A DNA stretch of 64,000 nt, taken from positions 7,408 to 71,407 of IMG/VR virus record IMGVR_UViG_3300032216_000679. One strand, written 5' to 3'. Of the stretch, positions 1 through 64,000 are shown piece after piece; the first letter of the stretch is position 1, and each line of letters starts with the position of its first letter. The notes under the pieces are model-generated. The model ran no database searches, had not been told where the DNA came from, and saw only the letters and a list, made by a program, of their open reading frames with translations. Source of the DNA: a virus. Its lineage: Duplodnaviria; Caudoviricetes. The position numbers were made by a program, and so were the translations under genes.

Positions 1-5
1 ATTTT

Positions 6-578
6 ATGACTGAAGAAGAGCATTCTATTCTTTTACCCTTTGCTCGTCAAATAACTTTGTGGGATGTAACGGAAAGTCATTATAATGAAAATGGCACCTG
101 TATCTATGACGCTTCATTTTGGGAAAATAGAGTTGCTACAGAAGAAACATTGAATAAGCAAGATCCAGAAATTTCAAAAATAATAAAGACAATGATGGGT
201 AGATTAAAGGTAAATGTTGACAATTTTTTCAATGTTGATGCACGACCCACTTCTCCAACAATTGTTAGATGGCTTCCAGGATATTTTCAAAATCCTCATG
301 CAGATAAAGAACTTCATGAAGGACCAGATGCTGGAAAACCAAATGATTTTCCATATTATGATATAGCAAGTCTATTTTATTTAAATGACGATTATGAGGG
401 TGGAGAACTTTATTTTCCAAAACAAGATATTAAATTTAAACCAAAATCAAAAGCAGCATATTTTTTCCCAGGAGACATGAATTATATACACGGTGTAACA
501 GAAGTAACTTCAGGCATTAGGTATACTTGTCCATTTTTTTGGACCATATTAGAACATGGAAATAAAAATGCTATCTGA
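6..578 (+). CDS. 2OG-Fe(II) oxygenase, prolyl-4-hydroxylase-like (may begin upstream of the window)
   Basis: HxD (PHADKE), LFYLNDDYEGGEL, distal H (YIHGV) and R (GIRY). Confidence 0.85.
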   Translation: MTEEEHSILLPFARQITLWDVTESHYNENGTCIYDASFWENRVATEETLNKQDPEISKIIKTMMGRLKVNVDNFFNVDARPTSPTIVRWLPGYFQNPHADKELHEGPDAGKPNDFPYYDIASLFYLNDDYEGGELYFPKQDIKFKPKSKAAYFFPGDMNYIHGVTEVTSGIRYTCPFFWTILEHGNKNAI

Positions 579-1233
579 TGCACAAAAAGGATTTTTTAAA
601 GAAGATATAATTTATTTTAATAATTTTATCCCTCAACAAGATTGTAAAAAATTAGTTCAATATTACAAAAATAAAACAGAGTGGAGCCTCGTAGCATTTT
701 ATGAATCATATGGAATGAATATGGTTGAAGATGATGAAGATTTAGAAAAATTTGGTTTATCAAGATTTTATTTAAAAGATGTAGCAGAAAAAATGCAATT
801 TGCAGCAGAAGAGGCTCATAGTAGAAAAGTTAAAAGAGTTTCTACTCATGCACAAAAATGGGAAAAGGGGTCCTATGCAAATTTTCATTCAGACAACTCT
901 GATATGGATGGAAATCCAAGTGCTTGGGAGGTAAGCAAATTTGTTTGTTTACTTTATTTAAATAGTGATTATAGTGGTGGACAATTAGACTTTAGAGATC
1001 ATGATATCTGTATATCTCCAGACGAAGGAATGCTAATAACATTTCCAGGCGGTATAGAAAATATTCATGCGGTAAAAGAAGTTACAAGTGGAACAAGATA
1101 TACCCTAGGGTCTTTTTGGGATTATGCTGAAGCAGAGTATTCCGAAGAGCGCAAAGCAGAATGGAAGAAAGAAAAAGAAGAAGTAGAAAAAAAACAAGCA
1201 AAAATGTATGCTGAATGGAAAAAAGAAAAATAG
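556..1233 (+). CDS. 2OG-Fe(II) oxygenase, prolyl-4-hydroxylase-like (alternative start 568)
   Basis: FHSD, LLYLNSDYSGGQL, IHAVKEVTSGTRY; paralogue of the upstream gene. Confidence 0.85.
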   Translation: MEIKMLSDAQKGFFKEDIIYFNNFIPQQDCKKLVQYYKNKTEWSLVAFYESYGMNMVEDDEDLEKFGLSRFYLKDVAEKMQFAAEEAHSRKVKRVSTHAQKWEKGSYANFHSDNSDMDGNPSAWEVSKFVCLLYLNSDYSGGQLDFRDHDICISPDEGMLITFPGGIENIHAVKEVTSGTRYTLGSFWDYAEAEYSEERKAEWKKEKEEVEKKQAKMYAEWKKEK

Positions 1234-1251
1234 TTGCAACAATAAACACAA

Positions 1252-1260
1252 TGATATAAT
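1252..1260 (+). promoter_or_regulatory. extended -10 promoter TGATATAAT, followed by an SD (AGGAG)
   Basis: TGn-TATAAT in the intergenic gap upstream of ORF 1277. Confidence 0.7.
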
Positions 1261-1276
1261 TGAATAGGAGACAATA

Positions 1277-2137
1277 ATGCCCAATGAACTAGGAACCAAC
1301 TATAAGGTAACTGTGCCAGTGCTTGCAGATAATGCAAGCATCTATGAGGCATTTCAGTACTACCACATGGGTGGAACAAATGGTTCTGTTGCTACAAATA
1401 GCATAGAGAATAGACTACTTCAGATAGACAATAAAATAAGTGGAGTTATAACTAGCATAGGATATGAAAACATATCTCCTACACCTTTTCCAGTTCAATC
1501 AAGATTAGCATATATTGAGACAGTAGTGGGAACCTCATCTACCCCTGGCGGCACTAATAGTTCTTCATATATAAAGATGGCACCATCTTCTAACGATACC
1601 GCTTCAACAAGAAACTTAATCACTCCTACTGGAATCTCGGTAATTCCGTTGGCTATTCAAGGTGCAAATGGACAAACTGCTGATTTACAACAATGGAAGA
1701 CAAATGCTGCCACGGTAGCCAAAATAGATAGCACTGGTAAATTGTCTTCTTATAATGGTTCTTCAATGGTAGATGTTGTAACAGTCTCTGGAACACAAAC
1801 ATTGACAGATAAAACCTTAACTACTCCAATAACAACAATAGGAACAAATGCTAGGACAGCATCTTATACTTTAATTTTATCTGATCAAAGTAAAATGATT
1901 GAAGTAAACTCCTCTTCCGCCACAACATTAACAATTCCAGCAGATGCATCAGTAAACTTTCCAGTAGGAACATATATTGTTGTTCTTCAAACAGGTTCTG
2001 GACAAATAACAGTTGCTGGAAGCGGGTTCACTCCTGATGCTACTCCTGGAAGAAAAACCAGAACTCTTTGGTCTATGGCAACGCTCATTAAACGAGGTAC
2101 AAATTTGTGGGTAGTTGCTGGAGATCTAGTAGCCTGA
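1277..2137 (+). CDS. tail fibre / virion-associated protein
   Basis: GTQTLTDKTLT fibre motif; C-terminal YTL..D..K.IE...TIP.DASVNFP.GT...ATL.KR..N.W...GDL domain shared with the next gene. Confidence 0.65.
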   Translation: MPNELGTNYKVTVPVLADNASIYEAFQYYHMGGTNGSVATNSIENRLLQIDNKISGVITSIGYENISPTPFPVQSRLAYIETVVGTSSTPGGTNSSSYIKMAPSSNDTASTRNLITPTGISVIPLAIQGANGQTADLQQWKTNAATVAKIDSTGKLSSYNGSSMVDVVTVSGTQTLTDKTLTTPITTIGTNARTASYTLILSDQSKMIEVNSSSATTLTIPADASVNFPVGTYIVVLQTGSGQITVAGSGFTPDATPGRKTRTLWSMATLIKRGTNLWVVAGDLVA

Positions 2138-2146
2138 TGGTATAAT
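2138..2146 (+). promoter_or_regulatory. extended -10 TGGTATAAT, 6 nt before ATG (leaderless)
   Basis: motif and spacing; no SD. Confidence 0.7.
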
Positions 2147-2152
2147 TTTATT

Positions 2153-3004
2153 ATGGCTGCTAGTGGACAAACAACTTCTTATCAATTACCATATCCTTTA
2201 CAAACAGATGCTGTAGATGTTTCTGGAGACATGCAGTTATTGGCAGAAAAGGTAGAAGAAAAATTATTGTTAAAGGCAGCATTAGTTTCTCCTACTTTTA
2301 CAGGAACACCTTTAGCACCAACAGCATCAGTAGATACTTCAACAACACAACTTGCCACAACTGCTTTTGTCATTAATCAGGGGTATATTAAAAGCGCAGA
2401 TGCATTCTCAACATATGCTCCATTATCATCTCCAGCATTAACTGGTAATCCTACCGCTACAACACAAAGTCTTGGCAATAGTAGTACAAGAATTGCAACA
2501 ACGGCGTTTGTAGCAAATACTGTTAGTAGTTCAATTAGTGCTATAACTGGACTTCTTCCTTCACAGTCATATCCAGAAACTAATGAAAAGTTCCTATCCT
2601 CTGATGGTTCAAATGCAAGTTGGTCAGGAATGCAGATTAGCAATGTCGATAATCTTCAAACTTCATTGAATAATTTAACTCCACTCAATCGTTCTTTTGT
2701 ATCATCATCTGAAACATTATATCCATTACAACTTACAGATGCATACAAGCAAGTAGAAATGACCTCTTCTTCAGCAAATACTGTATATGTACCCAAAGAT
2801 GCATCTGTTAATTTCCCTATTGGAACCACAATAACCATTGCAAGCATGGGGACGGGGCAAACTACAATTATTGCACAAGAAGATAGCATTACTACAGTTT
2901 TAGTAACAGAGAATAATTATCGACTAAGAACAAGATATTCTGTAGCAACATTAGTTAAAAGAGCAGCAAACCAATGGTTGTTATACGGGGATTTGAGTTC
3001 ATGA
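2153..3004 (+). CDS. tail fibre / virion-associated protein (paralogue of 1277)
   Basis: two AxLxSPxxTGxPxAxT repeats each followed by ATTAFV; same C-terminal domain as ORF 1277. Confidence 0.65.
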   Translation: MAASGQTTSYQLPYPLQTDAVDVSGDMQLLAEKVEEKLLLKAALVSPTFTGTPLAPTASVDTSTTQLATTAFVINQGYIKSADAFSTYAPLSSPALTGNPTATTQSLGNSSTRIATTAFVANTVSSSISAITGLLPSQSYPETNEKFLSSDGSNASWSGMQISNVDNLQTSLNNLTPLNRSFVSSSETLYPLQLTDAYKQVEMTSSSANTVYVPKDASVNFPIGTTITIASMGTGQTTIIAQEDSITTVLVTENNYRLRTRYSVATLVKRAANQWLLYGDLSS

Positions 3005-3005
3005 T

Positions 3006-3551
3006 ATGCCTGTCCTTGCAGTAGTTGGTGCATCTATTTGGGGTGGCGGAGGAGTTCCTGACAAGCCAATTATCACATATCAAAATCAAGTTGGTAGATT
3101 TACTATAACAAATTATAATCCTAATTTGATATATTCTTTTTCTGTAAATTCTGGATCTGTGACTCAGACCATCTCTGGCAATTCTTTAATACTTACCCTA
3201 AGTAGCGGAGATTCCACATGCACGGTGTCTGTTTATTCACAAAAAAGAATTTTAGGCCCATTATCAACTTGTACAAGAAAGCCATATGCATATTCTTGCA
3301 GAACAGTTCAGCAAACATGTAGTAGAGCGGCAGGATGTACTGTTGAGTGTCCAGATTCATGTTCATCAGATCCAGGGCAAGGAGGTTGGGGACAATGTGG
3401 GTGTGGAGGATCAAGTCCCTATGGCGGAAGAGTTATTGTGACATGTGGTTCAGAAGATTATGATTGCAGTTATCAAGCATGTGATGTTCTTATCAGTCAA
3501 ACTGCGAATGGATATATAAACAATGGATCAGAATGGTATAAAATAACATAA
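3006..3551 (+). CDS. Cys-rich putative virion/adhesin protein
   Basis: beta-rich N-terminal half; 11 Cys in about 70 aa of the C-terminal half; follows the fibre genes. Confidence 0.5.
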   Translation: MPVLAVVGASIWGGGGVPDKPIITYQNQVGRFTITNYNPNLIYSFSVNSGSVTQTISGNSLILTLSSGDSTCTVSVYSQKRILGPLSTCTRKPYAYSCRTVQQTCSRAAGCTVECPDSCSSDPGQGGWGQCGCGGSSPYGGRVIVTCGSEDYDCSYQACDVLISQTANGYINNGSEWYKIT

Positions 3552-4174
3552 TGAGTACTATAAATATATATAAAGATAAAGCAAATACTGTTTGGGAAAA
3601 TGATGAAACTTTTCTTTGTGTTTTTGATAATGACAATAACTTAATTTCTTATTATGATTTTTGTACTGGATTAAGATTAATGCAAGATGATAAAGAAATG
3701 ACTATTTTTATTAATAGCGATGATCTTTCATTAGGTAAGTGGACATTTTTTGGCACAAAGGTTGTTGTTAAAAATAAGAAAGAATTAAAAGAAAAAATAA
3801 AAGTTGATGGAATTAAAAATGAAAAACCACAAAATAATGCAAAGATTTATTCTTGGCCCAATGAAAATTGCGGTCCAGGAAAATTTGTATCAAAAAAAGA
3901 AAGAGAAGAAAGAATTTCAATATGCAAGCAATGCCCCCTTTTTGATTTACAAAATATAACTTGTACCATTAATGAAAAAATAATATTAAAAACAACAAAA
4001 TATGAACATGAATATTGTCCAAAAGAAAAGTGGGGAGACAAAGATAGAATCATGGCAAATCATGCGGCATCAGCAAAGGCACAAGGAATTTTTGTTCCAA
4101 ATCCAGTACAAATTGATGCACAAGAACAAGCAGATTTTGAAGCAGAACTAGAAGGATACTTGAAAGGATTGTAA
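3551..4174 (+). CDS. hypothetical protein with a C-terminal CxxC...CP..KW domain
   Basis: ERISICKQCP...YCPKEKW; TAATG-type overlap with the upstream gene. Confidence 0.6.
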   Translation: MSTINIYKDKANTVWENDETFLCVFDNDNNLISYYDFCTGLRLMQDDKEMTIFINSDDLSLGKWTFFGTKVVVKNKKELKEKIKVDGIKNEKPQNNAKIYSWPNENCGPGKFVSKKEREERISICKQCPLFDLQNITCTINEKIILKTTKYEHEYCPKEKWGDKDRIMANHAASAKAQGIFVPNPVQIDAQEQADFEAELEGYLKGL

Positions 4175-4344
4175 TGTTTGTTGAAAAAGAAGAAGCATTT
4201 GAAAGATTAGCAATCTGTAACTCTTGTCCATCATTGTTTAAACCAACTTGGACATGTAAAGAGTGTGGTTGTTTTATGAAAGTAAAAGCACGTTTAGCGT
4301 TTACAGAATGTCCATTGCACAAATGGTCTAAATCAGAAAACTAA
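4174..4344 (+). CDS. small Cys-motif protein (56 aa, DUF6171-like); absent from the ORF track
   Basis: translates to MFVEKEEAFERLAICNSCPSLFKPTWTCKECGCFMKVKARLAFTECPLHKWSKSEN; TAATG overlap. Confidence 0.75.
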   Translation: MFVEKEEAFERLAICNSCPSLFKPTWTCKECGCFMKVKARLAFTECPLHKWSKSEN

Positions 4345-4403
4345 TGTTTTTAAATTGTTATAGTTATCACTATAAAATTTTTTAATATTTCCCTCATACC
4401 GAA

Positions 4404-4432
4404 TTGCGGATTTTAAAAGAAGTTGCTACAAT
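4404..4432 (+). promoter_or_regulatory. sigma70/sigmaA-type promoter for nrdJ
   Basis: TTGCGG-17 nt-TACAAT with TG extension. Confidence 0.65.
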
Positions 4433-4468
4433 AGTCCTTTATTACAATTCAAAATGGAAGGTGTTCAT

Positions 4469-6415
4469 ATGTCATTTATTGACGAAAATGGATCAATCTC
4501 AGATCCATACCGCAATTTTATTCATGTTTCAAGATACTCCCGCTGGCTGGAAGATAAGAACAGGAGGGAAACATGGGTAGAAACTGTGGATCGTTATATG
4601 ACATTTATGAAGAATCACCTTGTTAATAATTTTAATTATGATGAAAATGATATTAAGTTTGCACAAGTAAAAGATGCAATTCTTAATCATAAGGTTATGC
4701 CTTCTATGCGTGCCATGATGACCGCTGGACCAGCATTAGAAAGAGACAATATTGCAGCATACAACTGTTCTTTTATCGCTGTAGATAGCCTGAGAGCCTT
4801 TGATGAGGCTATGTACGTTCTTATGAACGGAACTGGTGTAGGATTTTCTGTTGAACAGAAATATGTAAATCATCTTCCAGTAATTGCTGATGATTTTTTC
4901 CCAACAAATACCACGGTAATTGTTGAAGATAGCAAATTAGGTTGGGCAAAGGCATATAAAGAACTTATTGGTCTTTTATCTATGGGACAAATTCCAAACT
5001 GGGATATGTCTAAGGTTCGTCCAGCAGGAGCAAGACTAAAGACATTTGGTGGCCGTGCATCTGGCCCTAAGCCACTTAGCGATTTATTTAAGTTTACTGT
5101 TGAGCAATTTAAAATTGCTGCTGGCCGTAGATTAAAGCCAATTGAAGCACATGACATTATGTGTAAGATTGGTGAAGTAGTTGTTGTTGGTGGAGTTCGT
5201 CGCTCTGCCCTCATTTCTCTTTCAAATCTTGATGATTTTGAAATGGCTAAGGCTAAGTCAGGTCAATGGTGGGAAACAGAGGGGCAGCGTGCGCTTGCCA
5301 ATAACTCAGCGGTATATAACATGAAGCCAAATACTGCTCAGTTTCTTCGTGAATGGCGTAATCTATATGAATCAAAGTCTGGTGAGCGTGGTATCTATAA
5401 TATGGATTCTGTTCGCAAACATATTGACAAGTTTGGTCGTCGTGATTCTTCTAAGGTAGCAGGAACAAACCCATGTGGAGAAATTCTTCTACGTCCCAAT
5501 CAATTCTGTAATTTAACAGAAGTTGTTATTGATGCAAAGGATACGCAAGAAAGTCTTGCTGAAAAAATTCGTATTGCTGCGATTCTAGGTACTTGGCAAT
5601 CAACGCTTACTAATTTTAAATACATCAGGAAGATTTGGAAGGATAACAGTGAAGAAGAAAGACTACTCGGTGTATCACTCACTGGCATTTTTGGTAACGT
5701 TCTTACTGGGACTAATCATAATTCATTACCTGAATTATTGACAAACCTTCGTAAAGTTGCTGTTGATACAAATATATCTGAAGCAGATAAACTTGGAATT
5801 CAACAATCAACTGCTGTTACAACAGTAAAGCCTTCTGGAACAGTCTCACAGTTAACGGGGGTATCTAGTGGAATACATCCTTGGTATTCAGAATATTATA
5901 TTCGTTCAGTAAGAGCAGATAATAAAGATCCTTTGACAGAATTCCTTAAGGATTTTAATATTCCTAATGAACCAGATGTTATGAAGCCAGATTCAACCAC
6001 TGTATTTTATTTCCCAATAAAGTCCCCAGATGGAGCAACAGTAACAAAGGATTTGTCTGCTATTGATCATTTAGAAATGTGGAAGACGTATCGTGAATTT
6101 TGGACAGAACATAATCCATCTGTAACTGTTAATATTGCAGAAGATGAATGGCTAGAAGTTGGTGCTTGGGTATATAAGAATTTTGATGCCATTGGTGGAA
6201 TATCTTTCCTTCCAGCATCTGAGCATTCATATAAGCAAGCGCCATATCAAGAAATTACTAAGGAGGAGTATGAAGAGGCATTTGCAAAGATGCCAAACAA
6301 TATTCCTTGGCAATCCTTGCCTCTTTATGAACTAGAAGATACAACTACTGGCGTACAAGATCTTGCTTGTGTTGCAGGCGCTTGTGAAGTTGTAGACATT
6401 GTTAAAACTGCTTAA
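4469..6415 (+). CDS. nrdJ: class II (adenosylcobalamin-dependent) ribonucleotide reductase, monomeric type
   Basis: YSRW..RRETW, MPSMR, YNC, GTGVGFSVE, GGVRRSA, TNPCGEI, FCNLTE, VKPSGTVS, C-terminal CVAGAC; SD GGAAGG favours start 4469. Confidence 0.92.
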   Translation: MSFIDENGSISDPYRNFIHVSRYSRWLEDKNRRETWVETVDRYMTFMKNHLVNNFNYDENDIKFAQVKDAILNHKVMPSMRAMMTAGPALERDNIAAYNCSFIAVDSLRAFDEAMYVLMNGTGVGFSVEQKYVNHLPVIADDFFPTNTTVIVEDSKLGWAKAYKELIGLLSMGQIPNWDMSKVRPAGARLKTFGGRASGPKPLSDLFKFTVEQFKIAAGRRLKPIEAHDIMCKIGEVVVVGGVRRSALISLSNLDDFEMAKAKSGQWWETEGQRALANNSAVYNMKPNTAQFLREWRNLYESKSGERGIYNMDSVRKHIDKFGRRDSSKVAGTNPCGEILLRPNQFCNLTEVVIDAKDTQESLAEKIRIAAILGTWQSTLTNFKYIRKIWKDNSEEERLLGVSLTGIFGNVLTGTNHNSLPELLTNLRKVAVDTNISEADKLGIQQSTAVTTVKPSGTVSQLTGVSSGIHPWYSEYYIRSVRADNKDPLTEFLKDFNIPNEPDVMKPDSTTVFYFPIKSPDGATVTKDLSAIDHLEMWKTYREFWTEHNPSVTVNIAEDEWLEVGAWVYKNFDAIGGISFLPASEHSYKQAPYQEITKEEYEEAFAKMPNNIPWQSLPLYELEDTTTGVQDLACVAGACEVVDIVKTA

Positions 6416-6430
6416 TAGGTCGGATGGCTT

Positions 6431-6461
6431 GGGCGGGGTAGTGGTTGAGGCTACCCCGTCC
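6431..6461 (+). terminator. GC-rich hairpin after nrdJ
   Basis: GGGCGGGGTAG / CTACCCCGTCC, 11 bp with one G-U; no U-tract. Confidence 0.6.
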
Positions 6462-6462
6462 T

Positions 6463-6471
6463 TGCTATAAT
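6463..6471 (+). promoter_or_regulatory. extended -10 TGCTATAAT, 7 nt before ATG 6479 (leaderless)
   Basis: motif and spacing. Confidence 0.7.
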
Positions 6472-6478
6472 GGTATAT

Positions 6479-9400
6479 ATGAGCATTTCTGGAAATAAAT
6501 ATGCTGAGAGGGTGTTCGCAGAACATCCAATCGCTATGTGGAGCATGGATGATTCAGTATATTATATTTCATTATTAAATGACAATGATAGGCTTTTTAG
6601 TTATTGGAATCTTACGGGTTGTGTAGCAGATGATACTCCATATCCTCTTCCAAGCAGCACACTACCAATAGATTCTGATGTTTATTCTTCAATCACTAAA
6701 ACAAATGATAGTGCTGGAACAATAACTGCCGTATCACCAGTTATTTTTGGATTAAATGATGTTAGTAATAAAATTCCAACATTTTGTGTAAATTTTTGGT
6801 TATATCAAGAAGCAACATTTATAAATTGGTTTAAGGTTGGATACAGTTATCTTGATGACAACAACCAACTTCAAGAAGTTCTTTCTGACGAAATACCACC
6901 TCCAGAAACAAGTTCTTGGTTAAATTTTAATCACACCTATGCCCTTCCAGAAAACTGGAATGGAAGTTTAAAACTTATTATAAAAGTTGATTTTCTTAGC
7001 ACCTTTGGGGCGGGTTCTAACGGTTATGTAATTTTAAATGGATTATCTGTTGGTCAAGAGTCAGAAACATCCTGCTATGAAAATCTTGGTAGTAATGCAG
7101 TAATTTCCTTGCCAGATTCTGTGGGGGCAGATTTTTCAGACCTATCTGGAATGGTAGCAGATCAGTATGGAACATCTTTTGACAATGGTTATTATATTGT
7201 AAATAATAATTTTTTAATGGCAAAAAATGACGGTATGCCAATAATTTATGGATCTGATAGTTGTACAAAAATATATTCATATGATTCTTCTTCAAATTAT
7301 CCATCATTTATATTTCCAGGCAAAGGAATGCTTAATGATTCTGGAAGAAACAAAGTCTATACTCTTGAAATGTGGATAAAAGTAGATCCAAAAACTACTT
7401 CTGCAAAAAAAATAATCGGACCAGTATCTGGAAATAATGGCATTTATGTAAAAGAAGGCTTTATTACTTTAGTTGTTGGAAATGAAATAGCCTCTCACTG
7501 TGTGGGTGAATGGTATAGGCCAATGCTTTTACATTTATTGATTAAAGAAGATGTTGCTTGTTTACTTATTAATGGCGAACAGGTTGTTCAAGTTCCCTTT
7601 AACAGAAGCACAATAGACTTGCCAAATGATAGAGATTGGTGGGGCGTATACTCTTATCCATCAATAAAAATGTTTAGCGTAGATTGTGTCTCGGTTTTCC
7701 CATATATTGTTGCAAATTCTGTAGCAAAAAGAAGATTTGTTTATGGACAAGGCTCCCCTGCAATTCAAACCATAGATAATAAATTTGGCGGCACCCCAGC
7801 AAGCATTGACTTCTCTACAGCAGAATATAATTCAAGCATAATATACCCAGATATTGCTAGATGGGATGCAGGATATTTTGATAACATTGAGGCAAATAAA
7901 AACTATTTATCTGTTCCAAACTATTCTTTGCCAATTATAAATATTGGTGATAGGGATATTTATCAATGGTATAAGGATAATAAATCAGTATATGAATTAG
8001 AATCTGAAACAAATACAACTCCACACTTTATTTCTTTTAGACCAAATATTGAAGATAATGGAACAACTTGGAATAGAATTTCTGGAACAGACTATGTAAG
8101 CCAATCATATTTAAATTTCCCCACATTAAACATACTCAAAAACACAGTTTCTGCTGTATACGGAGTTTTTGAAATAAAGGATGATATCGAAGACTCAAGA
8201 ACCTTAATGAGTTTCATCAATGTTATAAATGAGCAATCCTTTGACATAAATATAACAGGAAACGAAATAAAATACTATCTTGATGGAATAGAACTTGAAA
8301 ATTCTTTTCAGTCAGCAGAAATAAATAAACCTTTTGTTGTTGGAATTAATTTTGAAAAAGCAACAGAATATTACGGATCAGACATTTCAAGATTCTTTTC
8401 TTCTCCATCTTCAATACAACTATATGTTGGTGGCAATTCATTAAATACTTTTGAAGGAAAAATATATACTGTTGGATTTTGCAATGAGAATAATTATAAT
8501 AAAATATCAGAAACTTTCAATGATTATGGATTTTCAAAATCTGGTACAGATCAAGAAATATTCGATCACATTAGCAGTTATACACTTATTCCAGAATACG
8601 AATATGGTCAACTATTTTTAGATATTTCTATTTCTTCAGAATGGGAAGAGTATTATCCATTAACATATTTTGCTAGTTATGTAAAAAATGGACAAGGAAA
8701 TATGACATACGATTTAGATATGTTGCAGGTAAACTTGGGTTATGCTTCTCCACAGTTAAATGAATTATGGAAATATCAGCAACTTTTGGATGAATACTCT
8801 TCATTAACATACGAAGATTTAAAAGAATCTGTTCATATAAATTATATTAATTATTTCAATTTAAAGAAAAACAATCAAAGTGGAAATGTTAATGACATAA
8901 AAGGGTCATCTGTTGAAACATATTTTACATTTCAAAAATTATCTGATGGAGCAAATGCTCCGCTATCAAGTTTTCCATATACCAAAGAATTATCAGACAC
9001 TAACTCTATTGATGCAGACTTAGAGAATACTGATGATATGCCTAAAAAAGCGTATCAAACAAAATTTATTTTTACAGATGACGTTGTTGTTTATCCACCA
9101 AAAAAGAATAATTTTGAAGATTATGCTATCGTTGCTCATTTTGTTATTAATCAAAGATCAATCTTAAAAAATCCTTTAAAAATAAAGAGTTTTGAAATAT
9201 CTTCAAAGAATTTTAATTACGCAAACTACCTTGATCCAGAAATTCAAAAAAATTATGTTGGAACAAAGTTTGGAACAAAAATATATCCAGAAATTAATTT
9301 ATATGGATTAAAAGATTATAAAAATAAGAATCCATACGTTATATCAAAAAAGACTACTCCTTACATATATACCACTAAAAAGTCTGGAGTAAAGGTTCTC

Positions 9401-10273
9401 ACTCCTTCATCAATTCAACCAACAGGAGATATCAATCAGTACAGAATTACAATTCCAATAAATAAAGACAAGGCTCAGGTATATACGGTTGGGGCATTGA
9501 ATTTCTTCCTTATGACAAATCTTCCTGGTACAGCAAATCAAATTCCATTTCTTGAAATTAAAGATAAAAATGGAATAACATTCTTGGCATTAGATAAAAC
9601 TTCTACAGAAACAGTTATTAAGGCATATAGTCAGCCAGATGTTTTTTTCATTGATGGTGGAAATGCTTATACTGATGAATGGACAAACTATTGGGATTGT
9701 GAATATTCTCCAGATACATATACCAAGACTATAAATGTTACGGTTTCTTCAGTCAATGAATCTAATTCTGTAAAAACTTATCAAGAAGTAACTAGTCCCA
9801 CATTTTATCAAAATGGAAAATATGTAAAAAATCCTTTAATTAAAAATGATGAATGGAATGTTATTGGAATATCTTTTAAAGATGAATTAGATTTTAGCGA
9901 CTTTGCTGAAGGGACTTTAAGTTTATTTGGAGGATTTACATTTGATAACGTATCTTACTTCCTTGCAGATTCATTAGGAATCAAAAGAGACTTAATATTG
10001 CGTAAATGGAACGATGTTCTCAACAAAGATGATGCTGGACAAGTTATTAGTCCACCAAATGTTTGGTCCTATTGGAATGAAGATACTTGGGAGCACGTTT
10101 ATGTAAGTGGAGGAAAGACTTCTTATTTAACTGGTCCAAAGAATATTTATAAAGCCTATACCGCCACAAATTCTTATATATCTGATGATGACATGGGAAT
10201 GAAAATGCGTCAAGAACAAACGTCAATCATTATTGGCGCATCTTGGTTAGACTATGTTCAAAAACCCGTATAA
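6479..10273 (+). CDS. large virion structural protein with a LamG/concanavalin-A-like domain
   Basis: YAERVFAEHPIAMWSMDD start; YTLEMWI...HLLI...LLINGE LamG-like pattern; about 1260 aa, beta-rich. Confidence 0.55.
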   Translation: MSISGNKYAERVFAEHPIAMWSMDDSVYYISLLNDNDRLFSYWNLTGCVADDTPYPLPSSTLPIDSDVYSSITKTNDSAGTITAVSPVIFGLNDVSNKIPTFCVNFWLYQEATFINWFKVGYSYLDDNNQLQEVLSDEIPPPETSSWLNFNHTYALPENWNGSLKLIIKVDFLSTFGAGSNGYVILNGLSVGQESETSCYENLGSNAVISLPDSVGADFSDLSGMVADQYGTSFDNGYYIVNNNFLMAKNDGMPIIYGSDSCTKIYSYDSSSNYPSFIFPGKGMLNDSGRNKVYTLEMWIKVDPKTTSAKKIIGPVSGNNGIYVKEGFITLVVGNEIASHCVGEWYRPMLLHLLIKEDVACLLINGEQVVQVPFNRSTIDLPNDRDWWGVYSYPSIKMFSVDCVSVFPYIVANSVAKRRFVYGQGSPAIQTIDNKFGGTPASIDFSTAEYNSSIIYPDIARWDAGYFDNIEANKNYLSVPNYSLPIINIGDRDIYQWYKDNKSVYELESETNTTPHFISFRPNIEDNGTTWNRISGTDYVSQSYLNFPTLNILKNTVSAVYGVFEIKDDIEDSRTLMSFINVINEQSFDINITGNEIKYYLDGIELENSFQSAEINKPFVVGINFEKATEYYGSDISRFFSSPSSIQLYVGGNSLNTFEGKIYTVGFCNENNYNKISETFNDYGFSKSGTDQEIFDHISSYTLIPEYEYGQLFLDISISSEWEEYYPLTYFASYVKNGQGNMTYDLDMLQVNLGYASPQLNELWKYQQLLDEYSSLTYEDLKESVHINYINYFNLKKNNQSGNVNDIKGSSVETYFTFQKLSDGANAPLSSFPYTKELSDTNSIDADLENTDDMPKKAYQTKFIFTDDVVVYPPKKNNFEDYAIVAHFVINQRSILKNPLKIKSFEISSKNFNYANYLDPEIQKNYVGTKFGTKIYPEINLYGLKDYKNKNPYVISKKTTPYIYTTKKSGVKVLTPSSIQPTGDINQYRITIPINKDKAQVYTVGALNFFLMTNLPGTANQIPFLEIKDKNGITFLALDKTSTETVIKAYSQPDVFFIDGGNAYTDEWTNYWDCEYSPDTYTKTINVTVSSVNESNSVKTYQEVTSPTFYQNGKYVKNPLIKNDEWNVIGISFKDELDFSDFAEGTLSLFGGFTFDNVSYFLADSLGIKRDLILRKWNDVLNKDDAGQVISPPNVWSYWNEDTWEHVYVSGGKTSYLTGPKNIYKAYTATNSYISDDDMGMKMRQEQTSIIIGASWLDYVQKPV

Positions 10274-10275
10274 TC

Positions 10276-10284
10276 TGGTACAAT
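10276..10284 (+). promoter_or_regulatory. extended -10 TGGTACAAT, 7 nt before ATG (leaderless)
   Basis: motif and spacing. Confidence 0.65.
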
Positions 10285-10291
10285 TAGTAAC

Positions 10292-10660
10292 ATGAATGAG
10301 CAAAATAACGGAAAAATTGGCAACTCTAAGTTAACCTTTATACCAAAAATGTATGATTGGGGACTATATTTTTGGAAATTACCAAGTGGACACCTGTTTC
10401 ACGATGGTCAAGGAAACCTGTTAAATATTCAATCTATGCGTGGAGATTTATCAAAGATGGCAGAATTAAAGGCTGCTGCTGCTCACTACGGTCAGCCAGA
10501 AGGTACTCCTTGGTTCTATGCTGGAATTAATCGTGCAACAGAAGAAGAGCATAGCGAACAAGTAAGCAGAATGAAAGAGGGACTCATCCCTAACCTTAAT
10601 GATCTTGGCGCTGTAGCGGCGGCACAAAAGACTATGCAATTGTATGGAAATGAGGAATAA
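10292..10660 (+). CDS. hypothetical protein upstream of the portal
   Basis: 122-aa ORF with its own promoter; TAATG coupling to the portal. Confidence 0.75.
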   Translation: MNEQNNGKIGNSKLTFIPKMYDWGLYFWKLPSGHLFHDGQGNLLNIQSMRGDLSKMAELKAAAAHYGQPEGTPWFYAGINRATEEEHSEQVSRMKEGLIPNLNDLGAVAAAQKTMQLYGNEE

Positions 10661-12294
10661 TGGAAGATTTTAAAAGTTATATTGATGCAAGAATGTCCAC
10701 TTATAACAGAGAAGAGCCATTCGCTAATGCAGATCCATTTGCAAAGTCTTGGGAAGAATTAAGAGATTTAAGTGGTGTATCTACAAACTTTAAAAGAAAA
10801 ACTACAAGAGTAGAAAAAGCAAATACCACCGTAAATCAAGTTCCTCGCCAAGCAGATGGTCAGATTGATCAGAGATATATTTCTTCAGCAATGGCACAGC
10901 CTGCGGGTACTAATGGGGCAAATTCAAAAAGAATTAATCCTGGGCAGGTATATCGCAATGGCTATGGAATCTTTGACGTAATTACTCCTCCATATAACAT
11001 GTACGAACTTTCTTCTTATTACGATACCTCGTTTGCCAACCATGCTGCAATTGATGCCAAGGTATCAAATACTGTTGGTCTTGGTTATAGTTTTCAAATG
11101 ACTCCTACAACAGTAATGAAACTTGATTCTGTAGAAAATGAAAAAGCAAAAAGTGCAGCAAAGAAAAGAATTGAAAGACTTAAGATTCAATTAGCAGAAT
11201 GGATTGAATCATGTAATGATGAAGACAGTTTTACAAAAACTATGGAAAAGGTCGTGACTGATCTTGAGGCTACTGGAAATGGTTATATTGAAATTGGACG
11301 AACTGTTGCGGGAGATATCGGATACATTGGACACATTCCATCAACAACGATGAGAGTTCGTCGTATTCGTGATGGATATATTCAAATCATTGCAGGAACT
11401 ATTGTATATTTCCGTAATTTTGGTGCCACCAATCCAAATCCAATTACTGATGATCCTCGTCCTAATGAGATTATTCATATTAAAGAATATTCTCCACTTA
11501 ACACCTTCTATGGTATTCCAGATATTGTTGCATCAATGACTTCCCTCGTTGGTGATCAAATGGCTGCTCAATATAATATTGATTACTTTGAGAATAAGGC
11601 TGTTCCACGATACATCGTTACCGTAAAAGGTGCGAAGTTAACTCCAGAGGCAGAGGATAAACTATTTAGATTCTTACAGACAGGTCTTAAAGGTCAAAGC
11701 CATCGTACACTTTATATTCCTCTTCCTGGCGATAGTGAGGGAAGCAAGATTGAATTTGAGATGCATCCTATTGAGTCTGGCGTACAAGAGGCATCATTTG
11801 AGAAATATAGAAAGCAAAATCGTGATGATATCCTCATGGCTCATCAGGTTCCCCTATCCAAATTAGGCGGGGTAGATGGAGCAGCCGTTGCAGCAGCCAT
11901 GACACAAGACCGTACATTTAAAGAGCAAGTATCTCGTCCAGCACAGCAATACTTAGAAAAAATTCTTAATAAGATTATTAAAGAAAAGACTGATCTTGTA
12001 GAACTTAAATTTAATGAACTTACGCTTACCGATGAAATTGCTCAATCACAAATTCTTGAACGTTATGTTAAGAATAAGATCATTGTTCCAAATGAGGCAA
12101 GAGAAAAGATTGGTTATTCACAACTAGACGGAGGAGATCAGCCACTTGAATTAAATCCAAGACAAGCAGCAGATGCTAAGGCAAACACTGCACAAAATCG
12201 TCAAAGAGATACGCAAAGGTCAAACAACCAGTCAGATGGTGCTGGTGCTGTGACTGGACGCAATCCCAAAGGCGAGGGCGCAAAAACATCATAA
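10660..12294 (+). CDS. portal protein
   Basis: DLEATGNGYIEI, EIIHIKEYSP...YGIPDI, NIDYFENKAVP, ILMAHQVP, NEAREKIGY; position before protease and MCP. Confidence 0.9.
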   Translation: MEDFKSYIDARMSTYNREEPFANADPFAKSWEELRDLSGVSTNFKRKTTRVEKANTTVNQVPRQADGQIDQRYISSAMAQPAGTNGANSKRINPGQVYRNGYGIFDVITPPYNMYELSSYYDTSFANHAAIDAKVSNTVGLGYSFQMTPTTVMKLDSVENEKAKSAAKKRIERLKIQLAEWIESCNDEDSFTKTMEKVVTDLEATGNGYIEIGRTVAGDIGYIGHIPSTTMRVRRIRDGYIQIIAGTIVYFRNFGATNPNPITDDPRPNEIIHIKEYSPLNTFYGIPDIVASMTSLVGDQMAAQYNIDYFENKAVPRYIVTVKGAKLTPEAEDKLFRFLQTGLKGQSHRTLYIPLPGDSEGSKIEFEMHPIESGVQEASFEKYRKQNRDDILMAHQVPLSKLGGVDGAAVAAAMTQDRTFKEQVSRPAQQYLEKILNKIIKEKTDLVELKFNELTLTDEIAQSQILERYVKNKIIVPNEAREKIGYSQLDGGDQPLELNPRQAADAKANTAQNRQRDTQRSNNQSDGAGAVTGRNPKGEGAKTS

Positions 12295-12327
12295 CAATTT
12301 AATAAAAGGTGTATAATGGGAAATAGT

Positions 12328-13920
12328 ATGGATATTAATAAAACGGCTTGGTCAACAAAAGATGGAAATATTACGCTATCAATGCCTATTGCAAAGGTAG
12401 ATAAAGAACGACGTATTGTTTCTGGATTTGCTACTCTTGATAACCTTGATCGTCAAGGAGATGTTGTTCCTGCCGAAGCAAGCGTTAAAGCATTTGAAAC
12501 ATTCCGTGGGAATATCCGTGAAATGCATCAGCCCAAGGCTGTTGGTAAAATTGTATCTTTTAAAGAAGACAAGTATTTTGATCAAGAATCAAAGAAGTTT
12601 TATAATGGAGTTTATGTTTCTGCTTATGTAAGCAAGGGCGCTCAAGACACTTGGGAAAAAGTTCTTGACGGTACGCTTACTGGATTCTCAATTGGTGGAG
12701 AGATTCATGATTCAGAAAAGGTTTATGATGAGACTCTTGGCAAATCTTATCAGGTAATTAAGGAATATTCTTTAAGTGAGTTGTCTTTAGTAGACAATCC
12801 TGCAAATCAATTTGCAAACGTTATTAGTATTGAAAAAGGACAAATGACAGGCTATCTTTCCAAGGCACTTATTGAAAATGTTTTTTGGTGCAATTCAGAT
12901 GACATTATTCGTTTATCAGATGATTCCTCATCTTCCTGCCCACAATGCGATAAGTCAATGCATAATATTGGTTTTGTTGAGAGCAATGACTCTGACAAGG
13001 CTTCAGTGGTAAAGTCAATGATTTCTGAGGCTAAGAAAATTCATATTCAAAAAGGCATTGAAGAAGGTTCTTATGTTAGTTTTGCTGAAGGTTTTGGCAA
13101 AGTTTATCAAGTTATCCTTAGTGGTGGGGTACGACTATCATCTGAAGAAATGGCATATGTTGCAAAATCAGATGACCCAATTGTGATTATTAAGGTCTAT
13201 TCACAAAATAACGGTATAATGATACCAAGCAATCGTCGCGTTATTAAAAATATTTCTTCATTAGAAAAGGTTAATGCGATTAGTAAATCACAGGTAGAGG
13301 AGGTAAGCAAGATGGAATCAAACATTATTGTAGTAGATGAAATTGAGAAGAGCATGAGCGAAACAGTTATTGAACCAGCCGCTCAGGATGCCGTTCCTAC
13401 ACATGCAATTGACAATACTCAGTCAGAGGTTGTTGGCAAGGCAAGCATGGTCGATGAAGAAGGCGCAGCACACGAGGCCACTGAGACTTCCGCTGAAGAA
13501 GAAACAGAGACACAAAAGGGTATGGCTAATTGCAAGGAATGCGGAATGTCATGTTCATCCTCTGATATGAAGGATGGAATGTGCCAAAAGTGCTATGGCA
13601 TGGGCAAGGCTGATGATTCTGCTGAAGTTGCAAAATCAATTTCAGAAATCACAGCAACTGTTGCATCTGCACTTTCCACTCTTGCTGAGACAGTAAAGGC
13701 TCTAGATGCCAAGATTGAAGGCATTAATAAGTCTGTCGCTGGATTAAGCACAGAGGTAAATGAAGTAAAAGATAGTTTTGGTAAGCGCGTGGATGCTGTA
13801 GAAAAGGACACCGCTTTCCGTAAGTCTGCTGATCTTGGCGAGATCTTGCAGGAAGTACCAACAATCGTAGAGAAATCTGCGTGGGGCGGTCGTTTCCTCA
13901 CAAATGCCGACCTATTTTAA
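12328..13920 (+). CDS. prohead protease fused to accessory domains and a scaffold region (ORF track start 12316)
   Basis: RRIVSGFATLDNLDRQGD, REMH, GFSIGG, ELSLVDNPAN; acidic linker and C-terminal coiled coil. Confidence 0.88.
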   Translation: MDINKTAWSTKDGNITLSMPIAKVDKERRIVSGFATLDNLDRQGDVVPAEASVKAFETFRGNIREMHQPKAVGKIVSFKEDKYFDQESKKFYNGVYVSAYVSKGAQDTWEKVLDGTLTGFSIGGEIHDSEKVYDETLGKSYQVIKEYSLSELSLVDNPANQFANVISIEKGQMTGYLSKALIENVFWCNSDDIIRLSDDSSSSCPQCDKSMHNIGFVESNDSDKASVVKSMISEAKKIHIQKGIEEGSYVSFAEGFGKVYQVILSGGVRLSSEEMAYVAKSDDPIVIIKVYSQNNGIMIPSNRRVIKNISSLEKVNAISKSQVEEVSKMESNIIVVDEIEKSMSETVIEPAAQDAVPTHAIDNTQSEVVGKASMVDEEGAAHEATETSAEEETETQKGMANCKECGMSCSSSDMKDGMCQKCYGMGKADDSAEVAKSISEITATVASALSTLAETVKALDAKIEGINKSVAGLSTEVNEVKDSFGKRVDAVEKDTAFRKSADLGEILQEVPTIVEKSAWGGRFLTNADLF

Positions 13921-13956
13921 CAAACAGAAAGAAAAATTTCAGGAGGTGAAAGTCAA

Positions 13957-15120
13957 ATGACAGAAGAAAACAATCTAGATACTAATCTAGTAGAAAAGAA
14001 TCAACCTGGTACAACAGGTACTGGACACGTTGGAGGTACAGCCCCTGGTCTTTACCAAGGCCAAGGCGCAGTTGCTAATACAGGCATCGGCGGCACAACC
14101 AACCTAGGTTCAGATGCTTGGGGCACAGCAGGAAATATTCCAGCAGCCAACTATGGATCAACATCAGGCCCAAATGCCGTTAATCCATCAGGTACACCAG
14201 GTGGTATTCTAAATCCCGAACAGTCTCGTCGTTTTATCGACTACGTTTGGGACGCAACAGTTCTCGCCCAAGATGGCCGTAGAGTTACAATGCGTGCAAA
14301 CACGATTGAACTTGAGAAGGTTAACGTTGGTGAGCGTGTAATTCGTGCCGCTGCTCAGGCAGAAGGTTCATACACAAACGCTGGTGCAACATTCACAAAG
14401 GTAGAACTTACCACAAAGAAGATTCGTCTTGACTGGGAGGTTTCAACAGAGGCACTTGAAGATAATATCGAAGGCTCCTCACTTGAAGACCACCTAGTTC
14501 GTTTGATGACAAATGCTTTTGGTAATGACCTTGAGGATCTTGCTATCAATGGCAATGGTGGTGCAGACCCATTCTTGGGAATCATGACTGGTTTCGTAAA
14601 GCAGGTTCAGTTCGGAACTGAATCTCACGAAGCAGTTGTTGACGTAACAAGTGGCTGGACCCCAGAAGTAATGCAACAGATCATCTATGCATTACCACGC
14701 AAGTACCGTGCAATCAAGTCTGGCCTCAAGTTCTATGCAGGCACAGACGTATTCGCAAACATTGTCAAGCATAATGGTACACTTGCCGATGCAATCGCAT
14801 CAGCACTTGATCCCCGTGTTTCTGGTACACCCCAACGCCGTGAGGATTACCTCTCAGGCATGGGCCAGACATTCGGTGGCGCTCGTACCACTCGTGTTCT
14901 TGGCATTGATGTTCAGGAAGTTCCCTACTACCCTGCGGATTTTGTAGATCTTACATTCCCACAGAACCGTGTATGGGGCTTCCAGCGCGATATCACAGTC
15001 AACCGTGAATACAAGCCCAAGAAGGACACAATTGAATACACAGTATTCGTCCGTTTTGGTCTTACATGGGAAGAACTTGATGCAGTTGCTTACGCAGATA
15101 CAAATGTATTTACATCATAA
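13957..15120 (+). CDS. major capsid protein (HK97 fold)
   Basis: GGILNPEQSRRFIDY, ELTTKKIRLDWE, DLEDLAING, QRDITVNREY; strong SD AGGAGGTG. Confidence 0.9.
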   Translation: MTEENNLDTNLVEKNQPGTTGTGHVGGTAPGLYQGQGAVANTGIGGTTNLGSDAWGTAGNIPAANYGSTSGPNAVNPSGTPGGILNPEQSRRFIDYVWDATVLAQDGRRVTMRANTIELEKVNVGERVIRAAAQAEGSYTNAGATFTKVELTTKKIRLDWEVSTEALEDNIEGSSLEDHLVRLMTNAFGNDLEDLAINGNGGADPFLGIMTGFVKQVQFGTESHEAVVDVTSGWTPEVMQQIIYALPRKYRAIKSGLKFYAGTDVFANIVKHNGTLADAIASALDPRVSGTPQRREDYLSGMGQTFGGARTTRVLGIDVQEVPYYPADFVDLTFPQNRVWGFQRDITVNREYKPKKDTIEYTVFVRFGLTWEELDAVAYADTNVFTS

Positions 15121-15137
15121 TAAAATGTGATGATGTT

Positions 15138-15167
15138 GAGGGAGGCAGCCTAAAAACTGCCTCCCTT
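15138..15167 (+). terminator. hairpin after the MCP gene
   Basis: GAGGGAGGCAG / CTGCCTCCCTT inverted repeat. Confidence 0.7.
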
Positions 15168-15177
15168 AAACATATTC

Positions 15178-15186
15178 TGATATAAT
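15178..15186 (+). promoter_or_regulatory. extended -10 TGATATAAT followed by SD AAGGAGG
   Basis: motif directly after the hairpin. Confidence 0.7.
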
Positions 15187-15203
15187 TGCAAAAGGAGGTT
15201 TAT

Positions 15204-15695
15204 ATGTCAGAGAATTTTTCAGAAATGACCGCAAGAGAATTAAAAGAATATGCTCAGATCAATAATATTGATCTTGGAGATACAAAGACAAAAACTGGTA
15301 TTATTGCAATTCTTACAGGAACAGACTCTTATTTAGCAGAAGCATTAGAGGCTTCAGAAATCACAGATGTAGAAGAGACAAGAAATGGAGATGCCATTAT
15401 GTCCGTTATTCCAGAAAGAACTGCTCCACCACAATCAAACTTAGCCCCTGTAAATAATGATGGCGTTGTAGCATCAAAGGCTGCAAGCAGACCAAAGCCC
15501 ATAGTTGAAGAAGAAGTTAAAGATATTTCAAAAAAGATTGCTCTTTGGTCACCAAAAAGTATTACTTGGGAAAATGTTGGTCGTTTAACACCTGGTTACA
15601 ATATTGTTACTAAGGAGGCTTCCGAAAAGTGGCTTACTCGCAACGGTATTAGAATTGCAACTCCAGAAGAGATGGCTACTTATTACGGAAAGTAA
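15204..15695 (+). CDS. hypothetical protein with an N-terminal Rho-N/SAP-like helical motif
   Basis: FSEMTARELKEYAQINNIDL...KTGIIAIL. Confidence 0.6.
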   Translation: MSENFSEMTARELKEYAQINNIDLGDTKTKTGIIAILTGTDSYLAEALEASEITDVEETRNGDAIMSVIPERTAPPQSNLAPVNNDGVVASKAASRPKPIVEEEVKDISKKIALWSPKSITWENVGRLTPGYNIVTKEASEKWLTRNGIRIATPEEMATYYGK

Positions 15696-15697
15696 TA

Positions 15698-16639
15698 ATG
15701 GAAATTGCTAGATTAGAACCATTCCCTATTGTTGCAAATTATTCTGGATTAGAACCAAACATAGATTATACAATTCCTATTACAGATGATCATAGTGTAT
15801 GGATAGATACACTTTATGCAACAAGCGATGAAGACGGCAATCTAGCAATTACAATGAGTGATTATTTTTCAAAATATGATGATGAATATAATCTAAAGGT
15901 TTATAATCCTGATGGCAGAATGGTACTATTTGATACTTTAACAATTATGCGACCATATTTTGATCCAAAACTTGTAGCAGAAACAGAAGAAGAACTTGCT
16001 GACATTATTTATTATGAAAGAATGGCTCGTGCAATAATTACTTCTATTACTGGAGGATTTCAGTTTCAACTTCAAAGAATTGAAGCGGTAGGTACTGGAG
16101 CAGATTTTCTTTCATTACCATATAGATTAAATAATATACTTCAAGTATACGAAAATAACATTCTTGTATATAATGCAGAAGATCCAACGTTTACTAACAT
16201 TAGAGACTATTTTATTACATTTGATCAAGCAACAATTGCTGTTGCACAAGCAGGAACTTGGGACAGAAAACAGGGTAGATCAACAAGACCACAAATACCT
16301 TCATCAGATTCATTTACTATGTACAATACTAATGATTCTCCAAATATCATTATGGATGCTATGGGAACTCCATCCTTTCCTAATGGTTGGGATTATCAAA
16401 TTTATGTTGAATCTGGATACCCCCTTATTCCTGCCGATATTTCCTACGCTGCACAACTTATTGTTAATGATATGAAATGCAATAATCTTCCTTACATAAA
16501 TCAATACATTTCTCAATATAAGAGTGATCAGTTTAATATTAATTTCCATGACTTAGCATTTAAGGATACGGGTAATAGAATCGCAGACAGAATTCTTTCT
16601 GCCTACGTCAGACCAGTTTATCGCTTAGGGGTATTGTAG
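15698..16639 (+). CDS. head-tail adaptor
   Basis: position after the MCP; GYPLIPADISYAAQLIV adaptor-like C-terminus. Confidence 0.6.
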   Translation: MEIARLEPFPIVANYSGLEPNIDYTIPITDDHSVWIDTLYATSDEDGNLAITMSDYFSKYDDEYNLKVYNPDGRMVLFDTLTIMRPYFDPKLVAETEEELADIIYYERMARAIITSITGGFQFQLQRIEAVGTGADFLSLPYRLNNILQVYENNILVYNAEDPTFTNIRDYFITFDQATIAVAQAGTWDRKQGRSTRPQIPSSDSFTMYNTNDSPNIIMDAMGTPSFPNGWDYQIYVESGYPLIPADISYAAQLIVNDMKCNNLPYINQYISQYKSDQFNINFHDLAFKDTGNRIADRILSAYVRPVYRLGVL

Positions 16640-17118
16640 TGAAAGGTTTAATGCCATGTTACAGTCTCTTTTTTCCTATGCATGTTGATGTTTATTATGC
16701 ATATGAAGAGCAAGACGATTACGGAAAAATGACCAAACAATGGATGCTTGATAGAACAGAACATTGTTCAATTTTTTCAATTAGCGATAAAGCAAATGAT
16801 GAAAACTTTACTTTTGATAGCAATAGAAGAGGAAAAGAATTTTTCAAATTAGAAACAATGCTTTATGGTAGAACTCAAACAGATTTAAGAAAATCTTCAA
16901 CTGGAGAATACTATCCAGTTTCACATATTCTTGTTAAAAATATTCGTGGGTTAGAAACTGATGAATCATTTTTTATAGAAACTCTTGCTGGATATGAAGG
17001 AGAGCCAACAATATATGAAGTTAAAGCAAATCAACCCTTTGTCGGTCCTTTTAATACTGTAGAATATTATAAGATTCAATTAGAGCGTTCTGATATTCAG
17101 GGTGAAATTACAACATGA
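16639..17118 (+). CDS. head closure/stopper protein
   Basis: synteny and size; EEQDDYGKMTKQW pattern. Confidence 0.5.
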   Translation: MKGLMPCYSLFFPMHVDVYYAYEEQDDYGKMTKQWMLDRTEHCSIFSISDKANDENFTFDSNRRGKEFFKLETMLYGRTQTDLRKSSTGEYYPVSHILVKNIRGLETDESFFIETLAGYEGEPTIYEVKANQPFVGPFNTVEYYKIQLERSDIQGEITT

Positions 17119-17789
17119 TAAAGTCAACAATAAATAGCACTAATTTAAATCAAATTTTAAAAAATGCCATAAAGTATTCTGATGGATTTATTGAAGGAAT
17201 AGAAATGGAAAAAATAGAATTTCATAGAATCTTAGGCGGGTATGCAACAGAGGCACTAGGTAAATACATAGACGCTAAGGCTAGAATGGCCCCACAGACT
17301 CTTCATCACGTTTATGAGTGGGATGCCGTTGGACAAGAATCTTCAAGACTGTTTAGTTTTAATGTTACCGCAACAAAAACAAATATCATTATTACTGGAA
17401 AATTTCTTCCATCAAAAACTATAAGCAGAAATTCTCATGTACCGTTTCCAGATAAAGCAAACATGATGGAAAATTCTATAGAGATAATTATTAAACCAAA
17501 AAATTCAGATGTTCTTGCCTTTAAGAGCGATGGAGAAATGGTGTTTACAAGAAATACTATTTATATAGATCATCCTGGTGGAGATGAAGTTGCTGGAAGT
17601 TTTGGTAATACCGTTGATGATTTTTTTAATAATTATTTTAAGAATTCATTGCTTAAAGGATTTTTGGATCAACTTTCAACTGCTAAGCAGTTTTCAGAAG
17701 ATTTTGCCGCTGGCACAAAAAACGGTAAATCTGTTGGTGTTAAGTCTGGCAGAAAATATCTTCATGTATCAGGAGTCGTTATAGAATGA
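17115..17789 (+). CDS. neck / tail completion protein
   Basis: synteny between stopper and tail terminator. Confidence 0.45.
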   Translation: MIKSTINSTNLNQILKNAIKYSDGFIEGIEMEKIEFHRILGGYATEALGKYIDAKARMAPQTLHHVYEWDAVGQESSRLFSFNVTATKTNIIITGKFLPSKTISRNSHVPFPDKANMMENSIEIIIKPKNSDVLAFKSDGEMVFTRNTIYIDHPGGDEVAGSFGNTVDDFFNNYFKNSLLKGFLDQLSTAKQFSEDFAAGTKNGKSVGVKSGRKYLHVSGVVIE

Positions 17790-18289
17790 GCCTATCAGAT
17801 TTAACTTTACCAATCCTTGCTGTCAATGGATATCTTTGGGATACTATGAAACAACTTGAACCAACATTTAATGATACTTATGGCAATACTATTCCATTTT
17901 TCCCTTTGAGTGATTCTGCAACTGGATCTGGATGGGAGAGCAAAGCATACATAATTTATGACAGAATTATGAGAACTACGCCCAATCCATTTTATCCAAT
18001 AAAAAAGGATCATATTATTTATAATGTTAAAGCAAAAGATATTGAAACATTGCAGTGGGGTTTGGCAGTTCAATATATCCTTGATAGGTATGATGATGCT
18101 GCTCAAGACATAAATGATTGGAATAGAAATAAGGGAAATCCTTATAAAGTTTATTTTCATAATTTGAGGGTATACCAAGAAGATGCTTCAGTAAATAGAA
18201 ACTTCAGCACAAGACCATTCTATATTACTCAGTTTATTGTAGAATCAGAATATCACTTTACAGAATCAATTGAATCTATATTGTCATAA
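17786..18289 (+). CDS. tail terminator protein
   Basis: synteny; directly upstream of the tail tube gene. Confidence 0.5.
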   Translation: MSLSDLTLPILAVNGYLWDTMKQLEPTFNDTYGNTIPFFPLSDSATGSGWESKAYIIYDRIMRTTPNPFYPIKKDHIIYNVKAKDIETLQWGLAVQYILDRYDDAAQDINDWNRNKGNPYKVYFHNLRVYQEDASVNRNFSTRPFYITQFIVESEYHFTESIESILS

Positions 18290-18356
18290 AAACAATATAT
18301 AATTATCTTGAGGAAACAAACCGCCAAATCAAATAAAATAGAAGAGGTGAAAAATT

Positions 18357-19037
18357 ATGGCAGATTATACCCGTGGTGATTCAAAGCAAATCATCGTAGG
18401 CGCAGCAGCACTTTTTGTTAGCACAGGAAGCGAATTTGATCCAGCAACAGGTGGAACAGACTTCCCTAACTTTGCTTCTGGTGAAAAGTACCAAAAGACA
18501 CTAACAAACTGGGCAGGCGCTCGTAACATTGGATTCACATCCAATGGACTAGAAATTCAGTTCCAGCCAAATTTTGGTGAGGTTAACGTTGATCAGTTGC
18601 TAGACGTTGCTAAGTTGTACAAGCAAGGAATGAAGGTAGACCTCAAGACTTCTTTCGCAGAAGCCACACTTGAGAACCTTCTCATTGCTATTGCAGCACC
18701 AGCATCAGACTACAGCACAAGCAAGTTAATTGATCCACTAACCGCAAATGCTTCAGGCGCAACCGCTACATCCCTCAATCTTTCCTCAGGAAACATTGGC
18801 GAATGTCCAGTAGAGCGTGGCCTCGTTGCAGTAGGTCCAGGCACAGGCGACTGTGATCCAGGCCAGTACATTGAAAGAGTATACATTGCTTACCGTGCAT
18901 TGTCAATCGACAACGTTACAGTAAATGCAAAGCGTGACGCTGCTTCAATGTTTGACGTATCATTCCGCTTGCTTCCAAATGGCGCAACAGGTTCATACGG
19001 CAAGATCATTGACCGCACAGTTTCAACTGGTTCATGA
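18357..19037 (+). CDS. major tail (tube) protein
   Basis: IIVGAAALF, NIGFTSNGLEI.FQPNF..V.VDQ, FAEATLENL; highly expressed codon style; SD GAGGTG. Confidence 0.8.
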   Translation: MADYTRGDSKQIIVGAAALFVSTGSEFDPATGGTDFPNFASGEKYQKTLTNWAGARNIGFTSNGLEIQFQPNFGEVNVDQLLDVAKLYKQGMKVDLKTSFAEATLENLLIAIAAPASDYSTSKLIDPLTANASGATATSLNLSSGNIGECPVERGLVAVGPGTGDCDPGQYIERVYIAYRALSIDNVTVNAKRDAASMFDVSFRLLPNGATGSYGKIIDRTVSTGS

Positions 19038-19065
19038 TAATTTAAAAATAACTTAATAGTCGATT

Positions 19066-19090
19066 GCCCCTCTGGAAACAGGGGGGCTTT
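19066..19090 (+). terminator. intrinsic terminator-like hairpin after the tail tube gene
   Basis: GCCCCTCTG-GAAA-CAGGGGGGC followed by TTT. Confidence 0.75.
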
Positions 19091-19095
19091 CGTCA

Positions 19096-19104
19096 TGCTA
19101 TAAT
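19096..19104 (+). promoter_or_regulatory. extended -10 TGCTATAAT for the tail chaperone gene
   Basis: motif directly after the hairpin; SD GAAAGGGA follows. Confidence 0.65.
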
Positions 19105-19132
19105 TACCTTTCAAACCTAGAAAGGGATAAAA

Positions 19133-19468
19133 ATGGCTACATCAGTTTATGAAGAAGAAGTATTGAAATTAATGGATGGTTCTGAAATTAAGATGCGTCC
19201 ATTGAAAATCTCTTTGCTTCGTGACTTTATGAAAAAGTTTGATACTGTTGTTGAGGTTGCCTCCTCCAATGTTGATTCAATGGATATTCTTGTTGAATGT
19301 GCAATGATTGCTATGAAGCAGTACCGTCCAGAACTTGCTCAAGATAGAGAAAAGTTTGAAGACGTTGCAGATATTAAAATGGTCTACAAGATCATTGAGG
19401 TTGCTTCTGGCATCAAGTTGGACGCAGAGGGAAACGATCTAGCGGCGGGACTACTTGGAACGAACTAG
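19133..19468 (+). CDS. tail assembly chaperone (gpG-like)
   Basis: lies between tail tube and tape measure; slippery heptamer near its 3' end. Confidence 0.8.
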   Translation: MATSVYEEEVLKLMDGSEIKMRPLKISLLRDFMKKFDTVVEVASSNVDSMDILVECAMIAMKQYRPELAQDREKFEDVADIKMVYKIIEVASGIKLDAEGNDLAAGLLGTN

Positions 19469-19836
19469 ATCTCGCCACAATTGAGGCAGAGGTTTTTCTT
19501 TTAGGCAATTGGAAAGATTTTGCTGAGTTAGAAGATAGTCTTTCCATGCCTGAACTTACCGCTACTCTTACAGCGGCAAGAGATATAGAAGAAAGAAAAA
19601 ATCGTTTTCTCGCTGCCATTCAAGGTATAGATCTTGATGGATCTTCTTCTCCTGAAAAGGGACAAAAAGAATGGGAAGACATGAAGGCCAGAGTCTTTAG
19701 TGGCGGCACGGCAACAGACTCTAATGATATTATTTCCTTACAAGGAATCAATGCTGCTAAGGCTGGATTTGGTATTGGCGACGGCCTTGATTATGTCAAT
19801 ACTATAGATAATAATTCTATAAATCCCTTTGCCTAA
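19133..19836 (+). CDS. frameshift-extended tail assembly chaperone (gpGT-like); includes track ORF 19546..19836
   Basis: the -1 frame reads ...SGGTTWNELDLATIEAEVFLLGNWKDFAELEDSLSMPELTATL... Confidence 0.75.
19429..19435 (+). other. -1 programmed ribosomal frameshift site G GGA AAC
   Basis: X XXY YYZ heptamer in the chaperone frame; the -1 frame is open from 19399 to the stop at 19836. Confidence 0.8.
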
Positions 19837-19837
19837 A

Positions 19838-19846
19838 TGATATAAT
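19838..19846 (+). promoter_or_regulatory. extended -10 TGATATAAT upstream of the tape measure gene
   Basis: motif; SD GGTGA follows. Confidence 0.6.
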
Positions 19847-19865
19847 TAATAATGGTGAATAATTA

Positions 19866-22800
19866 ATGGCAGATGTGAATGCAAATATAGATATCAATAT
19901 TGATTCATCTAATGCCGTTGCCAATCTACGCAGACTTGAATTAGCAATAAATGATTATCAAAGAAATATTGCTTCTGCAAATACCGCTGCTGCTAATAGC
20001 AGTGCAGCATTAAATCGTGCTCTTGTTGACGGTATAAATAATACTGGGATGTTCTCAGCAAAGATTGCCCCAGCCACAGATTCTGTTGGTCGTTTTACCA
20101 CAGCACTTGAAAAGAATAAACTTTCTCTTGGAGAGTATACAAAGTATGCAGCATCTCAATTACCTGGATTAAGCAGGGTATTTAGAAGAGAATTTGACAC
20201 GATGCAGCAAGTTGCTGAATCACGAGTCAAAAAAATGCAAACTCAATACCTTGCTTTGGGTCAAACAATAGATGGAACTGCAAGATCAATATCTATGATG
20301 CCAAGAGGTTTGGCCCCTGGATATGCTACTGATGTTGCCCTTGCAACTCAGCGTCATCAAATGCTCAATAAGATGATTGATGATGGATCAACAAAACTTC
20401 TTAACTGGGGCAAAAATACTCAATGGGCTGGTCGTCAGTTGATGGTCGGCTTTAGTATTCCTTTGGCGGCACTTGGAGTAACAGCATCAAAAACATTTAT
20501 GGAAATTGATAAGGCTACAACTTCATTAAAAAGAGTTTATGGAGACTTAAGCACTACCTCAGAAGAAGTAAATAAAAATATTGCTGCCATCAATGCTTTG
20601 GGAAAAGAATATACCAAGTATGGAATTGCTCTTTCTGATACAGTAAATGTTGCTGCTACTGCTGCTGCCGCAGGTATGAAAAACGAACAACTTACCGCTA
20701 ACACAAAAGAATCATTGAGACTTGCTACATTGGGTCAAATTGATTATCAACAGGCTCTAACAACAACTATTACTTTGCAAAATGCTTTTGGCACAAGTAA
20801 TAAAGAACTTGCTCCTACAGTAGATTTTATTGGTGCTGTCGCAAACCAAACAGTTTTAAGTGTTGATGATCTCACTCAAGCAATTCCAAGAGTTGCTCCA
20901 GTAATTAAAGGTTTGGGCGGCGATGTAAAGGATCTTGCCGTCCTGCTCGTTGCTATGCGTGAAGGAGGTGTTAGTGCAGAACAGGGTGCAAACGCATTAA
21001 AATCTGGTCTTGCCAATTTAATTAATCCAACTAAATCTGCTACTGAAGCGACAGCAAAATATGGAATAAGTTTGCAATCAATAATAGAGACTAATAAGGG
21101 CGACATTATGGGAACAATAAAGTCTTTAGCATCAGCATTATCCAATCTAGATGAGTTCAGTCGTCAACAAGTTTTAGAAAAAGTTTTTGGTAAGTATCAG
21201 TTTGCTCGTATTGGAGCATTGTTTGATCATATTAATGAAAAAACTGGTCAAGTAAAGCAGGCAATGGATCTTCTTGGCATGAGTACTCAAGATCTTTCAA
21301 AAGTATCAGAAAAATCATTAACGGCAATATCAGAATCTACAAGTGTCAAATTTAAAGCCACTCTTGAACAATTAAAAATTTCAATTGCTCCGCTTGGTCA
21401 AGCATTTCTTAAAGGCATTACTCCAATTGTAAGCATGGTTAGCAAAGTTGCCGATGCTTTTAATAATCTTCCAGATGGAGTAAAAAATGTTGTTGCTGTT
21501 ATTATTGCCGCTGTTGCTGGATTAGGTCCAGTTATTCTTATGTCTGTAGGTCTTCTTGCTAATGGTTTTGCAAATATCGTTAAAGTTATTCAAGTATTTA
21601 GAAAAGGTCTTGCTGGCATTCGTGGAGATGCAGATTCTTTTAAATATCTTTCTACTGCTGAAATTGAGGCTGCCGCTGCAACAGATGCATTAGAAGGAAG
21701 TGTTCAAAGTTTAACGGGAAAACTTTTATTACAAAAAGGCGCTGTTTCTTCACTAACTCAAGAATATTTAAGATTTATTGATGTTGCAGGTGTGGCGGCG
21801 GCTGTAGATGGTATTGGAGGATTTGGTGGTATAGCAGGAGGAATGCCAACAAGGGGCGCTGCTGCAACACGAGGAGCATCAAAAGCAGCAATGCGTATGG
21901 CAACGGGCGGTATTGTTCCTGGCACTGGAAGTGGAGATACAATCCCCGCTCTTCTTACTCCTGGTGAAAGCGTTATAACTAAAGAAGCCACACAAAAATA
22001 TGCTCCAATTCTTCATGAAATGAATAAGGGAACTCTTCCTGGATTTGCTGGAGGTCTTATTGGTAAAACACTTTCCTCTTTAATGACAACAAGAAGTGGA
22101 ATTCCAGGGATAACGCGTGGAAGAATTCCTCTTTTACAAAAAATGACAGACATTGCTGCATCAAGAGGAATTAGGCCAATGGGTGGAAGAATGTTAGATC
22201 CATCAAAGCCCCCCACACTTGAAAGAGGGGAAGGAACATATGCAGCAGTTGCAATTACTAAAGGGCATGTTGCTCCAAAAATTCAGTCAGGAAATGGTGA
22301 TGCATATCATCCAGGATTAATGTTTTGGCAAGGTAAAGAAGTAAACCATTTATTAAGTAAAAGTAGTGTTACTGGTCAACAAATATTATCAGATTTTAAA
22401 TTATTAGAAAAGAGTGGAGTTTACCCACCATCTCTAATGATCTCTGCGGCAAGAAAACTTGGATTAAAAGAAGAAACAATAGATGCCGCATATGCTGAAT
22501 TAAAGAAGCAACTTAGAAATAAAAGAGATCATATATTTAAGGATTCTGATTTCTTAGATTTTGCTGGAAAAATTTTGTATGAAAAAATGGATAAGGATGT
22601 ATTCTCTACGTTGTTTAATATTGGAACTTTAAGGTCTAAAGGAAAATCTGTTGATGCTCTTACATATGATCAATTTAAACAAAATCATTTTTCTTTAGGT
22701 GGAATATCTATTGGTCAAGCATTAAGAACTTGGCAAACAAGTTCTAGACAAGTTAGAGAGAATCCTGAATTACTTGCTGCAATTATGGGTGGTATGCAAC

Positions 22801-25800
22801 AATCCTCTACATCACGAACTCTTCATAGATCAACAACCTTAGGTCTTGGAAGAGGAAGTGAATTCAATCCACAAGAATCAGCAATTCTTTTTGAAGCATT
22901 AAGATCAGGAAATGTTGGAAGTCTTGTAGGAAGAGAATTTTCAATTGACTCTCCAGTAAGTTATACCGCTGGAGGATTGGGCGGCACGCTTGGGGCGCTT
23001 GCACAAAATACAGATGTTAATAGAATTAATTCTTTAATCAATCAGTTGTATCAAAGAAAAAATAGAAGGGCTGACGACCTTAAACTTTTAGAAAAAGCAA
23101 GAAGAAATTTTGATGCTGGAATTATGCCAGATCTCAATGAAAAAAGAATAAAAGAACTTGAACAAAAAACAGAAAAAACTAAATATCTTGCAGAACAAAA
23201 AAGACTTCAGCAACAAATAAAAGAACTTGCTCCACGCGGATATCAAAATGTTGTTTTTGAGCAAAGATTTCCAAAGGGCAGTCCCCTTCTTGATGTAAAC
23301 GCAGCAACGGGTGGCGCTGGAACTTACATGGGGCAAAACGTTGCTCATGAACAAGAATTTATTTCTCCTGGATCAAGGGTAAGGGTTGTTGATGTTCAAG
23401 TAGATCCAAAAACTGGATTAACAAAAATAATTACTGAAGCATTGCCAATGAAATTTGCTAGTGGAGGAATTGTTCCTGGTACAGGAAATAAGGACACTAT
23501 CCCAGCCCTTCTTACTCCTGGAGAATCTGTTATCAACAAAAAGGCAACTCAAAAATATGCGCCAATACTTCATCAAATGAATCAAGGAACTTTGCGAGGG
23601 TTTGCATTGGGTGATGAAGATATTCAAAGTACAAGAAGATATGGATCTACCACTCATAAAGCATTAAAAGAGGAACTAATGTCTTTGCCAATATCTCAAG
23701 AACAATTGGCAATGGAACTTGAAAGATTAGATAGAGCACAATTAGCAGCGCAAGCATCTGCAATAGCACTTGAAGAATTTTATATAAGACAAAATAATGG
23801 AATGGAATTAACACAAAGACAATTAAATGCCATTGAACAAGCCAAGCAAGTTGATCGTGCTCATGCTGTTGCTTACGAGGGAGAAAAATATTCTCCTGAG
23901 AATTGGACCAAAGATATGTGGCAAATTGCTCCAAGGCAACAAAATGCAATGTCTCAATCAATGGCTCAAAGCCCTAGAAATCAAGAAGTATATTTTGCAG
24001 AACTTGAAAAAATGAAATTAAATGAAGAAGAAGCGGCTTCAATTAGACATAAAATAGTTAATGATCTTCAATTAACAGATAAAGAATTGATAATTCAAAA
24101 TCAAGTATTATCAAATATTGTTGATAAAATTGAAGAGGGAACAATTAAGCAACATCAGATATCTGATAATTTCCATGCTTGGGCAGTTTCAACTATTGCA
24201 GCAACAGAAGCAATGTTTTCTCCTGAACTTTTAAAGGCAAGTCAGAAAAAAGAAAAAAATGATGGAAGATACATTGCTCCAGGACAATATTTATATAATA
24301 CAAAATTACAAGAAGAAAAGTCAAAGACTGGTGACTATATTCCAAGAGGTCCGTTAGCAGCGCTTTTTAGAGAAAATGGTGCAATAGGAAAAGATCGTCC
24401 TATTTTATCAGCAGGGAAAGTATTTCCATCAAGAAATTTTTCTGAGATTGAAGGGAATCCAATTCCAAAAGTTAGAGAAGAAATTGTTAAATCAGGAAGA
24501 CTTGTAGGGAAAAGTATTGCAGATTCATTAAAAACTATTCCTCAATCAGCAAAAGAGTTATCTGCTGCTACTCAAACTTCTATAACTCAAACAAAATCTC
24601 AATCAAAAAATATTTTTTCATCAATGGCATCAACAATTTCTCCCGTTACTGATCTTTTTGCCAAACAAAGCGAAAGAAAGCAAGCGGCAACAAGAAAAGG
24701 AACTTATGACGCTAATTTGCGTGCCGCAGCAGGAAAAGCATCAACATTAACATTGCCAAGGGTTCCTGGAATAATTGGTCTTGAACAAATGCCGTCACAA
24801 ATTTCTAATGCTCTTAAAGATGTTGTTTATAACATAAAATCTGGCGACCTTCAATTAAAAGAAGGATTTTCAATAATTGGAAAAGATTTAATGACAAATG
24901 GAAAAATTCTTTCAGGAAACATAAAAACCACATTGTCAGAAACGGCACAAAAGGTTTCTTTGCAACTTTCTCAAGCAGGAAATACAATGAAAGATGCAAT
25001 GATAGGTGCTGAATTAAAAATTAGAGAGGCTAGCGCAAAAACAGCAGGAAGAATTTCTGGAGGAATATCTTCAGCAGGCAATTGGCTATATGGCAAAGAA
25101 GGAAACGAATTAAGTAGATCCCAAAAATTTGGAAATAAAGCGATGGGTGCGAGCATGGCCTTAGGAATGGCGTCCATGCTTCCTATGATGTTACAAGATA
25201 AAAATGGCAAAGCCCTAGGCATGGATGCAGGTAAACTATCAATGACTATGATGGGCGGAAGTGCCATCTTGGGCATTCTTCCAATGCTTGGTCCAGCAGC
25301 AGTTCCAGTAGCAGCATTGGCTGGAGCCGCAGCAATTGCGGGGGTATCATTAAATAAGTGGAGAAGTAGCCTTGATGATGCTGCAAAAGATGCTGCAACA
25401 TTAGGTTCAAATATGGGTGGCGCAGCAAATGCAGTAGGAAGAATGGCAGACATTCTTGGAGCAACAGATCCATTAAAGGCAAGACAAACTTTGCAATTAG
25501 CGGTTGCACCTAAACAACAAGAAGAGTTTTCAAAATATTCTTCAATGTTGCAAGAAGGTGCTGGAAAACAGTTTATTGAAGAACTTCAGGCAGCAACTTC
25601 TGAGGAAAGATTTTCTAAACTTTCGAGTTATTTGAAAAATGCTATAGCAGCAGGAATGCTTAATGAGGATCAAGCAAAATTATTTTCTAAAGCAGTGGGC
25701 TTTCAATTAAACGATGTTTTACTTGGCATAAGAGCGGGAGGATCAGCAAGTGGACAAAAAACAGGATCTGCCGCACTTCTTGAATTAGCAAGACAAAGAG

Positions 25801-28800
25801 AAAATGCTGTATCTGGCAATGGAAGAATAAAGTCTGTTATTAATTCTAATATGCCAGATAGTGTTAATTCCGCAGATGCGGCATTTGCTATAGGCGCTGG
25901 AACACAAATATCTCAGGCATATAGCGAAGCAGCAGCAAAAGCAAATGAAGATTATAAAAATGGAATAATAACTTTTAAAGAACTTACAAACACTGTCAAT
26001 GAAACAAAAATTGCAATTTCTAAATGGGGAAGTGTTGTTCAAAAGGCAACACAAAATACTGATGATACTGGTGCCACTGCTCAAGGAACACAGGCAGCAA
26101 TGGCCCTTGCTGGCGTTACAGAAGATCAAAGAAATGCATTGCAAGATGTATATAACAATGCTTATAAGACAGCAAGCGAAAATACTTCTGGCGCTCAAAT
26201 GCAATTCTTGAATAAACAAGGAACATCATATGGGAAAGCAATCGGTTCTGAGGCTGGATATAAATACTTAGAAAATAAAGCAACAGGTGCTGGCTATGAA
26301 GCAAACATGCAAGGCGTACAAGCGTATATGGAAAAGGGTGGAGAAAAGGCTCAAAAAGATTTATTATTAGCACAAAAAATATCTGATCAATTAAAATTGG
26401 CAACAAAAAATGATGCCTTACAATCTGCTATGAATTTAGCAGTTTCAAACGGCATGATAAACCCATCACAAGCGTCATCAAATCTTAATGCAATTGTTAA
26501 TGATCCAAAAGCATTAGAATATTTTAATAATGCTGGTCAAACTGCACAAGCGTTTACAGACGCATTATCAAAAGCAAATTCAGACATACTATTTTCTTCT
26601 GAAGAATATAAAAATAGGTTGACAAATTTAGCAATTAGTCTTCCAACAGATGAACTAAGAAATTCTCTTAATGCCTATGTTTCATCTGCAAATTCAGAAA
26701 CAGAAAGTAAATCAAGGCTTAATAGGGTTGTTAATTTGCGTGGTGCGCCTAATGGCAGAGAATTACAAGCACAATTCTTAAACAATGTAGATATTGCAAA
26801 TCAGTATGGATATAATGCAGATATTATTCAATCAAGAAAAGGATTTAAAGATATCCTTGGCCTTAATAGTTTTGGTTTTCCTACTGATAAAAATAGTGCT
26901 AAAAATCTTGCAAATTATAATAAATCTTTAAGTGCTGCTGGACAAGCAGGATTATCTCAAGGAGCAGTAAATTATGCTACCGAAAAAGGTGGAAAAAATG
27001 CTTCTTCTAAAATAAACAATTTAATTTCAGATTATCAAAAATTAATGGCTATGCCAGAAGAAGTAAGGTTAGCAATAAATATAGATACAAATAAGGGCGA
27101 AGATCTTGATAAATTTGGTCCAGAAGCAGAAAAATTAACTGCAAACTGGAACATTCTTCAAAATTTAAATCCAAATATTGATATTTCTTTAGTGGCAAAA
27201 TGGGTAATGACTGATGGAAATGGAAATGCTTTAGATCCTGCTGAAACAACTTTAAGGATGCTTAAGTTAAATAAAGCAATGGATCAGTTTAACAAGTCTG
27301 GCAAAAAGGGAAGATATCAAGCATCAGTAGATATTGTTACTGCATTAACAAATGAGGGAAAGAGTTTAACTCAAGGCATTACTCCAGAAGATGTTGTCAA
27401 AGATGTTGAGATGAAATTAGCAAAAATTGGTAAAAAACTTTCAGACCTTACTCCAGAACAGGCGTCAGCAGTCTTTCAAATAGACGTTTCAACATTAATT
27501 ACTGGTGCAGATATTGCTGCAAAAGCAGCAGAAATAACAACAAAGATGACTGAGACAAAAGATGTTGGTGATAAGTTAATGTATGCAAGAGAACTAGAAG
27601 CATTAACTACTTCAACACAGGCACTTAACACAGATACTGAGGCAGCCATGTTTGCTGCCGCCACCACGCCAACTAGTTCTGGTTCAGGTGGAGGAGGAGG
27701 TTCAGCAGATTTTAGAAAACAACTTATAAAAGACACTCAAGCAAATACCAATCTCTTTGTAAAGGCAAAAGGTGCTCCTAATGGATTGTTGCAACAATTT
27801 AAAAATGATTTTAAAAAGAAGGCTGGATTCAATCTTCCTCAAACAATTTTGGATCAAATTGGTGTTGGCGTAGAAGGAGAAAAAAATCTTACTTTATTGA
27901 AAAAAATGGGAATAGATAAGTTTGTCGCTTTTATTAAAAAATATTTAAAGTCACTAGCAGGGCAGGCTTCAGCAGCAATTGATGACGAGATTACTGCTAA
28001 CAATAAAAAAGTTGAAGCCATTAGAAGCATGAAGGCGGCAGGATATAGTGAGGACCAAGTTCAAGCCGCCCTAGCAAGTGATTCATTTATGCAAGAACTT
28101 GATGCTATGGGAAATACTTCTAAAGGCGCTCAAGGATTACGATCACAACTTGATAGACTTACCGCTTCTCAAAAAGCAGTAACAGATGCCTCAATGACAG
28201 CAGAACAAGCATTGCAAAATCAACGTGATGCAATGCAAAAAGATGCCGACATTATTAACAATGCCCTTGCAAAACAAGAAGATCAAATTAAAATTGACAA
28301 TGCTGCCAAATTCTTAGCAGACAATGGAATGACAACAGATCAAATGCACCATCAAATTGATGCTAATAATAAAATTATTCAACAAGAACAAGATAAGATT
28401 AATGCAAAGCAATCACAAATTGATTCATTGAATAGACAAAATGAATTAAACAATAGAATTTCTGATGCATTAAGTCATGATCTTGACATAATGAGCCAAC
28501 AAGAACAAAAAATTAGAGAAACATATCAAAAGAGAATTGATGCTCTTAACAAGGTTGCTGAAATAAATGATCATATTGCACAACAACAACAAGATCAAAT
28601 TGGTTTTGCCAAAGCATTAAGCGAGGGTGACGTTTATGCCGCTGCTCAAGCAGCACAACAAATGCAACAAAACGATATTCAATATGCTAGAAAACAACAA
28701 CAAGATGCTTTGCAAACAGGAATGCAAAATGAAGTAGACAATCTTAAAACTCCTAGTGGTTTAACAAAAAAGCAAGCAGAACAACAAATTAATGCTATTA

Positions 28801-29651
28801 AAGAACAATCTTATCAAATAAGTTTAAGGATAAGAAGTATTCAAGATGAAATTTATACTATTCAAAATGGACAAATGAAAACTCTTCAAGATCAAAATGA
28901 ACAGTATTCTAGAAAACTTCAATATAATGATGAAGATTTAAATTGGCAATTACAAACAGCAGATTTTCAAGGCCATTCAAGGCAATGGTGGATTGATCAT
29001 ATTGCATATTTAGAACATGCAATGACAAATACTAATGGTCTTGGAGATGCCACACAACGTCTTGTTGACTTAATGAACCAATATAATGCAGGAAGGCCAA
29101 GCGGATCTGCTGGTGAAGCAACATCTTCTAATGGACTACCACAACAAGCATCTAATGGTCAATCCTTTTCTGATATGACTGGAACAGATATTGGTAATTT
29201 AACTGGATCAGATATTGGAAACTATATTCGATGGGCTCATGGAGGACCAGGAGCATTTGTAATGGCAACAGGAGGAATGGTTCCAAGATATTATGCTTCT
29301 GGTGGACATGTAAACATGGATTCAGTTCCTGCCATGCTTACCCCTGGGGAATTTGTGATGCGTAAAGCAGCGGTACACAAGTATGGCATAGGAGCCCTTT
29401 CAGATATGAATACTGGAAGATGGGATGTTCCTAAATATAATACTGGAAAACTTTATGCTTCTGCCCCCAACGTTGGCTCATCATCACGAGGAAATATGCA
29501 AAACAATATCTCTGCTCCAGTGTATAATACTTATAGTATTAATGTTCCTGTCAATCAGCCTGGGGCATCTGCTGATGAAATTGCAAGCAAGGTTATGATG
29601 AAGATAAAGAACATAGAAAACAGTTCAATTAGGAGAATCGGTGGATATTAA
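19866..29651 (+). CDS. tape measure protein (3261 aa) with internal cargo domains
   Basis: follows the chaperone frameshift; NWGKNTQWAGRQL, TP901-type core (LAVLLVAMREGGVSAEQGANALKS), long helical/coiled-coil regions, C-terminal DSVPAMLTPGEFV. Confidence 0.92.
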   Translation: MADVNANIDINIDSSNAVANLRRLELAINDYQRNIASANTAAANSSAALNRALVDGINNTGMFSAKIAPATDSVGRFTTALEKNKLSLGEYTKYAASQLPGLSRVFRREFDTMQQVAESRVKKMQTQYLALGQTIDGTARSISMMPRGLAPGYATDVALATQRHQMLNKMIDDGSTKLLNWGKNTQWAGRQLMVGFSIPLAALGVTASKTFMEIDKATTSLKRVYGDLSTTSEEVNKNIAAINALGKEYTKYGIALSDTVNVAATAAAAGMKNEQLTANTKESLRLATLGQIDYQQALTTTITLQNAFGTSNKELAPTVDFIGAVANQTVLSVDDLTQAIPRVAPVIKGLGGDVKDLAVLLVAMREGGVSAEQGANALKSGLANLINPTKSATEATAKYGISLQSIIETNKGDIMGTIKSLASALSNLDEFSRQQVLEKVFGKYQFARIGALFDHINEKTGQVKQAMDLLGMSTQDLSKVSEKSLTAISESTSVKFKATLEQLKISIAPLGQAFLKGITPIVSMVSKVADAFNNLPDGVKNVVAVIIAAVAGLGPVILMSVGLLANGFANIVKVIQVFRKGLAGIRGDADSFKYLSTAEIEAAAATDALEGSVQSLTGKLLLQKGAVSSLTQEYLRFIDVAGVAAAVDGIGGFGGIAGGMPTRGAAATRGASKAAMRMATGGIVPGTGSGDTIPALLTPGESVITKEATQKYAPILHEMNKGTLPGFAGGLIGKTLSSLMTTRSGIPGITRGRIPLLQKMTDIAASRGIRPMGGRMLDPSKPPTLERGEGTYAAVAITKGHVAPKIQSGNGDAYHPGLMFWQGKEVNHLLSKSSVTGQQILSDFKLLEKSGVYPPSLMISAARKLGLKEETIDAAYAELKKQLRNKRDHIFKDSDFLDFAGKILYEKMDKDVFSTLFNIGTLRSKGKSVDALTYDQFKQNHFSLGGISIGQALRTWQTSSRQVRENPELLAAIMGGMQQSSTSRTLHRSTTLGLGRGSEFNPQESAILFEALRSGNVGSLVGREFSIDSPVSYTAGGLGGTLGALAQNTDVNRINSLINQLYQRKNRRADDLKLLEKARRNFDAGIMPDLNEKRIKELEQKTEKTKYLAEQKRLQQQIKELAPRGYQNVVFEQRFPKGSPLLDVNAATGGAGTYMGQNVAHEQEFISPGSRVRVVDVQVDPKTGLTKIITEALPMKFASGGIVPGTGNKDTIPALLTPGESVINKKATQKYAPILHQMNQGTLRGFALGDEDIQSTRRYGSTTHKALKEELMSLPISQEQLAMELERLDRAQLAAQASAIALEEFYIRQNNGMELTQRQLNAIEQAKQVDRAHAVAYEGEKYSPENWTKDMWQIAPRQQNAMSQSMAQSPRNQEVYFAELEKMKLNEEEAASIRHKIVNDLQLTDKELIIQNQVLSNIVDKIEEGTIKQHQISDNFHAWAVSTIAATEAMFSPELLKASQKKEKNDGRYIAPGQYLYNTKLQEEKSKTGDYIPRGPLAALFRENGAIGKDRPILSAGKVFPSRNFSEIEGNPIPKVREEIVKSGRLVGKSIADSLKTIPQSAKELSAATQTSITQTKSQSKNIFSSMASTISPVTDLFAKQSERKQAATRKGTYDANLRAAAGKASTLTLPRVPGIIGLEQMPSQISNALKDVVYNIKSGDLQLKEGFSIIGKDLMTNGKILSGNIKTTLSETAQKVSLQLSQAGNTMKDAMIGAELKIREASAKTAGRISGGISSAGNWLYGKEGNELSRSQKFGNKAMGASMALGMASMLPMMLQDKNGKALGMDAGKLSMTMMGGSAILGILPMLGPAAVPVAALAGAAAIAGVSLNKWRSSLDDAAKDAATLGSNMGGAANAVGRMADILGATDPLKARQTLQLAVAPKQQEEFSKYSSMLQEGAGKQFIEELQAATSEERFSKLSSYLKNAIAAGMLNEDQAKLFSKAVGFQLNDVLLGIRAGGSASGQKTGSAALLELARQRENAVSGNGRIKSVINSNMPDSVNSADAAFAIGAGTQISQAYSEAAAKANEDYKNGIITFKELTNTVNETKIAISKWGSVVQKATQNTDDTGATAQGTQAAMALAGVTEDQRNALQDVYNNAYKTASENTSGAQMQFLNKQGTSYGKAIGSEAGYKYLENKATGAGYEANMQGVQAYMEKGGEKAQKDLLLAQKISDQLKLATKNDALQSAMNLAVSNGMINPSQASSNLNAIVNDPKALEYFNNAGQTAQAFTDALSKANSDILFSSEEYKNRLTNLAISLPTDELRNSLNAYVSSANSETESKSRLNRVVNLRGAPNGRELQAQFLNNVDIANQYGYNADIIQSRKGFKDILGLNSFGFPTDKNSAKNLANYNKSLSAAGQAGLSQGAVNYATEKGGKNASSKINNLISDYQKLMAMPEEVRLAINIDTNKGEDLDKFGPEAEKLTANWNILQNLNPNIDISLVAKWVMTDGNGNALDPAETTLRMLKLNKAMDQFNKSGKKGRYQASVDIVTALTNEGKSLTQGITPEDVVKDVEMKLAKIGKKLSDLTPEQASAVFQIDVSTLITGADIAAKAAEITTKMTETKDVGDKLMYARELEALTTSTQALNTDTEAAMFAAATTPTSSGSGGGGGSADFRKQLIKDTQANTNLFVKAKGAPNGLLQQFKNDFKKKAGFNLPQTILDQIGVGVEGEKNLTLLKKMGIDKFVAFIKKYLKSLAGQASAAIDDEITANNKKVEAIRSMKAAGYSEDQVQAALASDSFMQELDAMGNTSKGAQGLRSQLDRLTASQKAVTDASMTAEQALQNQRDAMQKDADIINNALAKQEDQIKIDNAAKFLADNGMTTDQMHHQIDANNKIIQQEQDKINAKQSQIDSLNRQNELNNRISDALSHDLDIMSQQEQKIRETYQKRIDALNKVAEINDHIAQQQQDQIGFAKALSEGDVYAAAQAAQQMQQNDIQYARKQQQDALQTGMQNEVDNLKTPSGLTKKQAEQQINAIKEQSYQISLRIRSIQDEIYTIQNGQMKTLQDQNEQYSRKLQYNDEDLNWQLQTADFQGHSRQWWIDHIAYLEHAMTNTNGLGDATQRLVDLMNQYNAGRPSGSAGEATSSNGLPQQASNGQSFSDMTGTDIGNLTGSDIGNYIRWAHGGPGAFVMATGGMVPRYYASGGHVNMDSVPAMLTPGEFVMRKAAVHKYGIGALSDMNTGRWDVPKYNTGKLYASAPNVGSSSRGNMQNNISAPVYNTYSINVPVNQPGASADEIASKVMMKIKNIENSSIRRIGGY
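21891..22055 (+). repeat. 55-codon direct repeat, copy 1 (inside the tape measure gene)
   Basis: MRMATGGIVPGTGSGDTIPALLTPGESVITKEATQKYAPILHEMNKGTLPGFAGG; 44/55 aa identical to copy 2. Confidence 0.95.
22716..23447 (+). other. ADP-ribosyltransferase-like domain within the tape measure protein
   Basis: LHR (R at 22827), VGREFSIDSPVSYT (S-Y-T 22959-22967), VVFEQRFPKGSPLLDV, HEQEFISPGSRVRV (ExE 23349-23357). Confidence 0.65.
23448..23612 (+). repeat. 55-codon direct repeat, copy 2
   Basis: MKFASGGIVPGTGNKDTIPALLTPGESVINKKATQKYAPILHQMNQGTLRGFALG; offset 1557 nt (in frame). Confidence 0.95.
29262..29420 (+). repeat. diverged third copy of the repeat near the tape measure C-terminus
   Basis: MATGGMVPRYYASGGHVNMDSVPAMLTPGEFVMRKAAVHKYG. 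Confidence 0.8.
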
Positions 29652-30273
29652 TCCAAACAACCCCACTAGCACCTCCTCCTATATTTCTGGCAGAAAGCGT
29701 TATGGTAGACCACAAGCAATGTTGTGGGCAGATAATGCAGGCAATTATTCTAATAATATTAGATTCCCATTAGGGATGGAAAAAGAAGATTTCATCATTC
29801 TTTCAGATCACAATAGACAACCTATTAATATTACTCAGCAAAGAATAGAATCACGACAAAGAATGATTAACGGAACAATGCGTTCTTATCATATTGCTGA
29901 TAAGATTGTTATTGGTTGTGGCTGGCAGATGCTTCCTTCACGATCATATTCCACTAATATTAATTTTAATTCCTCTGGCAAGGCAGTAATGTCTGATGCT
30001 GACTATGAAAATACCGCTGATGGTGGGGCAGGCGGGGTAGAGATTCTTGACTGGTATGAAAACCATTCTGGTCCATTTTATGTATACCTTGCATATGATA
30101 AATACAATAACTTTACAACAGGAGATCAGATTGACGAAAACTCCTTTAATCATTTATCAATATATAATGATGTAAGGCACATGTATTTTTCTTCATTTGA
30201 TTATTCTATTCAAAAAAGAGGAAATACCAATTTTGATTATTGGACAATAAACTTTTCTTTGGAAGAAGTATAA
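29641..30273 (+). CDS. distal tail / minor tail protein
   Basis: directly after the tape measure; RMINGTMRSYHIADK; C-terminal WTINFSLEEV. Confidence 0.6.
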   Translation: MDINPNNPTSTSSYISGRKRYGRPQAMLWADNAGNYSNNIRFPLGMEKEDFIILSDHNRQPINITQQRIESRQRMINGTMRSYHIADKIVIGCGWQMLPSRSYSTNINFNSSGKAVMSDADYENTADGGAGGVEILDWYENHSGPFYVYLAYDKYNNFTTGDQIDENSFNHLSIYNDVRHMYFSSFDYSIQKRGNTNFDYWTINFSLEEV

Positions 30274-33200
30274 TGTTTCAAAATGATATTCTTGAAAATG
30301 AACTAAAGTATTCTCATACCCTTCAAAATAATCAAAAAATATGGGTGGAATGGAATCTTAATCAATCAGAAAATATCAGTAGGGTCGGCAACTATCGCTA
30401 TCGTCCAGCAACGAATGATACTAAGTTTAACGTAATAAAATCATCTTATGATGCAACAGATAGTGGCTCCTATTACACTGGAGCAACTGATTCAGATATT
30501 GTTATTAATGCTGGATTTGATGATGCAGATAATCCCTCCTACTTGATCTCTCCCAAAAAAAAGATAAATCTTCTTTATTCTTTGGAAGATTGTTTTAAAC
30601 AGAATAGACCAAGATCAGGAATAAATAAATTATTATATTTAGGAAGATCTCAATATATTGATAGCATAAATGTATTTAGAGAAACAAAGTCTGCCAGTAT
30701 AACCAATGCTGTTTCTACAGAAGGATACATTACTTTTACTGCTATAAATAATTTTTTAGTAGGAGATTATGTAAAAATAACTGGTATTGCTCCTTCATCA
30801 TATGATCAAGTGAATCCAGTAAAAATTGTTGCTGTAACAGATACATCTTTTTCTATCTTAGGAAATAATGCCAATGCCTATCAAAATGGCGGATTAGCAG
30901 AAATAGGATATCTTGGAACCAATAATGTTGCCAGAAGACCAAGATATTATATGGCATCAAGATATGATGACTTTAAATATTGGACCTCCTATAGGAAAGA
31001 AGTAGAACGATCCTTCGTTGATAGCAAAGAAGTTTTCACAAATAATGAATTTGGGATATCATTAAATAGAAACACTGGAACATCAAATAAGTCTTATTAT
31101 ATCTATGATGCGGCACCATTTGTTGTATATAATGAAAAAATACCAACAAATAAAATTGTAATTAAAATGCAAACAAATGTTGGAGAAATAAATAATGGGC
31201 CATATAGATTTGGATCAAGATCTGCTTCCGCGCAAGACCCTTTCTATGGAGAAAAAAATAAAACTGTTCCAAAGAAGTGGCAAATTCAAACATTAAATGA
31301 GAGCAATCAGTGGCAAACCATTATTTCTTTTGGAGAGGATTCTGTCAGAGATGACGGAAGTGCAATAGTTGGATCTGACGGTCAAGTAGAAGTTGAATAC
31401 GGTCTAACAATTCCTTGGCAATATTATAACTATTTCACACTTGTAGGAGAGATAACTTCTTTATCTCAAAGACCAGAGTATGCTCCGTATGGTTATGCCT
31501 ACTTATATAAGCAATCATCTGATGATAAAGGTGTTCTGTATGTATATGACGGAGGAACTTGGGACGCAATAACTCCAGAATATACATGGCGTATAGCAGA
31601 ACTTGATGTTACCAGCAATAGATCTGTTATTAAAAAGTTATCTGATCCAGATTATTATGTTGATGAGAATTCTATAAAACATTTTAGAGAATTTGAGTTT
31701 ATTAAAGGTATAAGAGTTGTAGTTGACACAATGAATAAGATTGACTGTACCTTTGATCTTATAGAAATGTCTCCAAGGCTAATTGGAGATATAACTAAGA
31801 AGGTTGTATCCTTTTCAATAAAAAAGACTCTTGCTGATTTAGCAAACTACTCAATGCCTATGGGAAATTTAATAGCATCTACAGGAAGTTTATCAATATT
31901 TGATGACGATTTATCTTTTAATGACAACAATATTTTTGATGATGAAACAAATATGGGAAGCATCATTAGCAAATATTCAAATACCAGAATAAAATTCTTA
32001 TTCTATGACGTAACTACAATCAAAGAAATAGAGGACGGGGTGGAATATTTCCTTGACTATTACATCCCAATAAAGACATTATATTCAGAAAAGATTCCTC
32101 AAGTAAGCGATACCGCCGCATCAATCTCCCTAGAACTTAGAGATCTATTTTTCTTTTTTGAATCAAAAAAATCTCCAGAACTTCTTTTAACAAATGTTTC
32201 TTTAAGTTATGCAATAACTGTTTTATTAGATAGCATTGGCTTTAGTAATTATGTATTTAAAAGAACTGAAGAAGATAATGAATTAATAATTCCATTTTTT
32301 TTCGTTGGTCCAAATCAAAATATTGCAGAAACTTTGCAACAACTTGCCATATCTTCACAAAGTGCAATGTTTTTTGATGAATACAACAATCTAATAGTTA
32401 TGTCAAAAAATTATATTTTGCCATCTGAAGAGGCTAGGCCAACAGATCTAACTCTATATGGACAAGAAACATCGGTAGGGGATAAAATTGCCTTGCCAAA
32501 TATTTTAAATGTTGCTTCTGAGGATAAACTCGTATATAACGGTGGAGAAATAAATTACACAACTAGATATATTCAAAAGTCAATAGGATCTATTGCTCAG
32601 GCACCCTACATAGATGAATATAAGACTTATATCTATAAGCCAGTTTTATTGTGGGAGGTCGCGGGGCAAGAAAAGGTAAAAACTGTTAATGAATCAGCAA
32701 CACGATCTTCTGGGTATTCGCTATCGGCTATGCCATTAAAAACAACATTAAGCGCAATTACTCCTAGTATAGTTAATGGCAATCTTATAAACAATATTAT
32801 AGACTTTGGCGAAAGCGTATATTGGCTTGGGAACTACTCTGGATATTTTTATGCAAATAGCGAAATAATTAGATATGATGCTGTGGAATATTCTATTGCT
32901 GGGGTGGGCAATATCTGGATTAATAATAATCAACAATATCAAAAATATTTTAGTAAATTAAAATTTAATGGAAAAATGTACCCAACGGGAAGAGTTAGAA
33001 TATACACAGATGTTCAGGGAACTACTGTAAAAGAACATGGTCGTGGTCAATTCTCAACAAATATAGTAGAGCATCAAGCAGGTATTGGTGTCGATTCTTC
33101 TTGGGTTAGCCCAGATAATTTAAGAGGGTCAATTCAAAATGCACAAGAATACCTATTTAATACTAATAAGATAATTGCTTATAATGATGAAAATCTTGTT

Positions 33201-35744
33201 CATACGATGGGATCACTCAGTTTAAATATTGGCAGACCAGAACAACAATATGCAGATTCTCCATACAGTGCTGGAAATATTAGATCTATTAATGGACAAA
33301 GATATACTGCGCTATCTTATGCAAAAAAGTCTTCTCGCAACGGCATAATCAAAAATTTTATGGCAAATACAAATATTACAGAAAATGATGTTAATTATTA
33401 TAAGAGCGCCCTATCTGGATCAGTTCAATCATCTGCTTTAATATTTGACGGACCAGAACTGCCTTCAGAAATTGATCCTGCAAACTTTATTTCTTATACA
33501 TATAAGCAACTTGATAAGCCATATAAGCATTTTGGAACAAGGATGAGAGTCATTGGAGAAGTTCAATCTAAAAATAATAGTGGGCAAACCCCACAAGGGG
33601 CATTCAACCCTTACCCATCAAATCAAATAATTTCTTCAGATCCAAATAAGCAGACTTTTATTTCAGGTGGTAGTGGTGGAATGGCATTTAATTTAAATAA
33701 AGATACCAATATTGGATACTACTACGAGATAATGGCTTTATCAGAAAACAATATAACAAACTTTAAAAATAATTCTAATGCAGATTCTTACAGTATTGCA
33801 AAGGTTGCAAATGGAATTAGTTGTACAGCAGATACAGTTACCGTTACTCTTACATCTCAGCATGATTTTGAAATAGGAACACAGATTTCTGTTACTGGAG
33901 CCATAGATGACAGTAGGAAAACTGCTCCAGCAACATCCTTGAATGGACAGTTTACTGTAACAGAAATTGATAATACTAGGAAAAAGTTTAAATTTAAAAT
34001 GGCTGGAATAAGTTCTCCTGCAAATATTACTGATTTTTATAGAACTGGTGAAGGTACTTCTTGGACAGTTACATACGTTGCAAACAATAGTTTTAGGGCT
34101 GGACAACTTGTAAATATTTCTGGATTATCTCCTTCTGGATATAATATTTCTAATGCCGTTATTTCTTCTGCAAATGAAAATCAATTTACTGTGCAAACGA
34201 CTTCAGATCTTGGATCACCATCAGATAAGGTTGGCACCGCCACCTATGTTGCCCTTACAACAAGTTCCGCTAGCGGTGGCATAGTATCAAAGTCACTTGA
34301 TGAAGATACACAAATATCAAATGTATTTTTCTATAAAGTTAATTTTGGATTTAATAAATCAGAAATTATTAAAAAGTATAGTCACAATGTAACAGAAATT
34401 GTTAATGGAAGTCCAGTAACATATAATTTGGCTACGCTGACAACATTAAGAAATCATTATTTCAGTGCTGGAGAAAAAATAAATGTTGATGGCGTAGAAA
34501 GTGATTTCAATGGATTACAAGATATATTTGCTACGACCAGCAACACTATATCTTATAAAATTAATTCTTCAAATCAGGTTAGTGAAACAGAAGTAAGTCC
34601 AGTAGGAAATGTTACTGGAATTGATGCCATAGCCATACCTCAAATTTTATGGAGAGGTTTAACTGATATCATTGTTGATGATGGAAAGTTTACTGGTCAA
34701 TCAAGGATGGTTGCAGGAACAGGTAAAACAGTTTACGATCTTTCCGCAGAATATGTAAACATAGCATCCAAAAGAAGATTTTATTTATACCTAAACGATA
34801 AGCAGGTAGCAGTTGTAGATGATCCAGAGCCGCTTCCAGAATATAGCAACATTGCCTTATTTGTTCGTGGATCTTCAAGATGCATGTTTGAAAATATTTA
34901 TGCTCTTTCTGATAATTTTGCTGAGAATGTGGCAAAAGGAGTACAACTTCCAGTATCTCAAAATAATATTTCAGCAGAAAACGAGGTAATTAGAAATTAT
35001 GCACTCAATGGAATTATTCAAAGCACATATCTCAAAGGAATAAGTTCTGAATCAGATCCTCAATATGCGTTGTATTATGATGAATTTGGAACTATCATGC
35101 GAGAAGCAGCATACTTTAATATCAGATACGATAGGGCATATCCAGCCCTTTATGCAAAAATTGCAGATGTACTGAATAACGTCAAGGCTTACACAGTTTC
35201 AGGATTCCTTGCTGGATCTTATGGGGCAGAGTTCCTTATATTCAATATTGCTGATAAAAATATTAATCTAGATGATACCAGCGGAAACTATTTAAGAATT
35301 TTAGGAATTGCATTTACACAAAATACTACACACTCTCTCAAGGTTGATGATTTCTTTAAGAAGAATAGTAATTTTACTAATGCCATTTATTCTGGATCTA
35401 ATAATGCTGAGGAATATCAAAAACTTTATAACGATGTTCTTAATAGTAGAAATAAATATGGAAGAAATGATTTTTCTATAGAGGCAGAATATGTGCAAAC
35501 AGACGATGCAGCAGAATCAATGATGGATTGGATTATTAAAAAAGTTATTACACCAAGAAAAACCGTGGGGGTATCAGCATTTGGAGTTCCACATCTTCAA
35601 CTTGGAGATATTGTCAATATCAATTACAAGAGTAGCGATGTAGACATTGTTGCCGATAGTTCAACAAGATTTGCAGTATATAATATAGAGCATCAGAAAA
35701 GTTCTGGTTCAATTCAAACTACATTATATTTAGCGGAGGTTTAA
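30273..35744 (+). CDS. large tail-tip/baseplate protein with four inserted beta modules (track start 30240)
   Basis: TAATG coupling; LQQLAISSQSAMFFDEYNNL and C-terminal HLQLGDIVNI Tal-like patterns. Confidence 0.65.
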   Translation: MFQNDILENELKYSHTLQNNQKIWVEWNLNQSENISRVGNYRYRPATNDTKFNVIKSSYDATDSGSYYTGATDSDIVINAGFDDADNPSYLISPKKKINLLYSLEDCFKQNRPRSGINKLLYLGRSQYIDSINVFRETKSASITNAVSTEGYITFTAINNFLVGDYVKITGIAPSSYDQVNPVKIVAVTDTSFSILGNNANAYQNGGLAEIGYLGTNNVARRPRYYMASRYDDFKYWTSYRKEVERSFVDSKEVFTNNEFGISLNRNTGTSNKSYYIYDAAPFVVYNEKIPTNKIVIKMQTNVGEINNGPYRFGSRSASAQDPFYGEKNKTVPKKWQIQTLNESNQWQTIISFGEDSVRDDGSAIVGSDGQVEVEYGLTIPWQYYNYFTLVGEITSLSQRPEYAPYGYAYLYKQSSDDKGVLYVYDGGTWDAITPEYTWRIAELDVTSNRSVIKKLSDPDYYVDENSIKHFREFEFIKGIRVVVDTMNKIDCTFDLIEMSPRLIGDITKKVVSFSIKKTLADLANYSMPMGNLIASTGSLSIFDDDLSFNDNNIFDDETNMGSIISKYSNTRIKFLFYDVTTIKEIEDGVEYFLDYYIPIKTLYSEKIPQVSDTAASISLELRDLFFFFESKKSPELLLTNVSLSYAITVLLDSIGFSNYVFKRTEEDNELIIPFFFVGPNQNIAETLQQLAISSQSAMFFDEYNNLIVMSKNYILPSEEARPTDLTLYGQETSVGDKIALPNILNVASEDKLVYNGGEINYTTRYIQKSIGSIAQAPYIDEYKTYIYKPVLLWEVAGQEKVKTVNESATRSSGYSLSAMPLKTTLSAITPSIVNGNLINNIIDFGESVYWLGNYSGYFYANSEIIRYDAVEYSIAGVGNIWINNNQQYQKYFSKLKFNGKMYPTGRVRIYTDVQGTTVKEHGRGQFSTNIVEHQAGIGVDSSWVSPDNLRGSIQNAQEYLFNTNKIIAYNDENLVHTMGSLSLNIGRPEQQYADSPYSAGNIRSINGQRYTALSYAKKSSRNGIIKNFMANTNITENDVNYYKSALSGSVQSSALIFDGPELPSEIDPANFISYTYKQLDKPYKHFGTRMRVIGEVQSKNNSGQTPQGAFNPYPSNQIISSDPNKQTFISGGSGGMAFNLNKDTNIGYYYEIMALSENNITNFKNNSNADSYSIAKVANGISCTADTVTVTLTSQHDFEIGTQISVTGAIDDSRKTAPATSLNGQFTVTEIDNTRKKFKFKMAGISSPANITDFYRTGEGTSWTVTYVANNSFRAGQLVNISGLSPSGYNISNAVISSANENQFTVQTTSDLGSPSDKVGTATYVALTTSSASGGIVSKSLDEDTQISNVFFYKVNFGFNKSEIIKKYSHNVTEIVNGSPVTYNLATLTTLRNHYFSAGEKINVDGVESDFNGLQDIFATTSNTISYKINSSNQVSETEVSPVGNVTGIDAIAIPQILWRGLTDIIVDDGKFTGQSRMVAGTGKTVYDLSAEYVNIASKRRFYLYLNDKQVAVVDDPEPLPEYSNIALFVRGSSRCMFENIYALSDNFAENVAKGVQLPVSQNNISAENEVIRNYALNGIIQSTYLKGISSESDPQYALYYDEFGTIMREAAYFNIRYDRAYPALYAKIADVLNNVKAYTVSGFLAGSYGAEFLIFNIADKNINLDDTSGNYLRILGIAFTQNTTHSLKVDDFFKKNSNFTNAIYSGSNNAEEYQKLYNDVLNSRNKYGRNDFSIEAEYVQTDDAAESMMDWIIKKVITPRKTVGVSAFGVPHLQLGDIVNINYKSSDVDIVADSSTRFAVYNIEHQKSSGSIQTTLYLAEV

Positions 35745-35745
35745 G

Positions 35746-36486
35746 ATGCCTTGGGTAAATTATACTAGTCCATTTGGTACGTTTAGTCAATGGGTAGATG
35801 ATCCAGCACCAGTAATTGCTCCAGAAATGTCTGGTAATGTTGTAATTTCTAATAGTCCTGCCCCGCCAGTAGCGTCCCCGCCAAGTTCTTCTAATTTGCC
35901 AAATGCAATATCCCTTCCCAATCCTTCAACCACAACCAATCCAACCACAACCAATCCAACCACAACCAATCCAGCCACAACCAATCCAGCCCCATCCACC
36001 CCAGCCTCATCTAATGCATCTCCTGTTAATTCCGCCCCAGTGTCTGCAACTCCATCACTTCCTACATTTACTCCAATGCCTTCAAATAAAAATTTCAAGG
36101 TTGCTCCATCAGATATTATTCAATTTGACGAAAGCAATATAGAGATACAACTAATAACAAATCTTCTTTTTGAAGATGTGGGAGCAGTTGAATTATCTGA
36201 TATGTCTCGCTCAGATCTTATAGATGGACAACAGGTAATTTATAGCCCCATTACAAATCTTCCTGAATTAAAAAGAGATTTTGATCCAAACAAGATTATT
36301 TCCAATATTCCTATGGTAGATTATTTTTCAAAATTCTTGATTGACTTATTATCAAGAGGTATGCATGAGCCATATTTTGATGATGAGGGTAACCTTGTTA
36401 TAGAAATTGATAAAGTTCTTGATGATGAAAAAATTGAGGCAGAAATTTTATCAAATGGTACAATTGAAATTATAGGAGAAATATGA
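35746..36486 (+). CDS. tail-associated protein with a Pro/Thr/Ser-rich linker
   Basis: PTTTN repeats in a low-complexity N-terminal half; globular C-terminal half; lies in the tail module. Confidence 0.6.
   Translation: MPWVNYTSPFGTFSQWVDDPAPVIAPEMSGNVVISNSPAPPVASPPSSSNLPNAISLPNPSTTTNPTTTNPTTTNPATTNPAPSTPASSNASPVNSAPVSATPSLPTFTPMPSNKNFKVAPSDIIQFDESNIEIQLITNLLFEDVGAVELSDMSRSDLIDGQQVIYSPITNLPELKRDFDPNKIISNIPMVDYFSKFLIDLLSRGMHEPYFDDEGNLVIEIDKVLDDEKIEAEILSNGTIEIIGEI
35927..35990 (+). repeat. 15-bp tandem repeat, about 4.3 copies (CAACCACAACCAATC)
   Basis: three exact copies and one with a single substitution; encodes (P/S)TTTN units. Confidence 0.95.
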
Positions 36487-37877
36487 TTACCAATGATGGC
36501 AAAGAAATTATTGCAAAGTTTCTTTTAGGCCAAGTACCATCTTTTGCCACCCATCTTTCTATTGGCTGCGGGGCCACTCCGTTATTGGGAACAGATGGGT
36601 ATCCATCAAACTTACATGCAAAACAAAGAATGGACTTTGAAATGTTGAGAGTCCCCATTTCCTCTAAAGGATTTGTTGATGCGTCTGTTACATACACTGT
36701 TACAAATAAGCAAATTTCATCAAATATTGCAATTCTTACTACATCAATAAATCATGATATTGTCGCGGGGGAGATAATCGTTGTATCTGGAATTGATTCA
36801 GTATTTAATGGAGAATACAGAGTATCAGAAGTAACAGCCAATACTGTTAAATATCAAAGAATAAATACAAATGTATCATCTGGAGCAACATCTGGATCTA
36901 TTGTTGTAATTAGAACAAAAGTTTCTATGACAGCAGAAATAGTAAAGGAGAATAGATACGCTGCCACAGAAATTGGAATATGGTCTTTTGAAAACAACAC
37001 ATTGGCATCACAATATGATAGTAGGATGATTTTTAATTTTTCTCAATCTTGGCAAAAAAATGATGGACTTATCTCATCCATCCCTCTCTTCAATACAGAT
37101 CTAAGTTTGCTTGCTAATGGAACAGAGCACGATGCTGAACTAGACATACAAGAAACTTCTGATGTATTTTTTGCAAAAACAAGCGATACCGTATTTTCTA
37201 ATAATCTTCGTCAGACAAGAAAAGAAGGTCCTAGATATCTTGACAAGACGTTGATGGTTAGGGGAGATTTATCTAATATTGATATTAGCGATGGGATAGA
37301 CGGAGACTGGGTTTCTTCAGGTGCATGTGTTGAACTTGAAAATATTAACTTTGATATATCTGGAAATAATAATTCAGATATATTAAAACTAGCATTCTCT
37401 TTGGTAGATCAAACATCGACTGGCATAGAGTCAGTTCCAGATTTAAGAATTATGATGGAATTCTATAAGACTAAGGCAAATCTATCTGGAAACTATGCAA
37501 AGGTACAAATATATATTCCTAAATCAGTTTTGACTGCAAATAGATATCACGTTTCATCATGGACAAAAAATCAAAATGTTGATTATAGCAATGAGGCGGC
37601 CAGTTCATTATTGCCATATACAAGGTTCCGCACCTCAACAGATTTTAACTCATCAGAAACTCGTTTATGCAGAATCTTTGTTGAAGCAATTGCCGATGGA
37701 GTTGCATCTGATCAGCACTATGTTGCATTCGATGGATTTAGAATTGATAATACAACAGATAATCCCATATACAAAATGTCTGGATATTCAGTTGTAAAAT
37801 ATGATGGCACCCCAGCAATCATTGCTCCCAATGCAAATAACTATGTAGATTTTAGATTCTCACTTGGGATATCATAA
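36483..37877 (+). CDS. minor tail protein
   Basis: MITNDGKEIIAKFLLGQ...LSIGCG...MDFEMLRVPI...TEIGIW pattern typical of baseplate/fibre-associated proteins. Confidence 0.55.
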   Translation: MITNDGKEIIAKFLLGQVPSFATHLSIGCGATPLLGTDGYPSNLHAKQRMDFEMLRVPISSKGFVDASVTYTVTNKQISSNIAILTTSINHDIVAGEIIVVSGIDSVFNGEYRVSEVTANTVKYQRINTNVSSGATSGSIVVIRTKVSMTAEIVKENRYAATEIGIWSFENNTLASQYDSRMIFNFSQSWQKNDGLISSIPLFNTDLSLLANGTEHDAELDIQETSDVFFAKTSDTVFSNNLRQTRKEGPRYLDKTLMVRGDLSNIDISDGIDGDWVSSGACVELENINFDISGNNNSDILKLAFSLVDQTSTGIESVPDLRIMMEFYKTKANLSGNYAKVQIYIPKSVLTANRYHVSSWTKNQNVDYSNEAASSLLPYTRFRTSTDFNSSETRLCRIFVEAIADGVASDQHYVAFDGFRIDNTTDNPIYKMSGYSVVKYDGTPAIIAPNANNYVDFRFSLGIS

Positions 37878-38368
37878 TGTCAAAAAAGATATCCATTCCA
37901 TTTAATACTTTGCCATATCCCAATAGCAATGATTCTTTATATTATTTAAGATATAGACTAATAAAGAATTCAAATAATCAATTTTCTGAATGGAGCAATA
38001 TTTATGCTGTGGGTGGCAACATATCTTACGATGTTACAGGAGGAAATGTTACAGGATCTTGGTCTGGAGATCTATTGTCAATTTCTTGGAATTATGCAAA
38101 TATTGTTAAAGATGGAAACAGTGATAACCCAATAAGCAAATTAGATTCTTACGATCTTTGGATAAGATGGGGCACAGTTGTATATGACGATATTGATGCG
38201 GGTACTTGGGAAAGGCTAGCAAGAATATCTGGAACCTCTGCAAACATCACCATTCCAACAGGAAAAAATCATTTTAGCATAGAAGTCTACAGGCCAGGAA
38301 CTCCAGTTATTCGTAGTTCTACAAACAACTTCTTATTATATTCATCATATGACGAACCACTATCCTAG
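37877..38368 (+). CDS. minor tail protein, Ig/FN3-like
   Basis: YYLRYRL...FSEWSNIY; beta-rich. Confidence 0.45.
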   Translation: MSKKISIPFNTLPYPNSNDSLYYLRYRLIKNSNNQFSEWSNIYAVGGNISYDVTGGNVTGSWSGDLLSISWNYANIVKDGNSDNPISKLDSYDLWIRWGTVVYDDIDAGTWERLARISGTSANITIPTGKNHFSIEVYRPGTPVIRSSTNNFLLYSSYDEPLS

Positions 38369-38377
38369 TGCTATAAT
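38369..38377 (+). promoter_or_regulatory. extended -10 TGCTATAAT, 6 nt before ATG (leaderless)
   Basis: motif and spacing. Confidence 0.7.
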
Positions 38378-38383
38378 TAAGTC

Positions 38384-38827
38384 ATGGGAAAAATATCTTT
38401 GCCAGACCGTGGGCAGCCATTAGATGTTACATATTTATATCAAATTGCTAACGCAATAAATGATGTTTCAAATGAAATTTCTTCAGCAACATACAATTAC
38501 ACAACAGTAAAAACAAGAGATGCTGGAAATCAGGTTATTCAAACTCGTGCAGCAAGAATTGTTGCTGGTTTCGTTGATGTTGTTTTAAATGAATCTGTAA
38601 CAGAAGGTCAGACAAAGCCTTTCACATTTTCATACTCCTCAGACTTTAAATATCCACCTATTGCAACTGCAACAGTTGTTAATACAGGTACAAGCGACGT
38701 TGGAGACAATGTTACCGTTGTCATTAGATCAATAACAACCTCGGCAGTAGAAGGAATTGTTAAGTTTAATTCTGCTGGACAAGTTACCACAACAGTAAAT
38801 ATTACCGCCATTGGCATTCCTACATGA
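38384..38827 (+). CDS. hypothetical virion protein, H-type lectin-like C-terminus
   Basis: FSYSSDFKYPPIATATV...VNITAIG pattern. Confidence 0.45.
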   Translation: MGKISLPDRGQPLDVTYLYQIANAINDVSNEISSATYNYTTVKTRDAGNQVIQTRAARIVAGFVDVVLNESVTEGQTKPFTFSYSSDFKYPPIATATVVNTGTSDVGDNVTVVIRSITTSAVEGIVKFNSAGQVTTTVNITAIGIPT

Positions 38828-38833
38828 TATAAT
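38825..38833 (+). promoter_or_regulatory. extended -10 TGATATAAT, 8 nt before ATG; opens the replication module
   Basis: motif overlaps the upstream stop codon. Confidence 0.65.
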
Positions 38834-38841
38834 TCACTGTT

Positions 38842-39036
38842 ATGTTATTCTGTAAGCGTTGCGGCGGCAGAATGTTTGTAGATCGTGCCTACAATGCATT
38901 AAATCATATAGAAATATTTTGCGTGTGCTGTGGGCACCGAAAATTTCATCATAACTTTGGACCAGATGATAAGGAAGCGCAATGGCTACTCTTGATGGAG
39001 AAGATAAGGGCCAAGATAACAATATCGTCCCTATAA
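38842..39036 (+). CDS. small zinc-ribbon protein
   Basis: CKRCGG...CVCCG. Confidence 0.7.
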   Translation: MLFCKRCGGRMFVDRAYNALNHIEIFCVCCGHRKFHHNFGPDDKEAQWLLLMEKIRAKITISSL

Positions 39037-39524
39037 GAAGGCCAAGAAGAAAGACTTGGTTTCTTAATGGCGAGTTAGTTAGAATTACCCATACCTCCCG
39101 TGCTGCTGGAATTGTTACTTTATATAACTGTACACGCGGAATAACTATGACGACTACTGTTGTAGAGTTTAAAAAGAAAAGAAAACGTGCTTTTACTGTA
39201 ACTGAAACTGCCCAGTTATTAAATTATCATAGAAAAAGTATGCCAAGATTAGTTAAAAGAGGAATGATTCCACCTCCCGTGGGGGAACTTGTTGGGGGTC
39301 AAGTTGCATGGCATTACTTGTCATATTATTCAGAAGACACTATAATAGAAGCAAGAAAACTGATGGCTCAAACACATCACGGCAAAGCAAGGAAAGATGG
39401 GCTTGTCACAAATAATAAAGTTCCTACTGAACAAGAGTTGCGTTATGCAATGGGTGATGGTATGATGATGTACGTTAAAAATGAGCAGGGACAATTTATC
39501 CCTGTCTTTTCAGAAACACTATAG
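38982..39524 (+). CDS. putative DNA-binding protein (MerR/excisionase-like HTH)
   Basis: FTVTETAQLLNYHRKSMPRLVKRGMIPPP. Confidence 0.55.
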   Translation: MATLDGEDKGQDNNIVPIRRPRRKTWFLNGELVRITHTSRAAGIVTLYNCTRGITMTTTVVEFKKKRKRAFTVTETAQLLNYHRKSMPRLVKRGMIPPPVGELVGGQVAWHYLSYYSEDTIIEARKLMAQTHHGKARKDGLVTNNKVPTEQELRYAMGDGMMMYVKNEQGQFIPVFSETL

Positions 39525-39539
39525 CCGAAAGGATTTTCA

Positions 39540-39737
39540 ATGGAGCCAACTAAGGTTTCGTGGTCGCTTGGGTATACCCTAAATACAGGAAATTTCCAGT
39601 CCCTAAGGCTGGATTGTCAAGTAAGTGACTTTGTACGAGATGATGAAACTACTAAGCAGGCATCAGATCGTGTTTATCAATTTGTAGAGACTCAACTTGT
39701 TGAGAAGTTGAACGAGGCCAAGGAGGAATTGGCATGA
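39540..39737 (+). CDS. hypothetical protein
   Basis: SD AAAGGA; LGYTLNTGNFQSLRLD; translational coupling. Confidence 0.7.
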   Translation: MEPTKVSWSLGYTLNTGNFQSLRLDCQVSDFVRDDETTKQASDRVYQFVETQLVEKLNEAKEELA

Positions 39738-39925
39738 ACAAGAAGAGATATGTTGCACATTCAGAGGACCCACTAGTTCTCTGTTCGTATGGAAGTAGTC
39801 CCGCAGAAGCATTTAAGCAAATGTCTAAGATGCTTGAAGAGGTTAAGGCTGATTGGTTTTCAGCAGCATCGGTCAATGTCCTTGAAGATAGCAAAGATCA
39901 GTTTGCTTTAACAGTTTATATTTAA
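39734..39925 (+). CDS. hypothetical protein
   Basis: SD AAGGAGG; ATGA overlap. Confidence 0.65.
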   Translation: MNKKRYVAHSEDPLVLCSYGSSPAEAFKQMSKMLEEVKADWFSAASVNVLEDSKDQFALTVYI

Positions 39926-39933
39926 GGAGAAAA

Positions 39934-40254
39934 GTGGTAGATCGAAAAGATAGGTTTGTTTTACTAAGCCTATTTGAAAAGCATTGTAGGCTTAAAGGTA
40001 TGGATAAGCCTAACTTGAATAAAAACAAGGAGCAATGGGCAGCAGATGCCTTGCTTGAGTCGTTTACATTTGACGAACTTGACAATGCTATGCGATACTA
40101 CTTCAGGGTTAGCGTAAAGCCAACTTGGTCTTGGTACTCAAACAATGTAGAAAAGATAATTAGTGCTACTGAGGTTGATCGTCAGGATAAAGAATTTAGA
40201 GCAGAGATGCGTGAGAAAGCAAAGGAGTGGTTAAATGAGCAATATAGAGGCTAA
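39934..40254 (+). CDS. hypothetical protein, possible helicase loader
   Basis: SD AAGGAG; directly upstream of the helicase. Confidence 0.6.
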   Translation: MVDRKDRFVLLSLFEKHCRLKGMDKPNLNKNKEQWAADALLESFTFDELDNAMRYYFRVSVKPTWSWYSNNVEKIISATEVDRQDKEFRAEMREKAKEWLNEQYRG

Positions 40255-41449
40255 GACAATATCTGCGGTACTAAATGACAAGCAGGTACATATTTTGCTA
40301 CAAGCAAACGTAGACACTCTTTTGCGTACTCATAATGATGTATGGGGCTTTGTTCGTTCCTATTATGAGCAGAATCAATCAGTACCTCCAGTAAATATTG
40401 TAAAGAACGAGTTTACTGACTTTGAATATTTTTCAGATACTGGAGCAACAAAACATCATCTTGAAGAACTAAGGCATGAGTATCTGAATGATAATATTAG
40501 GTTAATGCTTAGATCTGCTGCATCTGATCTTCAGGGCGGCAGGGGCATGGATGCACTTAATAATCTTATTAATGAGACAGCAAATATTAAAAGGGTAACG
40601 TCTACTGTTCGTGATCTAGACGTTACCAATATTGATGATGCTGTTGCACACTTTGAGAATATCAAAAAAATGCAGGAAGAAGGAGTTCATGGAATCTATA
40701 CAGGACTTGCAGGATTCGACAACTACTTACCAGCGGGTATCACCCCTGGGCAATTTGGGGTACTTCTGGCTTATCCTGCTATTGGTAAATCTTGGATGGC
40801 TTTGTATCTCGCTGTTCAGGCTTGGAAAAATGGAAAGTCACCGCTCGTCGTATCCTTGGAAATGACAGAAACAGAGGTAAGAAACAGAGTATATACAATC
40901 CTTGGTCAGGGATTTTGGAGTCACAGAAAACTTTCTAGTGGTCAAGTAGAAACTGATATGTTTAAGAAGTGGGCCTCTAAATTGTTTGAGGGTAAGTCTT
41001 CTTTCAATATCATTTCTAATGACGGTATGGGTGAAGTATCTCCAAGCGTATTGCGTGGAAAGATTGATCAATATAATCCAGATATTGTATTTGTTGATTA
41101 TCTCAATCTTATGACTTCAAATACTAGAACAGATAATGAAGTTGTGAAGATGAAGAATCTTAGTCGTGAACTTAAGTTGCTTGCTATCTCTGAGAATATT
41201 CCCTTGGTTGCTATCTCCTCTGCTACCCCAGATGATGTTACGGACATGAACAGTGTGCCAACACTTGGACAAACTTCTTGGTCACGACAGATTGCTTACG
41301 ATGCAGACTGGCTTCTTGCCCTTGGTCGTGCTCCTAACAGTGATGTTCTGGAAGCGGTATTTAGAAAGAACAGAAATGGATTTCTTGGCGAGTTTTATGT
41401 TCAGGTGGATTTCGACAGTGGTCGATTTATTTACAAAGACATGGAATAA
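40235..41449 (+). CDS. dnaB: replicative DNA helicase, DnaB family
   Basis: LAYPAIGKS Walker A, SLEM, IVFVDYLNLM, SRELKLLA, IAYDAD, KNRNG. Confidence 0.92.
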   Translation: MSNIEAKTISAVLNDKQVHILLQANVDTLLRTHNDVWGFVRSYYEQNQSVPPVNIVKNEFTDFEYFSDTGATKHHLEELRHEYLNDNIRLMLRSAASDLQGGRGMDALNNLINETANIKRVTSTVRDLDVTNIDDAVAHFENIKKMQEEGVHGIYTGLAGFDNYLPAGITPGQFGVLLAYPAIGKSWMALYLAVQAWKNGKSPLVVSLEMTETEVRNRVYTILGQGFWSHRKLSSGQVETDMFKKWASKLFEGKSSFNIISNDGMGEVSPSVLRGKIDQYNPDIVFVDYLNLMTSNTRTDNEVVKMKNLSRELKLLAISENIPLVAISSATPDDVTDMNSVPTLGQTSWSRQIAYDADWLLALGRAPNSDVLEAVFRKNRNGFLGEFYVQVDFDSGRFIYKDME

Positions 41450-41458
41450 TCAAAATCA

Positions 41459-41467
41459 TGATATACT
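41459..41467 (+). promoter_or_regulatory. extended -10 TGATATACT, 6 nt before ATG 41474 (leaderless)
   Basis: motif and spacing. Confidence 0.6.
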
Positions 41468-41473
41468 ATGATT

Positions 41474-41941
41474 ATGAAATTGTGTAAGCGTTGTGAAGAA
41501 ATAAAACCGTTTTCAGAATATTTTGTAAATTTAAAAAGAAAAGACGGCGTTCAAACATATTGTAAGCCATGTCATCTTGAATATGGTCGGCAGCGATATG
41601 CAAATCCAGAAGCCTACGCTCGTAGGCAAATGAACCGTGACGAATATTCAAAACGTAGAAAGGCTTCTGGAAGAAAATGGTATCTAAAGTCAATTTATAA
41701 ATTAACAGAAGATGAGTATCAAAAGTTATATGATAGCCAAGAGGGAAAATGCTGGATTTGCAATGAAAGAAAAAATTATTATCTTCATGTAGATCATGAT
41801 CATTCTTGTTGTGCAAAAGAAAAAAGTTGTGGCAAATGTATACGAGGGTTGCTTTGTTATAGTTGCAACTCCTTGCTAGGTTATGCAAAAGACAATAAAG
41901 AAATTCTTAAGTCTGCACTTAAATATTTAGAAATTAAGTAA
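41474..41941 (+). CDS. endonuclease VII-family HNH endonuclease (probable homing endonuclease)
   Basis: CKRC...CKPC N-terminal zinc module; QEGKCWIC, LHVDHDH, IRGLLCYSCNSLLG. Confidence 0.85.
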   Translation: MKLCKRCEEIKPFSEYFVNLKRKDGVQTYCKPCHLEYGRQRYANPEAYARRQMNRDEYSKRRKASGRKWYLKSIYKLTEDEYQKLYDSQEGKCWICNERKNYYLHVDHDHSCCAKEKSCGKCIRGLLCYSCNSLLGYAKDNKEILKSALKYLEIK

Positions 41942-41956
41942 AGATTTTGAATAACT

Positions 41957-41965
41957 TGATATAAT
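41957..41965 (+). promoter_or_regulatory. extended -10 TGATATAAT, 6 nt before ATG (leaderless)
   Basis: motif and spacing. Confidence 0.7.
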
Positions 41966-41971
41966 TAGTGC

Positions 41972-42289
41972 ATGAGTTTCATGCATAAAAGAATAAAAAG
42001 ATTTTATCTAGATGGAGTAATCTACGATGATTCTGCTATTCCAAGATTGCGTGAAAATTATATTAATTTATTAAAAATATCAATGAGATTAGAAGGTTAC
42101 GCCCCTCGCGTAGATATTGACCCAGATTTCTCAATAGAATATAATGGATCATCTTATAACTTTATACTTAGTGTTTACGGATCATTTATCGGAAAGAAGA
42201 ATGCCTCATGTATCGAAGGACTGGACAAAAACAGGGCGATATATATACCCCAGAGCAAGTGCGAAGAATCATCACAGGCTCAGGTTTAG
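41972..42289 (+). CDS. hypothetical protein upstream of the primase
   Basis: 105-aa ORF with its own promoter. Confidence 0.7.
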   Translation: MSFMHKRIKRFYLDGVIYDDSAIPRLRENYINLLKISMRLEGYAPRVDIDPDFSIEYNGSSYNFILSVYGSFIGKKNASCIEGLDKNRAIYIPQSKCEESSQAQV

Positions 42290-43152
42290 ACGTACAATCT
42301 GAGTTTGATGGATGGTATGTGGTTTATTGTCCATACCATAATAATTATCGAACACCGTCGGCAGAAGTATCAAAAGAAAATGGGAACATCTTTTGCTTTT
42401 CCTGTCAGGAATCAAAATCATTAGTAGAACTTGTAATGTTTCTTACAAAGAAAACATTCTTTGAGGCTGCCAGATTCATTGATTCGATGAAAACAGATTC
42501 TGATATTACAGATGTTTTAGATAACATGCTTAAGGTTGAGCCAGAGTACGAGCCCTATGATGAGTTAATGATTAAGAGACTTCATTCTCAGGCTTTAAAT
42601 TCTCCTAGAGCAATGAGATATTATGAGGGCAGGAGAATTTCAGCAGAGTCAATAAACAAATTTTCTTTGGGGTACAGTGAGAATCAAGATATGATTATCA
42701 TACCGATGATGAATCCTGCTGGAACGATGTTTGTTGGATTTGTTGCAAGAAGTGTTGAGGGAAAAGATTTTAAGAATACTCCCAAACTTCCTAAGTCTAA
42801 GATTCTATTTAATCTCAATCGTGCAAAGAAATACGACACAGTTTATGTTGTCGAATCATCATTTGATGCAATAAGACTAGATCAAAATGGTATTGCGGCA
42901 GTTGCTACATTAGGAGCAAATGTCTCAAGAACTCAGATAGATCTATTAGTAAAATATTTTAACAACATCATTGTCATAGGAGATAATGATGATGCGGGTA
43001 AGAGTATGCAGGAGAAGATACTTGACAAAGTTGGTAATCGTGCTACACTTATCTCCATACCGTCACGGTTCAAAGATATCGGAGATATGACAGACAACGA
43101 TATTAAAGAACTAACTACTAGGATTGACGACCCGCTACTAGCAATGTATTAG
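42208..43152 (+). CDS. dnaG: DNA primase (Zn finger plus TOPRIM)
   Basis: CPYH...CFSC; VYVVESSFDA; IGDNDDAG; KDIGD. Confidence 0.9.
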   Translation: MYRRTGQKQGDIYTPEQVRRIITGSGLDVQSEFDGWYVVYCPYHNNYRTPSAEVSKENGNIFCFSCQESKSLVELVMFLTKKTFFEAARFIDSMKTDSDITDVLDNMLKVEPEYEPYDELMIKRLHSQALNSPRAMRYYEGRRISAESINKFSLGYSENQDMIIIPMMNPAGTMFVGFVARSVEGKDFKNTPKLPKSKILFNLNRAKKYDTVYVVESSFDAIRLDQNGIAAVATLGANVSRTQIDLLVKYFNNIIVIGDNDDAGKSMQEKILDKVGNRATLISIPSRFKDIGDMTDNDIKELTTRIDDPLLAMY

Positions 43153-43161
43153 GAGAGTATT

Positions 43162-43824
43162 ATGGGAATTGTAAAGGGACTTAAGGCAATGGAAAAGGCA
43201 ATTGATGCCCCCAGAGCAAGTATGGATAGCAATGGACTAAAGGTTCGTTGGCTAAAGGTTGAGGACAACCAGAGTGTCAAGGTTCGTTTTATTAACGAAC
43301 TTGATGAGGATTCACCAAATTACAACGAGAGCCGTGATCTTGCTATCGTTGTTTCAGAACACACAAATCCAAAGGATTACAAGCGCAAGGCTGTTTGCAC
43401 TATGGACTCAGAAGGCCGCTGCTTTGGATGTGAGATGGCTCGTAAGGAGCCTAAGAGTGGATGGCGTGCTCGTTTGCGCTTCTATACAAATCTTCTTGTT
43501 GATGACGGCATTGAGGACCCATATGTCGCCGTATGGTCACAGGGAGTGGGAAAGCAGTCTGCTTTCAACACCATTCGTGAATATGTTATGGATACGGGTA
43601 GCGTAAGCAACCTTACATGGCGCATGAAGCGTCAGGGATCAGGAACGGACACGACCTATGTCCTTCTTCCTACAGGTCCAGACAAGGAACCCTTTGATTG
43701 GAATGGCGTTGAGCCCTTCAATCTTGAGAAGGTAGTTCGTGAACTCCCTTACTCTGAGCAGGAATCCTTTTATCTTGGATTTGATGGACCCGCATCAGCA
43801 AGTAACAATAACATTGAGTGGTAA
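43162..43824 (+). CDS. single-stranded DNA-binding protein (gp32-like)
   Basis: EH...C...CFGC metal site; acidic C-terminus ending in W; lies between primase and polymerase. Confidence 0.75.
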   Translation: MGIVKGLKAMEKAIDAPRASMDSNGLKVRWLKVEDNQSVKVRFINELDEDSPNYNESRDLAIVVSEHTNPKDYKRKAVCTMDSEGRCFGCEMARKEPKSGWRARLRFYTNLLVDDGIEDPYVAVWSQGVGKQSAFNTIREYVMDTGSVSNLTWRMKRQGSGTDTTYVLLPTGPDKEPFDWNGVEPFNLEKVVRELPYSEQESFYLGFDGPASASNNNIEW

Positions 43825-43830
43825 TTAGTC

Positions 43831-43932
43831 GTGGGGGAGGCACGCTGTTCGTGCAAAAGGATTTCGCTTAGGATGGTTGTAGTTAACTAGTAGTTCTGGT
43901 TGAGATTCCTACACAGAAGTTGCCTCCCCCAC
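43831..43932 (+). ncRNA. candidate structured RNA (rod-like hairpin) between ssb and dnaE
   Basis: perfect 12-bp closing stem GTGGGGGAGGCA/TGCCTCCCCCAC plus nested helices CTGT/ACAG, AGGATTTC/GAGATTCCT and AGGAT/GTTCT. Confidence 0.45.
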
Positions 43933-43955
43933 CCCCTATCTTTGAAAGGATTGTT

Positions 43956-46900
43956 GTGCATAGATATACCCCGCTACATGTTCATACACATTTTAGTCAG
44001 ATGGATGGGGTTGCCACTCCAGAAGAATATGTAGAAAGAGCCATGCAGAATGGCATGGAAGCCATAGCCATTACAGATCATGGCACCCTCTCAGGACACA
44101 GGCCGATGTATCGCGCAGCCAAGTCTGCTGGTATTAAGCCTATTTTGGGAGTAGAAGGATATATTACTGCTGACAGATTTGATAAGAGAGATAAGAGCGA
44201 GAGGACAACTCCGCTTGACATGGTTTACAACCACATTATTATTATTGCAAAGAATGATCAAGGACTTGACAATCTTGGCAAACTTAACGAAATTTCATGG
44301 ACTGAGGGCTACTACCGCAAGCCCCGCATTGACTTTGAGGTATTAGAAAAATATCGTGAAGGACTAATTGTTTCTTCTGCTTGTATGTCTGGCCTAATCA
44401 ATAAGGCTATTGAGGTAGATGATTATGCTGTAGCAAAGCAGCATTTGAAGTGGTTCTCTGATCGCTTTGGCGATGATTTTTATGTAGAGGTTATGCCTCA
44501 CAATCCTCCAGAGATTAATAAGGCTTTGGTTGAACTTGCCGATGCAGCAGGACACAAGATTATTGTTACACCTGACTGTCATCATGCGACGGTAGATCAA
44601 AAGGTAATTCAGGAAATGATGCTTATCCTTAACACTCATGCCAAACTTGAGAAGGATATTGCATATGATAAGTCTGTTAAACATACAGACATGATGGACA
44701 GACTTGACTATCTTTATGGTAAAGATCGCATGATGAGTTTTAATAAGTTTGATATTCATTTGCTCTCTGCTGATGAGATGCGTATCGCTATGGAGGAAAA
44801 CGGAGGATTCCGTGATGATATGTTTGTTAATACGATGGAAGTATCAGATAAAATTGAAGACTATACAATTAGTCGCAATCTCAACCTGCTTCCTGTCGAA
44901 CACAGAGATCCTGATAAGGAGATTCGTGATCAATGTCTACGATTCCTTAAGCAGAATAATCTTGAATCTCAAGAATATCTAGATCGACTAGAGGAAGAAC
45001 TCTCGGTAATTAAGAATAAGAAGTTTGCCTCATACTTCATCGTTGTTCGTAATATGCTTACATGGGCAAAGAAGAATGATATTATGGTTGGGCCTGGGCG
45101 AGGATCTAGTGCAGGATCTCTTGTATGTTATGCCCTTGGCATTACAGATATTGATCCTATTAAGTATGGTTTGCTATTCTTCCGCTTCATTGACATTGAT
45201 CGTGATGATTTCCCTGACGTAGACTCTGATATTCAGGATAGCCGTCGTGAAGAAGTAAAAGATTATCTAGAAAGGCAATATAGACATGTCGCTTCAATTG
45301 CCACCTTCTTACAGTTCAAGGACAAGGGAGTCGTGCGAGATGTGGCTCGCTGCTTAAACGTTCCTCTTTCTGATGTTAATCGTGCTTTAAAGACTATAGA
45401 TACTTGGGACGAGTATGTAATGTCAAAAAATGTTGCATGGTTCCGCGATAAATATCCAGAGATTGAGCAATACGGAGGCCAGTTGCGTGGCCGTATTCGT
45501 GGAACAGGAATCCATGCAGCAGGAGTTGTAACATCAAAGATTCCAATTTCTAAGGTCGCTCCAATGGAAACAAGATCTATTACAGGACAAGATACGAGAA
45601 TTCCTGTGGTCGCTATTGATATGGAAGAAGCAGCAGATATTGGTCTGATTAAGATTGATGCCTTAGGACTAAAGACTTTAACTGTTCTTAACGATACTCT
45701 CAAAATTATTGAAGAGCGTCATGGAAAGAAGATTGATCTAAATAAGATTGATTTAGAGGATAGGAATATTTATGCCATGCTTTCTGATGGTTACACCAAG
45801 GGTGTTTTCCAATGCGAAGCAACTCCTTATACAAATCTTCTAATCAAAATGGGCGTAAGCAAGTTTGACGAACTTGTAGCATCAAATGCTCTGGTGCGCC
45901 CAGGCGCCATGAACACCATTGGTAAAGAGTATATTGCTCGCAAACGTGGTACAAGTGGAATTGTTTATAGTAATACAATTCTAAAAGAATTCACAGAAGA
46001 CACATATGGGTGTATCCTATACCAAGAGCAAGTTATGCTCGCCTGTCAGCGTCTTGGAGGCATGACAATGGGTGAGGCTAACAAGGTTCGAAAGATCATT
46101 GGTAAGAAGAAGGATGCGAAAGAGTTTGATGAATTCAAGGAGTTATTTGTTCGGAATGCGACTGGGCCACTTGGTGGGGCGGCTGCTGAGAAGATGTGGC
46201 ATGACTTTGAGGCCCACGCAGGGTACTCGTTCAATAAGTCTCATGCGGTCGCTTACTCAACTCTGTCGTACTGGACAGCATGGCTCAAATACTACTATCC
46301 AATAGAATTTATTTTTGCTCTTCTTAACAATGAAAAGGATAAGGATGCTCGTACAGAGTATTTGATTGAGGCAAAGCGAATGGGAATTCCATTGCGCCTT
46401 CCACATATTAATGATTCTGATGCCGATTTTAAGATTGAGGGCAAGGGAATTAGATTCGGTCTATCAAGCATTAAGTTTATTTCTGATAAGATCGCTTCAA
46501 GATATGTTGAGGGTCGTCCATTTAAATCTTTTAAAGAAGTAGAAGAGTTTACTTTTACAAAAGGTAATGGCGTTAATAGTCGTGCGCTATCATCTCTAAA
46601 TGCTATTGGTGCATTAACATTTCCAGACAATCCAAGGAATGATGAAAGCATTAAGGAAAACATGTATGAATACCTTAATCTTCCTGAATTTAATATTCAG
46701 GTTCCACAACACTATCATGCCTACATTAGTTCTGTAGATGACTTTGATGAAAAGGGTGCATTTATTCTTATGGGTGTTGTGCGTGGAATTAAGCGAGGTA
46801 AGGGCTGGAGCCGTGTAGAAATTCTAGACGGTACTGGATCAGTTGGGATATTTGATGAAGAAGAAACTTCTATTGAAGCAGGTAGGACTTATATTATTCT

Positions 46901-47228
46901 TGCTGGATCTAACAGAATTGTGGAAGCAGTTCCTGTTGACGAGTTACAGGAAAGCAAGTCTGCGCTTGTCAGATTCTTGAATTACAAACAACTTCCATAT
47001 AGTCAAGATGAGCATTATGTGCTATCCTTTAAACCTCGCATTACAAAAGCGGGTAAAAGAATGGCTAGCCTAGTTGTGGCTGATAGCGGAAGAGAACTCA
47101 TGTCGATGATTGTATTTCCATCGACATTTGCAATGGCATATACTCGTTTAGAAGAGGGCAGTGCTTATAAGATTAATTACAGTGTCTCAAAAGATGAGGA
47201 CTTAGTATTTCAGGAGGTAGTAGCGTGA
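43956..47228 (+). CDS. dnaE: DNA polymerase III alpha subunit (family C); GTG start after SD GAAAGGA (track start 43920 is too early)
   Basis: PHP HVHTHFS/TDHG/GVEGY; GPGRGSSAGS; DFPDVDSD; GTGIHAAG; KIDALGL; YSFNKSHAVAYS. Confidence 0.95.
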   Translation: MHRYTPLHVHTHFSQMDGVATPEEYVERAMQNGMEAIAITDHGTLSGHRPMYRAAKSAGIKPILGVEGYITADRFDKRDKSERTTPLDMVYNHIIIIAKNDQGLDNLGKLNEISWTEGYYRKPRIDFEVLEKYREGLIVSSACMSGLINKAIEVDDYAVAKQHLKWFSDRFGDDFYVEVMPHNPPEINKALVELADAAGHKIIVTPDCHHATVDQKVIQEMMLILNTHAKLEKDIAYDKSVKHTDMMDRLDYLYGKDRMMSFNKFDIHLLSADEMRIAMEENGGFRDDMFVNTMEVSDKIEDYTISRNLNLLPVEHRDPDKEIRDQCLRFLKQNNLESQEYLDRLEEELSVIKNKKFASYFIVVRNMLTWAKKNDIMVGPGRGSSAGSLVCYALGITDIDPIKYGLLFFRFIDIDRDDFPDVDSDIQDSRREEVKDYLERQYRHVASIATFLQFKDKGVVRDVARCLNVPLSDVNRALKTIDTWDEYVMSKNVAWFRDKYPEIEQYGGQLRGRIRGTGIHAAGVVTSKIPISKVAPMETRSITGQDTRIPVVAIDMEEAADIGLIKIDALGLKTLTVLNDTLKIIEERHGKKIDLNKIDLEDRNIYAMLSDGYTKGVFQCEATPYTNLLIKMGVSKFDELVASNALVRPGAMNTIGKEYIARKRGTSGIVYSNTILKEFTEDTYGCILYQEQVMLACQRLGGMTMGEANKVRKIIGKKKDAKEFDEFKELFVRNATGPLGGAAAEKMWHDFEAHAGYSFNKSHAVAYSTLSYWTAWLKYYYPIEFIFALLNNEKDKDARTEYLIEAKRMGIPLRLPHINDSDADFKIEGKGIRFGLSSIKFISDKIASRYVEGRPFKSFKEVEEFTFTKGNGVNSRALSSLNAIGALTFPDNPRNDESIKENMYEYLNLPEFNIQVPQHYHAYISSVDDFDEKGAFILMGVVRGIKRGKGWSRVEILDGTGSVGIFDEEETSIEAGRTYIILAGSNRIVEAVPVDELQESKSALVRFLNYKQLPYSQDEHYVLSFKPRITKAGKRMASLVVADSGRELMSMIVFPSTFAMAYTRLEEGSAYKINYSVSKDEDLVFQEVVA

Positions 47229-47563
47229 ACACATTTAATCTAGATGCAGAATCAAAGCGTTTGCATGATAACGCTGTAGACAAGGGCTTTTGGGAGCCTA
47301 ATAACAAAGACACCCATACAATCTTCTATCTTAAGCAGATTGCTATGATTCATTCAGAATGCTCAGAAGTTCTTGAGGCAATTCGCAAGAGCAAGGGTGA
47401 TCAGCAGGTTGTTGAAGAACTTGCAGACATTATTATTCGAACCTTGGATCTTTATTGGGGTCTTAAAGAAGATGGCTATACAGATATTTCTCTTCATGAT
47501 ACATATCTAGATAAGACTGCATACAATGAGCAGCGTGCAAGAATGCACGGGGTACTCGCGTGA
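47225..47563 (+). CDS. mazG: MazG-like nucleotide pyrophosphohydrolase
   Basis: IHSECSEVLEAIRK...VEELADIIIR. Confidence 0.85.
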   Translation: MNTFNLDAESKRLHDNAVDKGFWEPNNKDTHTIFYLKQIAMIHSECSEVLEAIRKSKGDQQVVEELADIIIRTLDLYWGLKEDGYTDISLHDTYLDKTAYNEQRARMHGVLA

Positions 47564-48576
47564 CAGAAATTGATGAGATCCTTGCACAACTTAATCCTAA
47601 GTTGCGTAAGAAGATTTCCTTAGGCTCTGAGATTGAACAAACTCAATTTGCCAAGACCCCTAGTTATGGTTTAAATCGTGCGCTTAATGGTGGTCTTCCC
47701 TACGGTCGTCAGATACTGATCTGGGGAAATAAGTCTGCTGGCAAGTCATCATTTTGCCTACAAATTATTGCTGAGGCACAGAAAGAAGGTAAAGTATGTG
47801 CATGGATCGACGCAGAAATGACTTACTCCCCAGAATGGGCTGCACAACTAGGCGTAGACAGTACAAAGTTAATTCATTCTACGGCTCGCACTATGAACGA
47901 TATGGTAGATGTTGGTACTGACTTTATGAAGGCTGGTGTTGATGTTATCGTTGTTGATAGTATCTCAGCATTGCTTCCAGCAATTTACTTTGAGAAGGAT
48001 TCAACAGAACTAAAGCAATTAGAAAACACTAAGCAGATTGGTGCAGAAGCCAGAGATATGACAAATGCTGTCAAGATGCTTAACTATTCAAATAATCAAG
48101 TAAAACCAACACTGCTAATTCTCATTAGTCAGGCTCGCAATAATATTGGTGCCATGTATGTGTCACAGCAACCCACTGGTGGTATGGCTACGAAGTTCTA
48201 CTCTTCTACCATTGTTAAACTATTTTCATCAGAATCAGATAATCAAGCAATCAAAGGAAAAATATATGTCGGAGATAAGATCATTGAAGAAAAAGTTGGG
48301 CGCAAAGTTCGTTGGGATGTTCAATTCTCTAAAACTAGTCCAGCGTTCCAAACTGGAGAATATGATTTCTACTTCAGGGGACCAGACCTTGGAGTGGATT
48401 CAATTGCAGACCTCGTTGATACAGCAGAAATACTTGGCTTCATTGAGCGTGGTGGAGCGTGGTATACAGTTGAAGGTGAAAGATATCAAGGAAGAGAAAA
48501 ATTGATCCTTGGAGTTAAAGAGAATATAGATATCCAGCAAGCCCTAATCAATAAGGTGAATGGTGAACAAGTATAG
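47560..48576 (+). CDS. recA: RecA/UvsX-like recombinase
   Basis: GNKSAGKS Walker A, WIDAE, IVVDSISAL, KFYSS, GAWY. Confidence 0.92.
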   Translation: MTEIDEILAQLNPKLRKKISLGSEIEQTQFAKTPSYGLNRALNGGLPYGRQILIWGNKSAGKSSFCLQIIAEAQKEGKVCAWIDAEMTYSPEWAAQLGVDSTKLIHSTARTMNDMVDVGTDFMKAGVDVIVVDSISALLPAIYFEKDSTELKQLENTKQIGAEARDMTNAVKMLNYSNNQVKPTLLILISQARNNIGAMYVSQQPTGGMATKFYSSTIVKLFSSESDNQAIKGKIYVGDKIIEEKVGRKVRWDVQFSKTSPAFQTGEYDFYFRGPDLGVDSIADLVDTAEILGFIERGGAWYTVEGERYQGREKLILGVKENIDIQQALINKVNGEQV

Positions 48577-48718
48577 TTTGTATCATGGACAGTTTTCTTG
48601 TCAAAGATGTAAGAGGGACGTACAAAAGGCAAGATTCTGGTATGACACCAGAGATTTTACTTGGCAATGTGAATGCAAATTCATATCTAAAGTAAATCTT
48701 GTTGGACGAGGTTATTAA
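48560..48718 (+). CDS. small zinc-ribbon protein; absent from the ORF track
   Basis: M(V)NKYSLYHGQFSCQRCKR...WQCECKFISKVNLVGRGY; TAATG coupling to the next gene. Confidence 0.65.
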   Translation: MVNKYSLYHGQFSCQRCKRDVQKARFWYDTRDFTWQCECKFISKVNLVGRGY

Positions 48719-49014
48719 TGACGGAACGTGGCGAGGCTAGTCGAATTGGCGCTCGTCTTCATAAAAACTCTGGAAGAAATTATACAAAAGGTGATGCAAC
48801 ATGGGGAAACTATGTTGTTGATTTCAAAGAGTATGCAAAAAGTTTTAGTCTAAATAAAGACGTATGGGCTAAAGTTGTTACAGATTGCATGAAAGTAGAT
48901 AAGACAAAATCCCCTGCGATTATACTCGTCCTTGGTGAGGGTAATCAGAAAGTCCGTTTAGCCGTGATAGAATTAGACGAATTAGAAAGGCTAACAAATG
49001 ACAACGACTCTTGA
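48718..49014 (+). CDS. PD-(D/E)XK Holliday-junction-resolvase-like nuclease
   Basis: HKNSGR...KGDA...VDFKE. Confidence 0.65.
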   Translation: MTERGEASRIGARLHKNSGRNYTKGDATWGNYVVDFKEYAKSFSLNKDVWAKVVTDCMKVDKTKSPAIILVLGEGNQKVRLAVIELDELERLTNDNDS

Positions 49015-49321
49015 ACTTGTTAATGAAGTTGCAGAGTTTACAGAGATATCAGATATATGTGAAGATGAACAACTTACGGAAGCATTAGCAATTATTGTTA
49101 AGTTGATGATGAATCCAGACATACCACCACAAAAGGCGGTAAATCTAATTGTTCAACTAGAAGCCTATGCAGCAAAGTTTGCAATGCTTGCTTCATATTA
49201 CACAAACGTAAAAAAGGATGACAGGGTAAAGAAGAATCTTTACTTTTCGGCTCGTGACGCTATACAGAGATTAACAGATTCTCTAAAGTATAGTGCTAAA
49301 CTAGGGAGTTTTTATGGCTAA
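48998..49321 (+). CDS. hypothetical helical protein
   Basis: coupled ORF inside the recombination module. Confidence 0.7.
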   Translation: MTTTLELVNEVAEFTEISDICEDEQLTEALAIIVKLMMNPDIPPQKAVNLIVQLEAYAAKFAMLASYYTNVKKDDRVKKNLYFSARDAIQRLTDSLKYSAKLGSFYG

Positions 49322-50081
49322 GAATTTTTTGAAGCAGGTAATTGATAGAAAACCAGATGGTCCAATTGACACTAAGGCTCTTATTCAAAAGATTGAGTCT
49401 GGATATCTTGTGGGCAGAGATCCACAATTTAAGACTAAGAAAACATTTAGTCCTTCTACTTTGGTCTACGGAAGTGGTGCGTGTGCCCGTTACTGGTTTC
49501 TCGCCTTCTCTGGAGCAGAATTTGTAGATGACGCTGATCCATATGCCGTAGCAAATATGGGAAGCGGTACACAGGCTCATGAGCGTATTCAGACCGCTAT
49601 TGAAAACGCAGGCATTATGGTGGAGAAAGAAAAAAGAATTACTGCTCAAGATCCACCTATCTTTGGATTTGCTGATGCCATTGTTCAATGGGGAGAAGAT
49701 CAGCCTGTTGTAGAAATTAAAACAATGCGCGAAGAATCATTTGCTTATCGTAAGTATGCCAAGCCGCCGTCATATCACGTTATGCAATTAGTAATTTACA
49801 TGAAGGTTCTTGGTAAGAAACTAGGAGTTCTTCTTTATGAAAATAAGAATAGTCATGAACTTCATGCTATTACTATTGAGCCTACACCAGAACTAATAAC
49901 TTGGGCAGACTATGCCTTTGATTGGATGAGGAAGGTCAGAGCACAATGGGAAAGCGGAGATATTCCTAAGAAGACATACCGATCAAATTCAAAAGTTTGT
50001 GGTGGATGTCCAGTAAAGAATGCTTGCCTAAGTGCAGATAAGGGAACTATAAAAATTGATCCCTTGGAGTATCTTGAATGA
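49314..50081 (+). CDS. Cas4-like / PD-(D/E)XK exonuclease
   Basis: SPS...GACAR, GTQAHE, GFAD, VEIKT, QLVIY, CGGCPVKNAC. Confidence 0.85.
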   Translation: MAKNFLKQVIDRKPDGPIDTKALIQKIESGYLVGRDPQFKTKKTFSPSTLVYGSGACARYWFLAFSGAEFVDDADPYAVANMGSGTQAHERIQTAIENAGIMVEKEKRITAQDPPIFGFADAIVQWGEDQPVVEIKTMREESFAYRKYAKPPSYHVMQLVIYMKVLGKKLGVLLYENKNSHELHAITIEPTPELITWADYAFDWMRKVRAQWESGDIPKKTYRSNSKVCGGCPVKNACLSADKGTIKIDPLEYLE

Positions 50082-50371
50082 AATTTTGTGAGTGGTGCTC
50101 CCTAGAATTTATTCCAAATGTTCAATATCAGATTTATTGTTCTGGGGAGTGCCGCGAACTATCCACAAAAGAAAAGATTAATGAAAGATATAAAAGGAAT
50201 CGCAGAAACAAACTTTCAAAAAAGAAAAGAAAGTGTAGTGGTGGGTGCGAAACAATCATAAGCATTTACAATGAAAATAATTTTTGTGATGCTTGTTCTA
50301 TAAATAAAAAGCAGGTAGATAAAATGCTTAAAGAACTTAAAGGATTATTTGATTATGAGCAAAATAGGTAG
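50078..50371 (+). CDS. Cys-rich hypothetical zinc-binding protein
   Basis: CEWC...YCSGEC...CSGGC...CDAC. Confidence 0.7.
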   Translation: MKFCEWCSLEFIPNVQYQIYCSGECRELSTKEKINERYKRNRRNKLSKKKRKCSGGCETIISIYNENNFCDACSINKKQVDKMLKELKGLFDYEQNR

Positions 50372-50948
50372 ATTAAGAAATCTTGATCTCCCCACTTCAT
50401 TTTGTGCTATTGATGCAAGCACTAATAGTTTAGCATTTGCCTATTTTGTTGATGGTAATTTACTTCACTGGGGAAAAATAAAGTATCAAGGAAATAATGT
50501 TTATGAAAAGATTGCTGATACGTCACACAAGACTGTTGCCTTTTTTAATTCATTTCCAGTAGAAGTAATTGTCATTGAAGATACAATTTTTGCAAATTCA
50601 CCTAAGACTGCTGCACAACTTGCAAAATGTCAAGGTGCGCTGTTGGCTGCTGCAAGTATGGCTGGAGTAAAAGCGGTATATGCAGTAAGCCCCGTTGCTT
50701 GGCAAAATTATGTTGGCACAAGATTACTTAATCAACAAGAAAAAGATGAGATTAAAAATACAACCCCAGGCAAAAGCAACTCTTGGTATAAAACAAGAGA
50801 ACGTGAAATAAGAAAGAATAGAACTATTGCAACAATGAATGAAAGATTTAATATAGGAAACTCTGATAATGATATTGCAGATGCAATAGGTATTGGAGTA
50901 TACTCTATGGAAAATTGGACTAAGGTAGTGGGAAGCAATAATGCCTAG
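50355..50948 (+). CDS. ruvC: RuvC-like Holliday junction resolvase
   Basis: AIDASTNSLAFA, IVIED, DIADAIGIG. Confidence 0.8.
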   Translation: MSKIGRLRNLDLPTSFCAIDASTNSLAFAYFVDGNLLHWGKIKYQGNNVYEKIADTSHKTVAFFNSFPVEVIVIEDTIFANSPKTAAQLAKCQGALLAAASMAGVKAVYAVSPVAWQNYVGTRLLNQQEKDEIKNTTPGKSNSWYKTREREIRKNRTIATMNERFNIGNSDNDIADAIGIGVYSMENWTKVVGSNNA

Positions 50949-51093
50949 AGGAAGTACCTTGCATCATTCTGAAGCATTCTTAAGAAAGAGAATTCTTGTT
51001 GATAAGAAAACTCCAGAAGAAATTGCAAAGGAATGTAATGTAAGTTTACAAATTATTTACCGTCAACTAAAAAAGTTTGGATTAAGAAAATGA
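50941..51093 (+). CDS. small HTH protein (50 aa); absent from the ORF track
   Basis: MPRGSTLHHSEAFLRKRILVDKKTPEEIAKECNVSLQIIYRQLKKFGLRK. Confidence 0.7.
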   Translation: MPRGSTLHHSEAFLRKRILVDKKTPEEIAKECNVSLQIIYRQLKKFGLRK

Positions 51094-51326
51094 ATGATAT
51101 GGTAAATCATCCATCACACTATACGAGCGATCCTAGCGGAGTAGAGTGTATTGACATTGTTCGTCATAGGAACTATAATATAGGCAATGCTATCAAATAT
51201 CTTTGGCGTGCTGGTCTTAAGAATGAAGACAAGCATATTGAGGATTTGAAGAAGGCGGTTTTTTATATCAATGACGAGATTAACAGATTGCAGGGAAATC
51301 ATGGCTCGCAAAAAAGCAACAGTTAG
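51090..51326 (+). CDS. DUF3310-like protein
   Basis: VNHPSHYT...GVECIDI...GNAIKYLWRAG...EDLKKA..Y. Confidence 0.85.
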   Translation: MNDMVNHPSHYTSDPSGVECIDIVRHRNYNIGNAIKYLWRAGLKNEDKHIEDLKKAVFYINDEINRLQGNHGSQKSNS

Positions 51327-51585
51327 TCCAAACGCACATCTCTATGCTATAAATGATTCTTATACAATGCCTGACGGCAGAACAATAGTTAAAGATGAAA
51401 CCATTAAAATTGATGGAGAGCACGGGGGGAAGTTTAAATTTCTTCAACATGTTATAAGAACTGATAATGCAATTGAATGGATTGACTGTTTTGAAATTCG
51501 TTCTGGAGTAATGTGTGCTTGGAGATCTTTTAGGCCAAATAGGATTAAACCATTACCTAAAACTAAGAAAAAGAAAACGGTATAA
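51301..51585 (+). CDS. hypothetical protein (track start 51271)
   Basis: SD AGGGA before ATG 51301; small beta domain. Confidence 0.65.
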   Translation: MARKKATVSPNAHLYAINDSYTMPDGRTIVKDETIKIDGEHGGKFKFLQHVIRTDNAIEWIDCFEIRSGVMCAWRSFRPNRIKPLPKTKKKKTV

Positions 51586-51586
51586 T
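51578..51586 (+). promoter_or_regulatory. -10 CGGTATAAT, 7 nt before GTG (leaderless)
   Basis: motif and spacing. Confidence 0.55.
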
Positions 51587-51593
51587 ATAGTTT

Positions 51594-51932
51594 GTGCCTA
51601 AAGACACAAATAGATTTGTAGTCCAACCACTTTATGATTTAAATAGAAATAAAAAAGAAAAGCCCCAAAAAAGAACAACAAAAAGAAAAAAGGAACTGCA
51701 AAAAATGATTGCAGACATAAAAGAAAAAAGTGGCTGTATAGATTGCAAAGTGTCTTACCCTTACTATATACTTGACTTTGACCACGTTAGCGGAACAAAA
51801 GTGGCAAACATAGCGTCAATGCTTGATTATTATTCTGTTGAAGATATATTTAAAGAGATAGAAAAGTGTGAAATTGTATGCGCTAATTGTCATAGAGAAC
51901 GTACATTTAACAGAAAGCATAAAGCAAGTTAA
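51594..51932 (+). CDS. HNH endonuclease
   Basis: GCIDC...LDFDHV...CEIVCANCHRER. Confidence 0.85.
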   Translation: MPKDTNRFVVQPLYDLNRNKKEKPQKRTTKRKKELQKMIADIKEKSGCIDCKVSYPYYILDFDHVSGTKVANIASMLDYYSVEDIFKEIEKCEIVCANCHRERTFNRKHKAS

Positions 51933-52024
51933 TGTGAGATGAATCACAAACATATAAAATATTAGGCATCTGTCAAAAGAAAGATGTTATCCTAGAATAA
52001 TGTTGCCGCCGCAAGGAGGAACAA

Positions 52025-52558
52025 ATGACGAAAAAAGAACTGGTAGGAGGGATTATGGCTAGTCTATTAACGTTGTCGATGTTGACAGGATATTCTAGTG
52101 CTGCTCCAACTGAACAGGTGTATGCTAAGTCAAATGCACCTATTGCGACGGAGGCTATTTATAAGCCTGTCGTATTACAGGCTTTTAATAAGCCAAAACA
52201 ATGCAAGAACTGGCTCGTTAAAGTATTAAACGATGCTGGATTCCGTGGCAAGAAACTCAGGATTTCCTGGGCTATCGTAATGCGTGAGAGTGGTGGAAAG
52301 GCTGATAGCATTTCTGCAACTCACGATTATGGAATGTTTCAACTAAACTATGCTGCTTGGCATAAGCAGTCATGGTGGAATAGCAAGAAGTTGCTTACTC
52401 GTAGTTATAATGCAAGCATAGCGTATAAGATTTCACAGGGTGGAAAAAGTTTCTATCCTTGGGATATTGACGGTGCTGGTCGTTATAAAGCACGATACAC
52501 ATCTAAAGCAACTTACAATAAATTTAAAGAATGGTACAACTTGTATCCATGTAAGTAG
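52025..52558 (+). CDS. secreted lytic transglycosylase (SLT/Rpf-like) with a signal peptide
   Basis: hydrophobic N-terminus ending SSA-A; AIVMRESGG, DYGMFQLN; strong SD AAGGAGG. Confidence 0.8.
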   Translation: MTKKELVGGIMASLLTLSMLTGYSSAAPTEQVYAKSNAPIATEAIYKPVVLQAFNKPKQCKNWLVKVLNDAGFRGKKLRISWAIVMRESGGKADSISATHDYGMFQLNYAAWHKQSWWNSKKLLTRSYNASIAYKISQGGKSFYPWDIDGAGRYKARYTSKATYNKFKEWYNLYPCK

Positions 52559-52562
52559 TAGT

Positions 52563-52613
52563 TGGTGGGATAGGGACACATTTCAAAATGGTGGCAACAT
52601 TCCTATCCCACCA
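52563..52613 (+). terminator. long hairpin after the transglycosylase gene
   Basis: 14-bp stem TGGTGGGATAGGGA/TTCCTATCCCACCA with an inner helix. Confidence 0.65.
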
Positions 52614-52614
52614 C

Positions 52615-52623
52615 TGCTATAAT
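52615..52623 (+). promoter_or_regulatory. extended -10 TGCTATAAT for the terminase operon
   Basis: motif directly after the hairpin; SD AGGGAG follows. Confidence 0.7.
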
Positions 52624-52642
52624 TGTCCCTTTAGGGAGAACA

Positions 52643-53161
52643 ATGACAGACTTAATGCTTCATCTTGAACAAGTGAATGCAGTAGCGGCAGAATATATCA
52701 AGGGTAAAAACGAAACAGAAATTTCTAAAGATCTTGATATTCCTCGTGCAAGAGTTTCTTCCATGCTTAGGGAATGGAAGCAGATGGCTTCCAATAGCGA
52801 AGCGGTAAGAAGTCGTGCTAGAGAGGCTTTGGCTTCTGCCGATCAGCATTACAATTATCTTATTAAACAAACATACGAGGTAATTGAGGAAGCCAACGTA
52901 ACCTCAAATCTTGGAGCAAAGACAACTGCAATTAAATTAGTGCTTGATATTGAAACTCGTCGCATTGATATGCTTCAAAAGGCTGGACTTCTTGAGAATA
53001 AAGAATTAGCAGAAGAACTTCTTGAACAAGAAAGAAAGCAGGAAGTTTTAATTAATATTCTGAGAGATGTTTCCGCTGATTGCCCACGATGCAAGAATGA
53101 AGTTGCTCGTCGTCTTGCAGCAGCAGCAGGTAGCGAAGAAGTGATTACAGTTGACAATTGA
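52643..53161 (+). CDS. probable terminase small subunit
   Basis: N-terminal HTH (ETEISKDLDIPRARVSSML), helical body; overlaps the large subunit. Confidence 0.6.
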   Translation: MTDLMLHLEQVNAVAAEYIKGKNETEISKDLDIPRARVSSMLREWKQMASNSEAVRSRAREALASADQHYNYLIKQTYEVIEEANVTSNLGAKTTAIKLVLDIETRRIDMLQKAGLLENKELAEELLEQERKQEVLINILRDVSADCPRCKNEVARRLAAAAGSEEVITVDN

Positions 53162-54935
53162 TTTTAGTTCTTTTATGGAGGCACTAGATGATTCTCCATT
53201 TGAAGAAACTCCAGTAGATTTAGAAACATTTTTACATTCAGAAGATTTTTTGAATCAACCAGAACTTTCTCAAATTCAAAGAGATCTTGTAGAAGCAATG
53301 AGCCAAATCTACAAAGAAGAAGATCTAATTAGATTTATGGGTGAAAAAGAGGGCAGGGCACATTACAAGAAATATACTAAGGGTGAAGTAATTCTTCAAT
53401 GTGGCAAAGGTAGTGGAAAGGATCACACATCAACCATCGGTTGTGCTTATTTAGTTTATAAACTAATGTGTCTAAAAGATCCTGCGAGATACTTTGGCAA
53501 GCCTCCTGGCGATGCTATTGACATTATCAATATTGCTATTAACGCACAGCAGGCTAGAAATGTATTCTTTAAAGGGTTCAAGAATAAGATTGAGCGTTGT
53601 CCTTGGTTTGCTGGCAAGTACGATCCAAAAGCAGATAGTGTAGAGTTCGATAAGGCCATAACGGTCTATTCAGGCCACTCAGAGCGTGAATCACACGAGG
53701 GTCTAAATCTTATCCTTGCCATCCTTGACGAGATCTCTGGCTTTGCTCAGGACTCAGCAAGTGGCAATGAGAACGCAAAGACTGGTGATGCAATTTATAA
53801 AGCATTCAAGGCGTCAGTTGATTCACGTTTTCCAGACTATGGAAAAGTAATTCTTCTTTCATTCCCCCGCTACCCAGGAGATTTTATTTCCAAGCGGTAT
53901 GATGATGTTGTTGTTGAAAAAGAAGTTATCTACAAGAATCATAAGTTTATTATTGATCCAGATCTCCCACCTGATATAGAAGGAAATAATTTTGAAATTG
54001 AATGGGAAGAGGATCATATTATTTCTTACAGATATCCTGGAATCTTTGCCATTAAACGTCCGACATGGGACGTAAATCCTACTCGCAGCATTGAAGATTT
54101 TAAGATCTCATTTTTAACAGATCATGCAGATGCAATGCAAAGATTTGCTTGTATGCCATCATTTGCTTCTGATGCATTTTTTAAGCAGAGAGATAAACTT
54201 GAAAAGTGTATGAGTTTGAGAAATCCAATTGATGTATATAAAAGAATAGAGCCAACATTTGTTCCAGATGAAGATAAGATTTATTTTCTTCATGCCGATC
54301 TTGCACAAAAGCATGACAAGTGCGCTGTAGCAATTTCTCATGTACAGAAATGGGTAGAAGTAAAATCATTCAATGACTATACCCAGATTGTTCCATTTGT
54401 TATTGTGGATGCAATAGTGTGGTGGGAACCTCGTAAAGAAGGTCCAGTAGATCTTTCTGAGGTTAAGAATTGGATTGTAGATTTTAGGCGACAGGGATTC
54501 AATATAGGAATGGTAACCTTTGACCGTTGGCAGTCATTTGATATTCAACAGGAACTTAAGACGGTAGGAATCAAAACAGATACATTATCGGTGGCAAAGA
54601 AGCACTACGAGGATCTTGCCATGCTTATTTATGAAGAGCGAGTTGCTGCCCCTCATATTGATTTGCTTCTTGAGGAAATGGGTGAGTTAAGAATTGTTTC
54701 TGATAAGAAGGTTGACCATCCAAGAAAGAAGTCTAAGGACTTGGCTGACGCTATGTGTGGAGCGGTATATAATGCAATTAGTCACACGCCTCGCAATAGA
54801 AATCAAGAGATAGAAATTCATGATTGGAAATCTATCAGTAGATCAAATGAACAAAAACAAAAAGACGTTATCTCTGCTCCACCAAAACCAACACAAGATG
54901 TCTCTGAGTATCTTTCATCTTTTGGATTTTTCTAG
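53151..54935 (+). CDS. terminase large subunit
   Basis: GKGSGKD Walker A, AINAQQA, ILDEISGF Walker B, SFPRY, HADLAQKHD and SKDLADA nuclease motifs. Confidence 0.9.
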   Translation: MTIDFSSFMEALDDSPFEETPVDLETFLHSEDFLNQPELSQIQRDLVEAMSQIYKEEDLIRFMGEKEGRAHYKKYTKGEVILQCGKGSGKDHTSTIGCAYLVYKLMCLKDPARYFGKPPGDAIDIINIAINAQQARNVFFKGFKNKIERCPWFAGKYDPKADSVEFDKAITVYSGHSERESHEGLNLILAILDEISGFAQDSASGNENAKTGDAIYKAFKASVDSRFPDYGKVILLSFPRYPGDFISKRYDDVVVEKEVIYKNHKFIIDPDLPPDIEGNNFEIEWEEDHIISYRYPGIFAIKRPTWDVNPTRSIEDFKISFLTDHADAMQRFACMPSFASDAFFKQRDKLEKCMSLRNPIDVYKRIEPTFVPDEDKIYFLHADLAQKHDKCAVAISHVQKWVEVKSFNDYTQIVPFVIVDAIVWWEPRKEGPVDLSEVKNWIVDFRRQGFNIGMVTFDRWQSFDIQQELKTVGIKTDTLSVAKKHYEDLAMLIYEERVAAPHIDLLLEEMGELRIVSDKKVDHPRKKSKDLADAMCGAVYNAISHTPRNRNQEIEIHDWKSISRSNEQKQKDVISAPPKPTQDVSEYLSSFGFF

Positions 54936-54964
54936 TTGACATAGGCATCAATATGGCCTACAAT
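54936..54964 (+). promoter_or_regulatory. near-consensus sigma70/sigmaA promoter
   Basis: TTGACA-17 nt-TACAAT. Confidence 0.8.
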
Positions 54965-54986
54965 ATTCACAACATTAGGAGAAAAA

Positions 54987-55163
54987 ATGATTCTTGCATT
55001 TCTTATTATTTCTTTAGTAATTTGGACGCTATCTTGTATTGTAAATCTTTACACGATTGCAGAACAATCTAAAGAATCTAATATATCATCATTGACAACT
55101 ATTTCTTTAGGAATCAATCTTGTCATGCTTACTCTTAATATTTTTTGTATAACTGTCATATAA
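54987..55163 (+). CDS. small membrane protein with two TM segments (58 aa); absent from the ORF track
   Basis: SD AGGAG; MILAFLIISLVIWTLSCIVNLY...ISLGINLVMLTLNIFCITVI. Confidence 0.65.
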   Translation: MILAFLIISLVIWTLSCIVNLYTIAEQSKESNISSLTTISLGINLVMLTLNIFCITVI

Positions 55164-55169
55164 CTATAC

Positions 55170-55244
55170 GCGGCGGTAGCCTAGTTTGGTTTTGGCAGCG
55201 GTCTTATAAACCGTCAATCGTGGGTTCAAATCCCACCCGCCGTA
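55170..55244 (+). tRNA. tRNA-Ile (anticodon UAU)
   Basis: acceptor GCGGCGG/CCGCCGT, discriminator A, anticodon arm GCGGT-CTTATAA-ACCGT, T arm GTGGG-TTCAAAT-CCCAC; no encoded CCA. Confidence 0.85.
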
Positions 55245-55248
55245 CTCC

Positions 55249-55257
55249 TGATATAAT
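55249..55257 (+). promoter_or_regulatory. extended -10 TGATATAAT, 6 nt before GTG (leaderless)
   Basis: motif and spacing. Confidence 0.65.
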
Positions 55258-55263
55258 TTATTT

Positions 55264-55449
55264 GTGAGGATAGAGATTGAACCCGCTGCTGGTCAAAGGT
55301 ATAAGGGAGAACTTTTCATTGATGGAGAGTTAGTAGAAATGGTTTTTGACAAAAGGCCAGGATGTTGTGCAAGATCTCTTATGAATCAAATACTTTTTAA
55401 GTATGGACACCCAGAGGGAAAAATAACTTTAGAGATAGATGGATGGTAA
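55264..55449 (+). CDS. hypothetical protein
   Basis: 61-aa ORF with its own promoter. Confidence 0.6.
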   Translation: MRIEIEPAAGQRYKGELFIDGELVEMVFDKRPGCCARSLMNQILFKYGHPEGKITLEIDGW

Positions 55450-55452
55450 AAA

Positions 55453-55767
55453 ATGCCTTGGATAATTAGAAGAGCAGGATCGAAGTATGAGGTTGTTGTT
55501 GAAGGAACTGGTCGTGTAGTAGGAACTCACGAGACAAGAACAGAAGCAGCCGCTCAAGTTGGTGCCTTATATGCCAATGTTCCTGAAGCAGAAACAAGCA
55601 AGATTCAAGATTCTGGTCCTACCCCTCCAGTGGATGGTTCGGGAAGTATTAGCAATCAAGATACTATTAATACAAATACTAGAGTTGTTAATGGTTCTAA
55701 TTCAAATAAAAAGAAACCAAAACATCAATTTTGGGATGGATTTTTTTTCCCAAGACGTAATCCATAA
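55453..55767 (+). CDS. hypothetical protein, MPW...GTH.T...A..Q..ALYAN domain plus a C-terminal W-D-G-F-F tag
   Basis: translation; C-terminus resembles that of the scaffold. Confidence 0.7.
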   Translation: MPWIIRRAGSKYEVVVEGTGRVVGTHETRTEAAAQVGALYANVPEAETSKIQDSGPTPPVDGSGSISNQDTINTNTRVVNGSNSNKKKPKHQFWDGFFFPRRNP

Positions 55768-55786
55768 TTCATGATAAAATGAAGGA

Positions 55787-56092
55787 GTGAGTATGCAAAT
55801 ATTTGCAACACTTATTCCTTGGGTGGTATGTGTAATATTTTTGCTTTTGATATTAAAAAATAATTCAAAAAATACAAATGAAGAATTTATAGATTATGAA
55901 GATGAAGAAGAATCTGTGAGAGTAGCAATACTTGACGATAAGGCTTATTGGGTGTATCATAATACACTGTACGAAACAGATGTATATGATGGCGATCCAG
56001 ACTTTGATTCCGCTCAACCTGTGGATACTATGAGTTTGCCACATAAAGAACTGAATAGACTTCTATATATTCTTGATTCGTTAGCAGAATAA
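55787..56092 (+). CDS. membrane-anchored hypothetical protein
   Basis: N-terminal TM segment, acidic body; TGATAAAAT 6 nt upstream. Confidence 0.7.
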   Translation: MSMQIFATLIPWVVCVIFLLLILKNNSKNTNEEFIDYEDEEESVRVAILDDKAYWVYHNTLYETDVYDGDPDFDSAQPVDTMSLPHKELNRLLYILDSLAE

Positions 56093-56113
56093 AACAAAGG
56101 AAAGGAAACTTTA

Positions 56114-56458
56114 ATGAACATCGTTGTTCAGGGTACAAAGGAATTTGTTGACTACAACGTCTTTATGCGTGCAATGGGCGTTGCACTATCAACAATTGAT
56201 GATGAGGAATTTAATGTTTACTCAGTAGGTCCTACCCAAATTAATTCATTTACCGCTGAGTTCTGCAATCTTTCAGAGAATGGATTAAAACGACGAGGCA
56301 TTAAGACACGTTTCTTTAAGGTGCCTACTTCATATATTGAAGAGCATATGGAAGATTTTGATTATTTCGCCTTTCTCTCTACCCCGAATCAGCGACCGTC
56401 TAAGTTGGTTGCACAGGCAGAACTTTCGGGAGTAGAGTGTGGAATCTTTAGATACTAG
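56114..56458 (+). CDS. hypothetical protein, possibly SLOG/Rossmann-like
   Basis: MNIVVQGTKEFVDYNVF N-terminus; SD AAGGAAAGG. Confidence 0.55.
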   Translation: MNIVVQGTKEFVDYNVFMRAMGVALSTIDDEEFNVYSVGPTQINSFTAEFCNLSENGLKRRGIKTRFFKVPTSYIEEHMEDFDYFAFLSTPNQRPSKLVAQAELSGVECGIFRY

Positions 56459-56466
56459 GAGATTTC

Positions 56467-56826
56467 ATGTTGAGCAGAAAGGATTTTGCCTATCTTAGTG
56501 TTGCGCGATACCTTGCAACAAAGTCAACTGCAAGAAATACTCATGGCGCTGTCGTTGTAAAAGGCGGCAGAGTTTTGGGTACTGGTTTTAATAAAGATAG
56601 AAATCATCCAAAGATAGTCTCTCCAGAACATATTAAAACAGATTGCTCTACTCATGCAGAAGAGGTTGCAATTCGTGATGCTGGAGAGGATAATATCAAG
56701 GGTGCAATTATTTATGTTGCACGAGTAAACCGTCATGGTAACGATAGGGATAGCAAGCCCTGCCCTCGCTGTAGTAAGTTGATTGAGCGAGTAGGTATTA
56801 AGCGAGTTATTTTTACATCTCAATAG
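56467..56826 (+). CDS. cytidine/dCMP deaminase-family protein
   Basis: HGAVVV...GFN, THAEEVAI, SKPCPRC. Confidence 0.88.
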   Translation: MLSRKDFAYLSVARYLATKSTARNTHGAVVVKGGRVLGTGFNKDRNHPKIVSPEHIKTDCSTHAEEVAIRDAGEDNIKGAIIYVARVNRHGNDRDSKPCPRCSKLIERVGIKRVIFTSQ

Positions 56827-56834
56827 GAGAAAAA

Positions 56835-57065
56835 ATGGTAGTAACAAATTTAGATTACATGGAAAGCATTGTTTCATCACGCCATGACCTTGAATGGGAT
56901 GGTTGGAATGTTATTAAATATACAAAAGATCCTAATGGCTTTTCATCAGTTGATGGTGTATTTAGAAAAGGCATGTGGTTTAAGAAGAGAGTATTTTCAT
57001 TAACAGAAAAGGGATGGAACATTCCTGAAAACATTGGGCGTCGTCATGCACAAATGGAAGGATGA
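56835..57065 (+). CDS. hypothetical protein
   Basis: SD AGGAG; LEWDGWNV. Confidence 0.7.
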   Translation: MVVTNLDYMESIVSSRHDLEWDGWNVIKYTKDPNGFSSVDGVFRKGMWFKKRVFSLTEKGWNIPENIGRRHAQMEG

Positions 57066-57327
57066 AGCCAAATGTTTGGGAATGGACACCAACCTCTTCT
57101 TTGACAAATATGAAGAAGATCATTTTATAGCAAGAGCAATTGACAAACTTTGTCAAGCGTGTCCAGTAAATAAAACATGCTTTTCTGTCGGTGTGTCAAA
57201 TAAAGAATGGGGTGTTCATGGTGGTGTATACTTAAAAGAAGGTAGCATAGATAAGGAGTTTAATTCTCATAAGTCAAGACAAGATTGGGCTGACGTATGG
57301 GAATCCTTAACAATGGAGATGCAATGA
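57046..57327 (+). CDS. whiB: WhiB-family Fe-S transcription factor (track start 57034)
   Basis: W...AKC...LFF...CQACPV...C...GVHGG. Confidence 0.88.
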   Translation: MHKWKDEAKCLGMDTNLFFDKYEEDHFIARAIDKLCQACPVNKTCFSVGVSNKEWGVHGGVYLKEGSIDKEFNSHKSRQDWADVWESLTMEMQ

Positions 57328-57587
57328 TTTATACACCAAAAATAAAAGCAGAAGTTCATTCTATTCCAGTTCCATCTGACTTTGTTATGGATATTGTTGA
57401 GTACCCATTTAATCCACCCTATCTTGCATTGAGATTTTATGAAAGTCATTGGAGACATATGTCTGACAATGAAAGAATTAAATGCATTGAGTATATGGCT
57501 AAAGTAAAAAGAATTATAGAATCCTATGGCATTAATGTAACTACCGACCCAGTATATGATTTACCTGGCGGTCAGGAAATAGGATGA
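57324..57587 (+). CDS. hypothetical protein (track start 57297)
   Basis: ATGA coupling on both sides. Confidence 0.7.
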   Translation: MIYTPKIKAEVHSIPVPSDFVMDIVEYPFNPPYLALRFYESHWRHMSDNERIKCIEYMAKVKRIIESYGINVTTDPVYDLPGGQEIG

Positions 57588-58636
57588 GTATTTTTATTTC
57601 AATTGCATCATATCGTGATTTAGAATTAGTCAAAACTGTCGAAAGCATTTATGACAATGCACAAAATCCAGACGATTTGATCTTTGGAATAGTATCTCAA
57701 GATTATAACAACAAGCATCCAGATTTTAGTTGGCTTGGCGATCAATTGCGAATGCGTAAAATGCTTTTTACTGAAGCAAAGGGTGCTGGATATGCAAGAA
57801 AAATTGCAATGGAATTATATGATGAGGAGGATTATTTCTTTCAAATAGATTCTCATATGAGATTTGCAAAAGGATGGGATACAAAATTAAAAGAAATGAT
57901 TTCTATTTGTCAAAAGGAACAAGGTACAGATAAAATAATTTTAAGTCAATTCCCAGCACCTTATGAAATCTTTACAGATGGCACAGAAAATTTTCCTATT
58001 GCAGATGAAGATTTTTGGAGCGATCCTTCTTGGACAAGTGTTGTTAATACTGCAACAGGAGTTTGGGCGGGACATAGAGAAAAGATTGAGAATAAAAATA
58101 AACCTCACTATTCTCACACAGTCTTGGGCGCTTTGATATTTGCTCCTGGATATATAACAAAAGAAATTCCATATGATGAAAGAATTTCTTTTATGGGAGA
58201 AGAATTGTGTTTTGCTATTCGTGCATATACTAGAGGCTGGCATATATATGCACCTAATGAAATGATTGCTTGGCATTTTTATACAAGAAAAGATAGGCCA
58301 AAAATATGGCATGACAACTTTGCAAAAAGAAGTTGGACAAATATCGAAATGGAATCTCAAAGAATTCAAAAAAATATTTTGTTGGCAGTTGAGCAGGGCA
58401 CATATGGAGTCGATGACTATAAAAAATATGTTGACTATCAAAAAATGATAGGAATAAACTTTGAAGAATTTTATGCCAGTGGAATAATTGATGAAAAAAT
58501 AAATATGGCATCTATTATTGAAGAACTTGATTTCTTTAGTCCAAGAAGAACAGGGTATTGTTTAAATGGAATGCATTCTTTATGTAAAATTAAACAATGT
58601 GAATGTAAATGTCATATAATAAAGGAAGATAAATGA
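57584..58636 (+). CDS. glycosyltransferase, GT60 / Skp1 GlcNAc-transferase-like
   Basis: SIFISIASYRD, GAGYAR, YFFQIDSHMRFAKGWD, FMGEE, RAYTRGW, WHFY. Confidence 0.8.
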   Translation: MSIFISIASYRDLELVKTVESIYDNAQNPDDLIFGIVSQDYNNKHPDFSWLGDQLRMRKMLFTEAKGAGYARKIAMELYDEEDYFFQIDSHMRFAKGWDTKLKEMISICQKEQGTDKIILSQFPAPYEIFTDGTENFPIADEDFWSDPSWTSVVNTATGVWAGHREKIENKNKPHYSHTVLGALIFAPGYITKEIPYDERISFMGEELCFAIRAYTRGWHIYAPNEMIAWHFYTRKDRPKIWHDNFAKRSWTNIEMESQRIQKNILLAVEQGTYGVDDYKKYVDYQKMIGINFEEFYASGIIDEKINMASIIEELDFFSPRRTGYCLNGMHSLCKIKQCECKCHIIKEDK

Positions 58637-59253
58637 TGCAGCAAATAGTTATTCCGTGGAGAGATGCTGGATGTGGTTACAGGCTTAGGTCATTTAATTT
58701 TTTATGTGATTACTATTCAAAAAAATATGAAATAGTAATTGGAGATAAAAGCGATATTCATGGTAATTTTAGTAGATCTGGTTCTAGAAATGATGGAGTA
58801 TCAAAAACTGACGGGGAAATTGTTATTGTTATTGATTCTGATAATTACATAAACGTTTCTCAAATTGAAAAAGCAATAGATGCTGCATTAAATAACAATG
58901 TTTTAGTAAAGCCTAACTCTAAGTTCGGTTATGTTAGTGAAGAGTCAACACAGAACTTTTATAATGGTAAGAAAATTTCGCTTGATTTAGTAGATTTTCA
59001 AAGTCCTCCAGCAAGTTTTTTTCACGGTGGGGCGTATGTTATAAAAAGAAGTCTTTGGGATTTCGTTGGGGGTATGGATGAAGAATTTATTGGATACGGG
59101 GGAGAAGATGATGCATTTCATATCTCATGTGAAAGCAAACTTGGTAAAACTATTTGGATAAAAGGATACGATTATCATCTATATCATCCAGCGAATAGAG
59201 TGACGCCAAAAGAGAATTACAATAGGCTCATGGAATTCTACCCAGAAGGATAA
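58633..59253 (+). CDS. GT-A glycosyltransferase (GT2/GT7-like)
   Basis: IVIPWR, FSRSGSRN, IDSD, VGGMDEEFIGYGGEDD, HLYH. Confidence 0.82.
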   Translation: MMQQIVIPWRDAGCGYRLRSFNFLCDYYSKKYEIVIGDKSDIHGNFSRSGSRNDGVSKTDGEIVIVIDSDNYINVSQIEKAIDAALNNNVLVKPNSKFGYVSEESTQNFYNGKKISLDLVDFQSPPASFFHGGAYVIKRSLWDFVGGMDEEFIGYGGEDDAFHISCESKLGKTIWIKGYDYHLYHPANRVTPKENYNRLMEFYPEG

Positions 59254-59254
59254 A

Positions 59255-59983
59255 ATGAAGAGCATTGCTGCAATTCCAGTAAAAAATAAGATAGAGTGGA
59301 CAGCGCCGCTCATTGAGCATTTGCTTTTAGCAGATACGCTTGATGAAGTGTGGCTATATGATAATGGAAGCACAGATCTAACAAATGATTGGGTGCTCCA
59401 TAGAATGAAAACGGACAGAAGACTTAAATTAATTAATGCTGCTGGCATGAGGTTGTATGATATGTGGAATCATATGATAAAAACTGCAAGCGTATTAGAC
59501 AATCAAGTTAATCTTGCTATTCTTAATAATGATATTCGTCTTGCTCCTAATGCTATTTATGATATATCTACAATAATGAGATTAAGTAACTATACTATTG
59601 CTACTATTGATCCAACACTTACTTCAATATTTACTCCTGCGATAAATGAATATAAAGGTGGCTCTACATTAGCCAAACCAATTGATCCATATCCAGAAAA
59701 GGTGACTCCAGATAAAAGAATTGGATATGCTTTTGTAGTAGCAGCAGAGTTTTGGAAAGATAAAGAATACGCAATTCATCCAGATTTTATTATTTGGTGG
59801 GGAGATGACGATTTGTTTTTAAGGGCGGCAAAGGATGGAGCAACAATATGTCTTGTGAGGGGCATAGGATGCGATCATGCAGAAAGTAGAACTTTAAACG
59901 AAGATCCCAATAGAAATACTAACATAGAATTAGATAGAGAAACATTTAAAAGAATGAAAGACAATGGATGCTATAATAGATAA
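59255..59983 (+). CDS. GT2-family glycosyltransferase
   Basis: AAIPV, YDNGSTD, LNND, WWGDDD. Confidence 0.8.
   Translation: MKSIAAIPVKNKIEWTAPLIEHLLLADTLDEVWLYDNGSTDLTNDWVLHRMKTDRRLKLINAAGMRLYDMWNHMIKTASVLDNQVNLAILNNDIRLAPNAIYDISTIMRLSNYTIATIDPTLTSIFTPAINEYKGGSTLAKPIDPYPEKVTPDKRIGYAFVVAAEFWKDKEYAIHPDFIIWWGDDDLFLRAAKDGATICLVRGIGCDHAESRTLNEDPNRNTNIELDRETFKRMKDNGCYNR
59969..59977 (+). promoter_or_regulatory. extended -10 TGCTATAAT, 7 nt before ATG 59985 (leaderless)
   Basis: motif inside the 3' end of the GT2 gene. Confidence 0.65.
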
Positions 59984-59984
59984 C

Positions 59985-60425
59985 ATGGAAGAGTTAATTA
60001 GTGCATTAAAATCACTAGTTGCAGATCAATATGTCGTTTATCATAAGGCTCACGGCTATCACTGGAATGTAGAAGGTATTCACTTTGCCATGTTCCACGA
60101 TCTCTTTGCTGAAATTTATGAAGATGTTTATGATTCAATTGACCCCACAGCAGAAAATATTCGTAAAATTGGTGGGTATGCTCCATTTACAATGACTAGA
60201 TTACAAGAACTTAGAACAATTCCCGATGTAGATGTATCAACTAATCCAATGGATATGGTTGAGGATCTTTATAATGCAAACATGATGATCATTCAGTCAA
60301 TTGTCAAAATATTTGATCTCGCTACCTCTCTTAATGAGCAGGGAATTGCAAATCTTATGGCAGATCGCCAAGACATGCACGAGAAATGGTGCTGGCAATT
60401 GCGTGTTTCCATGAAACAATTCTGA
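59985..60425 (+). CDS. dps: Dps / ferritin-like DNA protection protein (track start 59964)
   Basis: KAHGYHWNVEG..F...H..F..IY, D..AENIR..G, HEK..W. Confidence 0.9.
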   Translation: MEELISALKSLVADQYVVYHKAHGYHWNVEGIHFAMFHDLFAEIYEDVYDSIDPTAENIRKIGGYAPFTMTRLQELRTIPDVDVSTNPMDMVEDLYNANMMIIQSIVKIFDLATSLNEQGIANLMADRQDMHEKWCWQLRVSMKQF

Positions 60426-60426
60426 A

Positions 60427-60645
60427 ATGTACTTTCTGAAAGAATCTAGATCTGGCCTCAAATGGACAGCAGAGTTGTGGGAAAAACAATGGTCAGAAGA
60501 ACTATCTTCATATACAACTAATTTAATAACTAAAAAAGATTTTTGGTATTGGAATGGCTCCTTGTTTTGGGCAAGGAAATATTTTTTTGATTTAATGATA
60601 AATAATGGCGAATTAACAATAAGGAGAAAAAATGAGCAAGGATAA
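60427..60645 (+). CDS. Trp-rich hypothetical protein
   Basis: 72-aa ORF filling the gap after dps. Confidence 0.5.
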   Translation: MYFLKESRSGLKWTAELWEKQWSEELSSYTTNLITKKDFWYWNGSLFWARKYFFDLMINNGELTIRRKNEQG

Positions 60646-60805
60646 TGATGTTGTAAGTTTTACTTTAAACAACACTATTCAAAGAATTGCAAAGATTGTA
60701 AATAACTATGAAATTGAAATTGCTAATCTCACAATGGAACTTGTCAAGACTCAGTTAGAGTTAGATGAATTAAAGGCCACGCCGCCCACTAAAACAAAGC
60801 CATGA
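60632..60805 (+). CDS. small coiled-coil protein (57 aa); absent from the ORF track
   Basis: SD AAGGAG; MSKDNDVVSFTLNNTIQRIAKIVNNYEIEIANLTMELVK... Confidence 0.65.
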   Translation: MSKDNDVVSFTLNNTIQRIAKIVNNYEIEIANLTMELVKTQLELDELKATPPTKTKP

Positions 60806-60811
60806 TAGAAT
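60803..60811 (+). promoter_or_regulatory. extended -10 TGATAGAAT, 6 nt before ATG (leaderless)
   Basis: motif and spacing. Confidence 0.6.
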
Positions 60812-60817
60812 AGTTAT

Positions 60818-61096
60818 ATGAATAACAATCTTTCTAAGAAAGACTACAACACAACAGACCGTCGTAGAATGTCTCAGTCAGGTGTAGCAATGTCTGACGG
60901 ATCATTCCCCATTGCCAATAGAGATGATTTGGCTAATGCCATTCAGTCAGTTGGTCGTGCATCTAATTACGATGCTGCTCGCCGTCATATCATCTCTCGT
61001 GCCCGTGCTCTTGGAGCAGTATCAATGCTGCCAAAAGAATGGAATGTAACGAAAGATATTTGGGGCGGAAGTTTTGCTCCATTCAAGAAGGCATAA
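60818..61096 (+). CDS. hypothetical protein (DUF6582-like) with a C-terminal KDIWGGSF tag
   Basis: G.AMSDGSFPI...DLANAI...GRA...RRHI..RARALG...LP..W. Confidence 0.75.
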   Translation: MNNNLSKKDYNTTDRRRMSQSGVAMSDGSFPIANRDDLANAIQSVGRASNYDAARRHIISRARALGAVSMLPKEWNVTKDIWGGSFAPFKKA

Positions 61097-61483
61097 ATGT
61101 CTATCATAGTTGATATTGATGGAACAATGCTTTTTCATGGAAAAACTCCTATTAAGCGTGTTATCGACTATGTAAATTCTCAGGGTACTGTTTATGTTAT
61201 CACCGCACGACCAGAATCAAGAAGGCCAGAAACTGTTGCTGCATTAAAAAATGCTGGAGTAAGTTACAATAGGCTAATGATGAACTCTGTTGGTCCATCT
61301 CATAAGGATGGCGTAGAATCAAAACGTCGTCACGCAAAATCTTTGAGTGGAGTGACAGAGGCAATTGATAATGATGCTGATGTTCGCAGAATGTATGAAA
61401 GTCTTGGATTAAAGGCTGTTAATCCATCATCTATTGGTAAATCAATTTGGGCGGGAGCATTTACTAAGTGGAAGACGATCTAG
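61097..61483 (+). CDS. HAD-family phosphatase (polynucleotide 3'-phosphatase-like) with a C-terminal KSIWAGAF tag
   Basis: IIVDIDGT, VITARP, K, AIDND. Confidence 0.82.
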   Translation: MSIIVDIDGTMLFHGKTPIKRVIDYVNSQGTVYVITARPESRRPETVAALKNAGVSYNRLMMNSVGPSHKDGVESKRRHAKSLSGVTEAIDNDADVRRMYESLGLKAVNPSSIGKSIWAGAFTKWKTI

Positions 61484-61614
61484 AAGCATATGTTTGCATA
61501 ACTCATCAATGCTTAGTTCCATGTAAGGAAGGCGAGCATCACCTTATATCTAACTGGTATACTGACGTTAATAAAATTTTAGAACTAATGAGGGAGAAAG
61601 AAAATGGAAGTTAG
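61468..61614 (+). CDS. small Cys/His protein (48 aa); absent from the ORF track
   Basis: GTG start after GGGAG; MEDDLEAYVCITHQCLVPCKEGEHHLISNW...; fills the gap before the lysin. Confidence 0.45.
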   Translation: MEDDLEAYVCITHQCLVPCKEGEHHLISNWYTDVNKILELMREKENGS

Positions 61615-62143
61615 TCTTAATGGATGGCCCACAATTAAGGATGCTCATGATCCTCGTTTAGTGGCTATCAAAATTCCTGGAACAAGTCATACAATTCATG
61701 CTGCAAAAGGTCCACACGTTGTTTTTGCTGCGTATCTTGCTGATTGGAATCGCCTCATGCCTGCTCGTTTGAAGTTAACAAACAAGCAAATGGTGGCATG
61801 TTGGGTATACCGTCAAGCACGTTCAGGTGCTGGACTTTCCAATCATTCATCAGCCACAGCGGTTGATGTTTGTTGGAATACCGTTCTTAAAGCAGATAAC
61901 CAAAAGCATATGACGGCAGCAGAAAATGATATTCTTAAACAAATTCTTGGATGGTATGTTACAGCAGACGGGCATCACATTATTTCTAATGGAGAACACT
62001 GGGGTCGTGCCGATGGTATGCATAACGAATTATCCCAAAAATGGGACAAAGAGGCTGGCGCTAAAAGAACCACCACAATGAAAGATGTTCAAGAAGTTAT
62101 TGATCGACTCAAGATTGACTCTAAGGGCAATCGTCCACTATAA
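61604..62143 (+). CDS. endolysin, M15-family peptidase (mycobacteriophage LysA-like catalytic domain)
   Basis: SLNGWP, CWVYRQAR, LSNHSSATAVD, DGMHNE. Confidence 0.78.
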   Translation: MEVSLNGWPTIKDAHDPRLVAIKIPGTSHTIHAAKGPHVVFAAYLADWNRLMPARLKLTNKQMVACWVYRQARSGAGLSNHSSATAVDVCWNTVLKADNQKHMTAAENDILKQILGWYVTADGHHIISNGEHWGRADGMHNELSQKWDKEAGAKRTTTMKDVQEVIDRLKIDSKGNRPL

Positions 62144-62172
62144 TAGCATTACAAATTTAAGGAGTAATATCT

Positions 62173-62325
62173 ATGAACACAATCAAAAAGATATTCTCTA
62201 ATCTTTTTGCTGCCCCCACAAACGGGCACAACAGGATTTATAGAGAGTGGGACAAGCGACGCAATGCAGCAATGTCTCCCAGCGAATTATCTGAAATTGA
62301 TGCCATTTTTGCCCGTCATATGTAG
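62173..62325 (+). CDS. small hypothetical protein (50 aa); absent from the ORF track
   Basis: SD AAGGAG; MNTIKKIFSNLFAAP...SELSEIDAIFARHM. Confidence 0.6.
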   Translation: MNTIKKIFSNLFAAPTNGHNRIYREWDKRRNAAMSPSELSEIDAIFARHM

Positions 62326-62338
62326 TTAGGATACTATT

Positions 62339-62839
62339 ATGCAAACTTTTGTACCCTTTGATGATTTTGATAAATCAGCACAGGTGCTAGATAGCAAACG
62401 TCTTAATAAGCAATTGCTAGAAGGTCGTCAGATCTATAGCATTTTAGCCTCAGGGAAGCGCACAGGCGCTTGGGTAAATCATCCTGCGGTAAATATGTGG
62501 CGTAATTATGATATGTCTTTGTTTAATTATCTTTATGCCATCAAAGACGAATGTGATTACCGTGGAATCAAAACTGAAAACAACTGGAATGCTATTCTTG
62601 ACATTCATGAAAAGAACTGGTATCGTGGTAACAACGTAGTCATGCCGCCGTGGTGGGGAGATGATCGTGTTCATCTTTCTCATCAAGGCAGACTATATGA
62701 GAAAAGTCCTGATGAATATATGGAATTTTATACAACATATTCATTGGGATGGAAAACCTGTTGTAACAAATGTACATATTTTTGGCCTACACATACCAAT
62801 CAATATGCAGCAAAATTTGCTGGGTATATAGTAAATTAG
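62339..62839 (+). CDS. pyrimidine-dimer DNA glycosylase / endonuclease V-like protein
   Basis: MQTFVP...LDSKRLNKQLLEGRQI, NHPAVNMW, PPWWG...HLSH. Confidence 0.8.
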   Translation: MQTFVPFDDFDKSAQVLDSKRLNKQLLEGRQIYSILASGKRTGAWVNHPAVNMWRNYDMSLFNYLYAIKDECDYRGIKTENNWNAILDIHEKNWYRGNNVVMPPWWGDDRVHLSHQGRLYEKSPDEYMEFYTTYSLGWKTCCNKCTYFWPTHTNQYAAKFAGYIVN

Positions 62840-62846
62840 GAGAATC

Positions 62847-63047
62847 ATGGCAAAGCAAAAAGAACAATACACAGAAGAAGACGAGCAGGCTCTCAAGAAT
62901 CTTGAATCTGCTGCTGCTGTTATGCGTAAGGGTATGGGCGGTAAGGCTGGAGAAGCCTCAGAAAGCAAGTATCTTGAAGCATACAAGCGTTGCTATCAGT
63001 TGGGTTTAAAGGATTATCCTCCTGTAATTGGTGCGACTACTCGTTAG
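62847..63047 (+). CDS. hypothetical protein
   Basis: SD AGGAG; 66 aa. Confidence 0.65.
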   Translation: MAKQKEQYTEEDEQALKNLESAAAVMRKGMGGKAGEASESKYLEAYKRCYQLGLKDYPPVIGATTR

Positions 63048-63056
63048 TGTATGAAT

Positions 63057-63130
63057 GCGAATATAGTTTAGTGGCAGAATAAGACACTTCCAATGTTTTG
63101 GCGTGAGTTCGATTCTCACTATTCGCTCCA
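63057..63130 (+). tRNA. tRNA-Gly (anticodon UCC)
   Basis: acceptor GCGAATA/TATTCGC, loop CTTCCAA, T arm GTGAG-TTCGATT-CTCAC, T-CCA end. Confidence 0.9.
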
Positions 63131-63131
63131 A

Positions 63132-63204
63132 ACCCGTGTAACTCAGTGGAGAGAGTCACAAACTTCTAATTTGTTGGTCGCTGGTTCGATTCCAGCCACG
63201 GGTG
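63132..63204 (+). tRNA. tRNA-Arg (anticodon UCU)
   Basis: acceptor ACCCGTG/CACGGGT, D arm ACTC/GAGT, ACAAA-CTTCTAA-TTTGT, T arm GCTGG-TTCGATT-CCAGC; no encoded CCA. Confidence 0.9.
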
Positions 63205-63210
63205 CGAACA

Positions 63211-63219
63211 TGATATACT
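63211..63219 (+). promoter_or_regulatory. extended -10 TGATATACT, 7 nt before ATG (leaderless)
   Basis: motif and spacing. Confidence 0.6.
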
Positions 63220-63226
63220 TGGCGTC

Positions 63227-63625
63227 ATGGAACTAAAAGAAAAAATAGTAGAATTAAGAAATCAAAATAAAACTTATGATGAGATTAAAAAAATACTAGG
63301 CTGCTCAAAATCAACCATAGCATATCACTTATCAGAAGGACAAAAACAAAAAACATTAGATCGTACTCACAAGAGTAGAAGAATTATTGCTGAGTTTTTA
63401 TCTAACTATAAAGAATCTAGAGGATGCATGGATTGTGGAGAAATGTATCCATATTTCATTTTACAGTTTGATCACATTAAAGAAAAAAGTTTTCAAATAT
63501 CAAATCATAGAAAATATACTAAATCTTTAGAAAAAATTAAAGAAGAAGTGGAAAAATGTGAAGTTGTTTGTGGCAACTGCCATGCATTAAGAACTTATAT
63601 AAGAAGAATGAAAGATCAGACATAG
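63227..63625 (+). CDS. HTH-HNH endonuclease (paralogue of 51594)
   Basis: N-terminal KTYDEIKKILGCSKSTIAYHL; GCMDC...LQFDHI...CEVVCGNCH. Confidence 0.85.
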   Translation: MELKEKIVELRNQNKTYDEIKKILGCSKSTIAYHLSEGQKQKTLDRTHKSRRIIAEFLSNYKESRGCMDCGEMYPYFILQFDHIKEKSFQISNHRKYTKSLEKIKEEVEKCEVVCGNCHALRTYIRRMKDQT

Positions 63626-63701
63626 ATATACGCCTGATATTTTCCAAGGTGGGGCAGGGGTAGCGAGACAGAAATCAATTATTTAAGGATATAATACTGT
63701 T

Positions 63702-64000
63702 GTGAAAAACAAAGAAAGAATTGTTATTGTCACAGATGCTTGGTTTCCCCAAACCAATGGTGTCGTTACTACCCTTAGCAATATGGTGGAAAGATTAAAA
63801 AAAGATTACGAAGTTCTTGTCATAAATCCCAGCATGTTTTATAATTTTAAATTACATTTTTATAAAGAGATTATGATTTCTATTCCTAAAGGAATGAAGA
63901 ATAAAATTATTGATTTTGATCCAGACTATATCCATATTGCTACTGAAGGTCCGTTGGGTATTGCTGCGAGAAGATACTGTGAAAAAAACAATAAACAATA
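63702..64000 (+). CDS. GT4-family glycosyltransferase, N-terminal part (runs off the window); absent from the ORF track
   Basis: GTG 6 nt after TATAAT; IVIVTDAWFPQTNGVVTTL...PDYIHIATEGPLG. Confidence 0.85.
   Translation, partial: MKNKERIVIVTDAWFPQTNGVVTTLSNMVERLKKDYEVLVINPSMFYNFKLHFYKEIMISIPKGMKNKIIDFDPDYIHIATEGPLGIAARRYCEKNNKQ

Follow-up and report, generated by a model that had tools for sequence, protein, structure and literature searches.

A C-terminal W-x-G-x-F peptide common to a phage prohead protease-scaffold and three accessory proteins: a candidate prohead-targeting tag

Why should a phage scaffold end in the same short peptide as three small proteins encoded outside the head module? 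The question is raised by a 64,000-nt stretch of the genome of an uncultured Caudoviricetes phage (positions 7,408 to 71,407 of IMGVR_UViG_3300032216_000679; hereafter the window, to which all coordinates refer), for which a preliminary description had reported tails of the K-x-x-W-G-G-x-F type on four ORFs and their absence from the replication and tail proteins. All four ORFs and the coordinates of their tails proved to be as described (Table 1), and a scan of all 23,043 aa encoded by the 87 plus-strand ORFs of the 71,407-bp genome detected W-x-G-x-F in none of the replication or tail proteins. The entire proteome contains four matches to this motif, in the S78 protease-scaffold fusion, a 92-aa three-helix protein, a 128-aa HAD phosphatase and a 104-aa protein, and the tryptophan is always 11 or 12 residues away from the C-terminus. 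With random 20-mers matched in composition, 0.056 W-x-G-x-F C-termini per proteome are expected against the 4 observed, and 0.00015 C-termini of the stricter form K-x-x-W-[GA]-G-x-F against 3; the observed counts were reached in 0 of 20,000 randomisations. With so short a motif, defined post hoc, i.e. after the data had been seen, the resemblance might seem to be due to chance or to be a functionless remnant of common ancestry. The probability of this explanation is negligible: among 12 non-redundant related contigs (294,224 aa), 16 of 20 matches to [KR]-x-x-W-x-G-x-[FIL] and 20 of 33 matches to W-x-G-x-F fall within the last 20 residues of the protein (binomial p ~1e-13 for the C-terminal excess), and the tail is conserved in four families whose remaining parts do not align. 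The randomisations and the C-terminal excess effectively refute it, and since the motif recurs in independent genomes, its post hoc choice is no longer a concern. All BLOSUM matches to the scaffold 8-mer scoring at least 28 are also C-terminal. The codons of the tails differ at synonymous positions, so the likeness is in the protein and not in the DNA, and a DNA-level repeat or regulatory element was rejected. A literature search for the motif strings found no relevant paper.

Table 1. Features of the window discussed in the text, with the evidence for their assignment.
Feature	Position	Strand	Evidence and details
Portal protein, alternative candidate receptor	10660..12294	+	Pfam Phage_portal, E 1e-31
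Prohead protease-scaffold fusion, 534 aa	12316..13920	+	Pfam Peptidase_S78_2, Peptidase_S78; phrog_9427
Scaffold C-terminal tail K520-F534	13873..13917	+	K-S-A-W-G-G-R-F-L, then D-L-F end; core K520-F527 at 13873-13896
Major capsid protein, HK97 fold, presumed receptor of the tail	13957..15120	+	Pfam Phage_capsid
104-aa protein (MPW domain) with tail K90-P104 (55720-55764)	55453..55767	+	Family alignment A2; motif at 55720-55746
92-aa three-helix 'DGSFPI' domain protein with tail K79-A92 (61052-61093)	60818..61096	+	Alignment A1, AF2; motif at 61052-61075
128-aa capless HAD phosphatase (PNKP / acid-phosphatase-B type) with tail K115-I128 (61439-61480)	61097..61483	+	Pfam, phrog_415; motif at 61439-61462

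The protease-scaffold was identified above the Pfam cut-offs (PF14550: 25.5 bits vs 24; PF04586: 22.6 bits vs 21) and confidently matches the head maturation protease family phrog_9427 (E 2e-116). Its sequence comprises an S78 protease domain, a Zn-ribbon-like segment, a beta domain, a disordered region, a long helix and a flexible end, and in the AF2 model these correspond to the protease (residues ~10-160), the beta domain (253-319), a disordered region (322-433), a helix (434-502) and a second disordered stretch (503-524), so that the tail, residues 520-534 of 534, forms the extreme C-terminus of the protein. The scaffold of P22 binds the coat protein via its extreme C-terminus. Residues W523, G525, F527 and L528 are invariant across 15 diverse homologues, and in 56 distinct IMG/VR scaffolds the W, G, F and L are invariant and position -3 is occupied by K or R; the scaffold is present in at least 594 IMG/VR contigs. 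This near-invariant tail persists in homologues down to ~40% identity and is found on gp24 of Streptomyces phage Sham, while the middle of the scaffold (residues ~250-460) is unalignable; such a combination of an invariant end and a diverged middle fits a docking peptide. A clear tail is present in the whole genome of Sham on the scaffold alone and on no other protein, and in 80 IMG/VR loci no tag except that of the scaffold was detected within 10 kb of the protease.

In each family of accessory carriers, the tail is retained at identities of 40-95% and follows a linker that is variable or disordered. The 104-aa protein consists of an N-terminal domain (~45 aa), a low-complexity linker and the tail, in which W94, G96, F98, F99 and P100 are invariant in the family, while the length of the linker varies (including a 38-aa indel). 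The 92-aa protein has 147 homologues, with W82 invariant in their alignment; its AF2 model exhibits a confidently predicted core (pLDDT ~90) and an unstructured tail (residues 76-92, pLDDT ~50), and Foldseek searches of the PDB with this fold returned no match. Hidden homology between the 92-aa family and the scaffolds was rejected, as profile-profile comparison with hhalign aligned only the 13 columns of the tail. The phosphatase matches Pfam Acid_phosphat_B (30.2 bits vs a cut-off of 27) and exhibits intact catalytic motifs I and IV, with D6, D8, T10, D91 and N92 invariant (alignment A4). A W-x-G-x-[FLI] tail is present in 41 of its 52 homologues, with K at -3 in 36 and G at +2 in 37 of the 41; 14 of the 41 end directly at the F, and therefore the residues beyond it are not part of the tag. 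Further carriers, a WhiB factor and Tudor/DUF5872 module proteins, were found in relatives belonging to a divergent lineage, which brings the peptide to at least five architectures (S78-scaffold, DGSFPI, HAD, MPW, Tudor/DUF5872, WhiB). The carriers had originally been called otherwise unrelated, and as far as their folds are concerned this holds; the 92-aa protein and the phosphatase are nevertheless functionally linked, their genes being adjacent here and their domains fused in some relatives. Natural phosphatase-DGSFPI fusions (P0159, P0160) retain a single tail at the end.

Two of the domains that carry the tag in this phage are found elsewhere fused to components of the head. Among the best 80 IMG/VR loci with this phosphatase, it is fused to a Peptidase_S78 domain in 32 and to a portal in 4, and is free-standing with a W-tail in 24. 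DUF5824 is found both in tagged proteins and in protease fusions, and the DGSFPI domain is fused in other phages to portals. The large proteins with a DGSFPI domain gave portal or portal-like PHROG matches in 3 of 8 scanned, and no S78 domain was detected by Pfam in the 10 scanned for it. The DGSFPI domain also weakly matches (E 2e-4) the C-terminal end of the phrog_80 head maturation proteases, with no stretch passing alone.

Comparison of lineages revealed that the tails of scaffold and cargo differ together. Both the scaffold and the phosphatase end in K-S-aliphatic-W-x-G-x-F in lineage A and in E-x-F-W-x-G-x-F in lineage B (G019, G020, G023); this co-variation is one evolutionary event. 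Strict co-variation inside lineage A was also considered and is impossible, the scaffold tail being invariant there. All 11 of the 11 fetched contigs that yielded both an accessory protein with a W-x-G-x-[FL] tail and a scaffold gene have the W-x-G-x-F tail on the scaffold, with no counter-example. The association is looser in the other direction: a phosphatase and an MPW protein (both in G025) and a homologue of the 92-aa protein (G018) are untagged despite a normal scaffold tail, and some relatives with a normal scaffold tail, e.g. the complete 115-kb genome G004, have no tagged accessory protein. In the 92-aa family the tail drifts to forms without the G or even without the W while the scaffold tail is fixed (G007, G010, G011), which means that either the binding tolerates much variation or these tails act otherwise. 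The tagged genes are located in the replication and nucleotide-metabolism region, outside the head module, which with regard to late co-expression counts against loading into the capsid. This location would agree with a tail that binds a partner having nothing to do with the capsid, e.g. a host chaperone, an adaptor of an AAA+ protease (the tail acting as a degron) or a membrane site, and short C-terminal peptides often are degrons or hub-binding motifs. To our knowledge, no known degron or clamp motif matches the tail; such a ligand would leave unexplained both the co-occurrence of the tail with this type of scaffold in the 11 contigs and the fusions of the same domains to the prohead protease and portal, and we consider it very unlikely.

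The preferred reading is that the tail is a prohead-targeting peptide derived from the scaffold and reused on accessory proteins, which on the evidence of sequence comparison we regard as likely. It is supported by the conservation of the tails in every family, their modular occurrence on at least five architectures and the flexible linkers that precede them, by the occurrence of these cargo domains in other phages as covalent parts of prohead proteases or portals, and by the way in which scaffold and cargo tails have changed in parallel in the divergent lineage. The idea that the scaffold C-terminal peptide serves as an address label for the head, put forward in the preliminary description, has thus gained strong support in its core, all of it comparative. 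According to this model, the last ~8-15 residues of the scaffold (core K-x-x-W-x-G-x-F) would dock it inside the assembling procapsid, most probably on the major capsid protein, by analogy with the scaffold C-termini of P22 and 80alpha. In this phage and its relatives, small accessory proteins would have acquired C-terminal copies of the peptide, each preceded by a flexible linker, and the tagged proteins (here the HAD phosphatase, the DGSFPI-domain protein and the MPW-domain protein; in relatives the WhiB factor and the Tudor/DUF5872 module proteins) would co-assemble into the prohead as low-copy cargo. In other lineages these domains may arrive at that site differently, being joined covalently to the prohead protease or the portal. 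The scaffold, phosphatase and 92-aa families all conserve an [ILV]-x-K sequence just ahead of the W, at which cleavage by the protease might release the cargo from the shell, and the cargo would finally be ejected into the host; the preliminary description had suggested injection or DNA maturation as its purpose.

The same [ILV]-x-K would also suit recognition by the protease itself, and together with the fusion of the cargo domains to portals as well as proteases it leads to a variant of the model, in which the tail targets the prohead via another receptor, i.e. the portal, an exosite of the protease domain or the coiled coil of the scaffold. The outcome, incorporation into the head, would be unchanged, and only the docking site would differ. 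This variant seems unlikely, as the scaffolds studied experimentally, including that of P22 and that of 80alpha (PMC5644958), all bind the coat via the extreme C-terminus, and of the partners considered here the capsid protein shows the highest conservation, with 66-92% identity in the lineage-A contigs (37-49% in G010, G011 and lineage B). Searches of solved structures with the sequences of the capsid protein and the scaffold identified no homologue.

As a putative prohead-targeting peptide, the tag is a variation on a known principle, represented by the scaffold and CpmB of 80alpha and SaPI1, the capsid-targeting sequence (CTS) of T4 and the loading peptides of encapsulins. The 80alpha scaffold and SaPI1 CpmB have 16 C-terminal residues in common, which bind the N-arm of the capsid protein (PMC5644958). 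As in that pair (helix-and-hook, RIIK motif), a non-scaffold protein bears the C-terminal residues of the scaffold, and in CpmB these ~16 residues attach it to the capsid protein within the procapsid (PMC5644958). The motifs RIIK and W-x-G-x-F are unrelated, and CpmB is a satellite-encoded competitor that alters capsid size, whereas the proteins considered here are phage-encoded enzymes and regulators, proposed to be the phage's own cargo. Since the nearest experimental precedent for the sharing of a scaffold C-terminus is such a competitor, and the 92-aa protein is small and helical, it is conceivable that the tagged proteins are modulators that compete for the docking site of the scaffold and tune the timing of assembly, the capsid size or the release of the scaffold. 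Proteins with several modules, a WhiB factor and a phosphatase whose catalytic motifs are intact would be unlikely regulators of assembly, and the same domains ride as passengers on the protease and portal in other phages; hence we find this role distinctly improbable, and prefer to regard the tagged proteins as cargo.

The T4 CTS on IPI-III and Alt is similarly a short peptide on unrelated proteins that serves for loading into the prohead, and here, too, a protease site may remove it. In T4, however, the CTS stands at the N-terminus, attaches to the scaffolding core and is removed by the S77 protease gp21, which cuts after Leu/Ile-x-Glu, while the tag described here is C-terminal, the protease belongs to S78 and the cleavage is conjectural. 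Encapsulin cargo-loading peptides resemble the tag in being short, C-terminal and preceded by a flexible linker, and they address enzymes to the interior of an HK97-fold shell, as is proposed for the tag. Their consensus is of the Gly-Ser-Leu type, which the W-x-G-x-F tail does not match, and the shell of this phage is a true capsid that has a portal and a protease and packages DNA, with a peptide common to the scaffold and the proposed cargo; tail genes accompany the portal gene, and a terminase is annotated in the related phage Sham. In HK97, the C-terminal part of the S78 protease gp4 reportedly brings the protease into the prohead (an observation attributed to Duda, Oh and Hendrix, 2013), and would thus be a similar encapsidation signal at the end of an S78 prohead protease, although the HK97 scaffold is fused to the capsid protein (delta domain) rather than to the protease. 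We know of no natural reuse of the gp4 signal on other proteins. Finally, in polyvalent proteins and MuF/portal fusions, passenger domains enter virions attached to head components (Iyer et al. 2017, PMC5512222). The phosphatase, DUF5824 and DGSFPI domains fused covalently to protease or portal in other phages follow this pattern, while the proteins described here are free-standing and bear a detachable peptide tag.

Taken together, these comparisons suggest, with somewhat better than even probability, a natural system of encapsulin-like cargo loading in a large clade of siphophages, in which a C-terminal peptide copied from the scaffold would bind the inner face of the capsid protein, and enzymes and regulators (the HAD phosphatase, the WhiB factor, small module proteins) would be packaged and delivered with the DNA. 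In the course of evolution, lineages would alternate freely between the detachable tag and a covalent link of the same passengers to the prohead protease or portal. The clade is related to Stanwilliamsviridae, with low-GC freshwater Actinobacteria as probable hosts. If this is true, tailed phages with an S78 protease would have their first natural cargo tag that is C-terminal and derived from the scaffold, the known natural tags being N-terminal (T4 type), of satellite origin (CpmB) or those of encapsulins, and the tail would link phage scaffolds functionally with the loading peptides of encapsulins. A natural tag of 8 residues would also be handy for loading proteins into HK97-fold capsids. 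The simple rule 'ends in K-x-x-W-x-G-x-F' would then predict capsid-borne proteins across hundreds of uncultured phages, the predicted riders including a WhiB-type transcription factor and the phosphatase, which may be active right at the onset of infection. Ferritin-like domains were also observed among the passengers in relatives.

The C-terminal peptide common to the protease-scaffold and three accessory proteins of this phage is best read as a scaffold-derived prohead-loading tag, which would probably bring its carriers into the head; that the capsid protein is the specific receptor of the tail can be proposed with somewhat lower confidence. The preliminary description had suggested that the coat-binding peptide of the scaffold is reused as an address label for packaging accessory proteins, and this interpretation is partly supported: its head-incorporation part is favored by comparison, namely by conservation, modularity, fusions and parallel change.

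The positions of the four ORFs and their tails proved exact on re-check. The window covers bases 7408-71407 of a contig (71,407 bp, 37% G+C) that carries nearly all genes on the plus strand; the tagged genes sit among replication and nucleotide-metabolism genes, and the nearest cultured relatives are 130-kb Streptomyces siphophages (Stanwilliamsviridae). W-x-G-x-F matches the proteome (23,043 residues) four times, always with the W 11 or 12 residues before the stop codon, against 0.056 matches per proteome expected by chance, while K-x-x-W-[GA]-G-x-F was observed three times against 0.00015 expected (both for random C-termini of the same composition); these counts were reached in 0 of 20,000 random trials. 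The DNA beneath the tails differs at synonymous positions, and hence it is the peptide that is under selection.

Tagged proteins and head proteins of the window (window positions) and tagged proteins of related contigs (G numbers)
Feature	Location	Details
Portal	10660-12294	
S78 prohead protease fused to scaffold	12316-13920	tagged
HK97-fold capsid protein	13957-15120	
104-aa protein	55453-55767	~45-residue N-terminal domain, low-complexity linker, tail
92-aa protein	60818-61096	three-helix domain, invariant D-G-S-F-P-I signature; tagged
Minimal HAD phosphatase	61097-61483	PNKP/acid-phosphatase-B type, catalytic motifs intact; tagged
Tudor-like/DUF5872 proteins	G001, G021	239 aa and 201 aa
Hva1_TUDOR-domain protein	G007	274 aa
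Multi-module proteins	G008, G009, G012	356-517 aa; end in DGSFPI domain and W-G-G-S-[IV]-F-D-L-N-P-F tail
WhiB factor	G020 (L321:10393-10638, minus strand)	81 aa; PF02467, E 3e-12
146-aa protein	G020	

The AF2 model of the protease-scaffold comprises the protease domain, a small beta domain (residues 253-319), about 110 disordered residues, a long helix (434-502) and, after further disordered residues, the tail. The beta domain (window 13072-13272, pLDDT 70-80) shares 32% identity with one module of the 517-aa tagged protein from G008 (blastp E 2e-5), so the scaffold draws on the module pool of the putative cargo proteins. In the model of the 92-aa protein the core is predicted with pLDDT ~90, and the final 17 residues are unstructured (pLDDT ~50). 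Its gene directly adjoins that of the phosphatase (60818-61483), the TAA stop of the first being followed at once by the ATG start of the second.

Homologs of the scaffold occur in at least 594 IMG/VR loci. The 56 distinct sequences that were compared all have W, G(+2), F(+4) and L(+5) in the tail, with K or R at -3, while their middle 200 residues are not alignable; gp24 of Streptomyces phage Sham has the same end, W-G-G-R-F-L. One scaffold match (G024:C1:55703-57466, locus L328) is reported to carry one in-frame TAA, although gene calling yielded a 593-aa ORF with a normal tail there. The 92-aa family (147 matches) has an invariant W in an alignment of 25 sequences; of its 106 anchored tails 88 have K at -3 and 104 have F, L or I at +4, and its profile aligns with that of the scaffolds over only the 13 tail columns. 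Among the phosphatases 41 of 52 matches possess a W-x-G-x-[FLI] tail; in 14 of the 41 the chain stops directly after it, so residues past the F are dispensable. In the family of the 104-aa protein the tail residues W, G, F, F and P never vary, despite a 38-residue indel in the linker. The [ILV]-x-K preceding the W in scaffolds, 92-aa proteins and phosphatases is also conserved, which is compatible with a protease site but just as well with a role in binding.

Nineteen related contigs were taken whole, and in the 12 non-redundant ones 16 of 20 matches to [KR]-x-x-W-x-G-x-[FIL] fall within the final 20 residues (p 8e-14); strong matches to the scaffold 8-mer in the related contigs are all C-terminal. 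Wherever an accessory protein with a W-x-G-x-[FL] tail and a scaffold gene were both recovered (11 of 11 contigs), the scaffold ends in W-x-G-x-F. The tail of the multi-module proteins recalls the scaffold's D-L-F end, and the 517-aa member also contains DUF5824. The WhiB factor ends in W-G-G-S-F, resembling the scaffold tail of its own phage; it suggests an actinobacterial host and may be a packaged regulator.

In the divergent lineage (G019, G020, G023), which shares only 37-40% capsid-protein identity with the window, the protease-scaffold (867-1063 aa) ends in E-[SG]-F-W-G-G-x-F-V-P and the phosphatase in E-G-[FL]-W-[EQ]-G-L-F, while K-S-aliphatic-W-x-G-x-F is found on both proteins in the lineage of the window. 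This parallel change of the flanks is suggestive rather than statistical, because it represents one evolutionary event. There are also exceptions: the phosphatase of G025 and its MPW protein, the homolog of the 104-aa protein, are both untagged, the 92-aa homolog of G018 has no tail, and no tagged accessory was found among the proteins of G004 (complete) and G002. In G007, G010 and G011 the tails of 92-aa homologs have drifted, in the extreme to loss of the W, while the scaffold tail is unchanged.

Prohead protease and portal are known to reside inside proheads. In the 80 best IMG/VR loci the phosphatase forms a single ORF with a Peptidase_S78 prohead protease in 32 cases and is joined to the portal protein in 4; it is free-standing with the W-tail in 24 and without it in 11, the remaining 9 being other long or truncated ORFs. 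Pfam searches of 10 fusions identified S78 in 9 and portal in 1. The DGSFPI domain, a very large module family (5,100 cluster representatives), also occurs fused to portals, and head maturation proteases of phrog_80 match it weakly at their C-terminal end (E 2e-4, with no single stretch passing by itself). DUF5824 is part of one tagged protein and also of phosphatase-protease fusions. Thus, passengers of the tag are elsewhere physically attached to proteins of the prohead interior, an argument made for polyvalent proteins by Iyer et al. (PMC5512222). Two natural phosphatase-DGSFPI fusions (P0159, P0160) keep a single tail, with the domain order opposite to that of the window's genes.

The nearest experimental precedent is provided by 80alpha SP and SaPI1 CpmB, which bind the capsid protein through a common C-terminal helix-and-hook of 16 residues (PMC5644958). 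The T4 capsid targeting sequence and the loading peptides of encapsulins are similar in function, but the present tag lacks their defining features: the T4 tag is located at the N-terminus and works with an S77 protease, while encapsulin peptides follow a consensus of their own and serve a shell without a portal. A literature search for the motif strings returned no matching paper.

A 1267-aa ORF between ribonucleotide reductase and portal (6470-10273) gave no Pfam match at a cut-off of E 0.01 and is syntenic with gene 20 of phage Sham, which encodes a hypothetical protein of 954 aa. Large DGSFPI proteins of other phage lineages (P0189-P0336) exhibit other recurrent C-terminal peptides, e.g. 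of the acidic S-L-M-E-F-E, M-S-G-G-D...L-R-L-L-T and Y-R-L-Q-M-H types, which may take the place of the tag in those lineages. Ferritin-like proteins are classic encapsulin cargo. Ferritin-like domains (PF00210, E ~1e-16) are embedded in two prohead protease-scaffolds (L295:8327-11518, from G019, and L263:1489-3303), with the architectures S78-Tudor-Ferritin-tail (1063 aa) and HAD-Ferritin-S78 (605 aa), and this looks like a phage capsid carrying such a protein.

Follow-up and report, generated by a model that had tools for sequence, protein, structure and literature searches.

A giant tape measure protein (TMP) of siphovirus type, encoded by an uncultured aquatic phage, carries within its reading frame a domain that is predicted to be an R-S-E mono-ADP-ribosyltransferase (ART). 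We consider it rather probable, from a structural model and from the conservation of the predicted active site, that this enzyme would be delivered pre-made to the host at the start of infection. The domain lies between two copies of a repeat, which had been taken as the borders of a mobile cassette; among relatives, it is single domains that are exchanged.

A tape measure protein with an ADP-ribosyltransferase-fold domain

The genome of the source phage is about 110 kb long, and its record holds 71 kb and is about 66% complete. The window, that is the whole stretch of DNA analysed here, covers 64,000 nucleotides, and all features given below lie on its + strand. The TMP gene (P0001, 19866..29651) is a single ORF of 3261 aa, so that both repeats are in one frame, as originally claimed. 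That it encodes a TMP, as originally predicted, and one of the PF10145/TP901 type, is confirmed by a PF10145 PhageMin_Tail domain (Pfam, aa 242-442, E 1.3e-30), by the length and helical nature of the protein, and by the gene order, in which a tail tube gene and two chaperone-sized ORFs precede the TMP gene and tail-tip genes follow it. Two hydrophobic segments were found: the first (aa 535-575, 21468..21590; mean 2.5 over 19 aa in a Kyte-Doolittle scan) may be a membrane-inserting TMP segment, and the second (aa 1798-1830, 25257..25355), identified by its hydrophobicity, is rich in Gly and Ala.

The AlphaFold2 (AF2) model of aa 945-1194 (22698..23447) has a mean pLDDT of 82.8 and a pTM of 0.73, and displays the split beta-sheet core of ARTs. 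All 35 rows listed by Foldseek against the PDB at E≤1.1e-3 are ARTs, the top matches being Plx2A, C3bot, CDTa, C3larvin, Certhrax, VIP2 and iota. All 50 entries listed by VIA are also ARTs (Z 11.7-13.1), the best one with Z 13.1 and an rmsd of 3.0 over 148 aligned residues. In BFVD, the domain matches ARTs of phages, fusions of MuF with an ART, and VIP2 proteins, the latter two including proteins of actinobacteriophages. On the model, the segment folds as a C3/VIP2/iota-type R-S-E ADP-ribosyltransferase, and the fold expected from the letters alone is recovered, with C3, VIP2, iota, CDTa and phage ARTs as its neighbours. The ART core is shared with C3bot and C3lim, VIP2, iota Ia, CDTa, Plx2A, C3larvin, Certhrax and the Listeria ART-ARH effector 8ZA7 (Z 12-13, ~148 residues, rmsd ~3 Å).

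The three catalytic motifs proposed earlier (LHR, SYT and EQE) are present at the predicted places, and fall on the expected elements of the model: strand 1, a strand before a helix, and a loop before a strand. Arg988 (22827..22829), in the motif L-H-R (aa 986-988), is on the first core strand (model strand 66-74), and is invariant in two alignments, of 16 and 10 sequences. The S-x-T/S motif, Ser1032-Tyr1033-Thr1034 (22959..22967), is on model strand 113-116; in the same two alignments S1032 and Y1033 never vary, and either T or S follows them. This S-Y-T/S departs from the classical S-T-S, of which it is the putative counterpart by its position, 44 residues after the Arg. The E-x-E, Glu1162-Gln-Glu1164 (23349..23357), occupies the ARTT-loop position just before model strand 246-249; both glutamates are invariant, and the motif occurs as EQE, EKE, ENE, EEE, ERE or EGE. 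Together R988, S1032, Y1033, E1162 and E1164 are kept across 16 sequences whose identity goes down to 23-25%. E1164 is 30 residues before the end of the range aligned by VIA, and the corresponding distance in C3bot, C3lim, iota and VIP2 is about 31-33 residues. Topology, spacing and invariance are what suggest that these residues are equivalent to the R, S and E of known ARTs. E-x-E is the signature of arginine-type ARTs, and the invariant first Glu would point to an arginine acceptor.

The domain resembles C3 and binary-toxin ARTs in the order and spacing of the Arg, the presumed Ser-x-Thr/Ser and the [Q/E]-x-Glu, and in the N-terminal helices that precede the beta core. Its middle motif differs from theirs in being S-Y-T, where they have S-T-S, and its fold contains an insertion (aa 1042-1121, 22989..23228; model helices 124-128, 131-165, 170-183 and 186-203), a helical hairpin of ~80 aa placed directly after the S-x-T strand, close to the ~95 aa estimated earlier; no other part of the domain alignment varies as much. 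The domain is also not a secreted toxin but an internal part of a phage structural protein of 3261 aa, and its target is presumably bacterial. Finally, it differs in being undetectable by sequence: the structural alignments show 8-19% identity, and the gathering threshold of PF03496 (ADPrib_exo_Tox) is not reached, nor was this family found in the 71-kb record.

Other searches led to the same result. Pfam gave no match for the 574-aa stretch, and none at E≤10 for 10 members of the domain family. PDB sequences were searched with phmmer and with profiles of the whole domain and of each of its halves (N and C), which returned chance coiled-coil matches only; no match was obtained when the insert was compared with GenBank phages by tblastn, and a pattern scan of IMG/VR for the domain gave none. 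Only 13 hits were obtained among 1.84 billion representative proteins, and the detectable homologues are confined to giant TMPs. A profile search for stand-alone carriers (133-457 aa) found none; the same was true of mid-size carriers (458-2000 aa), in a search that was weak, as it missed carriers already known (1819 and 1876 aa). By these searches the domain is a sequence-orphan family of putative enzymes, invisible to sequence annotation. Its dN/dS of 0.18-0.20 indicates that it is under purifying selection. No compositional sign of a recent foreign origin was seen (GC3 of 0.16, vs 0.18-0.19 in the rest of the gene).

A repeated module and the exchange of single domains

The two repeats are copies of a module of 55 aa. 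Copy 1 (aa 676-730, 21891..22055; core DTIPALLTPGESV) and copy 2 (aa 1195-1249, 23448..23612) start 1557 nt, or 519 codons, apart and share 44 of 55 residues, all as first described. At the DNA level, they have 120 of 165 nt in common, and 74% identity over the nucleotide repeats (21889-22048 and 23446-23605). Repeat comparison also revealed a diverged third copy near the C-terminus (aa 3137-3191, 29274..29438; core DSVPAMLTPGEFV), in which 14-15 of the 55 residues are identical. Copies 1 and 2 have no more than 14 identical nt in succession, and 28 of their 45 nucleotide differences are at third codon positions, which indicates that the module is old and constrained at the protein level. Most of the related giant TMPs that we retrieved contain it, in as many as 7 copies, and it was also found in the TMPs of phages from 223 GenBank records; the distances between modules and what lies between them differ from one TMP to another. 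From its sequence conservation, the module is an old and widespread TMP element. In the clade of P0001 it marks domain junctions. Modelled alone, copy 1 has a low-confidence fold (AF2, pLDDT ~30); an anchoring or processing role is possible.

Between copies 1 and 2, the ART domain is preceded by a Gly/Arg/Pro-rich linker (aa 731-794, 22056..22247), predicted to be disordered (AF2 pLDDT ~27-33), and by an alpha/beta domain of orphan fold (aa 795-944, 22248..22697; AF2 pLDDT ~87-98), whose homologues have H801, P816, M819, Q822 and N827 as invariant columns. No match to this orphan domain was found in the PDB by Foldseek (E>0.7) or in a wide VIA search of PDB folds (best Z 3.3), and none in the ESM-Atlas by fold (TM≤0.33) or by features. 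The inter-repeat region had been described as non-helical and globular; the lack of helices holds for part of it, the region being made up of the disordered linker, the folded alpha/beta domain (795-944) and the ART-like domain (945-1194) with its helical insertion of ~80 residues.

The original prediction saw in the block between the repeats a discrete cargo cassette, which recombination between the repeats would add, drop or swap, in the manner of polymorphic toxins. Some observations agree with this. The homology of the N-terminal part with relatives stops within ~25 aa past module copy 1 (about aa 722-756) in at least 12 of them, and inter-module distances and contents vary. The history of the ART is discordant with that of the N-terminus: relative to L007, dS is 0.12 in the ART vs 0.50 in the N-terminus, and relative to L008, amino-acid identity is 63% vs 91%. 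However, ART and orphan domain occur independently among relatives. The orphan domain is found without a BLAST-detectable copy of the ART (E≤1e-4) in P0014, P0015, P0123 and P0125, an absence that means undetectable by BLAST at this threshold; faint ExE-type stretches in P0014, P0017, P0018 and P0021 suggest more diverged ARTs there. Moreover, the right edge that relatives share for the ART is its own C-terminus ('...TEALP'), and module copy 2 directly abuts the ART in three proteins only (P0001, P0002 and P0004). No relative was found in which the whole block is precisely deleted, leaving one merged copy of the module. Macro, ARH and NADAR domains were searched for as possible antidotes in the 71-kb record and not found, nor was an immunity-type gene, but as the record is only ~66% complete, a missing antidote is weak evidence.

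Domain-wise mosaicism is therefore what the relatives display, the exchanged units being single domains. We find it unlikely that the block behaves as a cassette: what stood of that proposal is that contents between modules vary, and gain, loss or swap as one unit was not seen. The repeats do not appear as a special boundary either, given a module common in TMPs generally, at most 14 identical nucleotides in a row and mostly third-position differences. We do not think that a discrete cassette recombines through them, and the likeness to polymorphic toxin cassettes is lost with domains that move singly and with no immunity-type gene found in the ~66% complete record.

Proposed delivery of the putative enzyme and alternative roles

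The presence in a TMP of a toxin-type ART domain with a conserved active site suggests that a host-modifying enzyme, made in advance, probably enters the cell before the phage DNA does. The TMP would exit the tail lumen into the host envelope or inner membrane before the DNA; its ART domain, already synthesised, would thereby gain access to NAD+ in the cytoplasm. There it would ADP-ribosylate a host target as soon as infection begins, serving either takeover of the host or anti-defence. A role of TMPs in injection across the inner membrane has been described (10.1101/2025.11.03.685801). Virion-delivered ARTs, such as T4 Alt and MuF-ART, are a known phage strategy and are read as injected proteins (PMC9503650).

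With T4 Alt and the MuF-ART or VIP2 fusions, the TMP would share a pre-made R-S-E ART in the virion, presumably delivered with the DNA. It differs from them by its carrier, a tail protein where theirs are head-internal, MuF or portal-associated: the ART is internal to the TMP and has no head-targeting context, is not packaged in the capsid in the way of T4 Alt, and is Alt-like only in its presumed virion delivery. The gain of an extra globular domain in frame also recalls TMPs with peptidoglycan hydrolase, NlpC/P60 or peptidoglycan-binding domains, and some of the giant TMPs retrieved through the module carry PF00877 NlpC/P60 or peptidoglycan-binding domains. Such cell-wall domains work outside the cytoplasm, whereas an ART needs NAD+ and so needs access to the cytoplasm. 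In the literature, we found no paper describing an ART within a TMP, and a 2022 survey of viral NAD and ADP-ribose systems does not contain the word 'tape' (PMC9503650).

Two points speak against delivery. A folded domain of 250 aa, present once per TMP chain, is hard to fit in the lumen of a siphovirus tail. In addition, the infected cell itself synthesises the TMP at a late stage, and the enzyme could act there instead. The ART might then modify phage components (self-modification, assembly control) or act otherwise late in the producing cell, without being delivered. TMPs are indeed made in an NAD+-containing cytoplasm late in infection, and the lack of any ADP-ribosylhydrolase or other antidote in the 71-kb record would fit an enzyme tolerated or wanted in a doomed cell, although the incompleteness of the record weakens this argument. 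But a virion protein expelled at infection is an odd place for a purely late cytoplasmic enzyme, and the virion-associated ARTs of other phages are read as injected (PMC9503650); we regard exclusive late action as improbable.

Slightly less probable still is that the ART fold has lost catalysis and serves the TMP as a structural, binding or decoy element, for instance by binding a host protein or an NAD-derived signal, or as a spacer. Against an ART reading at all, no sequence method recognises the domain, and its middle motif is S-Y-T and not S-T-S; strong divergence from all sequence families and the large helical insertion would also suit a dead fold. Yet the residues that stay invariant in 16 sequences at 23-25% identity are precisely those for catalysis (Arg, Ser and both Glu), and purifying selection acts on the domain. 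An active enzyme with a nucleic-acid or small-molecule acceptor (pierisin/Scabin/DarT-like or of RNAylation type) has the lowest standing. Enzymes of this kind do belong to the fold class, the TMP accompanies the DNA, and the helical insertion could conceivably bind nucleic acid or target, but C3/VIP2/iota-type enzymes that modify proteins are the best matches by structure, and E-x-E is of arginine type.

Delivery of a protein-modifying ART remains our preferred reading. A broader proposal, which we put forward as speculative, is that giant TMPs are modular effector-delivery polyproteins: interchangeable cargo, here the orphan domain and an arginine-specific ART, would be strung between anchoring or processing modules and released into the cytoplasm before the DNA, disarming defence or taking over the cell.

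To our knowledge, virion-delivered ARTs have so far been tied to phage heads (Alt, MuF fusions), mainly in myoviruses. If delivery from the TMP is true, the tail lumen would also be an effector-delivery compartment, a route for enzymes distinct from that of head-packaged Alt and MuF effectors, and segments of the TMP would reach the cytoplasm. An ART within a TMP would then offer a testable handle on the role of TMPs after ejection, and on why some of them span thousands of residues.

A predicted ADP-ribosyltransferase domain in the tape measure protein

The product of window 19866-29651 (plus strand, one ORF of 3261 codons) is a tape measure protein (TMP), named P0001. A Pfam search placed PF10145 (PhageMin_Tail) at aa 242-442 (E 1.3e-30). 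Upstream of the gene lie portal, prohead protease, major capsid protein, a tail-tube-like protein with an Ig domain, and two small ORFs of chaperone size; downstream are found tail proteins of 210 and 1834 aa. The IMG/VR record containing the window is 71.4 kb long and estimated to be 66% complete, and its nearest relatives are metagenome contigs of 111-113 kb with identical gene order. Elsewhere in the window, a 1267-aa ORF (6470-10273, plus strand) with no Pfam or PHROG match sits between the ribonucleotide reductase and portal genes, a position conserved in L001, a genomic stretch of a related phage. At 43920-47228 (plus strand) the phage has a gene for a complete DNA polymerase III alpha subunit of the DnaE type, with PHP, NTPase, finger and HhH domains.

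The original prediction, made from the DNA sequence, had proposed an ADP-ribosyltransferase (ART) inside the TMP, with R-S-E motifs in order and a helical insertion after the SxT motif. We built two AlphaFold2 models on alignments of TMP homologues, the first covering aa 676-945 (alignment A3) and the second aa 919-1194 (alignment A1). The second had a mean pLDDT of 82.8 and a pTM of 0.73, its folded part being model residues 28-276 (aa 945-1194). Foldseek against the PDB returned 49 matches at E≤1e-3 and, among the matches listed, all were R-S-E ADP-ribosyltransferases, including Plx2A, C3bot1/2, C3lim, C3larvin, CDTa, Certhrax, VIP2 and iota Ia. VIA-align likewise gave 50 entries, all ARTs (Z 11.7-13.1, rmsd about 3 Å, 142-151 residues aligned), among them BECa, CPILE-a, C2-I, C3stau, C3cer and a Listeria ART-ARH effector. 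The matches among viral structure models were phage 'ADP ribosyltransferase', MuF-ART fusion and 'VIP2' proteins. The fold proposed for this region is thus the one that the predicted structure matches.

Conservation was read from A1 (16 full TMPs) and from A2 (10 excised domains), with identities down to 23-25%. Invariant residues included R988 (in L-H-R), S1032-Y1033 (in S-Y-T/S), and E1162 and E1164 of an E-x-E motif whose middle position varies (Q, K, N, E, R, G), as well as W956, Q957, R964, P967 and F1135. In the model, R988 lies on strand 66-74, S-Y-T lies on strand 113-116 and is followed at once by a helix, and E-x-E stands directly ahead of strand 246-249. These modelled positions match the Arg, the S-T-S and the ARTT-loop [Q/E]-x-E of the R-S-E clade, S-Y-T being a variant of the classical S-T-S and its probable counterpart by position. 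An invariant first Glu of E-x-E is a signature of arginine-directed ARTs. Arg988 and Ser1032 are 44 residues apart, and E1164 is 30 residues from the end of the VIA-aligned range, the corresponding distance being about 31-33 residues for E214 of C3bot, E174 of C3lim, E380 of iota and E428 of VIP2. From Ser1032 to Glu1164 there are 132 residues, versus about 40 in the R-S-E clade; the surplus is a helical hairpin (aa 1042-1121), which is the insertion originally predicted. Because topology, spacing and invariance agree, we regard the three sites as probable equivalents of those of known ARTs, and the ART reading of aa 945-1194 is supported by the predicted fold and the conserved active-site positions.

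At the sequence level, Pfam gave zero matches at E≤10 for the 574-aa stretch or for any of 10 ART homologues, PF03496 was absent from the 71.4-kb record (66% complete), and PDB sequence profile searches with the whole domain or each half returned chance matches only. An exhaustive phmmer search of the insert against 1.84 billion representative proteins gave 13 matches. Those spanning most of the ART part were all giant TMPs or fragments of them, and P0124, a 280-aa protein, matched only the last ~80 residues. No shorter carrier turned up in profile searches, of which the mid-size one was weak, as it missed known carriers of 1819 and 1876 aa. By these searches the ART domain is shown as a sequence orphan, occurring only in TMPs among detected homologues. 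It is under purifying selection, with dN/dS of 0.18-0.20 against the two nearest relatives.

The stretch ahead of the ART was also modelled. Module 1, the first repeat, and aa 731-794 were of low confidence (pLDDT ~27-50), and aa 795-944 (window 22248-22697) formed an alpha/beta domain with pLDDT 87-98. The latter has invariant H801, P816, M819, Q822 and N827 and the motif P-G-L-M-F-W-Q-G-K-x-x-N. Its fold had no match in the PDB (Foldseek E>0.7; best VIA Z 3.3 against 48,161 chains) or in the ESM Atlas (TM≤0.33). Other giant TMPs, some with the ART and some without it, carry this orphan domain as well, and it may be a second cargo domain.

Repeats and domain exchange

The repeats reported originally were exact as described: module 1 (aa 676-730) and module 2 (aa 1195-1249) are identical at 44 of 55 residues and 1557 nt apart, the DNA pair (window 21889-22048 and 23446-23605) being 74% identical. 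A third, diverged copy is found at aa 3137-3191. Over the whole modules, 120 of 165 nt are identical, no exact run exceeds 14 nt, and third codon positions account for 28 of the 45 mismatches. The pair is therefore an old duplication kept by protein-level selection and no fresh recombination repeat. The module, of about 55 aa with the pattern G-G-x-V-P-G-x-G-x-x-D-T-[IV]-P-A-x-L-T-P-G-E-x-V ... N-x-G, is carried by the majority of 128 related giant TMPs; by a strict core pattern, 123 of them hold at least two copies, with a maximum of 7. By tblastn it matched TMPs in 223 GenBank phage records, which include Salmonella 9NA/Sasha-like, Klebsiella, Gordonia, Mycobacterium, Vibrio, Burkholderia and Synechococcus phages. 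By sequence comparison, then, the pair in P0001 is not special, the same module recurring across giant TMPs.

Members of this TMP family are conserved over the N-terminal ~730 aa, of which module 1 forms the end, and again at the C-terminus; the middle is mosaic. In a dozen relatives, homology to P0001 is lost within about 25 aa past module 1. P0001-3 and P0008 have both the orphan domain and the ART; in P0004-7, P0009-13, P0121, P0127 and P0128 the ART is preceded by another segment; and the orphan domain is found without BLAST-detectable ART in P0014, P0015, P0123 and P0125. The two domains thus behave independently within the block between the repeats. P0021 had a weak ART match (27% identity). 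Faint similarity to the C-terminal half of the ART, with E-x-E followed by a hydrophobic strand, was seen in P0014 (~1464-1511), P0017 (~1311-1425), P0018 (~1465-1524) and P0021 (1413-1612), a hint that more diverged ARTs may be common in this group even where BLAST detects none.

On the right-hand side, the breakpoint is the C-terminus of the ART itself ('...TEALP'). Module 2 directly follows only in P0001, P0002 and P0004, a different segment in P0003, P0005 and P0006, and yet other segments in P0007, P0010 and P0013. The ART (window 22698-23447) has a dS of 0.12 with L007:4947-5696, from a related phage, versus 0.50 for the TMP N-terminus; with L008:4950-5708, from the P0007 phage, amino acid identity is 63%, versus 91% for the N-terminus. 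The history of the ART is discordant with that of its flanks, a sign of recent allele exchange; phages thus do exchange ART alleles, but at domain edges. (In the P0007 phage, an HNH endonuclease gene, L008:647-1252, separates the tail tube and tail chaperone genes; the window has none there.)

The repeat-bounded cassette first envisaged therefore stands in part. The break of homology after module 1 and the exchange of the ART agree with it; exchange at domain edges and the independence of the two domains do not. Recombination between the repeats as its mechanism is mostly unsupported, given the 14-nt exact run and the three proteins in which module 2 follows the ART, and among the relatives none was found with the 1557-nt block cleanly missing and one merged module.

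Proposed delivery into the host

A 2022 survey of viral NAD/ADPr systems linked ARTs to MuF, portal, head packaging and myoviruses, and does not contain the word 'tape' (PMC9503650). In literature containing both 'tape measure protein' and 'ADP-ribosyltransferase', neither term was in any title or abstract. The P0001 ART is not categorically new, since virion-delivered ARTs and TMPs with an embedded enzyme are both known kinds. T4 Alt and MuF-ART fusions are interpreted as enzymes that are packaged in the head and injected (PMC9503650); the parallel is the proposed entry of the ART with the virion, although the present ART is part of the TMP. No Macro, ARH or NADAR gene was found in the record, which is partial (66% complete).

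Two strongly hydrophobic, Gly/Ala-rich segments, aa 535-575 (window 21468-21590) and aa 1798-1830 (window 25257-25355), bracket the ART-bearing part of the TMP and may be membrane-inserting. A study of lambda describes its TMP as assisting genome passage through the inner membrane (10.1101/2025.11.03.685801). Delivery of the ART to the host via the TMP is plausible: the TMP would fill the tail lumen, be expelled upon infection and help the genome cross the inner membrane. The ART, sited between the two hydrophobic segments, would then meet cytoplasmic NAD+ ahead of any phage gene expression, and would ADP-ribosylate a host protein, likely at arginine.
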